Below the pieces are notes generated by a model. That model saw only the letters and a program-made list of their open reading frames with translations, did no database searches and had not been told where the DNA came from. A stretch of 64,000 bases of DNA from an uncultured delta proteobacterium. GTDB lineage: Bacteria; Desulfobacterota; Binatia; JACPRU01. Below are positions 1 to 64,000 of this stretch, piece after piece. The translations under genes were made by a program, and so were the position numbers. Within the stretch, counting starts at the first letter, position 1, and every line of letters begins with the position of its first letter. The DNA lies in NCBI GenBank assembly GCA_963745025.1, contig CAVUWD010000017.1, positions 1-64,000 on the forward strand, given 5' to 3'.

Positions 1-222
1 TCGACCCGGAGGAGTGGCACCGCATCATGGATCGTTTCTTCCAGATCCTGGCCGAAGGCGTGCACCGCTACGAGGGGACCGTCAATCAATACACGGGCGA
101 CGGGATCATGGCGCTGTTGGGAGCTCCGACGCACGAGGATCACGCGAGGCGCACGTGTTACACAGCCTTGCGCCTGAAGAGGGAGCTGCGGCGCTACACG
201 GAAGGTCTGCAGCGGACGCGGC
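1..222 (+). pseudogene. Fragment of class III nucleotide cyclase domain (DZR-cyclase-STAND paralogue), cut at ~222
   Basis: DPEEWHRIMDRFFQILAEGVHRYEGTVNQYTGDGIMAL, near-identical to 4843-4960; homology stops abruptly. Confidence 0.8.
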
Positions 223-225
223 GGA

Positions 226-1041
226 TTAGCCCTTCAGCAGGGCCGAGATCTCGCGTCCCGTCACGCCGCCCAGCATGACGTCGAACCGCCCTTCCTCGGC
301 GATCTGGCGCGCCGCCGCCACCAGCCCGCCGTACGCCGCCTTCGCCAGCGACCCACCGACGCTGATGCGTCGCACGCCCAGGTCGGCGTACTGGGCCACC
401 GTCAGTGGTGCGAAGCCGGCCAGCACGTTCAGCGGTTTGGGCGCGATCACCTTCACGGCTGCGGCGATGTCCTCGGCGGTCTTCAGGCCAGGCGCGTAGA
501 GGCAGTCGGCGCCCGCCTCGGCGATCGCGACGAGTCGGTCCAGCGCCTGCTTCACATCCATGTGCCCGAACAGCACACCTTCGGCCCGCCCGACCAGCAC
601 GGCGCCGGTCCCATCCGCGTCGATCGCGGCGCGCGCGGCCTTGATCCGCTCGACCGCTTGGACGGTCTCATAGAGCGGCTTGCCGGGCCGGCGGGTGGTA
701 TCCTCGATGGAAAGCCCTGCCACGCCGGCGGCGAGGGCCTTCCTCACGTTCGCGGCGACGCCTTCCGGCTCGTCGGCAAAGCCGTTCTCGAAGTCGGCGT
801 TGAGCGGCAGGTCCGTCGCGGCGCTGAGTTTGCTCAGGTGCGACACCACCTCGTCCAGCGAGACGTCGTAGTCAGTGAGTCCCATCGACCAGGCCATGCC
901 GGAACTGGTGGAGGCCAGCGCCTTGAATCCCAGGCCCTGCAGCAGCCGTGCGCTGCCCACGTCCCAGGGGTTCGGGATCACGAAACAGCCGTCCTCATGC
1001 AGCTTGCGGAACTGGGCGCGTTTGTCGGCGGCGGACGGCAT
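226..1041 (-). CDS. Isocitrate lyase/PEP mutase family protein
   Basis: PNPWDVGSA, STSSG, LNADFENG, GLSIED and ADCLYAPG motifs; ATG at 1041 preferred as start. Confidence 0.9.
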   Translation of the reverse strand: MPSAADKRAQFRKLHEDGCFVIPNPWDVGSARLLQGLGFKALASTSSGMAWSMGLTDYDVSLDEVVSHLSKLSAATDLPLNADFENGFADEPEGVAANVRKALAAGVAGLSIEDTTRRPGKPLYETVQAVERIKAARAAIDADGTGAVLVGRAEGVLFGHMDVKQALDRLVAIAEAGADCLYAPGLKTAEDIAAAVKVIAPKPLNVLAGFAPLTVAQYADLGVRRISVGGSLAKAAYGGLVAAARQIAEEGRFDVMLGGVTGREISALLKG

Positions 1042-1173
1042 CGACCTCTCGCGGATGAAGCTTAACAATTAGATGGGGAGCCAGGAAGCGCGGGCGAAAC
1101 GAATCGGGGCCGAACGCGGTTGAAACCTCGTAGCAAGCGGGCCTAGGGTGGCGATGGTCCCGAGGGCCCAGCC

Positions 1174-4100
1174 ATGCGGTGTTCGGCCTGCGGCTACGAA
1201 AGCCCGAGCGGCAAGAAGTTCTGCGGCGAATGCGGCGCAGCGCTGAAGCTCAAGTGCTCGAGCTGCGGCGGCGAGAACACTCCAGGGACCAAGTTCTGCG
1301 GCGATTGCGGGAATCCGCTCGCCGAGGCTGCAAAACAACCGCCCCCGCGTGAGCCGCGCAGCTACACACCCAAGCATCTGGCCGAGAAGATCCTCGCCTC
1401 GCGCAGCGCCCTCGAAGGCGAACGCAAGCGGCTCACGATCCTGTTCGCCGACGTGAAGGGTTCGATGGATCTCGCCTCCGAGCTCGACCCGGAGGAATGG
1501 CACCGCATCATGGATCGTTTCTTTCAGATCCTGGCCGAAGGTGTTCATCGCTTCGAGGGCACAGTCAACGAGTATCGCGGTGACGGCATCATGGCGCTGT
1601 TCGGTGCGCCGATCGCGCACGAAGACCACGCGCAGCGGGCTTGCTACGCCGCACTCCACCTGCGCGACGCCCTGCGCCGCTACGCGGACGAGTTGCGCAT
1701 CGGGAAGGGGATCAGCTTCGCGGTACGGATGGGCCTGAACTCGGGAGAGGTCGTGGTCGGGAAGATCGGGGACGACCTCCGCATGGACTACACGGCGCTC
1801 GGGCATACGGCCAACCTGGCGGCGCGGATGGAGCAGATAGCGGCGGCGGATTCAACTTATCTCTCCGAGCATACTGCGAAACTCGTCTCCGGCTACTTTC
1901 AGCTCCGCGACTTGGGTGAGACTCGCATCAAAGGATTGAACGCTCCACTGCGCGTCTTCGAGCTCGAGGGAGTGGGGCGGTTGCGGAGCCGCCTTGACGT
2001 CTCACGCGCCCGCGGCTTCACCAAGTTCGTCGGACGCCAGAGCGAGATGGCCGCTCTGGAGGCCGCGCTCGAGCACGCGATTGCGGGAAACGCGCAAGTC
2101 GTCGGCATCGTCGCCGAGCCGGGAACGGGGAAGAGTCGGCTTTGCTACGAGTTCGCTGAGCACTGCCGCGCGCGGGACATCCCCGTCTATGAGGCACACG
2201 GGGTTTCTCACGGTAAGGCTGTACCTCTGTTTCCGATCCTCGAGTTCCATCGCAACGTCTTCGGCATCACCGAGCACGACACGCCGAGGGCGGCCCGGGA
2301 CAAGATCGCGGGGCGGATGCTGCTGCTCGACGAGACGCTCGCCGATGGGCTCCCGCTCATGTTCGATTTCCTCGGAGTGCCCGATCCCGAGCGGCCGAGT
2401 CAGTCTCTCGATCCCGAGGCCCGGCAGCGGCGGCTTCTCGACCTGATACGCCGGATCGCTCGCGCACGCAGTGCCCGGGAGCCGGCCGTCTACCTCTTCG
2501 AAGATCTTCACTGGCTCGATCGGGCGAGTGATGAGTTCATCGAGAGCTTCGTCGTCGAGATCACTCCCGGCAACCGCACGCTCATGCTGTTGAACTTCCG
2601 CCCAGAGTACCACGCCGCGTGGATGCAGAGATCGTACTATCACCAGTTGCCGCTGCTTCCCCTGAGCCCCGAGGAAATCGCCGAGCTCCTCGGCGACCTC
2701 CTTGGAGCCGATCCATCGCTCCGCCGCCTCCGCGAGCTCATCCAGGAGCGTACCGGCGGCAATCCCTTCTTCATCGAGGAGATTGTTCAGTCGTTGTTCG
2801 AGACGGGAGCGCTGGTGGGAACCAGGGGTGCGTACCGACTGGGCAAGGCCACGGAAGAATTCGCCGTGCCCGCGACCGTGCATAGCGTGCTCGCGGCACG
2901 GATCGACCGTCTGCCCGAGCGCGAGAAGCTGCTGCTGCAGACGGCGTCGGTGATCGGGGAAAAGTTCTCGGAGCCGATCCTCCGGAGCGTCGCGGATCTC
3001 GGCGACGGAGAGCTGCCCGCCGCACTTCATGCGCTCACGATCGCGGAGTTCCTTTATCAGGCGGCGCTCTATCCGGAGGCCGAGTACTCATTCAAACATC
3101 CACTAACCCGGGAGGTCGCCTATCGCTCGCAGCTAGCGGACCGAAGAGCCCGCGTCCATGCAGCGGTCGCCCGCGCGATCGAGGAGATCGACTCCGCGAA
3201 GCTCGGCGAGCGGGCGGCGCTGATCGCCTACCACTGGGAGAATGCGGGCGAAGCCCGGGAAGCGGCGGAGTGGCATCGCCGGGCGGCTGAGTGGATAGGA
3301 TTCAACAATTCTGCGGAAGCGCTGCGCCACTGGCAGAGCGTCCGGCAGCTGTTGGACACGCTCCCGGAGACGTCCGAGAACCTCGCGGAGAGAGCCGCCG
3401 TGCGTGCCCAGATCATGAATTATCTCGCTCGTCTGGGCGATCCCGAGGACCAGGCGATCTCGCTCTTTCGAGAAGGACGGGAGCTCGCGGCGCGCAGCGG
3501 GGATCCTCATGTTATCAGCCAAGTCCTGAACGGCTTCGGACAACTCAGGGTGCTCGCCGGAGCCGTCGAAGACGCCCTAGACCCGCTCCTCGAGGCGGTT
3601 CGACGTGCCGACGATACGGACGACAAGGGCTTGAGAGCAGCCGTTCGCTATGCCCTGTCCAATGCTTACTTTTGGGGCGGGCGGCTCCGCGAATGCCTTG
3701 CCGTAGTTGGCCGGGGTTTGGAGGTCGCGGGGGGTGATCTCGGCCTCGGCACCGATCGAATCGGCTTTAGCCCTAGCCTCGGCCTCTCGTGTTGGCACGG
3801 CGCTACGCTCAGTCTGACAGGGCGTCCTCGTCAGGGGGGAGCCGAACTCGACCGGGTGATCGAGCTCGCACGAACGTCTCAGCAGTTGCACCCGCTCTGG
3901 CTCTCGCACGCACTCCACGTGTTTCGGTGCGAGGTCACCGGTGAGGCAGCGCCCGCTCTAGCGCATGGCCGAGAGGCGGTGGATTGCGTGGAGCGCACGG
4001 GGAACCAGAGTGGCCGTAGTCTCGTCTATTTGGGCCTCGGGCTCGCGAACGTCTTGGACCGCGCATGGAAGGATGCGCTCGAAGCGCTCGAGGCGGCGCT

Positions 4101-4536
4101 AGCAATAGGCAGGGGACGGCGGCTGCTGAACATAGAAAGCGCCGTGTTCGCGACGATGGCGGCGGCGCATCTCGGCCTCGGCGATCGCGTCAAGGCTCTT
4201 ACTCTCGCCGAAGAAGCGATCGCAGCCTGTCGCCGCCGAGGTACCCGACTCCTGGAGTTTCCGGGTCAGCTCACCCGAATGCGTGCTCTTCGTGAGATGA
4301 AAGGCGTGCAAGCAGAGACGGAGATCCAGGCAGCGCTCGCCGATGCCGATGCCTGGCTCGAGATGACCGGCGCGAAGAGCTACGAGCCGTTCCTCCACGT
4401 CGAGCGCGCTGAGCTGGCTCGACTGTCCGGCGACGAAACCACCCGCCAGCGCGAGCTTCGCGAGGCGCACCGGCTGTTCCTCGAGATCGGCGCCCCGATC
4501 CGCGCGGAGCAGGTCGCGAAGGAGCTCGGCTCGTGA
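1174..4536 (+). CDS. Double zinc ribbon + class III adenylate/guanylate cyclase + STAND (AAA) ATPase + TPR protein, 1120 aa
   Basis: Four CxxC pairs; FADVKGS, GDGIM and NLAARME cyclase motifs; Walker A AEPGTGKS; Walker B LFEDLHW; GGNPFF; helical repeat C-terminus. Confidence 0.93.
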   Translation: MRCSACGYESPSGKKFCGECGAALKLKCSSCGGENTPGTKFCGDCGNPLAEAAKQPPPREPRSYTPKHLAEKILASRSALEGERKRLTILFADVKGSMDLASELDPEEWHRIMDRFFQILAEGVHRFEGTVNEYRGDGIMALFGAPIAHEDHAQRACYAALHLRDALRRYADELRIGKGISFAVRMGLNSGEVVVGKIGDDLRMDYTALGHTANLAARMEQIAAADSTYLSEHTAKLVSGYFQLRDLGETRIKGLNAPLRVFELEGVGRLRSRLDVSRARGFTKFVGRQSEMAALEAALEHAIAGNAQVVGIVAEPGTGKSRLCYEFAEHCRARDIPVYEAHGVSHGKAVPLFPILEFHRNVFGITEHDTPRAARDKIAGRMLLLDETLADGLPLMFDFLGVPDPERPSQSLDPEARQRRLLDLIRRIARARSAREPAVYLFEDLHWLDRASDEFIESFVVEITPGNRTLMLLNFRPEYHAAWMQRSYYHQLPLLPLSPEEIAELLGDLLGADPSLRRLRELIQERTGGNPFFIEEIVQSLFETGALVGTRGAYRLGKATEEFAVPATVHSVLAARIDRLPEREKLLLQTASVIGEKFSEPILRSVADLGDGELPAALHALTIAEFLYQAALYPEAEYSFKHPLTREVAYRSQLADRRARVHAAVARAIEEIDSAKLGERAALIAYHWENAGEAREAAEWHRRAAEWIGFNNSAEALRHWQSVRQLLDTLPETSENLAERAAVRAQIMNYLARLGDPEDQAISLFREGRELAARSGDPHVISQVLNGFGQLRVLAGAVEDALDPLLEAVRRADDTDDKGLRAAVRYALSNAYFWGGRLRECLAVVGRGLEVAGGDLGLGTDRIGFSPSLGLSCWHGATLSLTGRPRQGGAELDRVIELARTSQQLHPLWLSHALHVFRCEVTGEAAPALAHGREAVDCVERTGNQSGRSLVYLGLGLANVLDRAWKDALEALEAALAIGRGRRLLNIESAVFATMAAAHLGLGDRVKALTLAEEAIAACRRRGTRLLEFPGQLTRMRALREMKGVQAETEIQAALADADAWLEMTGAKSYEPFLHVERAELARLSGDETTRQRELREAHRLFLEIGAPIRAEQVAKELGS

Positions 4537-5848
4537 CCTGCACCGCCTGCGGCTTCGACAACCCCGCGAGCGTGAAGTTCTGCGGGAGCTGCGGGCGTCG
4601 TCTTGCCGCGGGATGCTCGAGCTGCGGGGCCGAGAACCCCCCGGGCTTTCGATTCTGCGGCGAATGTGGCCGGCCGCTCGCCGCCGCCGAACCTCGCGTG
4701 CCGGCACCCGATCCTCGCGCCTATACGCCGAAGCACCTCGTAGAGAAGATTCTCACCTCGCGGGGCGCTCTCGAGGGCGAGCGCAAGCAGGTGACCGTCC
4801 TCTTCGCCGACGTGAAGGGCTCGATGGAGCTGGCCGAGCAGATCGACCCGGAGGAGTGGCACCGCATCATGGATCGTTTCTTCCAGATCCTGGCCGAAGG
4901 CGTTCACCGCTTCGAGGGCACGGTCAACGAGTATCGCGGTGACGGCATCATGGCGCTGTTCGGTGCCCCGATCGCACACGAAGACCACGCGCAGCGGGCT
5001 TGCTACGCCGCACTGCACCTACGCGACGCGCTGCGCCGGTATGCGGACGAGCTACGCATCGGCAAAGGGATTAACTTCGCGGTGCGAATGGGCCTCAACT
5101 CGGGAGAGGTCGTGGTCGGGAAGATCGGCGACGACCTGCGGATGGATTACACGGCGCTCGGCCATACGGCCAACCTGGCGGCGCGGATGGAGCAGATCGC
5201 CGAGCCGGGGAGGATCTACCTCGCGGAGGCGACCGCCCAGATATGCCAAGGGTTCTTCGCGCTGCGCGATCTCGGGCGGCACGAGGTGCGGGGTCTGGCG
5301 CAGCCGGTCGGTGTCTTCGAGCTCGAGGGGGTGGGACGGATGCGGACGCGCCTCGAGGTGTCACGGGCGCGGGGCTTCTCGAAGTTCGTCGGGCGCGAGC
5401 GAGACATGGCGGTACTCGACGACGCGCTCGAGCGGGCGCTTGCGGGAAGCGCACAGGTCGTCGGGATCGTCGCCGACCCTGGAGTCGGCAAGAGCCGGCT
5501 CTGCTTCGAGTTCGTCGAACGGCTTCGAGGGCGGGGGATCCTCGTCGTCACGGGGCACGGTGTTCCGCACGGAAAGTCGATCCCCTTTCTCCCCGTGCTG
5601 GAGGCCATGCGCGATTACTTCGGGATCAAGGAGGACGACGGCGAGGAAGCGGTCCGTGACAAGATCGCCGGACGGTCGCTCCGCCTCGACAAAGAGCTGG
5701 ATGACACTCTTCCACTGCTCTACGACTTTCTCGGCGTCCCAGACCCCGACCATCCCCCTCCGCCAATGCAGCCCGAGGCAAAGCAGCGGCGGCTCTTCGC
5801 ATTCTTGAAGCGCCTGACCCACGCCCAGAGCCGCCGCGAGCCGACAGT
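4533..5848 (+). pseudogene. Second DZR-cyclase-ATPase paralogue, truncated before Walker B
   Basis: Same motifs (ADPGVGKS); homology ends at ...RREPTV and the rest of the ORF is out-of-frame read-through. Confidence 0.85.
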
Positions 5849-5849
5849 A

Positions 5850-6207
5850 AGCAGGTCGAACAGACGAGGCTCTCGCTCTCGTGGCCGAAGCCCTGGCTCT
5901 GGTGGAAAGGCGCGACGAACGCGACTGGGAAGCGGAGATATACCGCGTGAAGGGGGAGTTGCTGCTCGAGTCCGGAGGTTCTTCCGAAGCCGAGACTTGT
6001 TTTCGCCGCGCCATCGAAGTCGCCCGCCGCCAGAGCGCGAAGTCCCTCGAGCTTCGCGCGACAACGAGCCTCGCCCGCCTCCTCGACAAACAGGGAAGGC
6101 GACACGAGGCGCGGCAGGTGCTCGGCGAGATCTACGGCTGGTTGACCGAGGGGTTCGACACCGCGGACCTGAAGGACGCCAAGGCGCTGCTCGACGCGCT
6201 GTCTTGA
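5850..6207 (+). pseudogene. C-terminal TPR fragment of a cyclase-ATPase protein
   Basis: EAEIYRVKGELLL...AKSLELRATTSLARL...YGWLTEGFDTADLKDAKALL is the characteristic C-terminus of this family. Confidence 0.85.
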
Positions 6208-6219
6208 GGTTTTGCAGAA

Positions 6220-6537
6220 ATGAAGTGCCTGACCTGCGGCAGCGAGAATCGTGAGGGCGCGAAGTTCTGCGGCGAATGCGCCGCACCCCTTGCCGCGACA
6301 CTGACCTGCCGGAGCTGCGGCACGCCGAACCCCAAAGGTCGGAAGTTCTGCGATTCGTGCGCACAGCCACTGGCTGAGCCCTCGGCTCCCGATCCCCGCG
6401 CCTACACCCCGAAGCACCTCGCCGAGAAGATCCTGACATCGCGCTCCGCTCTCCAAGGCGAGCGCAAGCAACGCCCCAACGAAGACGAGATCCAACGCTT
6501 CGCCGAGGAGGTGATCCCCACGACCCGGGCACGCTGA
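6220..6537 (+). pseudogene. DZR N-terminus fused in frame at ~6471 to an LLM-oxidoreductase-like C-terminal tail
   Basis: Four CxxC + YTPKHLAEKIL...GERKQ, then EIQRFAEEVIP. Confidence 0.75.
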
Positions 6538-6550
6538 GCGGGGGTGGTGC

Positions 6551-7453
6551 TCAAGCGGGATTGAAGGGCGAGCGCTCGAGCAGCCGGAGGCGCGGGCCGC
6601 CCCGGTCGCGCGCCTCGACGACTTCTGCGATCGCGAAGTCGACGACACGCCCGGCGCCTGCGAACGCGGCAGCGCGGCCGGGGTCCCAATCGACCGCCGC
6701 ACGGCCGGTGAGCTGCAGCGTGTCGCCGCGCTCAAAGTCGAGGAAGAGCAGACCGGCGCGTCCATCGACATGGAGGTTGCCGAGCGTCTGGAACATCATG
6801 TTGCCCGCATAGTCCGGCCACACGATCCGGCTGTCGTCGATGAGCCGGACGAAGCCGGGATTGCCGCCGCGATGCGAAGCGTCGGCCCCGGCCTCGCGGT
6901 GGATGCTCGCCACGAAGAAAGTGTCGGCCTCGGCGATCCAGCGGCGCTGGGTGGGGTCGAGGATGCACCGACGGACGATGATGGGCGGCTCCCTCCGGGC
7001 GCTCGCCAGCGCATCCGCGGCGCGCGCCTGAATGTACTTCGGACAATTGGCGAAAACCTCCCGGGCGACGAGGTCGAAGCCGCCGCGGCCGCGCTCGACT
7101 GTGCCGTTCAGGCGCATGCGCCTTCGGGTCGAAAGCTCGATCGCCAAAAGGCCAAGCGCACCGCCGTCGCGGAGAGAACTCGCGAGCGGATCTCCCGCCG
7201 CCGGCAGAGCGCGCACCCGTAACCGATGGTCGCCCACCGGCTCGAGAAATCCGCGCGGCCCAGTTAGCAGCGAAGCCCACACGGCGCCCTGCTCGTCCAC
7301 GCCCGCGACCACGGCCATCTCGCGTTCGGCGAGAAACGGTTTCGCCGCGGCTGCGATCGTCGGGTGAATGCCGCCGCCGATCTTCCGCGCCATGGCGCGC
7401 ACACCCGCACGCTCCTGCACGGCGATCTCACCGGGATGAAAGGGATCGTTCAC
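6551..7453 (-). CDS. Pyridoxamine 5'-phosphate oxidase family (FMN-binding split barrel) protein
   Basis: PFHPGE, FANCPKYIQ, DASHRGGNPGFV and PDYAGN..FQTLGN motifs; GTG start with GGAGG upstream. Confidence 0.9.
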   Translation of the reverse strand: MNDPFHPGEIAVQERAGVRAMARKIGGGIHPTIAAAAKPFLAEREMAVVAGVDEQGAVWASLLTGPRGFLEPVGDHRLRVRALPAAGDPLASSLRDGGALGLLAIELSTRRRMRLNGTVERGRGGFDLVAREVFANCPKYIQARAADALASARREPPIIVRRCILDPTQRRWIAEADTFFVASIHREAGADASHRGGNPGFVRLIDDSRIVWPDYAGNMMFQTLGNLHVDGRAGLLFLDFERGDTLQLTGRAAVDWDPGRAAAFAGAGRVVDFAIAEVVEARDRGGPRLRLLERSPFNPA

Positions 7454-7946
7454 GCCTCCCCTGAGCATGCGGATGCCCGCAGGCTAAGCCAAGCCCCGGT
7501 CCGGCGCCTGGCGACGCAGGCGCCGCTCAGCCGACCTTAGGCCGCACGCTCCACACCGCACGGAAAGCCGATCGTGCTGCCGGGTCGTTGAGGGGGTCGC
7601 AGGTCGGTTGCACGAGACGAAGGGCGAGTGATCCCGTTCCGCCTGAGACCCGCAGCCTCCTTCTGCCAATCGATCCCACACCTCCTCCGGTGAGTCTTCG
7701 CCACAACATCGCCGAGCACTCGGCAGCTTTGATGCCGAGCACCCCCGACTCCGGAGGACGATACCCGCCCGTCCGTTCTGTGGCGTCGGGCCGCGCTCTC
7801 AATCACCAACAAAGGAGTCCGCGTCATGTCGGACAACTCGGCGGACAAGGGACGATCGGGTCAACGCTCCTCTACGCGAGGGATTTCCGCCCGACGCCCG
7901 GTCATGCGATCTCCGGGTGCGTCGCGGCGATTCCCTCCTCGATTTC

Positions 7947-8576
7947 CTATCTCCCGCTTTTCGACAGGTTCTGCGTCATCAGTTCCGCGACCGCCCTCTC
8001 CGCATATTCGCTCGATTGCCGCAGTTGCCCGATGACGCGCGACTGATCGTCGACGCCCCGGTTCTGGCTGAGCTTGAACTTCGCCTCAAGCCCGGTGACG
8101 TCTATCTCGAAACCGACGATACCCCCGAGCAGCCGCGAGCGTCGCTCGCCGGTGAGGTCCGGCTGCCAGGGTGTCGGGTAGCGGGATTCGTGCACGGCCG
8201 TGAGCCGCGTGACGATGTGTTCCACGCCGGCTGCGTCGTCGATGACACGTGGTTGGCCATGGACATGCACCACCGCGTAATTCCAAGTGGGAACGCCGGC
8301 CGCGCTGTACCAGGCTGGCGACACGTAAGCGTGGGGCCCTTGGAAAACGGCAACCGCCGGACGCCCATCCGCCAGGTACTGCCAATGGGGGTTGGCGCGC
8401 GCCACGTGGCCCGTGAGCCGGCCGAGCGCGCCGACGTCAGCGTCGAATAGGAACGGCACATGGCTGATGAAGGGCGCGCCGTCATGAACCGAGATGAGCA
8501 TTCCGAACGGATGCCCGTCGATGAGCCGGCGCAGGCGATGACGATCATTCTCCTGAAAGTGTTCCGGGATGTACAC
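7947..8576 (-). CDS. FMN-binding negative transcriptional regulator (PaiB family)
   Basis: YIPEHF, GHVARANPHW, HAYVSPAWY, VPTWNYAVVH and KFKLSQNR motifs; AGGAG RBS. Confidence 0.92.
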   Translation of the reverse strand: MYIPEHFQENDRHRLRRLIDGHPFGMLISVHDGAPFISHVPFLFDADVGALGRLTGHVARANPHWQYLADGRPAVAVFQGPHAYVSPAWYSAAGVPTWNYAVVHVHGQPRVIDDAAGVEHIVTRLTAVHESRYPTPWQPDLTGERRSRLLGGIVGFEIDVTGLEAKFKLSQNRGVDDQSRVIGQLRQSSEYAERAVAELMTQNLSKSGR

Positions 8577-8650
8577 GTTATTCTCCTGGGGCGGGGTAGG
8601 GTCGGTGCCGGACCGTCGTTCGGTCATGTCGAGCGCGAGAGCGGCGACGT

Positions 8651-9538
8651 TCAGGTCTGCAGCGGGAGCACAATGTCCGCCAACCAATCGAGATCTGCGC
8701 GCCAATCCGGCGAATCGCTGAGCGAACGCAGCACGAATTTGCTGATACCCCCTTCGAGATGTGCCTCGAGCAGGGTTCGGAGCGCTTGACGGCCAACCGG
8801 GAGAATCTGCGTGAGATCGCGGTCGGCACGCCGTTGTCGCACCGCTTCGACCGCGGCTGCCGGTGATTCGGTCCGGGCATACGGAATGCTGATACCGAAA
8901 TGCTCGGGGTCGATGGTGCGCCCGAGTTCGGCCGCCCGTGCGCTGATCGTCACACGGCCGCGGGCGGCTTCGGCCGGGGTTGCCGCCGCGGTCAGCCAGC
9001 CGTCCGCCGTGCGGGCGACCCGTTCGAGTGCCGCAGGGCCAATCCCACCGAGCCACACCTCGAGAGGCCGCTGAATCGGCAGCGGTTGCAATGCCAGGGC
9101 GTCGAATTGATAGGGACCATGACTGGCCGTGATGGCCTCACCCGCCCACCAGCGCCGCGCCAGCGCGAGAATTTCACCCACCGCCTGCCAGCGGTCACCA
9201 GTCGGGTGACCGAGCGCCGCTCGTTCCGCGGGCTGCCCGAGACCCGGCACGAACGACAGCAGCAGTTGCCCGCCGCTCATTCGATCGAGTTGCGCGAGCT
9301 GGCGTGCGAGCAACCATGGGTTGCGGCCGAGCGGCACCACATTTGCCCCGAGTTTCAAGCGGCGGGTCTGGCCAGCGGCTAACGCGAGGCTGAGCAACGG
9401 ATCACCGAGTGGTCCCAGCGGGACATCGGACAGCCACAGGGTATCGAAACCGAGCTGCTCGCAGGCCGAGATGTAGTCCGGAAACACGTTTTCGTGAAAC
9501 GCCAGGCCCGGAGGAGTCACGGCAAATCGGATCTTCAT
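8651..9538 (-). CDS. LLM-class flavin-dependent oxidoreductase
   Basis: LGFDTLWLSD, LARQLAQLDRMSGG and VWLGG..ALERVARTADGW motifs. Confidence 0.88.
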   Translation of the reverse strand: MKIRFAVTPPGLAFHENVFPDYISACEQLGFDTLWLSDVPLGPLGDPLLSLALAAGQTRRLKLGANVVPLGRNPWLLARQLAQLDRMSGGQLLLSFVPGLGQPAERAALGHPTGDRWQAVGEILALARRWWAGEAITASHGPYQFDALALQPLPIQRPLEVWLGGIGPAALERVARTADGWLTAAATPAEAARGRVTISARAAELGRTIDPEHFGISIPYARTESPAAAVEAVRQRRADRDLTQILPVGRQALRTLLEAHLEGGISKFVLRSLSDSPDWRADLDWLADIVLPLQT

Positions 9539-9824
9539 GTCATTTCTTTAGCGGGACCAGACGGCGGACTCCACCGGCGGGTCCGCGATAGGCGAAGAGA
9601 CGAAGTGAGGCAAAGGAGGGTCGACTTTGGATCGAGACCAGACGAGACGAAGTGCGGCCGAGCAGCTCACGGCCTCTCTGCTCGCGCTTCTTGATGCCGC
9701 TGCCGAGCAGGTTGCCTAGCGCGTCGTCGAGGAGCTTCAACGACGGGAGGGGATTCGAGACCGACGGGAGCGCGACAGTCGACATAAATCGGGAAGCCCC
9801 CTGGACGAGCATCCGGAAGAGAAG

Positions 9825-10048
9825 GTGGCCTCGGTTCGACTACTCACCTGCAGAGGGTTGTTCAGCTTATCGGGATGAGCCGGGCCACTCTTTGGCGAAT
9901 GGAGAGGGAGGGCCGCTTCCCTGTTCGCCGACGGATCGGGATCCGTAGAGTTGGATGGCTCGAGCAGGAGGTGCGAGAGTGGATCGCCCAACGAGAGGTG
10001 GTTCTGACCTGCCCAACCGTTGCCCAACGCCGAGACGGAGCGGTGTAG
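9825..10048 (+). pseudogene. AlpA-family excisionase/HTH regulator, one frameshift near 9855
   Basis: VRLLTCR / VVQLIGMSRATLWRMEREGRFPVRRRIGIRRVGWLEQEVREWI; not in the ORF track. Confidence 0.8.
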
Positions 10049-10130
10049 AACGGTACGGACGGAGTAGGGCGGAAACCTCGACGGCTGTTGCACATCCCCG
10101 GACCCCGCCCTCCCGAACCAGACCGTCCGA

Positions 10131-10187
10131 GGTCTTGAAAACCGGCAGGGCTAACTACCCTCGTGGGTTCGAATCCCACCCCCTCCG
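10131..10187 (+). tRNA. 3' fragment of tRNA-Ser(TGA), att-like duplicate rather than a functional tRNA
   Basis: GGTCTTGAAAACC anticodon arm, long variable arm AGGG-CTAACTA-CCCT, T arm GTGGGTTCGAATCCCAC and 3' acceptor strand; no 5' half, no CCA. Confidence 0.85.
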
Positions 10188-10312
10188 GTTCTTTTCGGCC
10201 AGGGCATCAGCGTCAGCAGCGCGGCTACAGCATGGTCGGCTGACGGGCGGCCAGGATCGAAATCCTCCCGCCTATTCGCTACAATCCGGCTGCCAGCGCA
10301 GCGGAGACGGCC

Positions 10313-11146
10313 ATGGAACCAATCAACTACATTGAGCTGATCAACGACTACTACCAATCGAAGGGCTATCCACCCTATCGCTGGAGCGTGAACGAACGGG
10401 CGCCGCTCGCGCCGCTGCGCAAACCGCTGGCCGAATGCACCGTATCGATGCTCACGAGCGGCGGCATCTCCTACCGCAGCGCCGCGCCTTTCAACCCGAT
10501 CGCCAAGGACGATTTCCGCCTCGACGAGATCGACCCCGCGAGCGCGCACGATGCCTTTCAGATCCACGACGCCTATTACGACCACCGCGACGCGGAGCGG
10601 GACATCAACGTGGTCTTTCCGCTGGCCCGCCTGCGCGAGCTGGCACGCGACGGCGTCATCGGCCGGGTCGCGGACCGGCTGTGGAGCGGCTTCATGGGCC
10701 GCATCTACAAGCGCCAGCACATCATCGACGAGGCCGGCCCGCGTTTCGCCGAGGAACTGCACCGCGACGGGGTCGACGCCATCGTCCTCGTGCCTGCCTG
10801 ACCGCTGGATCACCAGACCGTAGGTCTGGTTTCCCGCGTCGTCGAAGAGCATGGCATCGCCACGGTCAACGTCTCCACCGGGCGCGACCTGACCGCCCAG
10901 GTCAAGCCGCCGCGCGCGGTCTTCGTCAACCATCCGATGGGCAATCCCTTCGGCCGTCCGGGGGATGCCGCGACCCAGACCGCGATCCTGCGCGCCGCGC
11001 TCGACTGCCTCGAGGCCTGCGCCGAGCCGGGCGAGCTGATCGACCTGCCGCACGATTGGGGCGAGAGGGTGCTGACCATCTTCGATCTCAAGGATGCATT
11101 CCGCGCCGGCGACCCCGACCCGGTCACCGGCAAACAGCCGCACTGA
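10313..11146 (+). CDS. Glycine/betaine/D-proline reductase selenoprotein B (PrdB/GrdB-like), Sec at TGA 10799-10801, 277 aa
   Basis: Homology continues in frame across the TGA (VLVPA-U-PLDHQTVGLVSRVVEEHGIATV...PPRAVFVNHPMGNPFG); also MLTSGG and YDHRDAERDINVVFPL. Confidence 0.88.
10812..10830 (+). promoter_or_regulatory. Bacterial SECIS element
   Basis: Perfect stem ACCAGACC/GGTCTGGT with a G-initiated GTA loop 18 nt after the in-frame UGA. Confidence 0.75.
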
Positions 11147-11268
11147 GGAGGCGGGCTGCCCGCTTGACGCGTACGGTTGTCCATCCTAATCGAGGCGCGA
11201 GGAACCTTCACGGGTCGAACCGGTCAAGTAGGGGCATTCCCCCGACGCCGGGGTCAACGAACAACTGA

Positions 11269-11323
11269 CCGTAGAAACGGGGCGCCTCGTGTTTGGGCAG
11301 CGTCGGGTATTGAGGCCTTACGT
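11269..11323 (+). repeat. Dispersed ~83-bp junction repeat, copy 1 (partial, 55 bp, diverged)
   Basis: CCGTAGAAACGGGGCGCCTCGTGTTTGGGCAGCGTCGGGTATTGAGGCCTTACGT. Confidence 0.9.
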
Positions 11324-11354
11324 GGAGACATCCGGACGGATCGGGGATCACTGC

Positions 11355-11475
11355 CAGCTCGATCTCTGTCGACGGCAAGGTCGTGCGCAGCGGGCACTCC
11401 GGCGACTTGATGGGCCACTGCTACAATTCGCTCGCCTGGGTCGGCAACAAGCTCGGCGAACACGGCAAGCGCGTC
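11355..11475 (+). pseudogene. Fragment of 2-keto-4-pentenoate hydratase/FAH-family gene
   Basis: SVDGKVVRSGHSGDLMGHCYNSLAWVGNKLGEHG. Confidence 0.55.
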
Positions 11476-11572
11476 AGCGAGCACTCCCACGCGGTAGAGT
11501 AGCGAGCGGGCAAGGTCCCGTGCGGTCGCTCGATGTTGCGGACGTACACGGCTGTGCTCCACGATAGCGGCG

Positions 11573-11820
11573 GTGTCCCAGAAGGAACTCCGCCAACTCG
11601 TCGCCCGCCTCGAGGCCGACGCGGCCCTCACGCCCCTGGCGCTACAAAGCCCGCGTTGTCGCTCTGGCTCTCCTTGGCTACGCTTACCTGCTCCTGATCC
11701 TCGTCCTGTCGGTCGGCCTGCCGGTAGTGTTTGTTCTCGGCCTCTTCACGAGCGCGACGGCCGTGTTCATTCAGCTCGTCCTGAAGCTCGGCTATCCCGC
11801 TTTTCGCCCTGGCAGCCGTG
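11573..11820 (+). pseudogene. Frameshifted N-terminal fragment of a membrane protein (M48 peptidase-like)
   Basis: LVARLEADA..P / RYKARVVALALLGYAYLLLIL. Confidence 0.5.
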
Positions 11821-11899
11821 CTCGCCAGTGGAACGGTCGGTCACGCGCCACGGAGAGGCGCAGAGCGACTTGAGTTCTTTTTGCCGCGAAGCCGCAGGA

Positions 11900-13138
11900 T
11901 CAGCGCGCGAGTTCAGGGAGGTTGCCGATCGTGAAGAGTCTCTCGGGGACGCGATCCGCCACGACGATACGGTGCATCTCGCTGAACGCGGCCCGTCCGC
12001 TTTCGTGATTGATCGCATCGAATGCGAGCCATAGAGGCGCCCGCACCTGCTCGTTCCCGGGATTGAACGCCGGGTTCCCGTAGAGCGTGAAGATCGTCTT
12101 GTAGTGTTTTCCCTGATGATCGTACGCGAGGACGTACAGCGGCACGTCCATCTGCTCGTCGATGTAGAGCACCCGCTTCGCGTACGGGTGATTGGGGTTC
12201 TTCGGCGTGCTCTCGAGCAGGAGCAAGTTCCGCAACTCCCAGGGATCCGTCGGGTATCCGGTGTGCGGATCGAAGCTCGCCTTGACGCCCTGCACCCCGA
12301 CCGGGGCGAGCATCTTCGCGCGGCCGAGGAACCGCCAGTTGTGCTCATGCAGGTAGCCTGCAAAGCAATAGTAGTCCTCGAACAGGAGCTCGCTCGACAA
12401 CGCCCGCTCCTCCAAGGTCACGTGCGTCTGACGGACCTTGTGCATCTCTCGGATGTACGCAAAATCGAGATCGCTCGTGCGATCGTCATCGTACCGGAAC
12501 TTGAGGCTTATCACGTTCTTCACGTCCTCCGGCTCGAGGGCCTGGAAAAGCTCCTTGTAGAGGATGCCCTCCCCCTGCCAGATGTTGTCTTTCGGATCGT
12601 TGCGGTGCATGCCGAACGCTTGGGCATAGGTGAACTCGACTGTGCGTATGATCTCCCCGCCCTCGACGAATCGTTGCGCCCCCCACCCTTGGCCGAAGTT
12701 GAAGGAGTCGTGGTACCGGTAGTTCCACGCCAACTTGAGGCCCGCCTGAGGGTCTGCGGCATCGATTTCCGGAAACGGACGGCCATTCACGTAGCCCTCG
12801 AGGCTTCCGTCCTCGCGCAGCCGTGCCTTTCCGGCGTTGCGGCGTGTCGCCTCGACGTAGGCCGGGGTCAGCGGCAAGTCCGTCGTCGCTCGCGTTCGGA
12901 TCTTGAGCTCGCCGCTCTTGACCTTTTCGACCAGCTCGGCGGGAAGCACGTTGACGGCGTCCTGCCAATTTTCCTTCGATAGAACCGGCGCCAAGTCGGT
13001 TCGTGTGGAGTGCTCCTCTAGAGGCAGAGGGCGTGCAGGTTGCGCGTCGGCCGAGGTGTCCGCGCCGGACGCCGGGCCGCCCATGCCCGCCGCGAGCGTT
13101 GCTACTGCGACCGAAGTGAGAAAGATTCGCATCGTCAA
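11900..13138 (-). CDS. DUF1329 domain secreted protein
   Basis: Signal peptide; YVEATRRN and GRPFPEIDAADPQAGLKLAWN; HPYAKRVLYID. Confidence 0.8.
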   Translation of the reverse strand: MTMRIFLTSVAVATLAAGMGGPASGADTSADAQPARPLPLEEHSTRTDLAPVLSKENWQDAVNVLPAELVEKVKSGELKIRTRATTDLPLTPAYVEATRRNAGKARLREDGSLEGYVNGRPFPEIDAADPQAGLKLAWNYRYHDSFNFGQGWGAQRFVEGGEIIRTVEFTYAQAFGMHRNDPKDNIWQGEGILYKELFQALEPEDVKNVISLKFRYDDDRTSDLDFAYIREMHKVRQTHVTLEERALSSELLFEDYYCFAGYLHEHNWRFLGRAKMLAPVGVQGVKASFDPHTGYPTDPWELRNLLLLESTPKNPNHPYAKRVLYIDEQMDVPLYVLAYDHQGKHYKTIFTLYGNPAFNPGNEQVRAPLWLAFDAINHESGRAAFSEMHRIVVADRVPERLFTIGNLPELAR

Positions 13139-13372
13139 GCTCCCATCTTCGCTGCCAGGTGAACGGGCAGCATCTTAGGTGCCACGCGAGCAGCCCATAG
13201 CGCCGCGAACTGATGGCCGTGTGGCAGATCTTTCGCGTGGCGCGAGAAGGTGTGTCTGGTCCGATCGGAGCCCCTCCTGGGATCGTAACGAGGTCCCTTG
13301 CGGGGAGCGGTCTTAGAAAAGAATCGCGCTCGTCGATCCTAAGCGGTCCGGAGCAATGGAACGGAGCCGGCT

Positions 13373-14020
13373 TCATCGAGTCCTCTTCGTTTTTCGCGCG
13401 GCCGCGGGCCGGGGCGGCTGCGCATGCTCCACGATCTGGCGGAAGCTCGCGAGCATGCGCGTGGAGCGGCGATCTTCGTCCGGATAGAGGATTCGTGCGA
13501 GAGCGAGACCGTCGAGCACGGCAAAGACGAAGTCCGGCTTCCGCAGTACGGGGTTCCAGGCGGCCTCTGGGAGATATTTCCGGAGAGCTTCGCCCACCGA
13601 ATTGACGAATGGCTCGCTTTGCCGGACCACGGCGGCTCGGAGCTCGGGATCGGTGCGCGAGGCGACCACGAACTCGAGCCACGCCGCGAAGCTAGGCCCC
13701 TCGAACATCCTCCAGAGCAGGTCGATCGCCACGCCCGGCCTGCCGGCCCGAGGCAGCCGCTCCGCGAAGAGCTGCTGAACCTCCTGATAGCGGCGCCGCA
13801 GAAGGCGCTCGACCGCGGCGACGACGAGGGCGGCCTTGGTCGGGTAGTGATAGACTTGTGCTCCGCGGGAGACGCCCGCCCGCTCCGCGATCTCGGTGGT
13901 GCTCGTCCGAGCATAGCCGACGGCGATGAGCGACTCGATCGTCGCCTCGAGGAGTCGCGTGCGTGTCTCCTCGCTTCGTTCGTCCTGGAGGCTTCGGCGG
14001 CGCTCGGCGGTCCGAATCAT
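13373..14020 (-). CDS. TetR/AcrR family transcriptional regulator
   Basis: TRTRLLEATIESL...STTEIAERAGVSRGAQVYHYPTK. Confidence 0.92.
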   Translation of the reverse strand: MIRTAERRRSLQDERSEETRTRLLEATIESLIAVGYARTSTTEIAERAGVSRGAQVYHYPTKAALVVAAVERLLRRRYQEVQQLFAERLPRAGRPGVAIDLLWRMFEGPSFAAWLEFVVASRTDPELRAAVVRQSEPFVNSVGEALRKYLPEAAWNPVLRKPDFVFAVLDGLALARILYPDEDRRSTRMLASFRQIVEHAQPPRPAAARKTKRTR

Positions 14021-14114
14021 GCCTTGGAGGAGCTACCTCATCTCAGCGTTCACGTGCAAGTCTGTTTTTATTCGGCAGACCCGAACTGTTTAGACAGCTT
14101 TGAACGCAACTGGC

Positions 14115-14196
14115 CCGTAGAAACGGGGCGTCTCGTGTTTGGGCAGCGTCGGATATTGAGGCTTAACGTCAGTCGCCGCTTATCCCAGCTATCCTC
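14115..14196 (+). repeat. Dispersed ~83-bp junction repeat, copy 2 (82 bp)
   Basis: Direct match to the other copies with 1 substitution and 1 deletion. Confidence 0.95.
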
Positions 14197-14434
14197 TCCG
14201 GAAGGGTACCCGATACATGACGCGGTCGCGGTGGCCGAGCTCGTGCGCCCGGGGCTCCTGACAACGGAGTACGTGAACGTCGTGGTGGAGTGCTCGTCGG
14301 AGCTTTCGCGCGGGCGCACGGTCGTCGACCGTAGCGGCCGCAGCGGCCGCGAGCCCAACGCCCGTGTCGCCGTCGACGTCGACACGGCCGCCTTCGTGCG
14401 CCTCCTGATTGAGCGCCTCCGCACGCTCGGGTGA
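14197..14434 (+). pseudogene. C-terminal fragment of nucleoside hydrolase
   Basis: PIHDAVAVAELVRPGL...VECSSELSRGRTVVD...NARVAVDVDTAAF; begins right after the repeat. Confidence 0.85.
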
Positions 14435-14585
14435 CGGAGCGAGGAGCCGGGAGCGTACCGGTCATCTGATGCGTGACCGACACCATCGTCCAATAGCGTC
14501 GGCGCTGCGGTGGGGTTAATGGTGTCCGTGCATCGCACTCGAATCGTTCGGATGCCCAGGAGCTGACACAACTCAGGAGGCCGCT

Positions 14586-15236
14586 ATGAGCACGAAGGTC
14601 CGCAGCAACGACATGAAGTTCGAGATCGTCGTCATCCCCGTCGCGGACGTCGACCGCGCGAAGGAATTTTATGGGAGGCTCGGGTGGAGGCTCGACGCCG
14701 AGTTCGCCAGTGGTGACGACTTCCGCGTGATCCAGTTCACGCCGCCCGGCTCCGGATGCTCGGTCATCTTCGGCAAGAACGTCACCGCGATGGCGCCGGG
14801 CTCCGCTCAGGGCCTGTACCTGATCGTCTCCGACATCGTGGCCGCCCGCGACGAGCTCCGCGGGCGCGGCATCGAGGTGAGCGAGGTGTTCCACAGCGAC
14901 GGCGTGTACGCTGGAACGGACGAGCCCTATCTATTTGGGCGGCGTCGGACCAGCGGTCCGGATCCCGAGCGTGGCAGCTACCGCTCGTTCGCCTCGTTCC
15001 GTGATCCAGACGGCAACGGATGGCTGTTCCAGGAGGTCACGACCCGGTTGGCCGGGCGCATCGACTCCGGGGTGACGAGCTTCGCGTCCGCGAACGATCT
15101 GGCGGACGCGTTTCGGCGTGCCGAGGCCGCCCACGGTAAGTACGAGGCCCGGCTCGGCCAGAGGGATGCGAACTGGCCAGAGTGGTACGCCGCGTACATG
15201 GTCGCGGAGCAGGCGGGTAAGGATCTGCCGTCGTGA
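14586..15236 (+). CDS. VOC/glyoxalase family protein
   Basis: EIVVIPVADVDRAKEFY, QFTPPGS and FRDPDGNGWLFQE motifs; AGGAGG RBS. Confidence 0.9.
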   Translation: MSTKVRSNDMKFEIVVIPVADVDRAKEFYGRLGWRLDAEFASGDDFRVIQFTPPGSGCSVIFGKNVTAMAPGSAQGLYLIVSDIVAARDELRGRGIEVSEVFHSDGVYAGTDEPYLFGRRRTSGPDPERGSYRSFASFRDPDGNGWLFQEVTTRLAGRIDSGVTSFASANDLADAFRRAEAAHGKYEARLGQRDANWPEWYAAYMVAEQAGKDLPS

Positions 15237-16606
15237 CTGCCTACGACGCGATCGTCATCGGCACCGGCCAAGCCGGTCCCTACGTGACCTCGCGTCTCGC
15301 GGGCGCCGGAATGAAAGTCGCGGTCATCGAGCGCAACGCCTTCGGCGGAACGTGCGTCAATACCGGCTGCATTCCAACCAAGACGATGGTGGCGAGCGCT
15401 TACGCGGCGCGCGTGGCCGCTCGCGCTGCCGAGTATGGCGTGGACGTCGGCTCGGTGCGGGTCGACATGAAGCGGGTCATGGGCCGGAAAGACGCGGTCT
15501 CGAAGGCATCGCGCACCGGTGTCGAGGACTGGCTGCGGAACATGGAGAACTGCACCGTCTACCAGGGCCACGCCCGCTTCGAGTCCGCGCACGAGGTGAA
15601 CGTCGGGGGAGAGCGCCTCCACGCGGACAAGATCTTCATCAACGTCGGCGGCCGGGCGCTCGTTCCCGACATGCCGGGGCTTCGCGAGATCGACTTTTTC
15701 ACCAACAGCTCCATGATGTCGATGGACTTTCTGCCGAGGCACCTGATCGTCGTCGGCGGCAGTTACATCGGCCTTGAATTCGGTCAGATGTTTCGGCGCT
15801 TCGGCGCCGAGGTCACGGTCATCGAGATGGGGCAGCGGCTCGTCGGCCGCGAGGACGAAGACGTGTCGACCGCGATCCGGGAGATCGTCGAGCACGAGGG
15901 TGTCGAAGTGCGCGTGAACGCGAAGTGCATCAGCTTCGCCAAACGCGGCGAAGAGATCGTCGCCAACGTCGATTGTGCCGACGGTGCGCCGCGAGTGCAC
16001 GGCACGCACGTGCTGCTCGCCGTCGGCCGTCGTCCCAATACCGACGATCTGGGCCTCGAGAAGGCGGGGGTCGCGGTCGACGAGCGGGGCTACGTCGTGG
16101 TCGACGACCAGCTCCGCACGGGCGTCCCGGGAATCTGGGCGCTCGGCGATTGCAACGGCAAGGGGGCCTTCACGCACACGTCGTACAACGACGGGGAGAT
16201 CGTGATCGCCAACCTGCTCGAGAACGATCCGCGCCGGGTGAGCGATCGGATCACCGCATACGCGCTGTACGTCGATCCGCCGCTCGGTCGGGCCGGAATG
16301 ACGGAGGGAGAGATTCGCAAGAGCGGGCGCAAGGCGCTCATTGCCAAGCGGCCGATGACGCGCGTCGGCCGCGCGGTCGAAAAGGGCGAGACTCAGGGAT
16401 TCATGAAGATCGCGGTCGACGCCGAGACCAGCGCCATCCTGGGCGCCGCGATCCTCGGCACGGGCGGCGACGAGGTCATCCACTCGATTCTCGACGTGAT
16501 GTACGCAAAGGCGCCGTGGACGGTGATCCGCCGCGCGATGCACATTCATCCGACCGTCTCCGAACTCGTGCCGACGATGCTGTCCGACCTCCGACCGATG
16601 GACTAG
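15233..16606 (+). CDS. FAD-dependent pyridine nucleotide-disulfide oxidoreductase (mercuric reductase/LPD-like)
   Basis: GTGQAG, GGTCVNTGCIPTK, GGSYIGLE and HIHPTVSE motifs; no C-terminal Cys-Cys. Confidence 0.93.
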   Translation: MTAYDAIVIGTGQAGPYVTSRLAGAGMKVAVIERNAFGGTCVNTGCIPTKTMVASAYAARVAARAAEYGVDVGSVRVDMKRVMGRKDAVSKASRTGVEDWLRNMENCTVYQGHARFESAHEVNVGGERLHADKIFINVGGRALVPDMPGLREIDFFTNSSMMSMDFLPRHLIVVGGSYIGLEFGQMFRRFGAEVTVIEMGQRLVGREDEDVSTAIREIVEHEGVEVRVNAKCISFAKRGEEIVANVDCADGAPRVHGTHVLLAVGRRPNTDDLGLEKAGVAVDERGYVVVDDQLRTGVPGIWALGDCNGKGAFTHTSYNDGEIVIANLLENDPRRVSDRITAYALYVDPPLGRAGMTEGEIRKSGRKALIAKRPMTRVGRAVEKGETQGFMKIAVDAETSAILGAAILGTGGDEVIHSILDVMYAKAPWTVIRRAMHIHPTVSELVPTMLSDLRPMD

Positions 16607-16663
16607 CCACACCTGAGATGAGTGAGCACCTGGTCGTGACTGAATCAGGAGTTTAGATCGGGA

Positions 16664-17292
16664 TCAGTAGCGCAACGACGTCACCACGCCGACCCCGGGC
16701 GCCGTTTGCAGTCGCTCGGCGAGCTCGTTGCCCTTGCTCAGCTCCTTCAGCTCCTGGTCGAACTCCTCGATGGAACAATCCAGCGCCTCGAGCACCTCGA
16801 GCAGCGGCTTCACATGCTGCACCAGTGCCTCCCGCATTGTCAGGCGTGATTTCGTCCGGCGGGTCTCCACCGCCGGAACACGAGCTCTCGCTCAGCACTC
16901 GAGCGTCGCGCTGGTCGCTCTTGAGCCGTCGTTGCCCAACTTCCAACGACGGCGCCAGCATCGAGGGCACCACGCGCATTTCGTGCCCACTCACCCGCGC
17001 GATCTCCGCCACCCAGAACGCTTCGGCCCCCGTCTCCACGATCACCCGGCTCTTGGCCCGCCCTTCCAAGTAGCGCCGTAGCGTCTGCGGTCGCGTCGCA
17101 ATCCGTCGCTCCTCGACGATCTCCCCGCCCTCGCTCCGCACGCACACCTGCGATTCCTTTGCTCCCAGATCGATGGCAATGTGTTCCATGGCTGGCTGCC
17201 TCCTCCTTCTGCGGCTTTGACCGCGTTTTGACATTGAGGCACGGTATCGCCGTGACCTCGTCAGTGAGGTAGCCAGCCACTTCATCTAATCT
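16664..17292 (-). mobile_element. IS110-family remnant: internally deleted/frameshifted transposase (16664-17189) plus structured 5' leader
   Basis: IAIDLG...VIVETG...KSDQRDARVL (RuvC-like DEDD) and RLQTAPGVG; long inverted repeat in the leader. Confidence 0.8.
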
Positions 17293-17353
17293 GACAAGGA
17301 ATCTATCTTCGGCGCTACGCTGGCGGCCACGGTTCGCGGTGAGCGAGAGGGCG

Positions 17354-18394
17354 ATGCAGTTTGGAATATTTGGGGGCGCCCAAGCCCAGAGCCTGCGCCC
17401 CGGCGCGGTCATGGGGCAGGGCTTCCATGATTTCATCGACTTCAACGTCGAGGCTGAGGCGTTGGGGTATCACAGCACGTTTCTGGTCGAGCACCACTTC
17501 ACCGGCTGGCATCAGGTGTCGGCCACGCTGACCTTGCTCACCTGGCTCGCGGCGCGCACCCGCAGGCTCCGCCTCGGCACCGCCGTGATGGTGCTGCCTT
17601 GGCACAATCCGGTTATCCTTGCCGAACAGGCCGCGACGCTTGATCTCATGTCCGACGGCCGGCTCGATTTCGGAGTCGGCAAGGGGTACAGGCACAGCGA
17701 GTTCAAGGGCTTTGCCGTTCCGTTCGAAGAGGCAGATGCGCGCTTCGAAGAAGCCCTCGACGTAATCCTGCGGGCATGGACGTCCGAACAGCGCTTCTCG
17801 CACCGCGGGCGTTATTGGCAATTCGACGACATCGTGGTTGAGCCTCCGACCCGGCAGCGGCCGCATCCACCGATCTGGATGGCGGCCGGCAGCGCGCCGT
17901 CGGTCCGCAAGGTTGCCGCGCGCGGTTTCAATCTGTTGCTCGACCAGTTCGCCTCGATCGAGGTCATCGGCGAACGCCTGGCCCGGTACCGAGCCGAGGT
18001 GGAGGAGCAAGGGCGTGTCTTCGATCCGACCCGGGTTTGCGTCGCCCGCGACATGTACGTGGCGCGCAATGAAGCCGAGAAGCAGGCGGCGCATGAGCGC
18101 AACAACAAGGTCAACCAGCGCATCCTGTCGGTCTCGCGCTGGCCGGACCGCGCAGGCGGCTCGCACATCCTGGCGTATTCGCATTCGGAAGCGTTGCGCG
18201 CCGACACGCTCATCGGCACCGCGGATGAGATCGCCGACAAGCTCGAAGCGCTTCGCCGTGTCGGCGTCACGTACGTGATCCTGAATTGCGGCGGCTCGCG
18301 CGAAGCGCTGCGGCGCTTTGCGCGCGAGATCATGCCGGCGTTAACGCACGAGCTGCGCACGCGCTCGCGACCGAATAACGTCAGCCCGCGTTAG
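17354..18394 (+). CDS. LLM-class flavin-dependent oxidoreductase
   Basis: EALGYHSTFLVEHHF, LAEQAATLDLMSDGRLDFGVGKGY and PHPPIWMA motifs. Confidence 0.92.
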   Translation: MQFGIFGGAQAQSLRPGAVMGQGFHDFIDFNVEAEALGYHSTFLVEHHFTGWHQVSATLTLLTWLAARTRRLRLGTAVMVLPWHNPVILAEQAATLDLMSDGRLDFGVGKGYRHSEFKGFAVPFEEADARFEEALDVILRAWTSEQRFSHRGRYWQFDDIVVEPPTRQRPHPPIWMAAGSAPSVRKVAARGFNLLLDQFASIEVIGERLARYRAEVEEQGRVFDPTRVCVARDMYVARNEAEKQAAHERNNKVNQRILSVSRWPDRAGGSHILAYSHSEALRADTLIGTADEIADKLEALRRVGVTYVILNCGGSREALRRFAREIMPALTHELRTRSRPNNVSPR

Positions 18395-18918
18395 TAGCGC
18401 GTTAATGGAGCCTATCCCCAGTCTCGCAACCTCCGAAGCACTCTAGATCGACCGTCACTATTACTCGGCTCCCTTCGGCCTGGTGGGCGAGCACGTCGAA
18501 GCGTTCGTGTTCCGGTAAGGCGAGTGCTCAGGGGGCCACCGTGAGCGGCGCAATCAACATGATGGCCTTCTGTATTCGCACGGTGAACCTCCTCGCCAGA
18601 GGTTGGTCTTCGATCAGTGAGATGGCGGAGCGGCACAGAAGGTTAAAGTAGCAACGCGCGGCGCAATTCATACTTCCGACGCCACCATCATTCTGATACC
18701 ATCCGCCGCGGTGGTGAGGTTGGCGCTGGAGAACATCGAGTCGACAGTCCGTTCGCCCGGTGACCGCGCATATTGAACGAGGGCGGCTCAACGAAATCGA
18801 GACAGTCTTCGCCGTGCCGGAGCGTCTGGCCGTCGCGCGTGAGGCTGTGCTCATCCCGTTCGGGCCGGCGGCTGGTGGCAGCTGGCACCGCCTGACAGGG
18901 CAGGAGGAGGTTTGAACG

Positions 18919-20097
18919 ATGCAAAGGTGTGGATGGGTGTGGAGTGGGATGATGCTGGTGTGCGTAGCGACCGTGCTGGTGGAGCCGCGCACGGGCAACG
19001 CGCGGAGTGTCACGCGGCGCGCGACCGCCGAGGCGGCGCCGCCGGCTGGCAGCGAGCTCTATCGTTCCGCCGTCGTGATGGATGCGGACTCCGGAGCGGT
19101 GCTCTTCGAGAAGGACGCGCATCTGCAGAACCCACCGGCGTCGATGACCAAGATGATGCTCATGCTGATCGTGGCGGAGCGGGTGCGCGACGGCAGCTTG
19201 CATTGGGACGATCCGATCGCCACCTCGGCGTGGGCGAGCAAGGTCGGTGGCTCGCAGGTCTACTTGAAGCAGGGCGAGGTGTTCCCGCTCTCGGAGATGA
19301 TGGAGGCGATCGCCATCCATTCGGCCAATGACGCATCGGTGGCGGTGGCCGAGGCCGTGGCGGGCTCGTCCGACGCCTTCGTGGAGCTGATGAACCAGCG
19401 CGCCAAGGAACTCGGTATGAACGACACGGTGTACCACAGCCCGCACGGCCTCCCCCCGGGCAAGGGGCAACAGGCCGACATGAGCAGCGCGGACGACATG
19501 GCTATCGTAGCGCGCGAGCTGGTGAAGTTTCCGGACATCATGAAGTGGTCGGGCACCAGGGAAGCGCCGTTCCGCAACGGCGCGATGACGCTCACCAACA
19601 CCAACCGTCTGGTGCGGGAGACCGGCTGGGTGGACGGCTTGAAGACCGGTTACTATCGCGAAGCTGGCTTCAATGTCACCGCCACCGCCAAGCGCGAAAA
19701 CCTGCGACTGATTGCCGTCGTCATGGGCGCGCCGCAAAAGCGCGACTGTTTCGGCGAGGCCGCGAAGCTGCTGACGAAAGGGTTCGGGGAGTACAAGGAG
19801 CTGTCGGCGGTGAAAAAGGGGGATGTCGTCGCGAAGGACGTGGCGGTGAAGGATGGGAAGCCGGGGTTCGTGCGGGTGATCGCGGGCGATAACGTGAGTG
19901 TTCTCTCCAAGCGCACGGACAAGCCCAGCTTCTCGGTCGAGCTGGTGCTCGCCGGCGATGTGCACGCGCCGCTGAGCGCCAATGCACGGATTGGCGACGT
20001 CATCGTCAAGGAGGGTAACACGGTGGTCGGCAAGGTGCCGGCGCTGGCGGCCGACGCCGTCGAGCAACAGACGTCGCTGTGGAAGCGGCTCTTTTGA
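18919..20097 (+). CDS. D-alanyl-D-alanine carboxypeptidase (peptidase S11, PBP5-like)
   Basis: PASMTK (SxxK), SAN (SxN) and KTG motifs. Confidence 0.93.
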   Translation: MQRCGWVWSGMMLVCVATVLVEPRTGNARSVTRRATAEAAPPAGSELYRSAVVMDADSGAVLFEKDAHLQNPPASMTKMMLMLIVAERVRDGSLHWDDPIATSAWASKVGGSQVYLKQGEVFPLSEMMEAIAIHSANDASVAVAEAVAGSSDAFVELMNQRAKELGMNDTVYHSPHGLPPGKGQQADMSSADDMAIVARELVKFPDIMKWSGTREAPFRNGAMTLTNTNRLVRETGWVDGLKTGYYREAGFNVTATAKRENLRLIAVVMGAPQKRDCFGEAAKLLTKGFGEYKELSAVKKGDVVAKDVAVKDGKPGFVRVIAGDNVSVLSKRTDKPSFSVELVLAGDVHAPLSANARIGDVIVKEGNTVVGKVPALAADAVEQQTSLWKRLF

Positions 20098-20109
20098 GGC
20101 GCGAGGGGA

Positions 20110-20769
20110 ACGCCGGGGCGGGCGCCACCCAGCGACGCCAGAAGGCGACCGTCTCCTTGAACGCGCCGGCAACGTAGTCGGGCGCCGCCGACGGCGTCTC
20201 TTTGCCAGGGAGGCTCTGCTCGAGGACGAACCATGCGTACTCATCAGCCCGCAGCGTGCCTCGGCCACGGCCGCGCCGGCTTCCTCGCGAAGGGGCACCG
20301 AGGCGCGCAGGTGAAGGGCCATCACCGGCGCGCCCGCGGAGACGAAACGCATCCCGTCTGTGGTGCGCTCGACCGTGTGGGTCGTTCGCGCATAGTCGAA
20401 CCGCGGCTGGCAGATCATGCGGAAGCGCACCTCGCCGCGGACGGTCTTGGCGCGACGCACGACCGGGTGCCCCCCGCTCGCGCTCTCGATCGGCATGAAG
20501 TCGGACACTTCGGCGACGCCGCCAGGGGCGAGGAAGCGTGTCAGCAGGATGCACGTGTCCGGTAGATAGAGCTGCTTCTCGCGCGCGCCCTCCAGCAAGG
20601 GGGCGAGCTGGAAGCGGCCGCCACACTGATCGTCGAGGAGGGCGGCGAACACGGATGGCGAGTCGAACTCCGGCAGGCACATGAAGTCGATCGAGCCGTC
20701 GGAGCCGACGAGGGCGACGGTGGAAAGGTCGCCTATGACGCCATGGTTCTCAATCGGGAGGTAGCTCAT
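20110..20769 (-). pseudogene. Glycoside hydrolase family 15 N-terminal fragment, frameshifted and truncated
   Basis: YLPIENHGVIGDLSTVALVGSDGSIDFMCLPEFDSPSVFAALLD; ETVAFWRRW in another frame. Confidence 0.85.
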
Positions 20770-20991
20770 GGCAAGGAAGGCCAGGGCATGTCTCGCTCAA
20801 TCGAGGCGTCGCAGTCAACGTGCGGCGATCGCGCGCGGTGCGCGTGACGATCATCGAGGCGCGCGATCGAGTCCTGCCGGTTTTCGAGGCTCTACAGCAC
20901 GGCATCGTGCGAATTGGTTGCGCGCGTTCGTGCTCAATCCGCCGGCGAGCTCGCGGTCGTGGGACACGGCGCCGACCCTCCGGACGACGAG

Positions 20992-21597
20992 TCATGTGCC
21001 GAGGGCCCGGTGCTGCGTCTGGGCGCCGTTTCGTAGCGTCTCGGCCACCGAACGCGCCACTTGCGCAGAAACATCGTCGAGCGCCGCGCCGATGGCGCGC
21101 GCGAGTGAGCGCGGATCGTCGTCGGCGATCGCCGCCTCCGCGGTGAACGCGCGCTCCAGGAGGCGGTGCCCGCCGGCGTCGGTGAGCGACACGTCGACAG
21201 CCACGTTCGCGACGTGCGCCGGCGCCAGGACCTCGTCGAACGCCGTGACGTCCGCGTAGAGCGCGGGGACCCGTGTGTCGTCGGTCAGGCCAACGTCGGC
21301 TGTGCCGCGGAGCGCGGAGGCGAGCGCCCGCTCGACATAGGCCTCGGGCAGCTCGCTCCAGCGGCGCTGCTCGTACATCCCGTACTCGGCCGGCGTCCGC
21401 CACACGATCCGCTCACGCAAGAGCGGCCGCGCCCGAACGGCACGCAGACGAATCGCCGTCGCCGGTGCACCGGCGTCGACCGCGGGTTCCGACGAGAGCG
21501 CAACCGACTCCGGACGGAAGTACCGTGGGGGGTCGGATGCGCGGAACACGCAGCCCGCCAGAGCGGCGGACAGCAGCAGAATCCCCGGGCGGGTCAT
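20992..21597 (-). CDS. ABC-type transport auxiliary lipoprotein (PqiC-like)
   Basis: LAGC lipobox; YEQRRWSELP; last gene of the mla-like operon. Confidence 0.8.
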   Translation of the reverse strand: MTRPGILLLSAALAGCVFRASDPPRYFRPESVALSSEPAVDAGAPATAIRLRAVRARPLLRERIVWRTPAEYGMYEQRRWSELPEAYVERALASALRGTADVGLTDDTRVPALYADVTAFDEVLAPAHVANVAVDVSLTDAGGHRLLERAFTAEAAIADDDPRSLARAIGAALDDVSAQVARSVAETLRNGAQTQHRALGT

Positions 21598-22500
21598 CGC
21601 TGCGGCAGTTCATTGGGTTGCGTGTCCGCGCCCCGCCCGCGTACGAGGACGCTCGGGTCGCGCTCGACCTCATCGGCCAGCGTGCGGATCGACTCGAGCG
21701 TCTCGCGCAGCGCCACCAGGGCATCGCGCAGCTCGTGACGAACGTCGCCCACGTCCGCGGCGGCGCGCCCGATGCTCTCGGACGTATCACGAAACGAGGC
21801 CGTGGTCGTAGCGAGCTTGGCATCGTCGAGCGCGGTCTCGACGCGCCTCGCCGCGCCGCCGAGCCGGATGAGCAACGTGTTCAGCGCGCCGTCGTCGGCG
21901 CTCAGCTTGCCGCTCAGCTGTCCGATCGAGGCGAGCGTCTTGCGAAGATCGGCGGCCGCATCGACGATCCCGGTCTCGAGTGCCGGGAAGCGATTGAGAA
22001 TCTCGATCGCGGCCTCCTCGATGCTCTTCAGGGTCGAGGGAGCAGACGGTACGTAGTTCCACGGGGTGGGAAAGGTGAGAGTCGGTGGGGGATAGCGCGT
22101 TTCGTCGAAGAAGTCGGTCTGCAGGAAGCGCACGCCGGTGATGCCCGCCGAGGCGAGCTGCACGCGCAGACGCGGATCGATGAACAGCTCGCCGACCTTC
22201 GGCGCCGCCGCGAGGAGGCCGAGCCGCACCAGCGCGTCGACGTAGATATCGGAGGTCACCTGCACGTGACGATGGTCGGGCGCGATCGTGATGTCCGCGA
22301 CCGTGCCGACGGTGACGCCGCGGAACTTGACCGGCGAGCCGACGTCGAGCCCCTGCACCGACTCGTCGAAGTACGTGACCGCCTGGAACGCGTCGCGGTG
22401 AAAGCGGCGGGCGCCGATCCAGAAGAGCGTCGCAGACCATCGCGAGGATGGCCGCGACGACGAACAGCCCGAGCTTCCAGTGGTTGGTCGCGGTCGTCAT
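21594..22500 (-). CDS. MlaD/MCE family protein (frameshift near 22430)
   Basis: NHWKLGLFVV, QGLDVGSPVKFRGVTVG and ERDPSVLVRG. Confidence 0.82.
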
Positions 22501-23258
22501 CGTTTCACGCAACGCGCGGCTGGCGGTTGAAGAAGGCGCGCACGCGCGGGTCCTCGCTGCCGTCGCGCAGCGCGACGGGGTTGCCGCGGGCGATGATGCC
22601 ACGCGTGCCGCGGTCGACCATGATGCACTCGTTGGCGATCGCGAAGATGCTCGCCAGCTCGTGGGTGACGATCACCGTCGTCACGCCCAGGCTCTGGTTG
22701 AGGGTGACGATCAGCTCGTCGAGCTCGACCGAGGTGATCGGGTCGAGCCCGGCCGACGGCTCGTCGAGGAAGAGCAGCGGCGGAGTCGAGCGCCAGCGCC
22801 CGCGCGATCCCGGCCCGCTTCTTCATGCCGCCCGAGATCTCGGCCGGAAGGTGGTTCTCGAAGCCCTCGAGCCCGACCAGGCGGAGCTTGGCGCGCACGA
22901 TCGTGTCGATCGCTGCAGCGTCGAGGCTCGGTCCAGGTGCGCAGCGGCAGCGCGACGTTCTCGCGAGGGTCATCGAGCCGAAGAGCGCTCCTGACTGGAA
23001 GAGGACGCCGTAACGTGGCGCACCGCTCGTCCTGCCGCGGCGGCGCACCGCCCACTGCGGATGGTGCCCGCCATCGGCTCCTCGAGGCCGATCAGGTGGC
23101 GCAGCAGGGTCGACTTGCCGGAGCCGCTGCCGCCGAGGATCGCGAACACGTCCCCGGCGGGCGACGCTGAACGCGAGATCCTCGAGCACCGGCCGCCCGC
23201 CGTAGCCGATCGTCAGATGGTTTACCTCGATGATCGCGTCGTCACTTCCCGAAGACAT
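22497..23258 (-). CDS. MlaF-like ABC ATP-binding protein (several frameshifts)
   Basis: GGSGSGKSTLL, GVLFQSGALF, ISGGMKKRAGIARAL and DEPSAGLDP split across frames. Confidence 0.8.
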   Translation of the reverse strand: MSSGSDDAIIEVNHLTIGYGGRPVLEDLAFSVARRGRVRDPRRQRLRQVDPAAPPDRPRGADGGHHPQWAVRRRGRTSGAPRYGVLFQSGALFGSMTLARTSRCRCAPGPSLDAAAIDTIVRAKLRLVGLEGFENHLPAEISGGMKKRAGIARALALDSAAALPRRAVGRARPDHLGRARRADRHPQPEPGRDDGDRHPRAGEHLRDRQRVHHGRPRHAWHHRPRQPRRAARRQRGPARARLLQPPAARCVKR

Positions 23259-24399
23259 TGAAGACCACCGTGAAGATCGCGTCGACGACGACGATCGCGA
23301 ACAGGCTGGTCACCACGGCCGACGTCGTCGCGCGCCCGACGCCCTCGGCGCCGCCGCGCGTCGCGAGACCGCGCTGGCAGGCGATCAGCGCGACGTTGAG
23401 GCCGAAGAGCGACGGTCTTGATGCATCCCGACGACACGTCCCACAGCTCGACCGCCTTCTGCGTCTCGATCAGGTAGGCGTTGACCGTGAGGTCGAGGCT
23501 CAGCATCGCCACCAGCATGCCCGCCCGCGACTCCGACCAGGTCGGCGAGCATCGTGAGCAGCGGCAGGACGAGCACGAGCGCGAGCACGCGCGGGAAGAC
23601 CAGAAAATGAAAGGGATCGAGCCCGAGCGTCCGGAGCGCGTCGATCTCCTCCGACACCCTCATCGTGCCGAGCTCGGCCGAGAACGCCGCCCCCGAGCGG
23701 CCCGCGACGATGATCGCTGTCATCAGCGGCGCCAGCTCGCGCGTGATCGAGAGCCCCACCAGGTCGGCGACGAAGATGTTGGCGCCGAACTGCTTCAGCT
23801 GGATCGCGGCCTGGAAGGCCGTCACCAGCCCGACGAGGAAGTTGATCATCAGCACGATCGGCAGCCCGTCGGCGCCGGCACGCTCCATGAGGCGTGGCAC
23901 GTCGGCGCCAATTGACCACCCGCGGACGGCGCCACGCCTGGAGGCCCGCAACCACGAGGTCGCCGATGAAATCGAGGCCGTTGCTCTCGCCGAGGAGCGC
24001 TATCGTCTCCCGTCCGATCTGGTCGAGGATGCCGATCGGCTGTGGCGGCTCGCGCATGCTGGGCCGGGGCGCATGGGTGCCGTAGAGCTCGAGCATCGCG
24101 CGCACCGGCCCGCGCGCGCCCAAGACGTCCGAGGCCATCCCGGCGCGCAGCAGCTCGGCGCGCAGCTCGAGCAGGAGCGCCGTCGCCGCGCCGTCCAGGT
24201 GCTCGACGGCGGAGAGATCGAGGTCGACACGGGCCGCGGGCACGCGCGCCAGCTCTTGCACCTCGGCCCAAGAGCGGAAGCACTGGCGAAAGCGCAGCTC
24301 GCCCGTGAAGTGGAGCACCGCCCTCCCGTCGCCGACTTCGACACGCTCGACGTGATAGTCGGCAGCCGTCTCCCCGATCTTGCGAGTCTGCGTCGGCAC
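23242..24399 (-). CDS. MlaE-family permease with N-terminal STAS domain (frameshifts)
   Basis: DLSAVEHLDGA; RELAPLMTAIIVAGRSGAAFSAELGTMRVSEEIDAL; GAEGVGRATTSAVV. Confidence 0.82.
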
Positions 24400-24768
24400 C
24401 TTCGTGCTCCCTCGCGCAACGACCTCGGGTCGTCGCTGCCCGGTCCCGTAGCAGAGAGTCGGGCGTGTACCAACGCTTGAAGATGTTGTGGTCGACCTAG
24501 GTGCACCCATGCCGCGCTCCCCAATGTTGCAGGCAGCGTGCGAGGGCAGGTTGTCGCGCCGAGCCGCCGTTTGGTTGCGCCTGGCCATATTCATCGCTCG
24601 ACCTCTGTGACACGCTACACATCAGCCGAAGGGGGGCGGGCGCGAAGGCTACAGGACCTGTCATGTTTCCGCTCCTTGGAGCGTTGAGTTTGGTGCTCAT
24701 GCTCGGCAAGGTTAGCGAATCGGCCGGAACGGATCCGAGACTTTGGCCTTCAAGGGTAGAAAACCATT

Positions 24769-25038
24769 ATGACGACGACGACCGCGCCCTGTCCTCATCT
24801 CGATGACCCGGGGACCACGCCCCCGGCGAGCTCGGTCTGCGACGAGTGCGTCGCTCTCGGCGATCGTTGGGTCCATCTCCGCGCTTGCCTCACCTGCGGT
24901 CACGTCGGATGCTGCGACAGCTCGAAGAACAAGCACGCGACGGCACATTTCCAGTCGACCCGCCATCCCGTGATTCGCTCGCTGGAGCCCGGGGAATACT
25001 GGCTCTGGTGCAACGTCGACCAACTCGCCCTCGAGTGA
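24769..25038 (+). CDS. UBP-type zinc finger protein
   Basis: CPH, CDEC, WVHLRACLTCGHVGCCDSSKNKHATAH. Confidence 0.9.
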   Translation: MTTTTAPCPHLDDPGTTPPASSVCDECVALGDRWVHLRACLTCGHVGCCDSSKNKHATAHFQSTRHPVIRSLEPGEYWLWCNVDQLALE

Positions 25039-26660
25039 AGCTCACGGGCTCCCCGATCGCGCCCGGCCTCGGCATGGGCACGGTGTCGCTCGTCGGCGAC
25101 ATCCTCGAGTGTCGCCGTCCCTTGCGGCCGGCCGCGGCGCGCGACGCCGACGAAGAATGGGCGCGCGTCGAGACAGCCTTCGCCGCCACGCGCCGCGATC
25201 TCGCCGAAGCCGTGGGGCGCCTGGAGGCAGAGGTCGGCTCGGGGGTCGCCGACGTGTTCCGCGCCCACCAGATGATGCTCGATGGCATCTTGTCCTCGGG
25301 GGAGATTTTGGCGGAGCTCCACAGATCGGACCTGGATGCCGCGGGAGCCGTGCGTCGCGTCTTCCGGTCGCGGGCGCAGAAGTTCGAGGCTCTGCCCGAT
25401 CCGATCTTTCAACAGCGGGCGGACGACGTCGCCGATCTCGGCCGGCGGCTTCTTCGCCATCTCGAGGGCGATGATCCGTATCGGTTGGCGCGCGTGCCCG
25501 AAGGCGCCGTCGTCGCGGCTCGGCGCCTACTGCCGTCCGACGTGATCGCGCTCTCCGAGCGTCGCGTGGCGGCGATCCTGGTGGAGTCGGTCGGGCAGGC
25601 TTCGCACGCAGCGCTTCTAGCTCGCGAAAAGAGTATCCCGACGGTCGCGATCTCCGGCCTCCTCGAGCAACTCCGCGAAGGCGACGACGTGCTCGTCGAC
25701 GCATACGGCGGCGACGTAGTGATCGGTGCCGACGCGCCGGCGCGAACAGAATTCGGGCAGCGCGTGCTCGAATACCAAGCGCGGCTGGTCCGCTGCCGCA
25801 TCACATGCCACCAGGCCGCCCGCACGCTCGACGGGATCCTCGTCCGGGTCGAGGCGAATCTCGGCACCCGCCGCGACGTCGAGCTCGTTCTCGGCAACGG
25901 CGCAGACGGCGTCGGCCTCTTCCGAATCGAGCAGCTCTACCTCGGGCGCGAGCTACCGCCCACCGAGGACGAGCTCTACGAGGAGATGCAGGCGACCGTG
26001 TCGCCGCTCCGGGACAAGCCGCTGACGATCCGCCTCCTCGACGTCGGGGGTGACAAGCCGCTGCCGTTCCTGCGTCCGCCGAGCGCGGCGAACCCGTCCC
26101 TCGGTCTCCGCGGCATACGGCTCTTGCTGAGGCACCCGGCGCTGCTGAGGACTCAGCTCGCGGCGTTCATTCGCCTTTCCCGCGCGCAGGACGTCCGCGT
26201 GCTCGTGCCGATGGTCACGCTCGAAGACGACATTCGTACGACGCGGCAGCTCTTCGAGGAGGCTTGTGCCGCCCTCCGCGTCGAAAGCCGTCCCGCCTTC
26301 GGTGCGATGATCGAGACGCCCGCAGCCGCGCTGGCGATTCCGGCGATCGCGCGGCACGTCGATTTCCTCTCCGTCGGCACGAATGATCTCACGCAGTACA
26401 CGTTCGCGGCCGGCCGCGACGATCCGAACGTGAACGGATACTTCCAGGATGCGCACGCGTCGCTCCTCCGGCTGCTCGAGATCATCGTCGACGACGCGGC
26501 CGATCTCCCGCTCACGCTTTGCGGCGAGCTCGCCGGTCGCGAGGAGCTGTTGCCACGCCTCCTCGCGATCGGATTTCGCTCGTTGAGCATCGCGCCGCCG
26601 CTGATCCCGGCCATCAAGGACCGTATCCGGGCCGTTCGCATCAGGGATCTTCAATCGTGA
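25035..26660 (+). CDS. PEP-protein phosphotransferase (PTS enzyme I-like)
   Basis: SHAALLARE phospho-His, GADGVGLFRIE, IRLLDVGGDK, MIETP, SVGTNDLTQY and CGELA motifs. Confidence 0.92.
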   Translation: MKLTGSPIAPGLGMGTVSLVGDILECRRPLRPAAARDADEEWARVETAFAATRRDLAEAVGRLEAEVGSGVADVFRAHQMMLDGILSSGEILAELHRSDLDAAGAVRRVFRSRAQKFEALPDPIFQQRADDVADLGRRLLRHLEGDDPYRLARVPEGAVVAARRLLPSDVIALSERRVAAILVESVGQASHAALLAREKSIPTVAISGLLEQLREGDDVLVDAYGGDVVIGADAPARTEFGQRVLEYQARLVRCRITCHQAARTLDGILVRVEANLGTRRDVELVLGNGADGVGLFRIEQLYLGRELPPTEDELYEEMQATVSPLRDKPLTIRLLDVGGDKPLPFLRPPSAANPSLGLRGIRLLLRHPALLRTQLAAFIRLSRAQDVRVLVPMVTLEDDIRTTRQLFEEACAALRVESRPAFGAMIETPAAALAIPAIARHVDFLSVGTNDLTQYTFAAGRDDPNVNGYFQDAHASLLRLLEIIVDDAADLPLTLCGELAGREELLPRLLAIGFRSLSIAPPLIPAIKDRIRAVRIRDLQS

Positions 26661-26836
26661 GCAACCAGATGCAGCTCCGCGTTCTCCCTCGCTGCTGAGT
26701 CCGCAGCGCTCTTCTGAGCGCGGTGCTTCGCAAGACGATCCCTGGACGTGTTTGGCCCTTGGCTTAAGGCGCCAGAAGGGCTAACCGTCGCGGTCGCGGG
26801 CGAACGCGAGGAACACCCAAGCCGCGGAGGAACCAA

Positions 26837-27133
26837 ATGCCAACCCCGTGTGAGCACCTGGAAGGACTGACCCCTGCGGACTTCCCACCACCTCGAACGC
26901 CCGGTGCGTGCGAGGAATGCATCGCCGAGGGGACGGTCTGGGTAGCGCTCCGGGAGTGTCGCACGTGCGGTCACGTCGGTTGCTGCGACGATTCGCCGCA
27001 CCGCCACGCCGCCAAACACTTCCGGGCGACGCAGCATCCGGTCATGCGAGTCGTGCCGGGGGGCTTCACGTGGTGTTACGTCCACGAGGTCACGGGGACG
27101 CTCCCTCCGCCCAAGCCGACTTCATCGACGTGA
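26837..27133 (+). CDS. UBP-type zinc finger protein (second)
   Basis: CEH, CEEC, LRECRTCGHVGCCDDSPHRHA; GGAGG RBS. Confidence 0.9.
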   Translation: MPTPCEHLEGLTPADFPPPRTPGACEECIAEGTVWVALRECRTCGHVGCCDDSPHRHAAKHFRATQHPVMRVVPGGFTWCYVHEVTGTLPPPKPTSST

Positions 27134-27430
27134 CGATACCGCAGTTGCACAGCTCGGTGATCGAAGCGCGCCGGGAGCAGATGTTCCCGATTCTCGAGCC
27201 AGCCGAGATCGATCGGCTCCGCCGGTTCGGAGAGCTACGGTCGTACCCTGCGGGCGAGGCCCTCGTGAAGGTCGGCGAGGTCGGTCACGGACAGATCGTG
27301 GTCGTTGCGGGCGAGGTCGCCGTGAGTCGGCGGGACGAGCTTGGTCGACGGGACGCGATCGTCACGCATGGTCCAGGCGGCTTCTTTGGGGAGTTGTCAC
27401 AGCTGTCCGGACGGCCGGCACTGGTCGACG
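27130..27430 (+). pseudogene. N-terminal cNMP-binding domain of a thioredoxin-reductase-like gene, truncated
   Basis: QMFPILEPAEIDRLRRFG...HGPGGFFGELSQLSGRPALVD, then a junction. Confidence 0.75.
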
Positions 27431-27656
27431 AGGGTCCGTTCCTCTTCGCGCTCGTGTGTGCCGAGGTCATCGAGGCGAAAGGCTGCCGATTCACGCAGCC
27501 GTTCCACCAATGTTCGCGCGAAGGTCACAGGGCATCTCCGCGTGAGATCGATGTGTGCCTTCGGCAGACCGTGAGCAGGGGATGGCGCAGAAGCGACGAG
27601 TGGCGGTCTGTTCCTCCGGCGGGGCCCTGCGTGCCGGGCGGGTTTGGTGCTTTCCC

Positions 27657-27707
27657 CATCAGCGAGCCCGAGAGCAGGTACAACAGCACCAGCGGATGCA
27701 GCGTCCA
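27657..27707. repeat. 51-bp exact copy of 31145-31195 (pssA-like 3' region)
   Basis: CATCAGCGAGCCCGAGAGCAGGTACAACAGCACCAGCGGATGCAGCGTCCA at both sites. Confidence 0.9.
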
Positions 27708-28188
27708 CAGCGTTAAAGGCGACGAGCTTCGCCACGATCACGTGTTCGTACAGGACCGATACAGCACCGACCCAGGACAGGACCACGGCGGCCCGGCATA
27801 GCCGCCCCTCGAAGCAGCTAATCGCCTCCTGAACGAACGCTTTAGTGTCGGCGTCTTTGATCTTGACGAGTTCGGCGCGCAGCGTTGACGCGACCGGCGG
27901 AGGCGAGGAGGCGATGTACGGACCCGCGAGCTCCGATACAGCTTTTTTGCCAGCCGCATTTAGCTCCCACCCATTGTCGGTCCGGACCGCCCCACCTTTC
28001 GACCTGCTGAGGAGCAGCGACACGTTCCAGTTCTTGACGGAGTGCAATCCGCCGGCGCGGGCAATCTTGCGAATCTCGGAAACGCTTTTTGCCTTCGCCC
28101 CGTCGACGGCGAGGCACAGCAAGAGCTTCTGCGTTTTCGACAACACTCCTTGGTGAAGGAGGTCCTTCAGATAGAGCGCGTCAAGCAA
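27708..28188 (-). pseudogene. Hypothetical wHTH + HEPN-like helical protein, 3'-truncated
   Basis: FVQEAISCFEGRLCRAAVVLSWVGAVSVL resembles a HEPN N-terminal helix; cut by the 51-bp insert. Confidence 0.5.
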
Positions 28189-28660
28189 TCTTCTTCCTCA
28201 GTTCGGCACGTGCGTTCGCGGGTACGGAATAACGACCCGCGGCCTCCTCGACGAGCTGTCGGTCCTTCACGAGATTTTTCAGATAGCTGCTCAAGTTATC
28301 GCGGTAGGTCTTCCTATAGTAGCCCGACGCGGACTTCATTTCGTCGAGCAGCTGCTTCCGCGTGAACGACTCCTGCTTCGAGACAAACGTCAATCGCGCT
28401 GCCGCGGCCATAATGAGGCCCGAACCTGAGCCTGCGCCGAGCTTCGCAGCGATGCTCCCCGTCGTTCCCTTCATTTTCGCTGCCGCGCTGGTGGGGGCCA
28501 CGGCGGACAAGTCTCCTTCCTCATCCGGCGTTGTGGCGGAGGTCCGGTAAAGCTTCGCGACCGCGGCGAGCAGTTCCGGAAGCTCCTTCTTTAGGAATTC
28601 TTCCGTGCCCTCGTACTCGACCTCCACCGCGCCGATCTTGATGCGAATTTTGCTCGACAT
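28181..28660 (-). CDS. Hypothetical protein (possible C-terminal wHTH)
   Basis: 159-aa ORF with GGAGG RBS; overlaps the next gene's start. Confidence 0.75.
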   Translation of the reverse strand: MSSKIRIKIGAVEVEYEGTEEFLKKELPELLAAVAKLYRTSATTPDEEGDLSAVAPTSAAAKMKGTTGSIAAKLGAGSGSGLIMAAAARLTFVSKQESFTRKQLLDEMKSASGYYRKTYRDNLSSYLKNLVKDRQLVEEAAGRYSVPANARAELRKKIA

Positions 28661-28679
28661 TGTTCCTCCCCCTTCTACG

Positions 28680-29460
28680 TCACTGGCCGCTTGCTTGCGC
28701 GCGGCGCGAGCGGAGCTTCGATCCGAGTTCCCGCTTCACCGCGAAGTGCACGTGGTAACGTTGCATTGCGACGGCCGTGAGCGCTTCGTCCGAATACGCG
28801 CGCTCGACGTCCTGCGGCGACCACGTCTTGCTGTTCCTCAGAGCCTGGACGCCGATCACGGCTTCGACCAGCGCCTGCTCGAACCACTGTCGCACCGCCT
28901 CGCGTGCGAGGTCCGCTACGCCGGGTACACCGCCGAATTCCTTGGTGAAATACGCTGTCATGTCGATGAACGCGCGGAAGTCGGCGTTGATGAAAAGCAG
29001 GTTCTGCTCCGCGAGGTACTTCGCCGCGCGGTCTTCGATGTCGCCGGGCGCGCGTGAGCCGTCGGTCACCGTGACCCAACTCACCTGCGGGAACGGATCG
29101 GGCTTCACCCGTCGTCCGGGGACGCCGTCCTTATTCTCGAAGACCGCGTAGACGTTTCCCGCCGTCCCAGCGCCGGACGCCGAACGCCCGACGCCGCCCG
29201 CTCTCGTCTGTCGCGCCGCTCCCGGTTGTCCACCGCGCGCGAGGGTCTCGGGGTCGATCATCACATCGCCATCAGGCGTCACGCGGTAGCGGCTCAGTTT
29301 GAACAGATCGAGGATTTCCTTCAGCCGCTCGCGGATCGCCTTCTCGTGATCGGTGTTTGCAGCGGCCGCGGCTTTCGAATTGACGAACTCCACCAGCTCG
29401 TCGGGCAGGTTTTCGCGAAACTCGGCAGCCCAGTCCGCCCATGGGAGCGGCTGCCGACCG
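28680..29460 (-). pseudogene. C-terminal part of a large hypothetical protein
   Basis: Protein-like composition from QPLPWADWAAEF; 5' end replaced by a DZR fragment. Confidence 0.65.
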
Positions 29461-29461
29461 A

Positions 29462-29712
29462 TCATCGCCCTCGAGGGCGGCGCGGGAGGTGAGGATCTTC
29501 TCGGCGAGGTGGTGAGGGGTGTGGGAGCGCGGGTCACGTGTCGCCGAAGTCTTCGGCAAGCCGGCGAGGTTCTTGCCGCACTCGCCGCAGAACCGCTCTC
29601 CCGGTTCCGAGCTGGCGCCGCACGATGGGCAGGCAAGCTCGAAACTGGCGCCGCAATGGGCGCAGAACCTTCGGCCGGCTCGATTCTCCCGGCCACACTT
29701 TGAGCAACGCAT
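29462..29712 (-). pseudogene. DZR N-terminal fragment of a cyclase-ATPase paralogue
   Basis: MRCSKCG...FCGECG...HTPHHLAEKILTSRAALEG. Confidence 0.85.
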
Positions 29713-29981
29713 CGTTAGCGCCGGCCGTGGTCAGGCAGGCGAGCCCTGAAGACCAATTGGCGATAGTCCCTTCGGGCCTCTTCTCGCAAGCGAAACCCGC
29801 GTGACACGAGGTTTGTCAATGCGCTGGAACCTAGGATAGGGTTCCACGTGTTCAAAGGCCATCCGGAAGGCTTCTACAAACGTAGGGACTGTATCCGGAA
29901 CGCTGTTGGGAGCATCGAACCGGGAAATGCCGGCCGGCGGATACACCGCAGGGCCGAGACTCGAACGAGGAGGATCGAGAG

Positions 29982-30248
29982 ATGAAGAGCTCGCTCAAAG
30001 GAGTACTGATCGCGGCGGCGGTCGCCGGCTTGTTCGCAGCCAACGCTTCGCGGGCGGCTGACGACACCATCAAGAACGAGGCCGATACGGTGAAGTGCTC
30101 CGGCATCAACGCCTGCAAGGGCCAAGGTTCCTGCGCCGGTGCCGGCCACGAGTGCGCCGGCAAGAACGCGTGCAAGGGCCAAGGGTTTGTCAAGGTTTCG
30201 TCGGCCAGGGCCTGCACCGACAAGGGCGGGAAAATCAACGAGAACTAG
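29982..30248 (+). CDS. Secreted Cys-rich bufferin-type precursor (BufA2-like)
   Basis: Signal peptide, then C.GINACKGQGSC...HECAGKNACKGQG...C..KGG. Confidence 0.75.
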   Translation: MKSSLKGVLIAAAVAGLFAANASRAADDTIKNEADTVKCSGINACKGQGSCAGAGHECAGKNACKGQGFVKVSSARACTDKGGKINEN

Positions 30249-30300
30249 CCTTCTGGGGCGCCGGCACGGCGCGGAGCAAGGCGGAGGCGAGGGCCAGCCC

Positions 30301-30360
30301 AACGCGGAACCGGCGACGAACGCGGAACCGGCGACGAACCCGGAACCGGCGACGAACCCG
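30301..30360. repeat. 18-bp tandem repeat, about 3.3 units
   Basis: AAC(G/C)CGGAACCGGCGACG x3. Confidence 0.85.
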
Positions 30361-30517
30361 GCGAAGTGACGGCCCGAGCGAGGGCGCCGTCAGACGTTCG
30401 CCCCGCGAGGAAGCTCATCACGTCGCGCGCCTCGAAGTAGAGGGTCGAGTACTGCAAGAGGCGCGGGAAGAGACTCCTCGCCGTCGCAGTACTCCATGAC
30501 AAATGCCGCATGGCACT

Positions 30518-30860
30518 CTAGAGCCCTGGTATCGCGGCGTTTCTCCGCCACGGTGGAACCACGCCGATGACTGCGAACGATCGCTCGATCGCTTCCAGCG
30601 TGCCCCAATCGCTCCAGCCGAGGTCGTCGGCACGCGTGACTACCAAATGCTCGGGTATGTGTGAGAGAAACTCATGGGAGAAGTTCCACGCCTGCAGGCG
30701 GTCGTACACGGTGGCAAGGGCCGCAAGGTCGAGGGCGGGTCTTCGAGCAGCGCGACGTCGGTGGGACGGAGGGCGCGGAGCAGCTCCAGCACTCGGCGCA
30801 CGCGAGCGACCATCACGAGCGAGTTCCAAAGGGCGCCCGCGTCGAGGGCTTCGCCAAAGT
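30518..30860 (-). pseudogene. C-terminal fragment of mannose-1-phosphate guanylyltransferase-like gene
   Basis: LWNSLVMVAR / NFSHEFL...DLGWSDWGT; frameshifted. Confidence 0.7.
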
Positions 30861-31054
30861 TGCTATGCCGTGCCGCCGCCTTGCAACCAGTCATCACGCC
30901 TGGGGGATAGGCCACAAGCGACCGAGTTGACGTTAGGCTACGATATCAGACTGCCGGCTCTACAGCCCGCTTTGACGGACGCTGACCCGCGGCGAATTTT
31001 GTGGGCGTTGATGTCTCAGAAACGTCTGACTCTGGTGCACGACTGAGCGGGGTC

Positions 31055-31112
31055 TCTCGAGCGTCGCTTCGTCGGCGGCGCGGCAACGCAATGACAATTC
31101 CAGGAAGGGCAT
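31055..31112 (-). pseudogene. 5' fragment of a probable L11 methyltransferase (PrmA-like)
   Basis: MPFLELSLRCR start coupled by TAATG to the upstream gene. Confidence 0.4.
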
Positions 31113-31735
31113 TACAGTTTCGGTATGCGCAGGGTCTTGCTGATCATCAGCGAGCCCGAGAGCAGGTACAACAGCACCAGCGGATGCAGCGTCCAGCCGG
31201 CGAACAGCTGCGCGCCACCCCAGATCGCCTCGCCGGTGTGGCCGCGCCAGGCCGCCAGCGCCATCAGGCCGACCAGCAGCACGCTGCTCGGGATCGGCGT
31301 GCCCTCGAAATACTTGACCTTGCCGGAAGCATCCGCGGCCAGCGCCTCGGCGGTAATGTTGTAGCGCGCCAGCCGGCTGACGCCGCAGGCGACGAAGTAG
31401 ACCAGCACCAGCGCGTCCCAGGCGCCGTCGAGGCCGGCGCCGAAGCCGAGCGCGGCCGGCGCCACGCCGAAGCTGATCACGTCGGCGAGCGAGTCGAGCT
31501 CGCGCCCGAGCGCGCTCTGCTTCTGTCGCCAACGCGCGACGCGGCCGTCGAATGCGTCGAACACGAAGGCCGCCGGCACCAGCGCGGCGGCGACCAGCAG
31601 GCCATCGGGCAGCTCCCCGTTCAGGAATGCCATCACCGCCAGCACCGCGCCCATGCCGCAGAAGGCGTTGGCGATCGTGAACCAGTCCGCGAGGTGGAAG
31701 CCGCGGATCATCGAGAAGTGCGGTTGCTTTTCCAT
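31112..31735 (-). CDS. pssA: CDP-alcohol phosphatidyltransferase (phosphatidylserine synthase-like)
   Basis: DAFDGRVAR...GRELDSLADVISFGVAPA, SRLARYN and FEGTPIP motifs. Confidence 0.85.
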   Translation of the reverse strand: MEKQPHFSMIRGFHLADWFTIANAFCGMGAVLAVMAFLNGELPDGLLVAAALVPAAFVFDAFDGRVARWRQKQSALGRELDSLADVISFGVAPAALGFGAGLDGAWDALVLVYFVACGVSRLARYNITAEALAADASGKVKYFEGTPIPSSVLLVGLMALAAWRGHTGEAIWGGAQLFAGWTLHPLVLLYLLSGSLMISKTLRIPKL

Positions 31736-32076
31736 GGGCGCCCGTTGCCTCTTGCAGTCGCTGATCCCGCCTACGGGTGGGTCGCCTCACGCGGAATACC
31801 TACGGTGACACGCAACCCATCATAGTTCACCTGGAAGCTCAGATCAGGTCTTAGGATCGGCAGCGGATAGGTGACCTGGACCGACCAGAGGCCCCCTCTT
31901 CCATCAGGCGATACGGGCAACGTCCATTCTCGCGCCCGCCTCGCAGCGGCGGCGTCGAGATGGCTCGTGCACGCGCGGGACCCTAGCACGGACACGCCGC
32001 AGTACAGCAGCCGCGCCCGTCCGTGCTATCTGTCCGCCCGGCATGTCGCGCGAGGACGTCACGGCAACCCGGCACG

Positions 32077-32385
32077 ATGATCCTCCGCGGTGCCGCGTCC
32101 GCTGGCCGCAGGAAGGCGACGGCCGAGCTGCAGGCCGTCGCGGAAGAGATCGAGCAGCGGCTCGGCATCGCGCCGAGTCCGGGCTCGCTGAACGTCGTCC
32201 TCGACGCGCCCGTCATGCTGTCCAGCTCCATGGCCGTTCGGCTGGGTGACGGATGGCGGCTCTTCTGCAGGCGGTCGTCGGCGGATTGCCCGTCTGGGCC
32301 TACCGCTGGGCCGAGGCGCCGCTGCACGCGCTGGAGATCGTGGCCCCGGTGCACCTGCGGACCGCGCTCGCCCTCGGCGGATCCG
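32077..32385 (+). pseudogene. DUF120/CTP-dependent riboflavin kinase-like domain, frameshifted
   Basis: LGIAPSPGSLNVVL / LHALEIVAPVHLRTALAL. Confidence 0.5.
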
Positions 32386-32389
32386 TTCG

Positions 32390-32481
32390 TGGCCGCTTGT
32401 CCCCGCGACGCTATTGACCACGAAGCCCCCGTAGGAATGACCGACTAGCGCCGCGTCCTCGACCTCCTCCCACTTCAACAT
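32390..32481 (-). pseudogene. Alpha/beta hydrolase fragment
   Basis: LVGHSYGG nucleophile elbow. Confidence 0.55.
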
Positions 32482-32562
32482 CTTGAGCTCGCCGATGCCC
32501 GGTTCAATCAGCGCCGGCAGCGCAATCGCGCCAGCTTCGATGACCCAAGCCTATAGCAATTT

Positions 32563-32592
32563 TTGACAATTATCGACAATTCTTGGTACTGT
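32563..32592 (+). promoter_or_regulatory. Sigma70-type promoter of the antitoxin gene
   Basis: TTGACA-N18-TACTGT with upstream TG; GACAAT direct repeat as possible operator. Confidence 0.6.
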
Positions 32593-32612
32593 CGGTCCAA
32601 TCCGGCAATCTC

Positions 32613-32748
32613 ATGAATGTGTCGCTGACGGCAAAGCTCGAAGAGCTGGTCAACGAAAAGGTGCGCAGCGGCCTCTACCATACCGCCAGCGAAGTCGTGC
32701 GCGAAGCGCTCCGGTTGTTGAAGTTGCGCGACGACGAGGCGCGGCGGG
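32613..32748 (+). pseudogene. ParD-like RHH antitoxin, truncated; no toxin gene follows
   Basis: MNVSLTAKLEELVNEKVRSGLYHTASEVVREALRLL. Confidence 0.8.
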
Positions 32749-32871
32749 TCGGTCAGCAACCCGAATCGGATCAGGAGAAAAGGAAGATAAAGCGGAAACC
32801 GCGTGGCGGCTGGCGGCGCGTTAGACGCTGACCGGCGAGCGGGCCTCGGGACGGCGAGGAAGGAGGAGTGG

Positions 32872-33279
32872 ATGGCGCGGGTTCACCGGCAAGCGGCGGC
32901 GATTCCGTATCGGATCCGCAATGGGCGCCTCGAGGTGGCGCTTGTGACCACGTCGGGAGGTAAGGGGTGGATCGTACCGAAGGGGTGGGTCGACGATGGC
33001 GAGCGGCCCCGCCAGGCGGCGATCCGTGAAGCTGAGGAAGAGGCCGGCATTCTGGGCGTTCTAGCGCGCAAGCCGCTCGGTCGCTATCGCCACGTGAATG
33101 GCCACGGCACATGCCGGGTGGACGTGTACCTGATGCGCGTAACCGACGTGCGCGAGCAATGGCTCGAGGACAAGGTCCGGCAGCGGCGATGGATGCGCAT
33201 CAGAGATGCCGCGGCGTGCCTGCGGAAGCAGTTGAGGCAGTTTGTTCACTCCGTCGAAGACGTGGTCGGGGTGGATTGA
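32872..33279 (+). CDS. NUDIX hydrolase
   Basis: PKGWVDDGERPRQAAIREAEEEAG Nudix box; AGGAGG RBS. Confidence 0.92.
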   Translation: MARVHRQAAAIPYRIRNGRLEVALVTTSGGKGWIVPKGWVDDGERPRQAAIREAEEEAGILGVLARKPLGRYRHVNGHGTCRVDVYLMRVTDVREQWLEDKVRQRRWMRIRDAAACLRKQLRQFVHSVEDVVGVD

Positions 33280-33282
33280 CGT

Positions 33283-33690
33283 CATGGCTCTCGTAGGCAC
33301 TGATCCGTCAACCGTCACCGAGTCCACGTACGTCGTCCGGTGCGAGGTGTTCTGCGGAAACGGTCACAAGCAGCCTGCAGGCGTTCCTCCCGACACGACT
33401 TCACACCAGCTGACCGCCCGCTTCGAAGCAGCCACAGCTTCGCTTGGGATCTTCCCGATGGCCCGCTCCAACAGTTGCTGGCTTCGGTAATTGGCGTGCG
33501 GCGCCTGCTGCCGCAGGCGGAGGCGGAGGAGCACGGGTCGGTCCTCGACGTCCTCGACGAACGGGGCAAAACTGTTGCACGCATTGTTTCGGGCTACGCT
33601 CGTTTGCCGACGTCACGGAACGGATGGCAGAGACTACCCACCGTAGTCACCCTGACGCCGTTGCGTGGCTACGAAGACGCCTATGCGCAT
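33283..33690 (+). pseudogene. Degenerate N-terminal part of a CHAD-domain-associated gene
   Basis: DLPDGPL...VRRLLP...VLDERGKTVARI...PLRGYE. Confidence 0.45.
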
Positions 33691-34491
33691 GAGTGCAGCA
33701 CGAAAATACCCACCCCAAAAGCGGCGACACACCTACCGGCGGCGACACGCCTACCGGCGGGTACTTTGGTGAGTCCCAGTCAGCCCTGGTCAACCCGATG
33801 CCCTGGGACTGCATGAAGGCGCGCGGCTGGCAGGCCCAGTAGCTGACGGTTGATCTCAGCACGCGCGCTGCAGTCACGCAGCCCCGCGGCCGATGACTGC
33901 GCCAGAGGACGCGCCGTCAGGGTGGGGCGGGCAGCTGCTATGCCGTGCCGCCGCCTTGCTGGCGCTCTCTCGCCGCGATGATCTCGAGGAGCTTCTCGTT
34001 CGAGGCGTTTACTTCCTTGAGGAGCGCGCCGCGCGATTCCGCTAAGCAGAGCCGGGCGTCGGTGGATCGATTCTTTCTCGTATCTTCTCAGGCAGCCTCG
34101 GCGTAGAGGCTCGGATAGGCGACTTCGCGTATCTTGAGGGCCGTGGCCATGACGCGACGGCCGGACAGCGAAACGCGCCAGCGTCGCGAATGGGGAATCT
34201 TGGCGATCAAGCGGTGGGCATGACGGCTTGATCGGCTGGAAGATCGGCATGGTCACCGGCCTCTTGACGGCCTATTTCGGCAGCGTGCTCGGCACCGCCG
34301 TCGGTGTCTTCCTCGGCTGCCGTGTTGCAGAAAACCTACTGGGATAGCGCCCTTTTCGACATTCGTCTCCATCGCAGCAGCGTTCCCCGGGGCGTAGTTG
34401 AATTTGCTGTTGCGACAATCGACAGCAGCGCTACATTTGCGTTTGGAGAGTTCAACGCAAGAAGAACCCCTCGAGGAGGAGCGAGGATCTC

Positions 34492-35364
34492 ATGAGACTC
34501 TTACGCTTTGCCCTGTGGGCAGCGTCCCTGTGTCTGCTGACGGTCGGTTCGAGCCGACCCAGCGCGTACGCTGAGCCGCCTCCTCGGGCTGCCGCGACCG
34601 GAGTCGAGCAAGCGTACTTCTTGTATCCGCTTCGAGCCGGCGAATCGCTGAACGACGTCGCGCGAGTCTTCCAGGTCCCCGCGGAGGAGCTGGCTGCTCT
34701 CAACCAGATCAGAGATCCAAACCGCCTACAGATCGGCCAGTTGTTGCGTGTGCCGGACGGATTCGCCCGGCAGGCCGCCGACCTGCGCGCCGAGCGTGAG
34801 CGGTTGCTCGGCGAAAAACAGCGGGCCGAGCGGGAGTCGGACGCGCGGAATCGCACGATCGCGGGCCTCGAGACGCAACTCCACCAGCTTCAGGCAGAGA
34901 AGAACACCGCGACCGCGGAGCTCGCCGCCGACGTCCGGTGGCACAAGACTGCGATACTGGTTTCGATTCTACTAGTCGGTGCGCTCGCCTGGGGGCTCAA
35001 GAGCCGCTTCGACCGAGCCAATCTGGTGCGCCGACAGCGCATGCTGAGGGCGGAGAACGCCGGCTTGGTCGCGGCGAAGGACAAGTATCGACAGACGGTG
35101 TCGCAGCTCGAGTTGCGCTACCAGAACCTTTACGGAAAGAAGAGCGACGAACAGCTTCCCTACGAAGTCGCCGAGGGCATCGAGCGGCTCGGCCACGCGT
35201 TCAAGGAAGGTTCCAGCGAGCTAGAGCGGCTCCTCGTCCAGCTCAGGGCCGAGCGAGAGCGACAGGGGAAGTTTCTGCCGGGGGAGGAGAGGCTGCGAGC
35301 GTGGCTCTTCCATCCGGTGCGCGAGCTGCTCGAGCGGCAGCGGGTCAAGTATCACACGCCGTGA
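34492..35364 (+). CDS. LysM-domain, coiled-coil membrane protein
   Basis: LRAGESLNDVARVFQVPAEELAALNQIRDPNRLQIGQLLRVP; signal peptide and TM helix. Confidence 0.85.
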   Translation: MRLLRFALWAASLCLLTVGSSRPSAYAEPPPRAAATGVEQAYFLYPLRAGESLNDVARVFQVPAEELAALNQIRDPNRLQIGQLLRVPDGFARQAADLRAERERLLGEKQRAERESDARNRTIAGLETQLHQLQAEKNTATAELAADVRWHKTAILVSILLVGALAWGLKSRFDRANLVRRQRMLRAENAGLVAAKDKYRQTVSQLELRYQNLYGKKSDEQLPYEVAEGIERLGHAFKEGSSELERLLVQLRAERERQGKFLPGEERLRAWLFHPVRELLERQRVKYHTP

Positions 35365-35365
35365 G

Positions 35366-35535
35366 ATGCGGCTGCAGTTCTGGTTCGAGTTTGCGAGCAC
35401 CTATTCCTATCCAGCGGCGTTTCGCGTCGAGCGGCTCGCATCGTCCGCGGGAGTGACGGTCGAATGGAGACCGTTCCTGCTCGGCCCGATCTTCCAGAGC
35501 CAGGGCTGGAGCGATTCTCCGTTCAACCTCCATCT
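35366..35535 (+). pseudogene. 2-hydroxychromene-2-carboxylate isomerase (DsbA-like) 5' fragment
   Basis: FWFEFASTYSY...WRPFLLGPIF..QGWSDSPFN. Confidence 0.8.
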
Positions 35536-36095
35536 CCCGCGAAGGGTCGCTACATGTGGCTTTTGCCACACCCCATCGCCCCCCTGATGTGCCCATAGAC
35601 ACCTCTGTGCCGGGCTGCCGCGAAGGCTTCGTCCAACCCGCGTTTACGTGAATGCGTGCTCCCTCGAACGGCTCGCTCCGCTCGCCGTTTCCCGCGCACG
35701 ACTCACGTAAACGGCTACTCCTTATGACAACTCGGCCGCTTATAGTTACTGTCCTCCGTACGGACAAGGTCCGCAGAATCTTCGCCACCGTGGGCCGGCT
35801 CAGCTCGGCGGGGAGCGAGACACTCGGCCGGAAGGAGACAGTGCTCTCCTACGTGCTGGAGCGGTCGATTCTGCAAGCTCCTATTGAGGAGTCCGTTAGT
35901 AAACTGACAACGACTGGTTCTGCATACTGTCTGGTGTCCAAGGAATTCTCAGTTGTCGTCGCAAAGACTTGTCAACTTACAAACGGACTCCTCTATAACA
36001 TCGACGAGCGGGGCGAGCAGCATTCCCGTCGTTTCCGCTGAACGAGAGCGTCGACCTTGGAGTTGCGGGCGAGAAAGGGTGCTGCCGCTCGGACT

Positions 36096-36737
36096 CTACG
36101 CCCGGCGCACATGCGCTCTGAGGGCTAGGGCGCTCATGGCCACGACCGCGAGCAGGACCAGGGCGACCCACACTTCGCCGGCTTTCCTGTTGGAGGAAAC
36201 GGAGCGCAACGCGTGCCCCCAAAGCTGCACCTGGGTGCCATAGTTCTGGACCCAAAAGAGTCGAAGCTTCTCTAGGACGGCCTTGTCGTCGGCGTCGTTG
36301 CCTTGAAGTGAAGCGAAGGTTGTCTCCGTCGAGCTCAGCAGGCGATAGAGTCTGGCCTTCTCGTCCAGAGTCAGCGAAGCCAAGAAGGCGTCGATGGCAA
36401 CATCGGCTTGAGCATCGCGCTCGCTCTGGAGCTGGTGCGCCAAGGGTGGAATGCCGTCGGCCAGGAACCCGACGGCCACCAGAATCGCCATCCCGTTGAT
36501 GAGAAACGCGGCAGCACGCAGCGCCGTGAGGCGCCGCGACCGCGAAATGAAATCGATGATCTCCAACTCCTTGAAAGACCGGCACGGGGGACCTGCGGCT
36601 CGTGAACAACGCCCCCCAACCCCCCGCCGCACCGGTCCACCCGTGCCTCGCCCGAACAACAGGGCTGGCAACACATAGCGTGCTCGTGGCCGCTCGGCCT
36701 TGATCCAACGCGACAACCCATTGTCCAAACGCGCCAA
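36096..36737 (-). CDS. Hypothetical membrane protein
   Basis: Two hydrophobic segments; start uncertain. Confidence 0.4.
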   Translation of the reverse strand: MARLDNGLSRWIKAERPRARYVLPALLFGRGTGGPVRRGVGGRCSRAAGPPCRSFKELEIIDFISRSRRLTALRAAAFLINGMAILVAVGFLADGIPPLAHQLQSERDAQADVAIDAFLASLTLDEKARLYRLLSSTETTFASLQGNDADDKAVLEKLRLFWVQNYGTQVQLWGHALRSVSSNRKAGEVWVALVLLAVVAMSALALRAHVRRA

Positions 36738-36923
36738 TGACGTCCATCGTGCTTGCCGCCGCGTCGTCGACCGATTCGTACACGTCTACCGTCTCCCGGC
36801 GCACGCCTCTTCTCCCGGCGCGCATGGCGTGAAGGAGAACTCGTTGTCGCCGATCCTTATCCGCGCCGTAAAAGCGGGCGGTAAGGAGGAATCCATAGCG
36901 TCCGAGATCGCCCGTTATGACAA

Positions 36924-37006
36924 CCGTAGAAACGGGGCGTCTCGTGTTTGGGCAGCGTCGGATATTGAGGCTTTACGTCAGTCGGCCGCTTATCCCAGCT
37001 ATCCTC
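36924..37006 (+). repeat. Dispersed ~83-bp junction repeat, copy 3
   Basis: Consensus copy. Confidence 0.95.
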
Positions 37007-37075
37007 CTGCGCCCGCTGCCGGCCGTGAAGGTGAAGGGCCGGATCGCCGAGGTGGAGGTCTACGCCCTCGTCTGA
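37007..37075 (+). pseudogene. Extreme C-terminus of a class III cyclase gene (also at 47574-47642)
   Basis: LPAVKVKGRIAEVEVYALV*. Confidence 0.65.
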
Positions 37076-37349
37076 GTCGCAACGACGGCCCATTCGAGTC
37101 GCGAAACTTCACGTTAGTGTTTGAAGGTGCAGCTCGGCGCCGGGCACCGGCCTAGGCGTGCGCTACGAACCCTGCTCCGGGTAGTCTGGCAAACGCTCCC
37201 GAAGGCGCGGTAGGACTACCCGGGCCAGACAAACACCCCGTTCAGCGACGTGAGGTAAATCCCCGGGTAGCTCTGCGGACCTTCGCTTGTTGAAATTTAT
37301 ATGATCATGTAATGCCGCTGTTGTCGTCGTGGCGTGATCGAGCATCTCA

Positions 37350-37736
37350 GTGAGCGGCCCAACCGATTGGGGGGACGAGCGCCCCTACGAAAGGCCCTCT
37401 GTCGTTCAGGTACGGGGGCGCACGAGCCGCGTTGCGCAGGTTCTGCTCGCCTTTGGCGCGATGATATTGCTCGCCGGGGCGGGGGTTGCGCTTACGATCG
37501 TTGCCGCGCGGTGGGCGAGCACTCCGTACCCGATCGCTGTCTTCCAGCAGCCGCTCGTCGAGATTGTTGTGCAGGGTGCCCCTGAGCGGCCGGCGCCGCC
37601 CGTCGCCACAGCCACCGCGACAGCGGCCCCGAGCCCGACGACCGCAGTGGAGCCGACATCCACTGTTCCATCTCCCTCGCCCTCGAGTAGCGTCTCAGCC
37701 GCAGTGCCAACGGAGACTCCGCCGGTAGCGCCGTAG
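37350..37736 (+). CDS. Hypothetical single-pass membrane protein with Pro/Thr/Ser-rich tail
   Basis: TM helix and low-complexity tail. Confidence 0.5.
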   Translation: MSGPTDWGDERPYERPSVVQVRGRTSRVAQVLLAFGAMILLAGAGVALTIVAARWASTPYPIAVFQQPLVEIVVQGAPERPAPPVATATATAAPSPTTAVEPTSTVPSPSPSSSVSAAVPTETPPVAP

Positions 37737-38003
37737 GCGACGCCGGGGCGGAGTGGCTCAGCGAGCTGCCACCCGAGCACCTCGCGGCATCAGGCGGTAA
37801 AGCTCACTCGGTATGGAGTCGTTGATCGCCGGGGATCGCGGCGGCTCGTACGGAAGCCGGCCGCCTCGTAGAATTCATCGCGGGCGGACCCGCACCGGGC
37901 GTCGTGGTGACGGGACCGAACGCACTCGCCGACGTCGATCGGGAGTCCAAGGGCGAGTTCTTTCGCTTCACGATAGATGGCGCTAGGTTTCCGCTGAATC
38001 GCC

Positions 38004-38666
38004 ATGAAAACGCTGTCGCCTGCCGAAGCACGTCGGACCTACGACCGCATCGGCAAGATACAGGATACTCAAGCATTCTACGAAGATCGCGCTACAGGCG
38101 AGCTGATCGCGCATCTCGATTTTCCGTCCGCTGCATCCGTCTTCGAGTTCGGCTGCGGGACCGGGCGCTTCGCTCATGACCTGCTCGCACACCACTTGCC
38201 TGCCGCCGCGAGCTATCGCGGCGTGGACTTGAGCCCGGTGATGGTGCGCCTCGCGGGCGAGCGCCTGGCCTCCTTCGGCTCTCGTGCGAGCGTCCGGCTG
38301 ACCGAAGGTGGGCCGCCCGCCGACGAGCCGTCGGAATCCTGTGATCGGTTCGTGTCGAACTTCGTGCTTGATCTCCTGTCTTCGGAAGACATCGAAGTCG
38401 TGATTCGTGAGGCGCATCGGATGCTCCGGCCGGGCGGACTGTTGGGTCTTTCCAGCCTGACGCTCGGGTTCACGACGGCAAGCCGCATCGTCTCGTGGAC
38501 TTGGCTCAAGATTCACGCGCTCCGGCCGTCGTTAGTCGGAGGATGCCGTCCGCTGGAGCTGCTGAACATCCTCCCGGAGGCAGCGTGGAAGGTGCGCCAT
38601 CAAGCCCGTCTCGCGCCGTTTGCGATCCCGCTCGAAGTGGTGGTGGCGGAAAAAGTGCCGATTTAG
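38004..38666 (+). CDS. Class I SAM-dependent methyltransferase
   Basis: VFEFGCGTGR, GVDLSP and RMLRPGG motifs. Confidence 0.9.
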   Translation: MKTLSPAEARRTYDRIGKIQDTQAFYEDRATGELIAHLDFPSAASVFEFGCGTGRFAHDLLAHHLPAAASYRGVDLSPVMVRLAGERLASFGSRASVRLTEGGPPADEPSESCDRFVSNFVLDLLSSEDIEVVIREAHRMLRPGGLLGLSSLTLGFTTASRIVSWTWLKIHALRPSLVGGCRPLELLNILPEAAWKVRHQARLAPFAIPLEVVVAEKVPI

Positions 38667-39082
38667 TTCCGCCTCGGCGCTGCGCGCGCGGCACCGAGGT
38701 CGAGTATCAATCGCTCGACGTGCGCCCGGACCTCGTCGCGGATGTTTCGCACCTGATCGAGCGGCAGGCCCTTCGGGTCACGAAGCTCCCAATCCTCTCG
38801 ATGCACGCCAGGGATGACTGGACACTGTTCTCCGCAGCCCATCGTGATGAGAACGTCTGCCGCCCGTGCGTTCTCGTCCGTGAGAGCTTGCGGCTTGGCG
38901 TCCGTCAGGTCCTCGCCGACCTCGCGCATCACCTGGACGACCTCTGGATGAACGCGCTCGGCCGGTTTGGTGCCCGCAGAGGTTGCGCGAGCCTTCGCCG
39001 GGTCGGCCAGAGCGTTGAAGTAAGCAGCCGCTATCTGTGAGCGGCCCGCGTTGTGGATGCAGGCGAAGAGGATGGTCTTCAT
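38663..39082 (-). CDS. arsC: Arsenate reductase (LMW-PTP type)
   Basis: CIHNAGRSQ P-loop, ITMGCGEQCP, DWELRDP. Confidence 0.9.
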   Translation of the reverse strand: MKTILFACIHNAGRSQIAAAYFNALADPAKARATSAGTKPAERVHPEVVQVMREVGEDLTDAKPQALTDENARAADVLITMGCGEQCPVIPGVHREDWELRDPKGLPLDQVRNIRDEVRAHVERLILDLGAARAAPRRN

Positions 39083-39113
39083 GGCGCGCTCCTGACTTCA
39101 ACCTCGGTCCTAG

Positions 39114-41116
39114 CCCAACTTCGACAGTAGCTCGACGGCGAGATTTTTTCGTGCTCGCCTGTTTCGGTTGTAGGCGGAACTTTTCGCTGGGATTGCGCGA
39201 GATGGGCATGTAGTGCCGACCTTGCCCCTTGCGGGTTTGCCGAGAGGGCTGCGATCGTAAGGGCGCGAGGAGGGGTGGCGGTTGTACCTGCGGCACGCGG
39301 TGCGGCGGAAGGACGGCAAGACGCATACGTACTGGCGTCTGGTTCGTTCGGTGCGCCGCGGGGGCAAGGTCGTGCAGGAGACCGTCGCGCAACTCGGAGA
39401 GCTCGACGGCGAGGGGCGTGCGCGGGCGAGGCTGTTGGCGCAGCAGATCACCGGGCGCCGTGGTGATCAGCGAGAACTGTTCGAGGAATCCGCGCCCGAG
39501 CCGCAAAGCGTAGCCGTTCGACTCGATCAAGTCGGCCTGGAACGGTCGCGCTCGTTCGCAGGCGTGTGGCTGGGATGGACGCTGTGGCGAGCGCTGCGAC
39601 TCGATGAACTGTGCGCGGAGCTCATGCCGCAAGGCCGAGAGGCGATTGCGTGGGCGCAAATGGCGGCACTGCTGGTGATCGCGCGGCTGTGCGAGCCTTC
39701 GAGCGAGTTGCACATCGCCGAGGACTGGTACCGAAAGACCGCGCTCGAAGACATTCTGGGATTGGACCCCGAGCGTGTCTACGACAATCGGCTCTACCGC
39801 GCGCTGGATCGACTGTTGCCGCACAAGGAAGCGATCGAGCGCCACCTCAAGAAGCGCCTCGGGGAGCTCTTCGACCTGGAGTACGACCTGCTGCTCTACG
39901 ACGTGACCAGCACGTACTTCGAGGGGCTGGCGGAAGGAAACGTGCTGGCGGCGCGCGGCTACAGCCGCGATCACCGCCCCGACTGCAAGCAGGTCTGCAT
40001 TGCGCTCGTGGTCACGCGTGGAGGCATGCCACTGGGCTACGAGGTCTTCGCCGGCAACCGCACCGACGTGACCACGGTCGAGGAGATCGTCGGGACGATG
40101 GAAGCACGCTACGGAGAGGCCGACCGCGTCTGGGTGATGGATCGCGGCATGACCAGCGCGGAGAACGTGGCGTGGCTGCAAGAGACTCAGCGCCGCTACC
40201 TGATCGGCACACCGAAGAGCGAGCTTCGCAAATGGGCTCGGCAAATCGCGGAGGCCAAGGACTGGAAGACGGTACGCGATGGAGTGGAAGCCAAGCTCTG
40301 CACCGGACCCGACGGCGCAGAGACCTTCTTGCTGTGTCGCTCGGTGGAGCGGCGCGAGAAAGAGAAGGCCATGCACGAGCGCTTCGCGCAGCGAATCGAG
40401 AAGAGTCTGCGCTCGCTCGGGGAGCGCCTCGAGCACGCTCGCCGGCCATTGGACCGGAGCAAGCTCGAGCGCCAGATCGGGCGGCTGCTCGGTCGAAACA
40501 GCCGGGCAGCGGAGCGCTACGCCATCGAGCTGCTCGACGATCCCACGCGACCCGGCGGCCTTCGCCTGGCGTGGTCGATTCGCTCCGAATGGGACCAATG
40601 GGCCAAGCACAGCGAGGGCTGCTATGTGCTGCGTACCAACATCACCGACTGGGACACCGCAACGCTGTGGCGCACCTACGTGCAGCTCTCCGAGGCCGAG
40701 GCTGCTTTCCGGGTCCAGAAGACCGAGCTGTCGATCCGCCCGATCTGGCACCACCGAGCGGATCGGGTGCAGGCCCACATCCTGGTTTGCTTCCTCGCCT
40801 ACGTACTCTGGAAGACTCTGGAGCAGTGGCAGAGCCGCGCCGGGCTCGGTAACAGCCCGCGCACGATCCTGGAGGACTTCGGCGCGATCCAAAGCACTGA
40901 CATCGTGCTCCCCCTGACCGAGGACCCCAGCCGCAAGCTCCGCATCCGCTGCGTGGTCCGACCCACCAGGGCCCAGGCGATCCTGCTCGATCGACTCGGC
41001 CTGAGGCTCCCCGAACGGATCAGACTTCCACCCTCGATCCCGAACATGTAGTGCCGACTTCGACACCTAACTATGCGGAAGGACTCGTCTCGACCCCTCC
41101 AACTGTCGAAGTTGGG
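39114..41116 (+). mobile_element. Complete IS1634-family insertion sequence
   Basis: 15-bp perfect terminal IRs CCCAACTTCGACAGT/ACTGTCGAAGTTGGG, CTAG on both flanks, single transposase. Confidence 0.92.
39282..41051 (+). CDS. IS1634-family DDE transposase
   Basis: [29 protein letters not shown] and AEAAFR..K...IRPIWH motifs. Confidence 0.95.
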
Positions 41117-41192
41117 CTAGTTGTCGCCCCATCCGAGAGAACCCACAAGAATAGTCGTCACCCGTGGACTGTGCCGCGAGGGTTGCGCGGCG

Positions 41193-42554
41193 CTAGATTC
41201 CCCACCGCTCTTTCGAGTAGTCGAGCGCCTCTTTCAGATTCAGCGGTTTCGTCGCATTGCCTACCCGGACGTAGAGCGTCGGCTGGCTTCCCGCGGGTGT
41301 GCTTTCCTCGATGATGATGGGTTTTTGCGAGCGATCGACCGAGACCACGCAGATTTCCTTGCCGTCCATGTTGCAGAAGCCAACGCGCACATCCCGCACG
41401 TAGGCATCGGCACCGAGTGCCTTTGACAGGACCTGCTGGAGAGCCAGCTCAAAGCCGTCCTTGTTCGGCTTCGTCGTCAAGGTCTCATAGTCCGCCTCCA
41501 GCCCGAGGACCTGCTTCCTATCGTTGACGCCGATCAGCAAGACTCCACCGTCGGTGTTTAAGAACGCGGCGACGGTTTTGATAACCGCTCCCTCCATGAC
41601 CTTGGTCCGTTGCTGGTTTTCGTGGTCCCAACGCAGGGACGACTTGAACTCGATCGTCTGACACTCCTCGCGCGAATAGGCTTCCTCACATGAGATGCGG
41701 ATGCCCCTCTGACTATACTCGTAGAGCCCGAACACGATGCCGGTGATTAGCCAGCTCACCGCTGCCGCTACGGCATTGAAAGTCCTCGCCTTCCGAACGA
41801 TCCGCTGTTCGAGAGAGATGTTCTTGAAGACGACCACCGTCGCGACGGGATCAATTCCTTCGCTAAGGGCTACGGTAACGACGTAGTACGGCTTCCCGCC
41901 TAGCCGGATCTGTGGACCCGAGCTGACGGTGTCGGTGAGGGTTCTCGCCGGCATCGTCAGCGGGATGCCACCGGCGGCGCTCAATACCTCGCCCCCTTCG
42001 TTCACGACCGCGTAATCGACCGGGCCGTCAATGAACCGTTCTCTGAGCTGCGCAGCTTGCTCGATGGTCGTACCGAATCGTTCGGCGTTGGTGGCGAGGC
42101 GCTTGTCTACGTCGGAGTCGTTCTCTGAGTCGGGTTCCCCAACGATCACTTTTCCGCCGTCGAGCGCCCTCACGAATAGATGCCACCGTTCACCAACCGA
42201 GGACTCGAACGGTGATGATTTTCCGACCGATACTCCAGCCGGAAAGGAGACCTTTGGAAGCAAGCCGGGGACGAGACCTTCAACGTCGATCAACAAACCG
42301 TCGCTCGTCACGACCACATAATGCGGTGGTGCATCGACGAGCGATCGGCGAAAGCCGGCCAGGTCCCATTTATCTTTGTAGGCAATCTCTCCGCGGATCG
42401 CGTTTGCTGACCCGCGGAGTTCGACGGATATGGTTCGGTCAAGCTGCGAACGCACGAAGAGGTATTGTGCGAGAGCTACCAGAGAGAAGAAGACAGCGAA
42501 GAAGAGCAGCCCGTACCGGAGGAGCGTTCTCGTTCGCTTGTTCATTCCAGGCAT
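41193..42554 (-). CDS. TM - extracytoplasmic domain - TM - Schlafen/AlbA_2 domain protein
   Basis: Two TM helices; EECQTIEFKSS, VAAFLNTDGGVLLIGVND and YVRVGNAT. Confidence 0.85.
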   Translation of the reverse strand: MPGMNKRTRTLLRYGLLFFAVFFSLVALAQYLFVRSQLDRTISVELRGSANAIRGEIAYKDKWDLAGFRRSLVDAPPHYVVVTSDGLLIDVEGLVPGLLPKVSFPAGVSVGKSSPFESSVGERWHLFVRALDGGKVIVGEPDSENDSDVDKRLATNAERFGTTIEQAAQLRERFIDGPVDYAVVNEGGEVLSAAGGIPLTMPARTLTDTVSSGPQIRLGGKPYYVVTVALSEGIDPVATVVVFKNISLEQRIVRKARTFNAVAAAVSWLITGIVFGLYEYSQRGIRISCEEAYSREECQTIEFKSSLRWDHENQQRTKVMEGAVIKTVAAFLNTDGGVLLIGVNDRKQVLGLEADYETLTTKPNKDGFELALQQVLSKALGADAYVRDVRVGFCNMDGKEICVVSVDRSQKPIIIEESTPAGSQPTLYVRVGNATKPLNLKEALDYSKERWGI

Positions 42555-42852
42555 GTTTTAGGGAGAGCCCTGCTCCAAAGCGGATGCCAGGGTAGCCGCG
42601 TTCAAAGAGTGTAGCGAAAAGGCCGGAAATCGGAATCCACCGGCGGCCCGCTGGGGCTGCCACGCCCGCGCTCCTAGCCGCTGTTGGCGATGTCCGTCTG
42701 CCGGCCGAATTCGATGATCGCCGCCTCGACCTGCGATGCCGGCAGAAACTTCGTGAGCACTGTGGTTCCTCGCCACGGCGATCCACTACCACACGGAGTT
42801 CGATGACGATGGCGACGAGTGCGACTCGTGCGCGAGGCTCCCGGCGCCGCAC

Positions 42853-43101
42853 GTGCACGTCTACGAGCGCGTGACTCACTTCGAGTGGGCGTTCTGCGAG
42901 GCCCATCCCACCGAGAAGGAAGCCGAAGAGGCCCTCGAGCGCTTCGCCAGGGAACAGGGTGCGGAGGACATCGAGCACTTCACCGAGTCTTTTGGGTGTG
43001 GCGAGGGCGGATGGATCACCGAGGTGCAGCCCGTGTCGATCATGGGCGCGGAGGCGGTGAAGGCCTGGTTCCAGCAGAACGCCTGGCGCCTGAAGAAGTA
43101 A
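42853..43101 (+). CDS. Small hypothetical protein (start uncertain)
   Basis: Acidic ORF upstream of the clamp gene. Confidence 0.4.
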   Translation: MHVYERVTHFEWAFCEAHPTEKEAEEALERFAREQGAEDIEHFTESFGCGEGGWITEVQPVSIMGAEAVKAWFQQNAWRLKK

Positions 43102-43153
43102 GTCTCAGAGCCGAGTGCTCTCCACTCGGCACTCAACCTCAATAGGAGCCCCT

Positions 43154-44614
43154 ATGTCAGACAACCTACCCGCCACCCGCGGCGAGTCCGCGGTGGCAAC
43201 CGCAGAGCCTTCTCTGCCACCGGCGACGGTCGCTGAGACGCCGGCACCAGCCGTCAGCGGCGCACGTCTCGGCCCGTCGCCGCTCGTCAAGCCGAAGCGC
43301 GGCGTGCCCGCCAAAGCGGAAAGGGCCGCTCCTCCCGCGCTCGCCACCGGCGAGATCCCGCGGAAGCAGCTCGCCCTGGCGCTCAAGTTCCTAGCCCGCG
43401 TCGCGGCGAAACAGAACACGATCGTGATTCTCGCGGACGTCCTTTTCGACAACGGCGTGCTGCTCGCCACGGACCTCGACATCGCGCTCCGGGTCTTCAT
43501 CCCGGAGGTGAAGCCCCTGGCCGCGTCGATTCCCGCGAAGCTCCTGCATGACTGCGTGAAGCGTGGCCAGTCCCCGGGAGTCACGATCCGGAGCGCCAAC
43601 CACGAGAAGGCGCCCTTCAACGTCGTCATCGACGACGCGGTCGTCATCGGCCACGACGCGAAGGAATTCCCGGAGCTGTCGGGTTTCAAGGACCGGATGA
43701 AGGGCCCGGCCAAGATCGCCGAGCTACCGAGCCTCGAGCCAGTCCTGCCCGCAGTCAGTGTGGACGAGACGCGGATCAACATGAGCGGCGTCTACCTTCG
43801 CTTCTGCAAGAACCTGGCGGTGGCGACCGATGGGCACCGGCTTCATGTGATGAGGATCCCGGGAGCGACCATCGAAGGCGACTTCCTGATCCCGAGGAAG
43901 GTCATGGAGCTCGTCGACGACATCGCCGCAGCCACGAAGAGCACGATCGTCGGGCACTTCCACGAGAACGCCTGCTCCTTCCGGATCGCCAACTACGAGG
44001 TCACGTCGCGCTACGTCGAGGGCACGTTCCCCGACTACGACCAGGTGATCCCCAAGAAGCGCAAGCACCACATCGTGGTCGACCGTAGAGCCTTCATGGA
44101 GGCGCTAAGCTCCTCGCTGCCGTTCTCGACCGAGAAAGCCAAGGGCGTGAAGCTCGAGGTGAAGGACGACAAGCTGACGCTCTCCAAGCAGCATCCCGAC
44201 CTCGGCGAGTTCACCCGAACGCTCCCATGCTTCGGGGCAACCGGCGAGGTCTCGATCGGCCTGAACGCGAACTACCTGCTCGACGCACTCCGCTTCATCA
44301 AGGAAGAGCGGGTCGTCATCCAGCTCGAGGACGACGTGTCGCCGATGGTCATCGACTCAGCGGACGGGAACCTAAAGTTCGTCGTGATGCCGATGCGCCT
44401 CTTAAAGAACGACAGGAGGTTCCTATGTCCTATCGGATCGACGATCCCACGGGACGGGTCGTCGCGGAATGGCGTGGCTCGTCTGAGCCGCCCCGATTCG
44501 CAGTCGGGGATCTCGTCGTGGAGATCGTCTCGAACGAGATCTACCAAGTGGCCGACCGCTACTGGGATGAGGTCGACCTGGTCGATACCTGGATCTACGT
44601 CTGCCGGAAGATGA
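43154..44614 (+). CDS. DNA polymerase III beta sliding clamp homologue (divergent; homology ends ~44403)
   Basis: ATDLDI, DETRINMSGV, VATDGHRL, GTFPDY, IGLNANYLLDAL and VVMPMRL motifs; AGGAG RBS. Confidence 0.82.
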   Translation: MSDNLPATRGESAVATAEPSLPPATVAETPAPAVSGARLGPSPLVKPKRGVPAKAERAAPPALATGEIPRKQLALALKFLARVAAKQNTIVILADVLFDNGVLLATDLDIALRVFIPEVKPLAASIPAKLLHDCVKRGQSPGVTIRSANHEKAPFNVVIDDAVVIGHDAKEFPELSGFKDRMKGPAKIAELPSLEPVLPAVSVDETRINMSGVYLRFCKNLAVATDGHRLHVMRIPGATIEGDFLIPRKVMELVDDIAAATKSTIVGHFHENACSFRIANYEVTSRYVEGTFPDYDQVIPKKRKHHIVVDRRAFMEALSSSLPFSTEKAKGVKLEVKDDKLTLSKQHPDLGEFTRTLPCFGATGEVSIGLNANYLLDALRFIKEERVVIQLEDDVSPMVIDSADGNLKFVVMPMRLLKNDRRFLCPIGSTIPRDGSSRNGVARLSRPDSQSGISSWRSSRTRSTKWPTATGMRSTWSIPGSTSAGR

Positions 44615-44904
44615 AGATCGACGACGAGGCGGGGCGAATCGTCCGGGCCACAGTCTGCGGCGCCGACCTCGAGGAGATCCCGGACACCGAGCTCCAGCCG
44701 CTGCCGCCGCAGCGCCTGCCAGAAAAGCCGAATTCATTGCCGCCCGCGCCGCCGCGCACGGCCGTTCCGCAGACACTCGTGCTGCGTAGCTTCCTGCCGC
44801 CGAAGGAGACGCCGGCGCTTACGGGACCGCAGGAGGCGCTCCAGCCACCGCGGAGAGTCCTACCGCAGGGCCTCCTCCTGTCGAAGAAGGGAGGCGGTTC
44901 ATGA
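44425..44904 (+). CDS. Hypothetical protein
   Basis: AGGAGG RBS before MSYRIDD; ATGA overlap with the recombinase. Confidence 0.65.
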   Translation: MSYRIDDPTGRVVAEWRGSSEPPRFAVGDLVVEIVSNEIYQVADRYWDEVDLVDTWIYVCRKMKIDDEAGRIVRATVCGADLEEIPDTELQPLPPQRLPEKPNSLPPAPPRTAVPQTLVLRSFLPPKETPALTGPQEALQPPRRVLPQGLLLSKKGGGS

Positions 44905-45476
44905 TCGTGAACTGGAACCTCCCGAAGTACCTCCGCCAAGACCAGGTCCGAGCGTTCCTCTCGGTCATCAGGAACCCTCGAGATAAAGCGCTCTTCACGA
45001 CGATCTACCTCTACGGGCTCAGAGTCTCCGAGGCTTGCCTGCTTCAGCGGGAGGACCTCGACTTCGAACGCCGTACGATCCGCGTCTGGCGTGTGAAGAG
45101 CGGCTACTCTGGAGAGAAGCCGCTCTTTCGGCGCCTCGTGGCGATTCTCCGGCGATACCTCCGTACCCGGACCGATGACAATGCGGCGCTCTTCGTCGGT
45201 CGCCAAGGGCGCCTGAGCAAGCGCTGGATCCAGGCCCTCTTCACCCGCTATGCCACCGCCGCCAACCTCCCGCCGAATCGGAGGCACGTGCATTGTCTCA
45301 GGCACAGCTGCGCGACCCACCTTCTCGACGCCGGCGAGCCGATCGACTTCGTCCAGGACCACCTCGGTCATCGAAACATCGAGTCGAGCCTCGTCTACGC
45401 CCGCGTCTCGGATAGGCGGCGAAGCAAGGCGATCACCAGGCTGGAGCGGTCGCGGGAGATCGCTCTGCCCGCGTGA
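44901..45476 (+). CDS. Tyrosine recombinase, catalytic domain only (191 aa)
   Basis: GLRVSE (R), VKS (K), HCLRH (HxxR), LGH and VYAR (Y). Confidence 0.92.
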   Translation: MIVNWNLPKYLRQDQVRAFLSVIRNPRDKALFTTIYLYGLRVSEACLLQREDLDFERRTIRVWRVKSGYSGEKPLFRRLVAILRRYLRTRTDDNAALFVGRQGRLSKRWIQALFTRYATAANLPPNRRHVHCLRHSCATHLLDAGEPIDFVQDHLGHRNIESSLVYARVSDRRRSKAITRLERSREIALPA

Positions 45477-45929
45477 GTAGCATCAGCAGTTTCCGCTTCA
45501 TCCCCGTAGTCCATCTCCACGCTTTGTTCCCGCCCTTCAGCGGCAGCAGCCCCGAGGCTCCAGTGCCTCCGGCTCGCTGCCGCTCCCGCCCTTTTTTTTG
45601 CGTCGAACTCGACCTCACCTCGATCGACGCATGATGCATGCCACGGCGGAGATCGACGTTCTTGCCTGCCCCGACCGGCCTGTGATCGAGACGGGAAGGA
45701 GGGAGAAAGAAGAGGAGGACGACGACGCCGACGATTCCGGCACCCAGGGCGAAGAGCGCAAGCCATCCGAGCAAGACGACGAAGACGACGAAGACAAAGA
45801 AGACGATGACGACGAAGGTGATGGGGACCAGGAAGGCGAGGAGCCCTGGAGGATGTAAATGATGCGCGCCTAGCGCCCGACTGATCCCCGGCCGCGAAGA
45901 GAGGGGGCCCTCCCCACGGCCTCCTTATG

Positions 45930-46445
45930 CTACCGCCCGGCCGCATTCGTTGGTAGCGGGAGCTTGCTAAAGATGTTCAAACGGACGGCGGTAGTTTGGT
46001 AGTCGTCCATCAGTGCGAAGCGAGCAGCTGCCCTTGCGTTGAGCTTGTCGCGGTAGATCGCGAAGTATTTGAGGCGCAGGTCCGTGTTCTTTTTCTGCAA
46101 CTCGCCTGCATCGTTGATGATCTGCGTCAGCTCGGCGTCCTGGAGACCTTCCTCGCTTTGGTACGTTTCCAAGTACTTCGTGGCGAGGTCCGTTCGAGCC
46201 ATCGCGACCGCGTCCTTCTCCTTCTCGTACTCAGCGTATGTGTCCCAGAAGATTTGGAGCTGTTCGGGCGTGAGATTGCTCATGACGGCCGCGAAGAATC
46301 TGCGGCGCGCTTCGGTGCTCGCTAAATTGTACCGCGCGATGGCGGCCGCGTTCGGGGACACCGGCTTGACGTACTGGCCGGCTGCCGGTTGCTGCGCGGC
46401 GAGGCCGGCTAACAGGAAAATGCAAACGACAAGGGCTTTCTTCAT
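45930..46445 (-). CDS. Secreted helical hypothetical protein
   Basis: Signal peptide MKKALVV; AAGGAG RBS. Confidence 0.75.
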   Translation of the reverse strand: MKKALVVCIFLLAGLAAQQPAAGQYVKPVSPNAAAIARYNLASTEARRRFFAAVMSNLTPEQLQIFWDTYAEYEKEKDAVAMARTDLATKYLETYQSEEGLQDAELTQIINDAGELQKKNTDLRLKYFAIYRDKLNARAAARFALMDDYQTTAVRLNIFSKLPLPTNAAGR

Positions 46446-46944
46446 TTGGCTCGTCTCCTTTTTTTGCGCGGCTCCCACCGTAGCCGAAGAAAAATCGAAT
46501 CGTTCGAGAATTCATCTGGTCATCCGCGCCGTCGAGCGGATCGCCCTCTCGTGTACGGCAGGGTCCGATATCGAGCCGTTTACGTCAATTCGACCGATGC
46601 GCGGCGTTTCGGAGCGCGCCAAGCAGCGCTTCTACTGCAACAACTTCGTCGAGCCCTCATGGGGAGCAACCTGGCATGAACGACGCCCTTAATCCGACCG
46701 AAGAGCACGCGGCGCTACGCCGTACGACCGCGAGTTCGTCGGGGGTCGAGACCGCGCGCGCCGGGTGGGGCGTCTCTTCTACGATCCGTTCTTCCGCGCA
46801 GCCGCCGATATGTTGGCGAGGCGCGAAACGACCAGGGCGATGTACATGACCCCGGCGGTATCGAGGACATCATCGACGGTGTCGTCATCATCGTGTCAGA
46901 GGAGGGCGGCAGGAGTCGCTCGCGAGCGTGAACTGCATAACTTG

Positions 46945-47490
46945 ATGCTCGCCCTCGGCGTCGACGTTTCGGTCTCGCGACGGCTTGATTTTGTGCTGCT
47001 CGATGGGCACCGGCGCTTGGTCGGGCTGCCTCTTCGTGCCCAGACGCCGAACGACCTCGCTCGCATCCTCGCGACTCAGAAGCCCGACATCGTCGCTATC
47101 GACTCGCCCCCGAAGCCGGGGACGAGCGGAGCGTCGCGCCTTGCCGAGCGGGAACTCCTCCGACTCGGCCTCCATTCGTACTTCACTCCGTCCGACCCGG
47201 AGAAGGCAAAGAACAAGTTCTACGATTGGATGCGCGTCGGGTTCTCCGTCTTCGACGCGGCGAAACGCGCAGGCTACCCGCTCTTCACGGGCAAGGGGAA
47301 GCTCCAAGGGTCCGCGATAGAGGTGTTCCCTCACGGCAGCGCAGTTGCGCTGAAGGGCAGTTTACCACCGGCCGGTACTTGCAAGAGCAGCGGCCGGAAA
47401 CGGTGCTGGCGCGCGGCGGTGCTCGAAGAGCAAGGTGTCCACGCAAGCGGACTCCGCTCGATGGACGCGGTAGATGCCGCGCTGGCAGCG
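46945..47490 (+). pseudogene. DUF429 (RNase H-like) protein truncated by repeat copy 4
   Basis: LGVDVS, VAIDSP, RLAERE, IEVFPH, then DAVDAALAA directly into the repeat. Confidence 0.8.
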
Positions 47491-47573
47491 CCGTAGAAAC
47501 GGGGCGTCTCGTGTTTGGGCAGCGTCGGATATTGAGGCTTTACGTCAGTCGGCCGCTTATCCCAGCTGTCCTC
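47491..47573 (+). repeat. Dispersed ~83-bp junction repeat, copy 4
   Basis: One substitution (CTGTCCTC). Confidence 0.95.
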
Positions 47574-47723
47574 CTGCGCCGGCTGCCGGCCGTGAAGGTG
47601 AAGGGCCGGATCGCCGAGGTGGAGGTCTACGCCCTCGTCTGAGTCGCAACGACGGCCCATTCGAGTCGCGAAACTTCACGTTAGTGTTGAACTCTGCAGG
47701 TCGGCGCCGTGCAGCGGCCTAAG

Positions 47724-48466
47724 CATCCTGATCGCTCTGGGAGTGGCCCCCGACGGAGCCAAGCACGTGCTCGGGCTGCGAGAGGGCAGCACCGAGAATG
47801 CCACGGTGGCCAAGGCGATGCTGTCGGAGCTGATGGACCGCGGGCTGGGCGCCGAGCGCCCGATCCTGTTCGTCATCGACGGTGGCAAGGGGCTGCGCAA
47901 GGCCATCGGCGAGCTCTTCGGTGCCGCCGCCGTCGTGCAGCGCCGCCAGGTGCACAAGCGGCGAAACGTAATCGGGCATCTTCCCGAGTCGATGCAGCCC
48001 AGCGTGCGGCGCGCGATGCAGCAAGCCTACGACACTCCCGATGCCGATCTGGCCCGGCGCCAGCTCGAGCGCCTGGCCCGCTCGCTGGAGCGCGAACATC
48101 CGGGAGCAGCAGGATCGTTGCGCGAAGGACTCGAGGAGACTCTCACCCTTCAGCGCCTCGGCATCACCGATTCGCTGTACCGCACGCTTCGCAGCACCAA
48201 TGCCATCGAGAATCTCAACGGCTCGGTCATGCACTTCGCGCGCAACGTGCGTCGCTGGAGAGACGCCTCGATGATGCTGCGCTGGATCGGAACGGGTCTT
48301 CACGAGGCGCAGAAGCAGTTTCGCCGACTGAAGGGCTTCCGTGACATGAAGCGGCTCGTCGCCGCCCTCGATCGAGTCAATAACCCAGGAGTGGAACAGA
48401 GGAAGCAAGTCGCATAAAACCGCGACCCAGGAACCGCCACCGTTCAACAGCGAATGGGACATCCCC
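47724..48466 (+). mobile_element. IS256-family 3' half: transposase fragment to 48417 plus right end
   Basis: HVLGLREGSTEN, FVIDGGKGL, QVHK.RN and STNAIENLN motifs; terminal TTCAACAGCGAATGGGACATCCCC. Confidence 0.85.
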
Positions 48467-48482
48467 TCTTCAGGATGAAGGC

Positions 48483-49484
48483 GTGAGCGTCGGATTGATC
48501 GCACTACTGGACGACGTGGCCGCCATCGCGAAGGCGGCCGCGGCCTCGCTCGACGACGTCGCCGGCCAGGCGGTGAAGGCTGGCGCCAAGAGCGCGGGCG
48601 TGGTGATCGACGACGCCGCCGTGACGCCGCGCTACGTGCTCGGCCTGTCGCCGGCACGCGAGATCCCGATCGTCGCCAAGATCGCCCGTGGCTCGCTGCG
48701 TAACAAGCTGGTCGTGCTACTGCCCATCGCGTTGGCGCTGTCCGCGTTCGCGTCGTGGGCGATCATGCCGCTGCTCATGCTGGGCGGAGCGTACCTCTGC
48801 TACGAGGGCGCCGAGAAGGTGGTCGAGGCGCTCTTCCCGCACGCAGCTCACGAGCACCACCTCGACGGGCGCGGCGAGGCCACCGATCCCGTCGCGCTTG
48901 AGGAGCAGACGGTTTCCGGAGCGATCCGGACCGACTTCATCCTGTCCGCCGAAATCATGGCGATCGCGCTGGCGGCGATCCCCACCACGAGCAGCGTCTG
49001 GATGCAGGCGACGGTCCTGGCGATCGTCGGCATCGGCATCACGGCCTTGGTGTACGGCGGCGTCGCGCTGATCGTGAAGGCCGACGACGTCGGCTTCGCG
49101 CTGGCGCGCAACCGGTCGCAGGGCGTGTTCGGGCGCCTCGGCCGCCTCTTCGGGCGTGGGTTGGTGCACGCAATGCCGGGGTTGCTGACCTTGCTCTCGG
49201 GCGTCGGTACGTCCGCCATGATCTGGGTGGGCGGTGGCATCATCCTGCACGGGCTCGAAGCGTTCGGCCTGGGCGCTATCCCGCATGCTGTGCACCGCGT
49301 CGCCCACACCATCGGCGCTGCCACCTCCGTGCTGCCCGGCGCCGTTGAATGGCTGGTCGGCGCGCTCGGAGCGGGACTGCTCGGCCTTTTCGTCGGGCTG
49401 GCGCTGATCCCCGTGGCCACCTGGGTCCTGGGTCCGCTCTGGCGCGGCATTGTCAAATTCAGCCCAGCGACGGGGAAAAGCTGA
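48483..49484 (+). CDS. DUF808 family membrane protein
   Basis: GLIALLDDVAAI, GVVIDDAAVTP and RTDFILSAEIM motifs. Confidence 0.9.
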   Translation: MSVGLIALLDDVAAIAKAAAASLDDVAGQAVKAGAKSAGVVIDDAAVTPRYVLGLSPAREIPIVAKIARGSLRNKLVVLLPIALALSAFASWAIMPLLMLGGAYLCYEGAEKVVEALFPHAAHEHHLDGRGEATDPVALEEQTVSGAIRTDFILSAEIMAIALAAIPTTSSVWMQATVLAIVGIGITALVYGGVALIVKADDVGFALARNRSQGVFGRLGRLFGRGLVHAMPGLLTLLSGVGTSAMIWVGGGIILHGLEAFGLGAIPHAVHRVAHTIGAATSVLPGAVEWLVGALGAGLLGLFVGLALIPVATWVLGPLWRGIVKFSPATGKS

Positions 49485-49638
49485 TCCGTTTTGCAGGTCG
49501 CTCGTTTTCCCGCGTCCCCAATCGGCCGGCCTCGCATCGACCCAATCGAGCCGCGTCTGAAAAGGGCCTAGTCAGCCCCCCAGCCGGAGCTGCAAACCAC
49601 GATTTCACCGGGCTACAATGCCGGTGCACGGAGGAGAG

Positions 49639-50129
49639 ATGCAGCGGCGGCTGATGCTCATGCGGCACGCGAAGAGCGCGTGGACGTCTCACGTGCCGAC
49701 CGACCACGAGCGACCCCTCAACGAGCGCGGACGCCGCGATGCGGCGCGCGTAGGTAAGCGACTCGCGAAGCTCGGCTGGGTGCCGGATCTCGTGGTGGGC
49801 TCGGACAGCCGCCGTACCGAGGAAACCTGGGAGCGGATGCAGAAGCGCTTTCCGCGCGCGCGCGCGTCCGTTTCACGCGGGCGCTCTACGCGAGCGGGCC
49901 GAGGGAGCTACGGTCCGAGGTCGCGCGCCTCTCTGTCGACGTGCGGACGGTGCTGGTCCTCGGTCACAACCCTGGCTGGGAGGAGGCGGTGGAGGAACTC
50001 AGCGGCCGCGAGGTGCGGATCACGACGGCGAACGTCGTGTTGCTCAAGGGAGAAGGAGCGACGTGGCGCGAGGCACTGGAGCGCGGCCCGTGGAGCGTTG
50101 CCGGCGTCATCCGCCCGAAGCAGCTCTGA
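49639..50129 (+). CDS. SixA-like histidine phosphatase (frameshift near 49870)
   Basis: LMRHAKS, DHERPLN.RG / VLVLGHNPG. Confidence 0.82.
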
Positions 50130-50402
50130 CGGCCGCTGGCATGGAGGATTGGGCAGTACTGTTGGAAACGCCACTTCCGCCGGATTGCGCGAGTTCACAC
50201 CGCGCGCACGAGCCGCGTACGGGTCCAGCTTTCCACCTGAAGCGCTGGCGGAGCGAGCTTCACGTTAGTGTCTAAGGGTGAACCTCGTTGGCTTGCCAGC
50301 CGGCTGGTGACCTTACTACTGATCGGCCACCCTTGAAGCGCAGCGCGCCAAGGGTCTATTCGAGAGCATCAGCTCTCGGCCTCGGCCGTCGAGCCAAGAA
50401 TT

Positions 50403-50475
50403 ATGCGTTGCCCGGCCTGCAGTTTCGAAAACGCGAGCGGAAAAGTTCTGCGGTGAGTGCGGCGCACCCCTGAAC
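50403..50475 (+). pseudogene. Degenerate DZR start fragment
   Basis: MRCPACSFENASG / KFCGECGAPL. Confidence 0.6.
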
Positions 50476-50584
50476 AGAAGCGGAGGGATGGTTCGACGGG
50501 CCATGCGGGACGGGCTGGAAGAAGACTAGCGATTCCTGGATGTGCGCGACCTCGGGAGATTCGCGACGCAAAGGAGAACACGCA

Positions 50585-51751
50585 ATGTTGGTCGCTACCA
50601 AAGACAAGATCCTGCCGACCGCAATGGTCGGCTCGTTTCCCAAACCATCGTGGTTCAACCAGAACCTCCACGGGCGTCCGTTCATGGTCGCGATGGGCGA
50701 CTCGCAGTACCGCGAACAGTACCTGGATTCGGTGGCGTGCTACGTGAGCGAGCAGGAACGCGCGGGGCTCGACATTCTCACCGACGGCGACACGCGCTTC
50801 GACCTTGAAGTTGGCGGCCGCTCCTGGTTCTTCTACACCATAGAGCGCCTCAACGGCATCACGGGTTTCCATGCGTCGTCGCATTTCCTCGACTATGGCG
50901 ACTTGAAACCGGGACACATCCTCTACGAGGTGCAAGAGGCCTACCATCCGCCGTCGGTGATCGGCCGGATCACGCGTGGGCCGTTGCAGTTCACCGCGAT
51001 CTGGAAGACCGCCCAGAAGATGAGCACACGTCCGGTCAAGTTCGGTTCTATCTGTGCGACCTGTCTGCCGCTCATGCTGTGGGACGAGCACTACAAGGAC
51101 GATCACGCTCTCATCATGGACATCGCCGCAGCGCTCAACGAGGAATACCGTGAGCTCGCGGCCGCGGGGTGTCCCGTCATCCAGATCGAGGAGCCGATCC
51201 ATCATTTCAGCTGCAACGCGCAGCATCCGTGCAGCGACCGCGACCTCGAGTTTTACACCGCCGCCTTCAACCGCCAGGTCGAGGGAGTGAACACCGAGAT
51301 CTGGGCGCATACCTGCTGGGGAAATCCGAACCAGCAGAGCTTCTACTGGGACCGGCCGAGCTATGCACGCGCGCTGCCCTATTTCCTCGAGATGAACTGC
51401 GACGTCCTGATGCTCGAAGGCGGCAGCAACCAAGCGCGCGACGCGGCGCTACTGAAGAACGTCAAGACCGACAAGAAGATCGCCATCGGCGTCGTCGACC
51501 ATACACGCACGACGGTGGAGTCACCGGAGATGGTCGCGGACACGATCCGCCGGGCGCTCGATTCGATTCCGCCCGAGCGGCTGGTCATCAGCGCCGACTG
51601 CGGCTTTGGCCGCGAGGGTCTGTCGCGCCGAATCGCCTTTTACAAGTGCGTGTCCCTGGTTCTCGGCGCCAATATCGTGCGACGGGAACTGGGGCTCGAG
51701 GAGGCCTACGTGCGTGCGGCCGATCCGCGCTTCGCATTCGTGGCCGAATAG
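50585..51751 (+). CDS. Cobalamin-independent methionine synthase II family protein
   Basis: VGSFPKP, GLDILTDG, IQIEEP, HTCWGN and ADCGF (Zn ligands). Confidence 0.9.
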   Translation: MLVATKDKILPTAMVGSFPKPSWFNQNLHGRPFMVAMGDSQYREQYLDSVACYVSEQERAGLDILTDGDTRFDLEVGGRSWFFYTIERLNGITGFHASSHFLDYGDLKPGHILYEVQEAYHPPSVIGRITRGPLQFTAIWKTAQKMSTRPVKFGSICATCLPLMLWDEHYKDDHALIMDIAAALNEEYRELAAAGCPVIQIEEPIHHFSCNAQHPCSDRDLEFYTAAFNRQVEGVNTEIWAHTCWGNPNQQSFYWDRPSYARALPYFLEMNCDVLMLEGGSNQARDAALLKNVKTDKKIAIGVVDHTRTTVESPEMVADTIRRALDSIPPERLVISADCGFGREGLSRRIAFYKCVSLVLGANIVRRELGLEEAYVRAADPRFAFVAE

Positions 51752-51937
51752 CCGATCTGGCATCGGACGTCGCCGCGGTAATCGATCAGCTTGGCGGTGA
51801 AAGGACGATCCTCTTCGGCCACGATAAGGGTCGGCTCAAAATGAGGGGACGAACGGACCCACGATGGCACTTCGATTGAACGCTCTGCTACGCACATCTG
51901 AGTAACGAGCGATCTACGTCTTTGACTGTATCGACCG

Positions 51938-52315
51938 TTGAGGGCAAACCGAAAGACGATTCGACACCTTGACGGACTGGCTGCCGCGCTGCTGGCGGTG
52001 AGCTTGGTCGCTTGCGGATTGATCGACAACTGGAGCGGTGTGTCGGATGCGAAGGAGTTGCAGCAAACCGGACTCCCCGCGCGCGCGACCATTTTGAAGA
52101 TCTGGGATACCGGCATGACCGTCAACAACGATCCCGTAATCGGGCTGCGAGTCGAAGTGACGACGGAAGGCCGCGCGCCGTACATCGCAACGATCAAAAA
52201 GGCGCTGATCTCTCGGCTCGATGTTCCGCAGTTTCAGCCCGAAAGAGTGATTCCCGTTCGAGTAGATCCGAACGACCCACAACACGTGGCGATTGACTTC
52301 TACGCCTACCAGTAG
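51938..52315 (+). CDS. Hypothetical lipoprotein
   Basis: LVAC lipobox; DTGMTVNNDP...VRVDP.DP. Confidence 0.7.
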   Translation: MRANRKTIRHLDGLAAALLAVSLVACGLIDNWSGVSDAKELQQTGLPARATILKIWDTGMTVNNDPVIGLRVEVTTEGRAPYIATIKKALISRLDVPQFQPERVIPVRVDPNDPQHVAIDFYAYQ

Positions 52316-52446
52316 CCGTTGCGCGAAGTGCGCGAGCGTTCCCGCATCTGATGACGCTCGTTGCAAGCCCGAGATTCACGGAACGGTTTAAGGACGATTC
52401 TCGTTCAGAAATCGACGGGCGCCGGCAGCGGCACGCCCGATTGGGA

Positions 52447-52830
52447 TCAGTTGCCGCGTCGCGCGAGCCAAGCGCCCATCACGACGAGCATGATCGTCGG
52501 CGCGAACACGAGCGGTGTATCGATCAACCAGTGCGACGGCGGCAGTCGGCCCTCGACGATGTCGGCGACGTGCGTGATCGCATGGCCGCCGTAGAAGAGC
52601 GTGATGCCGACGAACACCGGCAAAGCACGCTCGAGATTCTGCGCACACCAACCGAAACCGATGCCGCAGACGCTGAACGCAACGCCGACGTCGCGCACCA
52701 GGTGCGGGTTGAACGGCCCCGTGTCGGGCACCGCAGCCGGCAGGCCGACGTACCAGCCCGCTGGGTCGAAGAGCATCCACAACCCGTTGGCAACGTTCGC
52801 GACCGCAAAGATCCAGAGCAGTGCGCTCAT
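52447..52830 (-). CDS. Hypothetical 4-TM membrane protein
   Basis: TGPFNPHLVRDVG motif; GAGG RBS. Confidence 0.75.
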   Translation of the reverse strand: MSALLWIFAVANVANGLWMLFDPAGWYVGLPAAVPDTGPFNPHLVRDVGVAFSVCGIGFGWCAQNLERALPVFVGITLFYGGHAITHVADIVEGRLPPSHWLIDTPLVFAPTIMLVVMGAWLARRGN

Positions 52831-53057
52831 GGCGAACCCTCCTCGAGGGCCTTGTGCCTAAAGAGAGGGCTTGCGCGCTAGAGGCTCCTCACACCCCCGC
52901 CTGACGCGCGGCGGTCGCGTCGAGGTCCGATCTAGCGGAAGAACCCTTCGCTGTTCTCTCTCTCGCGCGAGCCGCTGCGCTTGCGAGACGAGGTTCGAAG
53001 GGATTATCGGCAAGATGTTTCAGGCCCTGCAAAGCACATCGCAGCGGGGCGCTACCA

Positions 53058-53482
53058 ATGCGTTGCTCAAAGTGCGGCCGGGACAATCGAACCGGCCGAA
53101 AATACTGCGCTCACTGCGCCGCCAAGCTGGCGATCTTATGCGCCTCATGCGGAGCAGAGAATGAGCCGGGGGAGCTTTTCTGCGGAGAATGCGCAAAGCC
53201 GCTCCCTGAACCTGCGGAAGGTAGGGCACTACCGGAGCCGCGCAGCTACACCCCCAAGCACCTCGCAGAGAAGATCCTGACCTCGCGCGCCGCCCTCGAG
53301 GGCGAGCGCAAGCAGGTGACGGTGCTGTTCGCCGACGTGAAGGGCTCGATGGAGCTCGGCGAGAAGGTCGATCCAGAAGAGTGGTATCGGATCATGGACC
53401 GCTTCTTCCTAATCCTCTCCGACGGGGTGCACCGTTTCGAGGGGACGGTCGACAAGTTCACCGGCGATGGAATCATGGCGCT
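53058..53482 (+). pseudogene. DZR-cyclase N-terminal fragment, fused in frame to an IS91-like tail
   Basis: FADVKGS...TVDKFTGDGIMAL, then a junction. Confidence 0.85.
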
Positions 53483-53849
53483 GCTACGGCGGACCTTCGA
53501 GATCGACGTTCTTGCCTGCCCCGAGTGCGGCGGGCGGTTGCGTCTACTCGCCACCATCGAGGATCCGGCGGTGATCAGGAAGATCCTCTCTCACCTCGGT
53601 ATCGCGGCCGAACGTCCGCGCCCTGCGCCCGCGCGGCCGCCGGAGGCGACGGGATTCTTCGACTTCGGGAGTGATTGAGATACGGCCGAGCGGCACGGAG
53701 CTCAGGCGAGGGGCAGGATATTCTTTGACTCTGGCTCGCAGGCAGCGTCCGCACCCGGGGGGCCGCCCGTGAGCCGGGCGGCCCGACGCGGGCGGGGGAC
53801 GGCCGCCCGCCCGGCGCCGAGATTTTGCTGGACAGGTGCCTTGTGCGCC
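53483..53849 (+). mobile_element. IS91/ISCR-like transposase C-terminus and downstream hairpin-rich end
   Basis: LRRTFEIDVLACPECGGRLRLLATIEDPAVIRKILSHLG; hairpin GGGCCGCCCG/CGGGCGGCCC at 53760-53784. Confidence 0.75.
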
Positions 53850-53932
53850 CCGTAGAAACGGGGCGTCTCGTGTTTGGGCAGCGTCGGATATTGAGGCTTT
53901 ACGTCAGTCGGCCGCTTATCCCAGCTGTCCTC
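53850..53932 (+). repeat. Dispersed ~83-bp junction repeat, copy 5
   Basis: Same variant as copy 4. Confidence 0.95.
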
Positions 53933-54173
53933 ATATTACACCGGGATCGACCCGCTCACGAACAAGCCGGTCTACACCGCAACCGATTTGCGCGAGAAGA
54001 AGATGATGAAGGCCCTTCTCTACTATTGGGACAAGGACAACTGGCCGCTCGCTCGCGAAGCGCTGAAGAAAGCAGGGCGACGCGATCTCATTGGACGGTC
54101 ACCCAGCTGTCTGGTTCCACCGGATTGCAGCAGAGCGCCCTCGATGGCGCGGCAAGGACGGCAAGCACGATGA
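53933..54173 (+). pseudogene. C-terminal fragment of YgiQ-family radical SAM gene
   Basis: YYTGIDP...KALLYYWDKDNWPLAREALKKAGRRDLIG. Confidence 0.8.
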
Positions 54174-55144
54174 GCAAAGCATCCATCGAAGTCTGGTCTC
54201 AGCCCAAGGCAGCGGGAGCGCGCGCACGCCTCGCCATTGGAACGATGAACTTCGGCAAACGAACCGACGAACCTCTGGCCAAGCGCATCATCGCCCGAGC
54301 CGAGGAGCGTGGGCTCGACTTTCTCGACACCGCCAACATGTACAACGACGGCGAGTCCGAGCGCATCGTGGGGCGAGCCATCAAAGGGCGGCGCGACAAG
54401 TTCGTGGTGGCGTCCAAGGCGGGATACGGCCGCGTGAACGGCAAGGCCGAAGGTCTGTCGCAAGCGAGCCTGCTCGCCGCGTGCGATGCCAGCCTTTCGC
54501 GCCTCGGCACCGACTACATCGACATCTACTACCTGCACGCGCCCGATCCCAAGACGCCCATCGAAGACACGCTGGCTGCGATCCAGAAGCTCCTCGAGCT
54601 CGGAAAGATTCGAGCCTGGGGCATCTCCAACTACGCCTCGTGGCAGATCCTCGAGATGTTCCACGACTGCGAGAAGAATGGCCTGGTGCGCCCGGTCATC
54701 TCACAGGTGATCTACAACCTGCTCATTCGGCAGATCGAGCACGAGTACACCAGGTTCGCCGGCAAGTATTCGCTGCACACCACGGTCTACAATCCGCTCG
54801 CCGGCGGGCTTTTGTCCGGCAAATATCGGCCCGGCGCCGACGTTCTCAAGGGCTCGCGCTTCGATGACAACACTGTCTACCAGAAGCGCTATTGGTCGGA
54901 GAAGCTGCTCGAGCTCGTTGCCACTTACGAGGGCATGGCCCCCGAACGCAACCTCGTTGCGCTTGCCTACGCGTGGACGGCCCAGCGGACCGGCATCGAT
55001 TCGATCCTGGTGGGACCGGCGTCGATCGAGCACCTCGACGCGGCGATCGACGGTGCTATGCGCGAGCTCTCACCCGAGCTGATGAAGAAGATCGACGATG
55101 CGCACCACGGGTACCTCGGCACCGACGCCAACTACGCGAGGTAA
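54170..55144 (+). CDS. Aldo/keto reductase
   Basis: IGTMNFG, DTANMY, SL.RLGTDYIDIYYLH and YNPLAGGLLSGKY motifs. Confidence 0.92.
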   Translation: MSKASIEVWSQPKAAGARARLAIGTMNFGKRTDEPLAKRIIARAEERGLDFLDTANMYNDGESERIVGRAIKGRRDKFVVASKAGYGRVNGKAEGLSQASLLAACDASLSRLGTDYIDIYYLHAPDPKTPIEDTLAAIQKLLELGKIRAWGISNYASWQILEMFHDCEKNGLVRPVISQVIYNLLIRQIEHEYTRFAGKYSLHTTVYNPLAGGLLSGKYRPGADVLKGSRFDDNTVYQKRYWSEKLLELVATYEGMAPERNLVALAYAWTAQRTGIDSILVGPASIEHLDAAIDGAMRELSPELMKKIDDAHHGYLGTDANYAR

Positions 55145-55146
55145 CC

Positions 55147-55330
55147 TTGCTCTCGGTGGATGAGACCTTCGATCTCGAGCCGGCGCTCGCGCACTTCTGG
55201 GAGCATGGGTACGCGCGCCTCGGCCGCGTGATGAACGACGACACCTTGCAAGCGCTCCGCACGCGCGCCGACGACATCATGCTCGGGCGCGTCACTTACC
55301 CGGGTCTCTTCTTTCAGAAGGGCACCGAGA
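55147..55330 (+). pseudogene. Phytanoyl-CoA dioxygenase-like 5' fragment truncated by repeat copy 6
   Basis: HFWEHGYARLGRV...LR.RADDIM. Confidence 0.6.
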
Positions 55331-55412
55331 CCGTAGAAACGGGGCGTCTCGTGTTTGGGCAGCGTCGGATATTGAGGCTTTACGTCAGTCGCCGCTTATC
55401 CCAGCTATCCTC
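55331..55412 (+). repeat. Dispersed ~83-bp junction repeat, copy 6 (82 bp)
   Basis: Shares the 1-bp deletion of copy 2. Confidence 0.95.
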
Positions 55413-55624
55413 TCGAAATAAAACTCCTGCATCGCACTCTCCTTCCGACGGCATGGAAGCGCCGTCGCGCAGAAGAGTGCCCGGCTGGATGGATTATGCG
55501 AAGTCGAGCCCGGCTCGCAAGCGATGCCACGCCTCCGAAACCCTTCGATGTCTCCCGCCGTGATGCTGAGGTACTCCGCATATTCCCGCACTCCGCATAT
55601 GCGCGGCTATGCTGTGCACAGCAT

Positions 55625-55765
55625 AGGCGGGGCTTCTGTCCATCGTGCTGCGGCCGCAGGATGGCCGAGCTCGCCGCTCACCTGGCTGATCGCGTCCTCG
55701 GCGGCCTCCCCGTGCGGCAGTGGGTCCTCACCCTCCCGCACCGGCTTCGCTATGCGCTCGCCCTC
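55625..55765 (+). mobile_element. IS91-family transposase zinc-binding fragment
   Basis: RRGFCPSC.GRRMAE.AAHL.DRV...PVRQWVLTLP..LRY. Confidence 0.75.
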
Positions 55766-55889
55766 AGCTCATCGTCGAAGTCCTGTAGTCGGTGGCGACC
55801 CGGGCTTTGCAAAATTCAGTCTTTCGCCCGCTCGATGCCCGCTGATATCATCGCGGCGAAAACGGATCATCACCGACGAGAGGTGGTCG

Positions 55890-57710
55890 ATGAAACCACG
55901 GACGATCGGTCTCGCAATATCCGTGTCGCTGCTCTGCATGACCGCGGCTGCGACGGCGCAGCCCGTGCTCACGGATCCCAACCTGACGGTGGAAACGGTC
56001 GTGACCGGCCTGTCCACGCCGACGACGATGGCGTTCGTCGGCCCGAACGACATCCTCGTATTGCAGAAGAACGACGGCCAGGTGCGCCGCGTGCTGAACG
56101 GCGTCGTGCAATCGACGGTCGCCCTCGACGTGGCGGTCTCGAACGACAGCGAGCGCGGCCTCCTCGGCATCGCCGTCAACTCGGAAAATCCGCCGAAGGT
56201 GTTCCTGTATTACACGGAGTCGACGGTCGACGGCGGCACGCCGCTCGGCAACCGGCTCTACCGCTATGACTGGAACTCGGCGACGGGGCTGCTCACCAAC
56301 CCGTTGCTGATCCGCGATTTCCCGGTGACGCCCGGCCCGAATCACGACGCGGGGATGGTGCTGCTCGGACCGCCGGAGAGCGGTCTTCCCGGCGACGGCC
56401 GACCGCTCTACGTGATCGTCGGCGAGCTCAACCGCAACGGCCAGCTGCAGAACAATTCGACCGGAGCGGCACCCGACGACACGGGCGTCATCCTGCGGCT
56501 GCGACAAGACGGGACGGCTCATCCGTTGAACCCCCTTTTCCCGTACTGCAGCACCTCCACCACGACGACGTGCACGAACGACGCGGGCTGTCCGAGCGGG
56601 CAGACCTGCATCACCAAGGTCGCGAGCTACTTCGCGTACGGCGTGCGCAACTCCTTCGGCCTGACGATCGATCCCGTGACCGCCAAGCTGTGGGACACGG
56701 AGAACGGCCCGAGCTCGTACGACGAGGTCAATCTGGTCGAAGCGGGATTCAACAGCGGCTGGAACAAGATCCAGGGTCCGCTGTCGCGCAATTCGAACGG
56801 TCTGAGCACGCTCTTCGACATGCCCGGGAGCGCTGACAGCTATTCGGATCCCGAGTACTCGTGGCTCACGCCCGTCGCGCCGGCGGCGATCATTTTCCCG
56901 GCGGGCAGCACCATGGGAGCCGCCTACGACAACGTCGCGCTCGTCGGCGACTACAACGTCGGCCAAATCTACAGCTTGCCGCTGAACGCCACGCGCACGG
57001 GCTTCATTTTGACCGGCGGATTGGCGGATCTCGTCGCGGACAACAGCACGGAGCGCGATCAGGTGAAGCTCGGCTCCGGCTTCGGCGGCGCGACCGACAT
57101 GGACATCGGGCCCGACGGCGCGCTGTACGTGCTGTCGATCGGCAACGGTGCGATCTACCGCATCCGTGCGGCCGCCGGCACACCGACACCAACGAATACC
57201 GCGACCCGTACGCCGACGAACACCCCGACGCGTACATCGACCCCGACCAACACGCCGACCAACACGCCCACGAATACGCCGACGAGCGGACCGACGAGCA
57301 CCCCGGCCAACACGCCGACGAACACCCCGACCCGTACACCGACGAATACGCCGACCAACACGCCGACGCCGTCGACCGTGCACGTCGGCGACCTCGATCG
57401 CAGCGCGGTGCTCCAGGGATCGCGCTGGCGCGCCACGGTGACGATCACCGTTCACGACGCGACCAACGCCCCGGTTTCTGGCGCCGCGGTGAGCGGCACG
57501 TGGAGCGGCGGGGTATCCGCGTCCGGCTCGTGCGCGACCGGCCCGGCCGGCGGCTGCGGCGTGACGAGCCCGGCGATCCACAAAAAGAACCCGTCCGTGA
57601 CGTGGACCGTCGGCGGTGTGTCGGCGGCCGGGAAGGTATACCAGCCGAGCGCGAACCACGACCCGGATGGCGACAGCAACGGCACCACGATCACCGTTCC
57701 CAGGCCCTGA
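55890..57710 (+). CDS. Secreted glucose/sorbosone dehydrogenase (PQQ-type propeller) with Pro/Thr linker and C-terminal beta domain
   Basis: Signal peptide; [26 protein letters not shown] and IGPDGALYV motifs. Confidence 0.88.
57178..57375 (+). repeat. Coding (TPTN)n 12-bp degenerate tandem repeat
   Basis: ACGCCGACCAAC-type units. Confidence 0.85.
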
Positions 57711-57745
57711 GCGTTAACGCCGCCTGGCGGAGCGAGAATCGCCCG

Positions 57746-58275
57746 TCAAGGCGTCCGTAGAGCGGGAAAGCGGCGGTGCGGAAGGGCGCGCTCGAACGTC
57801 GAGACGGCCTTCGCGGCATCCCCAAGATGATCGGGGGTCTTGGCCTTCCCCGTCACCATCGCCTCCCACAGGAAGAGACCGGCGCTTGCTCCGTCGAACG
57901 CCGACCACGACAGGAAGACCGGCGGCTCTTTCGTCGGAAGCAGCTCTCGGATTCGGCGAAGGACCCACGTCGTCTGCGCTAAGGCAGTCGCGAGCACCGT
58001 CGCCCCCGCGCTGGCCGACCACGGGCGGCCGTGCTCTCCCTTGCGGGCTTCCCAAGGCGGTCGGCATCGCCCGGCAACGGAATCCAGAGCGGCGCCTCGA
58101 AGCCAAGCGCTACGGCTCCTTCCTTGTTGAGCTGGTCCGCAACGAAACGCGCGAGCCCCTCTGGCGATGTTCGTTCGGTCGGTCGCGGTCCCGAGCAGGA
58201 CCACGCAAAGTTACCGGCGCCTATCGAGCCTATGTCGGCACAAACGACAACGAGGGACTTCTCCTTCGCGCTCAC
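57746..58275 (-). pseudogene. Hypothetical protein (possible RNase H-like fold), frameshifted
   Basis: ADIGS..GNFAW, VALGFEAPL / LWEAMVTG...HLGDA. Confidence 0.5.
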
Positions 58276-58546
58276 CGCTCCTCCGACATCGAAATGCTAC
58301 CCGGAGGTCACAGCCGGGGCTGGACCCACGCCGGCAGGAAGCCGACCCGCTCTAGATGGAACGCAGGAAAGATCGGCGTTCCCGGCATCGCTGGATTGCA
58401 GAGGTTTGCATGCTCCCGCACGAGAATTGGGAGCACAATGGGAACACCCGCCGAGGGGGAAGTGGGCTCTACCGAGAGGCACGAGGGCGAACAGGGCGAG
58501 CACGGCGGCAGGTGGAAGCGCCTCACTGTTCGCACGCGCCGACTTC

Positions 58547-59074
58547 CTAGCGTCTAAAGAAAACGACCGGCGGCGGACCTGCCGGACCCTGGATGAACCC
58601 GCCCCGAAACCTTGGGGCGAAAACGTGCCTCCGATGCGGGCGCATGCGGACGGGGAAGACGGGTCCGAAGAAGGGCAACATCGTGGCGAGCTGTGGCTGT
58701 GTCATGATTTCCACGTTCTGAACGACCGAGCCGATCGATACGCCCACCGGCGCCGGCTGCGCTGCCATCGCGCTCTGGCGCCCTTCCCAAAAACCCCGCT
58801 CGAAGCTCGTAGGGCCGGCCTCGATAATCACCACGCTCGGCACCACAGGCGGGTCGGGTGCCGGCGCAGGCGACACACTTTCCGCTGGCGCCGGCCGTTT
58901 CCAATCTTTCACGAATGTAACGACACTCTCGCGATACTCGCTAGGCACATTACCGAGGTTGTCCACGAAGTGGGTGACGCCTTCCGTGTCGCGCCACGCG
59001 AAGATGGCCGCTTGCGTAGGGGCGGACAGGGCGAGCATCGTCGCCAACACGCCCATGAACACGACGCGGGGCAC
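58547..59074 (-). CDS. DUF4124 domain secreted protein
   Basis: IFAWRDTEGVTHFVDNLGNVPSEYR. Confidence 0.75.
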   Translation of the reverse strand: MPRVVFMGVLATMLALSAPTQAAIFAWRDTEGVTHFVDNLGNVPSEYRESVVTFVKDWKRPAPAESVSPAPAPDPPVVPSVVIIEAGPTSFERGFWEGRQSAMAAQPAPVGVSIGSVVQNVEIMTQPQLATMLPFFGPVFPVRMRPHRRHVFAPRFRGGFIQGPAGPPPVVFFRR

Positions 59075-59402
59075 GATGGGTCAAGGCGCTTGTGCTCGGC
59101 GGAGCCGCGACCCGTTACGTATCGGCCCGCTCTGGCCACGAATCACCGAGCTGGGGGCGGTCGCCGTGCGTCCACGCGCTTGATGCACGCGGCCACGGCC
59201 GCCACGACTTGCTTATCCAGTGGTTCACTCGCGAGCAGCGGGCGATTTTGCAGAGAAGTCTGCGGACAACTCGTCTTCGGCCAGGGGCGACGATAGCAGG
59301 CTTCCGCAAAGCTCCGTTCGAGAAAGGGGGCAAAAACGGGGCAAGCGACGACCGCCCCAGGCCGCAGACGATCGAGCTAGCGGCGCGACGTTACGGGTGT
59401 CG

Positions 59403-59594
59403 CTACTTCCGGCGGGGAAGGTCCAGCACCTGCTCTTTTACTTTGTCCACGAGCTTCACGGCGATTTCGACGGATTGCGCAATCGCGTCCGGCCCTGTGC
59501 CACCGATTCCGAGGCGGCCGGCACTCGCTGCGAGCAATCGAGACGCGACTCCGAGCACCGCCTGGAACCTAGGATTCGTTTCATCGACAGCCAT
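59403..59594 (-). CDS. Small hypothetical protein
   Basis: GGGAGG RBS before MAVDETNP. Confidence 0.5.
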   Translation of the reverse strand: MAVDETNPRFQAVLGVASRLLAASAGRLGIGGTGPDAIAQSVEIAVKLVDKVKEQVLDLPRRK

Positions 59595-59811
59595 AAGTGG
59601 AACCTCCCGGTCACAAACGCTACGCGAGTCAGTTTCATCCGCGCAACCAGCACTCGCGACCACCAAACGTGGCGCTCGATGGCGTCGTGCTTTGCCCCTA
59701 GGAGCACAGGACTGCTAGTGCTGAGGATGCTCGCGAGCGCTTGCGCCGCATGCTTTGCGGAGCCCTGCCCCGTTTCTGCCCCCGTTGCGACATGGAGGCG
59801 TTAGCCGGAGG

Positions 59812-60015
59812 TCACAGCCAGGGCCGGACCCATGCTGGCAGGAAGCCGACCTGCTCTGGATGGAACGCTGCCCACCGCTTCAGGATGTCGTGCTCCGCTT
59901 CCTCGCTGGCGATCACCCACGACTCGCGTCGGTCCCGCCCGCTGGGTCGGACGCTGATCCGGGTGAGCCCGTCCGGGCCGGCCTTCATCGTCCAGAACTC
60001 GAAGTCGTCGGTCAC
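59812..60015 (-). CDS. Small hypothetical protein (paralogous 3' end at 58301-58364)
   Basis: ...AFHPEQVGFLPAWVRPWL*. Confidence 0.5.
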   Translation of the reverse strand: MTDDFEFWTMKAGPDGLTRISVRPSGRDRRESWVIASEEAEHDILKRWAAFHPEQVGFLPAWVRPWL

Positions 60016-60367
60016 CGCAGTTCTTTACCATCGCGGGCCGCCAGCCGCCCAGCAGCGGGGCCGCGAGGCGCTCCCGTCGGTGGGGAGTAACTCAGACGTG
60101 ACCGGGATCGCGATGGCGGGGATAGGCTCGGCCACGCTCGCGCGGTGTTGTTCGGCGCCATGTACGGCGAAAGTAAGCGCGTGCTTCGATTCGCTTCCCG
60201 AGGTCACGGTGGCAGCCGGCGCCGGCAGTCGCCCGCGCTGGGCTCGGCTGCACTCGACGACATTCCGAGCGGCGGACGCAGCTTAGCGACAACCGCCGGC
60301 CCCGCCTGGCGATACGCTGGCGGCAATGGTGGTTGTCTAAGTAGTAGACCACACGAATGGAGCCGCG

Positions 60368-60580
60368 GTGGGACACGCACGCTACGACGAGCTTCGAGAC
60401 CTTGAGGACATCTTCGCAGTAATCCGTGCGTTGCCCGGAATCTCCGAGCCCACGGCGGGGACCTTCTACCTTCGCCGCAAGCCCTTCCTTCACTTCCACA
60501 CCAAGAACGGCGCGCGCTGGGCTGACGCAAAAGCAGGGGCGTCATGGGGAGCCGAGATCCCGATCCCGTTGCACTGTGCC
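60368..60580 (+). pseudogene. Hypothetical protein, 3'-truncated
   Basis: GTFYLRRKPFLHFH motif. Confidence 0.5.
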
Positions 60581-61088
60581 CCGCGCGTGCCGGCGCCCAG
60601 GCAGGGGTCGTGCCGGCCGCGCCGCAGACCACAATCGACGCCCTCGAAGCCGCGATCGTGCGTGCGGTCCCAGCTAACTTCCGGGAGTCAAAGCCTGAGG
60701 CGATGGTAAGGGGCGAGGCGAAGGCGAAGACGGGCGATCGATTCCCGGCTGCCGATCCGCGTCGCTGCCGCCGCTCGTGTCAAGATTCTTGGTGTCGCCA
60801 ACGAAGGTGCTACCCGGTGGCGGGCTCTCCCCAAAATAGAGGCCCCCTCCGGGAGTGCGCCACTTGTGGACACTCTGCGCCAGCAAAGGCTGCGTCATTG
60901 CAATCGCAACAAGAGCTGCGGTTAACACGAGTCGCCCACGCAGGCGCATTTGAAAAGAACCCACCGTCAGGGCTCGGATCAAGCGGTTCCGCCGTCTAGC
61001 GACCGGCGGTTGCCGGTAGGCGCCGTCGCTGACAAGCAGGCGTTGGATTTCACTTGGCGTCCGTACTCGCGTTTTCAAGACCGAAAGA

Positions 61089-61171
61089 CCGTAGAAACGG
61101 GGCGTCTCGTGTTTGGGCAGCGTCGGATATTGAGGCTTTACGTCAGTCGGCCGCTCATCCCACCTATCCTC
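61089..61171 (+). repeat. Dispersed ~83-bp junction repeat, copy 7
   Basis: Two substitutions (CTCATCCCACCTATCCTC). Confidence 0.95.
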
Positions 61172-61205
61172 CGGTCAAGGTCGCGCAGAGGCCAAGCCCA
61201 AGGTA

Positions 61206-61553
61206 CTAGCGAGGCGTGGTGTTTCCCATTCGATCGACGTGCGCCGCCCATTCCTCGAGCGACTGGAAGGTGCCGACGATGTTGTCGCCTTCGAAGTAGT
61301 GATACCAATCGTGGCTCTCCGATCCTTCCGCCACGGCTTCGACACTGGCCGCATCAGGACATTCGAAAAATGCCATACCATCCCAATCGCCGAAGCCTCG
61401 ACATCGGTAAATCCCAATGAGCTTTACGCCGCGTGCGGACAGCGTCGCGACATTTTCACGAATGCCATCAAGAAACGCCGCCTTCTGCTCCTTGGTGAGG
61501 TCGTACCAATTGTCGCGCGGCTTCCAGAACTCGACCAATCCATACTTTGCCAT
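61206..61553 (-). CDS. Small ferredoxin-like-fold hypothetical protein (DUF6616-like)
   Basis: VEFWKPRDNWYDL...DWYHYFE; GGAGG RBS. Confidence 0.65.
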   Translation of the reverse strand: MAKYGLVEFWKPRDNWYDLTKEQKAAFLDGIRENVATLSARGVKLIGIYRCRGFGDWDGMAFFECPDAASVEAVAEGSESHDWYHYFEGDNIVGTFQSLEEWAAHVDRMGNTTPR

Positions 61554-61977
61554 GCTGATCACCTCCGACCGAATTGCTCGCTACACCTCGTGCCCGGTCG
61601 TTAACAAATGCCAATCACGGAAAGCAAATTGTCACCCATAGGCCACTCCCGCTCGGTGGTGGAGAGTTTCTTCAGGCGGTCGATCGCTAACATGTATTCA
61701 AAAAGGTGAATCGGTACGAGGCTCTTCCACTTTTCAGATAGTGCGTCAAGGATACCGACGGGCTGTTCTGGTGTGAGTTTGAGGGTGCTCGCTCCGTCGT
61801 CCAGCGACCCCAATAGTGAGGTTGTTCGGAAGAGAGAATCGAAGGCTGACCGTCACACGCAGGTGAGCTCGAGCGGCACGTCGTGCAAGGACACTGCATC
61901 GTCCTTCGTGACTTCCTTGCATGTTCACGACCCGTCCTGTTCTAAGGTGACGTAGCACGCGAAAATAGGAGATTTCG

Positions 61978-62991
61978 ATGAGCAACGAACTTCCGCCACC
62001 AGCGCGAATGCTTCAACTCATCACGGGCTTATGGGTAAGCCAAGCCGTCGGAACCGCCGCTCGACTGGGCGTCGCCGATCAGCTTGCGGAGCGCCCGAAG
62101 AACAGCAGTGAAGTCGCTGAGGCCGTAGGTGCCGATCCACACGCCCTCTTCCGCCTGATGCGCATGCTAGCGAGCATCGGTGTCTTCACGATGGACGAGC
62201 AGGGGCGCTTTGGGCTCACGCCGTTGGGCGAAACATTACGCTCTGGCGTCCCCGGTTCGGTCAAGAACTTCGCCGTTGCTGAAACAACGCCGGGGCATTG
62301 GCTGCCTTGGGGAGAGATGTACGAGGGAATCAAGACCGGCAAGCCGAGGTGCAAACCAGCCCTCGGCATGGAGCTCTGGGATTGGTACTCGAAGAATCCC
62401 GAAGAAGGCGAGTATTTCAATCGGGCGATGGGCGACCTCTCGGCGGCCGTCTCAGACGACGTAGTACGCATCTATGACTTCGCCAAGTTTCAGAAGGTGA
62501 TGGATGTCGGTGGAGCGCACGGCATCCTTCTCGCCGCGATACTGAGGGCAAACCCCAAGATGCGAGGCATTCTGTTCGATTTGCCACGCGTCACTGCGAC
62601 CGCAAGGGAGTCGCTCGAGACTCAGGGAATCGCCCAACGATGCGAGGTGGTCACCGGCGACTTCCTTGAGGGCGTTCCATCTGGCGCTGATATCCATGTG
62701 CTCAAGCAGGTCATCCACGACTGGAGCGACAAGGAGTGCACGACAATCCTCCGGAACTGCCATAAGGCATTGAAGCCGGGAGGCAAGCTTCTCTTGGTTG
62801 AAATGGTCATCCCACCAGATAACTCGCCGAGCATGGCGCAGGCGATGGATCTGAACATGCTCGTCTTGCTGACCGGCAGAGAACGCACCGAATCGGAGTA
62901 TCGAGCCCTGCTGGCAGCGGGAGGCTTCAAGATTGAGCGGGTCATTCCTACCCACACGGGGTTCAGCGTCATCGAGGCGTCACGGGTTTAG
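61978..62991 (+). CDS. O-methyltransferase with dimerisation domain
   Basis: MDVGGAHG, LFDLP, GDFL, KQVIHDWSD and GRERT motifs. Confidence 0.93.
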   Translation: MSNELPPPARMLQLITGLWVSQAVGTAARLGVADQLAERPKNSSEVAEAVGADPHALFRLMRMLASIGVFTMDEQGRFGLTPLGETLRSGVPGSVKNFAVAETTPGHWLPWGEMYEGIKTGKPRCKPALGMELWDWYSKNPEEGEYFNRAMGDLSAAVSDDVVRIYDFAKFQKVMDVGGAHGILLAAILRANPKMRGILFDLPRVTATARESLETQGIAQRCEVVTGDFLEGVPSGADIHVLKQVIHDWSDKECTTILRNCHKALKPGGKLLLVEMVIPPDNSPSMAQAMDLNMLVLLTGRERTESEYRALLAAGGFKIERVIPTHTGFSVIEASRV

Positions 62992-63128
62992 AGCCTATCC
63001 CGGTAGGCCAATGGCCCTCCACGCAATTACGGCACATGCGAGGTGCAGCATCGCGAGGTAGTTCTTAGGCTTCTTCTCCCAGCGAATGTTGATGCGACGA
63101 AAGCGATTCATCCAACTATGCGAGCGTT
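62991..63128 (-). mobile_element. IS5-family 3' end (transposase C-terminus plus IR), cut by repeat copy 8
   Basis: ERSHSWMNRFRRINIRWEKK..NYLAMLHLACA; end GGGATAGGCTC-TA; similar end at 18408-18418. Confidence 0.75.
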
Positions 63129-63211
63129 CCGTAGAAACGGGGCGTCTCGTGTTTGGGCAGCGTCGGATATTGAGGCTTTACGTCAGTCGGCCGCTTATCC
63201 CAGCTATCCTC
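63129..63211 (+). repeat. Dispersed ~83-bp junction repeat, copy 8
   Basis: Consensus copy. Confidence 0.95.
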
Positions 63212-63219
63212 CGCGGCTT

Positions 63220-63365
63220 TTAGACGGTGCGTGACGCCGCCGTTTTGAGCTGCGCCTCGACTTCTTCGACGCCGCGTTGAGAACGTGGGAGATCATCAGT
63301 GATGTCATACCACGGAGTCTTCTCCCCTACCCAGACATGGGCCAAGGGCGTCGGCCCGGGTCTGA
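63220..63365 (-). pseudogene. GFA-family protein C-terminal fragment
   Basis: P.AHVWVGEKTPWYDITDDLP. Confidence 0.65.
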
Positions 63366-63613
63366 ATCGAGGAGACGCAGGCGGATGCGCACTCTCGCCG
63401 CCGCGGTGAGGGATAGGGGCGGGGCGGAGCGGAGCTGCCCTCGTGTTGGTTGATGGACCATCCGACGTACGCTCGGGTCCCCCTCGCTCGTGTGCAGAGC
63501 GTCGTCGACCTGATTGGCGGCGTCCGCGTCCGTTGACAGACCGCCCGTCAGGGGACGAGAAGCTCAGGCAGCGCCAACGGCGCGAACAACTCGTGGAAGC
63601 GCAGCCGGCAACC

Positions 63614-64000
63614 CGCTGTTCATCGTGCGGGCATAGTAATCGTCCCGACCGCCGCTTCTGCACGGAGTGCGGGCATCGGCTCGGCCGCGCGTGCGTCGCG
63701 TGCGGAACCTCGATTGAAGCGGAGGAGAAGTTCTGCGGCCACTGCGGTGCTCCGCTGGGTGAACAGGCGGCCGCGGTTCGGGCCCCTGCGGCCTATACTC
63801 CGAAGCACCTCGCCGAGAAGATCCTGACGTCGCGAAGCGCGCTGGAAGGCGAGCGCAAGCAGGTGACCGTTCTCTTCGCCGACCTCAAGGGCTCGATGGA
63901 TCTCTCGGAGTCGATCGATCCCGAGGACTGGCACCGGATCATGGAGCGCTTCTTCACGATCCTGACCGACGGAGTTCACCGCTTCGAGGGCACGGTCAAT
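63614..64000 (+). pseudogene. DZR-cyclase paralogue lacking a start codon, running off the window
   Basis: Four CxxC, YTPKHLAEKIL, FADLKGS and GVHRFEGTVN. Confidence 0.8.

Follow-up and report, generated by a model that had tools for sequence, protein, structure and literature searches.

Co-oriented short repeats at gene-fragment junctions as right-hand ends of an IS91/ISCR-family element in an uncultured delta proteobacterium

A repeat of 82-83 nt recurs along the 64,000-nt stretch of DNA analysed here (the window) at junctions between unrelated gene fragments, which raises the question of what kind of sequence it is and how it came to lie there. The preliminary description left the choice between an undescribed recombination or capture site and an artefact, and saw an "IS91 end" beside one copy. 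The first answer was close in spirit, but the family concerned, IS91/ISCR, is a known one; the second is not supported; and the IS91 end was noted while its link to the repeat was missed. Probably, a lineage-specific element of the IS91/ISCR family has the 83-mer as its right-hand (oriIS-type) terminus, and the copies stem from one-ended transposition and premature termination together with rearrangement.

Seven full copies and one truncated copy lie in the window, sharply bounded, on the + strand throughout and 1.5-23 kb apart. A search allowing up to three mismatches returned five of them (at 36924, 47491, 53850, 61089 and 63129; none expected in 100 shuffles), and a repeat-family search added those at 14115 and 55331, both of 82 nt, and the partial one at 11269-11323. 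The latter, c1 (11269..11323), comprises repeat positions 1-55 only. Solo copies are c2 (14115..14196), c3 (36924..37006), c4 (47491..47573), c6 (55331..55412), c7 (61089..61171) and c8 (63129..63211), while c5 (53850..53932) is a "long" copy in its native context, 3' of a transposase tail. All eight positions given in the preliminary description are correct, and its statements on the common orientation, on the identical first and last base of the seven full copies and on shared variants (a 1-nt deletion in c2 and c6, A>G near the 3' end in c4 and c5) are borne out. It lacked a further 151 nt common to the right sides of c3 and c4, the long conserved left extension of c5, and the remnants of this extension just before c3 (~10 nt, TTATGACAA) and c8 (12-13 nt, TATGCGAGCGTT).

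The context of c5 provides insight into the identity of the repeat. A 171-nt spacer (53679..53849, + strand) separates c5 from the end of an IS91/ISCR-type transposase gene (53484..53678, + strand), of which the last ~57 codons plus the stop remain, joined to a truncated cyclase gene. The 63-aa piece corresponds to positions 450-507 of 509 of the NCBIfam model ISCR_clade_Ia (E 2.2e-9), and a six-frame match to the transposase covers 53484-53645. In G000, the genome holding the window, four copies (c5, C16:838217, C6:522586 and C11:263170) lie 171 nt 3' of a transposase tail, and tail, spacer and repeat are likewise arranged in G001 (L038), which together with G006 represents the sister genomes compared. 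The c5-type spacer is conserved at the other three G000 loci and in an element of ~2.05 kb in G006 (G006:C3), which begins with a left end bearing a GC-rich, terIS-like palindrome and continues with a transposase gene, a spacer of ~170 nt and 83 terminal nucleotides. Its transposase domains (Zn_Tnp_IS91, 66.4 bits against a cut-off of 26.3; Y2_Tnp, 44.3 and 22.5 bits against 20.9) are scattered across three frames by frameshifts and are followed by tail, spacer and a diverged 83-like end. The element matches the window at 77% over 470 nt, with the homology ending at the same right edge. Elsewhere in the window, a piece of such a transposase stands alone (55616..55762, + strand; profile positions 96-144) and is 84.6% identical to the G006:C3 element. 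Both ends were kept in G006:C14, an 831-nt derivative with an internal deletion. The tail-spacer-repeat linkage in G000 and the 83-like end of the full G006 element place the repeat at the oriIS terminus. The G006 element is a member of a diverged subfamily, whose end has diverged along with its transposase tail; at least three subfamilies co-diverge in this manner. The ending ...GGCTATCCGC is seen in a more distant ISCR-like element (L076/L078) as well, ~290 nt past its stop.

The preliminary description had suggested a genome-wide count and a search of other metagenomes. The count gives 36 clustered matches in G000, most of them solo ends, and the search gives nine independent contigs from other assemblies; the two sister genomes also carry the repeat, with solo copies in G006 at 94% identity to the canonical 83-mer. 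All genomes in which the repeat was found also hold ISCR-type fragments. Against 36 right-end matches, no left-end sequence was found in G000, nor an intact transposase or a full-length element of the canonical type (the genome being 92.65% complete). Copies differ from each other by substitutions and 1-2-nt indels. When 53 matches are pooled, position 1 is the first base in 41 of them and position 83 the last base in 41, and for at least 20 G000 copies the left boundary falls on the same internal nucleotide, beyond which the DNA is unrelated. Seven copies are 100% identical while their flanks are unrelated, which we count in favour of a recent spread of the 83-nt unit itself. Some copies also agree in their right flanks, over stretches that vary in length (151 nt, ~319 nt and at least 484 nt). 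The right end is followed by C in 21 and by CG in 11 of 37 distinct flanks, a weak indication of a target tetranucleotide.

The earlier claim that the flanks never rejoin into one gene holds at every place tested. The edges of c2, c4 and c5 coincide with the start or end of gene fragments, and homology to G001 begins or stops at those of c2, c6 and c7, starting at the right edges of c6 (55411) and c7 (61171). The left edge of c2 is the end of a DUF1329-TetR module (11861..14114, - strand), which has identical ends in G000, G001 and G006, while the neighbouring DNA on either side is unrelated among the three. At the right edge of c2 starts the orphan 3' part of a nucleoside hydrolase gene (14198..14434, + strand; profile positions 230-296 of 297), the sole match to its family in G000. 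A DUF429 match stops at 47490, one base before c4. The 151-nt patch common to c3 and c4 contains a cyclase-domain tail and then a stop on the c3 side (37007..37157, + strand), and on the c4 side (47574..47724, + strand) it precedes a 5'-truncated Mutator-family transposase gene (47743-48417); positions 47573-47762 are bridged by one X2 contig. Left of c5, the transposon remnant cuts off a zinc-ribbon/cyclase paralog after its N-terminal 143 residues (53058..53486, + strand; tblastn residues 1-143 at 65% identity, zinc-ribbon Pfam matches), and 2 nt past c5 starts a 3' fragment of a DUF3362 domain (53934..54170, + strand; profile positions 18-92 of 151), which we take to be a YgiQ-type C-terminal domain. 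Metagenome contigs L086 and L092 contain the orthologous c1 locus, where the shared left flank (97.7% identical in L086) leads into a full-length copy. In L086, which is from a close relative, the right side differs from that of c1, which we interpret as an indication of recent rearrangement at this copy.

The islands are rich in other broken mobile genes, namely Mutator, IS110-like and tyrosine recombinase fragments. An ORF with a tyrosine recombinase catalytic domain lies at 44901-45476 (74.3 bits with integron integrase models, sub-threshold against a cut-off of 265), and another tyrosine recombinase adjoins the diverged copy at C11:263170.

Terminal matches within the repeat are at chance level, in agreement with the earlier report of missing terminal inverted repeats. 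Target duplications are likewise absent from 21 of 22 full genomic copies, the remaining one showing a 3-nt match within the range of a shuffled-pair control. Both absences are usual for the IS91 family. The 5' mini-hairpin noted before is present, and five additional bases on the left extend it to a 9-bp stem straddling the left edge of the repeat; at c5, the last 5 nt of the spacer form the left arm of this hairpin. The repeat region contains two short palindromes. The 83-mer by itself has no folding advantage over shuffled sequences (z +0.41 for the + strand and -0.95 for the - strand), whereas with its left extension the + strand has one (z -2.43; 3 of 200 shuffles fold equally well), and Rfam yielded no match at gathering thresholds. 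An empty site was found for no copy among 11 G001/G006 loci and six metagenome contigs, nor for c2, c6 and c7, so that simple insertion of the 83-nt unit is not demonstrated. With neither inverted repeats, target duplications nor an empty site found, the earlier judgement "not a simple MITE insertion" was right. The edge-exact gene fragments and the lack of empty sites fit capture or rearrangement at transposase cleavage sites.

One-ended transposition and capture of adjacent DNA are known from the IS91/ISCR family (PMC13181058, PMC3189936, PMC6218425, PMC12772301), and solo ends with one fixed internal start resemble the miniatures attributed to one-ended transposition of IS801. According to that account (Bardaji et al. 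2011, PMC3189936), right-end fragments of 229, 360 and 679 nt have a common right (ori) terminus, start at an internal ter-like tetranucleotide, lack inverted repeats and target duplications, arise with transposase supplied in trans, and make up 26% of IS801 transposition events, and IS801 mobilises adjacent DNA as well; genomic IS801 fragments are located at points of reorganisation. The unit described here differs in its length of 83 nt, its 36 matches in a genome lacking an intact parent, its co-oriented clusters, and its mobility, which is putative. Furthermore, the left end of the element starts with GTAG/GTGG and solo copies with CCGTAG; given this 2-nt offset, the copies follow only approximately the IS801-style rule, by which the left-end tetranucleotide is also the start of a miniature. 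In published accounts of IS91, the final 82 bp, with two imperfect subterminal palindromes, suffice as oriIS (PMC13181058), which lies ~167 bp 3' of the coding sequence (PMC5737581). The position 3' of tnpA, the length, the two palindromes, the distinct ends and the absence of target duplications are paralleled here, a likeness of size, position and layout; the flanking tetranucleotide CTTG, essential in IS91 (PMC13181058), finds no clear equivalent here beyond a preference for C or CG. ISCR elements, as far as the consulted sections describe them (PMC6218425, PMC12772301), have a sharp outer oriIS boundary abutting variable, often truncated DNA, a variable captured region past oriIS, "sandwich" capture between two sequential oriIS, and remnants that provide extra co-oriented oriIS copies; these sections contain no report of remnants as fixed 83-nt units. 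The transposase tail matches the last ~57 positions of the clade Ia model, but the best transposase score in the relatives (355 bits) is far under its curated cut-off of 925, resistance genes and a class 1 integron context are both absent, and the host belongs to an uncultured environmental lineage. Helitron ends are defined by 5'-TC and 3'-CTRR. Helitrons likewise combine rolling-circle HUH transposition without inverted repeats or target duplications, a near-end hairpin in termination, and capture and stringing of gene fragments (PMC4778049), but with a Rep-helicase transposase architecture and in eukaryotic hosts, so the likeness is one of behaviour only.

The place of the repeat at the end of the element, its sharp edges, the junctions with gene fragments and the imbalance between right and left ends are seen directly. 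From these patterns we infer how solo copies and arrays originated, that both edges are cleaved, that the 83-nt unit is mobile, and by which route each junction arose. The element would move by rolling-circle replication with an HUH Y2 transposase, which would nick the 83-mer at its outer edge and strip one strand inward. Termination would often come too early, at an internal ter-like site within the GC-rich hairpin 83 nt from that edge, releasing an 83-nt miniature element with fixed ends, and failure of termination would carry adjacent DNA along. Repeated local insertions may then have built the arrays, in which gene fragments start and stop exactly at repeat edges, with further contributions from events between two co-oriented ori ends and from recombination, deletion or breakage at copies. 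Since strand displacement in the textbook IS91 model runs inward from oriIS, common right flanks are not predicted without additional steps.

Alternatively, the repeat may be an IS91-type terminus whose solo copies never moved as 83-nt units but are scars of full insertions, trimmed by recombination, deletion or break repair in the host, so that the arrays form a passive transposon graveyard. This is unlikely but deserves consideration, as IS801 fragments in P. syringae mostly result from reorganisations rather than one-ended transpositions, according to that study (PMC3189936), and the broken mobile genes of the islands, the missing empty sites and the exchanged right side in L086 point the same way. 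However, the exact start shared by at least 20 copies is unlike random deletion and requires a site-specific cut, and the seven identical copies with unrelated flanks likewise oppose this reading.

An origin of the 83-mer as a small repeat in its own right (REP/MITE-like or a small RNA gene), lying beside IS91-type remnants or serving as their preferred target, is improbable. Most copies indeed have no transposase sequence nearby, and the extended + strand folds well, but the 83-like end and the transposase tail have diverged together, the terminal motif keeps its place in the more distant element, and the repeat was found only in genomes with ISCR-type fragments; the 1-2-nt indels, the lack of terminal repeats and target duplications and the negative Rfam search argue in the same direction.

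We regard as very improbable that the repeat is an integron-like attC or another tyrosine-recombinase site with cassettes in between, as co-oriented arrays and the two nearby recombinases might suggest, because it is no full-length imperfect palindrome, its bottom strand folds poorly, the recombinase is far under integron integrase cut-offs, the intervals of 1.5-23 kb bear genes in both orientations, with truncated ones at junctions, and the gene with which the repeat is contiguous encodes an HUH transposase. An artefact of assembly is barely conceivable despite two contigs starting with the repeat (C3:1-82, C4:14-97) and a MAG-like genome with 7.6% contamination, as the repeat is a natural transposon end, the c1 left-flank junction recurs in L086 and L092, and a linker or chimera (including concatenated contigs) is contradicted by copy variants, by mid-contig placement (34 of 36 matches internal, contigs without N) and by recurrence in other assemblies, with the same two-copy locus in three of the nine metagenome contigs.

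The terminus of an IS91/ISCR-type element is a real and largely familiar kind of mobile-DNA remnant, neither an artefact nor a new kind of system. In G000, the transposase genes have decayed to fragments and left ends are gone, while the right end persists in its 36 matches.

The eight copies of the 82-83-nt repeat listed for the window in the preliminary description (here c1 to c8, by position) are all confirmed by a pattern search and a repeat finder. The pattern search, allowing up to three mismatches, recovers the copies at 36924 (c3), 47491 (c4), 53850 (c5), 61089 (c7) and 63129 (c8), where none are expected in 100 shuffles. From the repeat finder come those at 14115 (c2) and 55331 (c6), which are 82 nt each and have one 1-nt deletion in common, and a truncated copy at 11269-11323 (c1). 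As had been claimed, all eight lie on the + strand, both end points are common to the seven full copies, and c2/c6 and c4/c5 form variant pairs. The reported lack of target duplications likewise holds for 21 of the 22 full genomic copies, the remaining one showing a 3-nt match that lies within the shuffled-pair control, and matching between the two ends of the 83-mer is no better than chance, in agreement with the proposed absence of terminal inverted repeats. Lacking both terminal inverted repeats and a target-site duplication, the repeat does not qualify as a MITE; it does not fit an IS200/IS605-derived PATE either, as no bases are conserved at positions -8 to -1 in 37 distinct left flanks.

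Two short palindromes are visible in the 83-mer, which alone folds no better than shuffled sequences. The window contains no match to Rfam 15 at gathering thresholds and no tRNA in a tRNA scan. Translated, the 83-mer has no convincing similarity to the cyclase domain, and indels of 1-2 nt among the copies argue against its being coding sequence.

The repeat is the terminus, at the oriIS position, of an element of the IS91 family. Four "long" copies are distinguished by a map of shared flanks, namely c5 and those at C6:522586, C16:838217 and C11:263170 (C-numbers are contigs of the genome under study, G000, unless another genome is named); their left flanks are homologous over 250-675 nt, up to the repeat itself. 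In the translated left flank of c5 a zinc-ribbon/cyclase ORF breaks after residue 143 and is followed by a transposase C-terminal peptide, which matches positions 450-507 of 509 of the NCBIfam model "ISCR element clade Ia family transposase" (E 2.2e-9). The stop codon of this transposase lies 171 nt before the start of the repeat, and the repeat ends at 254 nt. Six transposase fragments of this type occur in G000, all of them C-terminal tails and pieces and none intact, and Y2_Tnp has a single partial match there.

A nearly complete element is carried by contig C3 of the sister genome G006, with its transposase domains (Pfam) distributed over three reading frames: Zn_Tnp_IS91 scores 66.4 bits (cut-off 26.3) and Y2_Tnp 44.3 and 22.5 bits (cut-off 20.9). 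The transposase domains are followed by the same tail, a spacer of about 170 nt and a diverged version of the 83-nt sequence, and homology to the window (77%) stops at the same right edge. The left end is set by an 831-nt internal-deletion derivative on G006:C14 that keeps both ends; it reads GT[A/G]GCACTCGC... and gives a full length of about 2.05 kb. The G006:C3 element has a perfect palindrome, GCCCGGATCCGGGC, about 18 nt in from its left end; this palindrome is GC-rich and of the terIS type. This left end (GTRGCACTCGC plus palindrome), whose conservation is judged from the two copies on G006:C3 and G006:C14, is unrelated to the right end. A search of G000 detected no left end, against 36 matches to the right end. 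In the G006 element the 83-like end and the transposase tail have diverged together, the solo copies of G006 (those without a transposase tail) are 94% identical to the canonical repeat, and a more distant ISCR-like element in the sister genome G001 likewise ends in ...GGCTATCCGC, about 290 nt after its stop codon. Together, these three observations show that the 83-mer belongs to the element as its terminus and did not arrive as an insertion of its own. Under this model, an intact element of the canonical type should end at ...GCTATCCTC.

The family assignment agrees with what is described for IS91 relatives. The two ends of IS91-family elements are functionally distinct, with oriIS downstream of tnpA and terIS upstream, and have neither inverted repeats nor target duplications; two imperfect subterminal palindromes lie in the oriIS of both IS91 and IS801, and for transposition of IS91 its final 82 bp are enough, according to the text of PMC13181058. 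In a sphingomonad, the IS91 oriIS was located some 167 bp downstream of the coding sequence (PMC5737581). The repeat resembles the family in its position, its size, the lack of terminal inverted repeats and target-site duplications, and the dominance of right ends. Further features of IS91/ISCR elements are the zinc-binding IS91-type and Y2 HUH domains physically linked to the 83-like end on G006:C3, and two unlike ends devoid of terminal inverted repeats, with no target-site duplication. The transposase is related to ISCR clade Ia but is not a member, its best scores against the clade model (NF052416, cut-off 925 bits) being 355 bits in the relatives and 78.5 bits, from a fragment, in G000.

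The outer edge of the repeat is a precise boundary, and most copies have a precise inner boundary as well. For several of these edges the start or end of a gene fragment lies only 0-2 nt away. The right edge of c2 is the starting point of a nucleoside hydrolase fragment (profile positions 229/230-296 of 297); this fragment is the only such sequence in G000, and the missing 5' part of the gene is found nowhere in that genome. A DUF429 match stops at 47490, one base before c4, and a DUF3362 fragment (profile positions 18-92 of 151) starts 2 nt after c5. Of two cyclase paralogs, one resumes at residue 70 directly after the copy at C16:1103534 and the other breaks off at about residue 210 ahead of the copy at C11:246957. 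Other copies are intergenic and adjoin intact genes for an aldo/keto reductase, GSDH, DUF6616 and an O-methyltransferase. These cyclase paralogs belong to a very large, genome-wide family of double-zinc-ribbon / class III cyclase / AAA_16 / TPR proteins, of which one 1120-aa member gives 119 tblastn HSPs on 17 of the 20 contigs; dozens of matches occur in the sister genomes too. Within the window, zinc-ribbon/cyclase paralogs lie at 1174-6537, 28680-29696(-), 50369-50500, 53058-53486 and 63443-64000, and near repeats many paralogs are truncated or fused to other fragments.

In the comparison with G001 and G006, homology breaks at the very edge of three copies, on the left for c2 and on the right for c6 and c7, and beyond these points the sister genomes continue into unrelated DNA. 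The DUF1329-TetR block to the left of c2 (11861-14114, 2.25 kb) has the same two ends in G000, G001 and G006; it is 86-90% identical among the three, and its neighbours on both sides differ in each. Judged from this comparison, the block behaves as a discrete transferable module, whatever the mechanism. To the left of the copies in G000, at least 20 have unrelated DNA, six a 9-14-nt remnant of the spacer and four the full spacer and tail. Right flanks are mosaic at some copies. A 151-nt patch, the tail of a cyclase domain, whose translation resembles that domain weakly (E about 9), follows c3 and c4, and the same sequence is longer elsewhere (about 319 nt at C11:244487, at least 484 nt at C4:4557). 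Another patch of about 120-140 nt precedes a common downstream cyclase-upstream region at C16:825895 and C6:519396. A contig assembled from sequencing run X1 joins the first ~100 nt of the c4 patch (47673) to 50258, skipping 2584 nt with 14 nt shared, and the repeat finder likewise links 37107, 47674 and 50258, so that a related population has the patch in a different arrangement. Empty sites were not encountered: in G000 the flanks of 11 copy loci from G001 and G006, and those of six of the nine metagenome contigs with the repeat, are never contiguous. Nor were exchange partners recovered, since the G001 and G006 sequence beyond the breakpoints does not lie beside other G000 copies; one of eight such matches falls within 3 kb, over only 68 nt.

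Right ends of fixed solo size, the lack of left ends and shared flanks of variable length lend indirect support to rolling-circle or one-ended transposition. Termination at terIS is described as often failing, so that adjacent DNA is mobilised (one-ended transposition), and the functional intermediate as a bottom-strand single-stranded circle (PMC13181058). A variable region is reported beyond the oriIS of ISCR1 (PMC6218425), and in the "sandwich" model for ISCR28 a second oriIS from a remnant ISCR captures the gene in between (cited via PMC12772301). In its native host, IS801 gives rise to transposed right-end miniatures of three sizes (229, 360 and 679 nt), all with the right terminus in common and each beginning at an internal tetranucleotide similar to the left end; they make up 26% of its transposition events, adjacent DNA is mobilised too, and genomic IS801 fragments mostly looked like products of reorganisation (PMC3189936). 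In the partial collection of papers searched, IS91-family miniatures of the right end that are as small as ~83 nt were not described.

The inner boundary of the repeat falls within the left arm of a 9-bp GC-rich hairpin. By analogy with the IS801 miniatures, the transposase may terminate too early at this boundary and would thereby release an 83-nt unit, which could be propagated in trans. The arrays and fragment junctions would then result from a mix of local re-insertion, read-through capture and ori-to-ori events, to which homologous recombination or deletion between co-oriented copies and nick repair at two cleavage sites may contribute. Simple inward strand displacement would not predict the shared right flanks of variable length. 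Of 37 distinct flanks, 21 have C directly outside the right end and 11 have CG, with no clear tetranucleotide; copy orientation agrees with GC skew at about 8 of 11 loci, where the skews are tiny and the agreement is not significant. The weak C/CG preference and the weak GC-skew tendency are compatible with the model and are no proof of it.

Solo copies of purely passive origin are hard to reconcile with an inner boundary that is identical across copies and with seven 100%-identical copies in unrelated contexts. On a more far-reaching reading, the 83-nt unit might be a minimal rolling-circle module that is still active, combines ori with an internal ter in its 83 nt, moves by itself when a transposase is supplied in trans and stitches short pieces of host genes into co-oriented arrays via read-through and ori-to-ori events. 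We consider this unlikely; if true, it would be a bacterial counterpart of the gene-fragment capture by Helitrons, and one that remodels the very large zinc-ribbon/cyclase/AAA/TPR gene family here.

Other identities for the repeat fare less well than an IS91-family terminus. The co-divergence of the 83-like end with the transposase tail speaks against an independent small repeat or RNA. An integron-like site is disfavoured, with fold, spacing, gene content and sub-threshold recombinase scores all contrary: as an attC site or cassette array the repeat shows a partial bottom-strand fold (z -0.95) and no spanning imperfect palindrome, and the nearest tyrosine recombinase scores 74.3 bits against an integron integrase model cut-off of 265. 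An assembly artefact, the second option of the preliminary description, is disfavoured by copies that vary, recur in other assemblies and mostly lie mid-contig.

The distribution of the repeat bears on the last point. The G000 assembly is MAG-like (5.65 Mb in 20 contigs, 92.65% complete, 7.6% contamination), and its contigs contain no N. Contig C17 begins with the window, which makes up its first 64 kb. The 36 matches are clustered and co-oriented within each cluster: eight on C17 and six on C4 (all +), four on C6 and three on C11 (all -), and seven around 826-853 kb of C16, five on the - strand and two partial or diverged on +; C3, C8, C15, C16 and C19 carry singletons or pairs. Copies at contig boundaries, which would have pointed to concatenated fragments, are limited to two of the 36, both at contig starts (C3:1-82 and C4:14-97). 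Substitutions and small indels distinguish the copies. When the G000 matches are pooled with those collected from the two sister genomes and metagenome contigs, 41 of 53 start at repeat position 1 and 41 of 53 end at position 83. A variant at C16:843857 and in G001 (L039) opens like the canonical repeat for ~20 nt (CCGTAGA...GGGGCGTCT), continues with a different, longer 5' half and ends in the conserved 3' half; it may be a hybrid or a further subfamily.

Among 40 relatives searched, the repeat occurs in two, G001 of the same genus (7 matches) and G006 of the same family (3 matches), and it was detected in none of 33 more complete genomes of the class. A species-level genome collection yields five loci, from two records titled "MAG: uncultured delta proteobacterium". 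The proposed search of other metagenomes gave 13 matches on nine contigs, mostly mid-contig and with identical edges; a two-copy locus with 1120-nt spacing is common to three of the nine. The left flank of c1 recurs on the collected contigs L086 (97.7% identical to the window) and L092, followed in both by a full-length copy. Nine sequencing runs matched, each with a small share (at most 0.12 of the sampled words). Reads of four of them, assembled against the window, gave mostly unitigs of 150-290 nt, and none of the listed pieces from these four runs crosses an edge of the 83-mer with at least 31 letters on both sides; one contig of run X2 spans 47573-47762, a junction that marks where the 151-nt patch ends and is not a repeat edge.

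Several further features of the window are recorded here. The segment 30902-31821 is 99.3% identical over 922 nt to G001 (L064, 839-1760), against about 86-94% for other shared modules, which suggests from this identity that it was recently exchanged or is mobile; its ORF at 30960-31790(-) has no significant Pfam match, and a 51-nt exact repeat occurs at 27657-27707 and 31145-31195 (repeat finder). Region 43115-45476 holds a DnaN-like (sliding clamp) ORF, with 150 bits to TIGR00663 (cut-off 137.65), followed by a 191-aa tyrosine recombinase ORF that consists of the catalytic domain only and is closest to XerA/XerC-type models. A DDE_Tnp_1 (IS4/IS5-type) transposase ORF of 589 aa, free of internal stops, adjoins a gene with a Schlafen AlbA_2 domain (39282-41051 and 41193-42554(-)); also present are an IS110-like fragment (16653-17285(-)) and a Mutator-family transposase truncated at its 5' end (47743-48417). 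A repeat with a 12-nt period (57174-57395, about 13 units or more) lies inside ORF 55524-57710, whose product has a glucose/sorbosone dehydrogenase (GSDH) domain; this repeat probably encodes a Pro/Thr-rich linker and has length variants among metagenome contigs. An 81-nt direct repeat (58284-58364 and 59788-59868, 85% identity, copies 1504 nt apart) lies in a region with no ORF matching Pfam, and the segments 59399-59651 and 59855-60153 are 86-92% identical to two different G001 contigs.

IS91/ISCR elements have been studied mostly in clinical gamma-proteobacteria, as vehicles of gene capture. The element described here is a lineage-specific IS91/ISCR type whose minimal ori terminus outlived the remainder and marks rearrangement breakpoints in islands of mobile DNA; it is notable only in that its solo form has a fixed and unusually short length of 83 nt and that left ends are lacking altogether. 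A puzzling repeat pattern now falls in a known mechanism class, and a fixed-size, co-oriented repeat at gene-fragment junctions, with neither terminal inverted repeats nor target-site duplications, provides a signature for decayed IS91/ISCR-type elements in uncultured bacteria. For annotation, the 64-kb window is to be flagged as a mobile-DNA graveyard, in which many short ORFs beside repeats are gene fragments. If the 83-nt unit is mobile, it would be the smallest IS91-family derivative among those found in the literature searched, and a compact substrate for cleavage studies of HUH Y2 transposases. The 36 right-end matches against no left ends in an environmental genome represent a natural record of how frequently termination failed or came prematurely.
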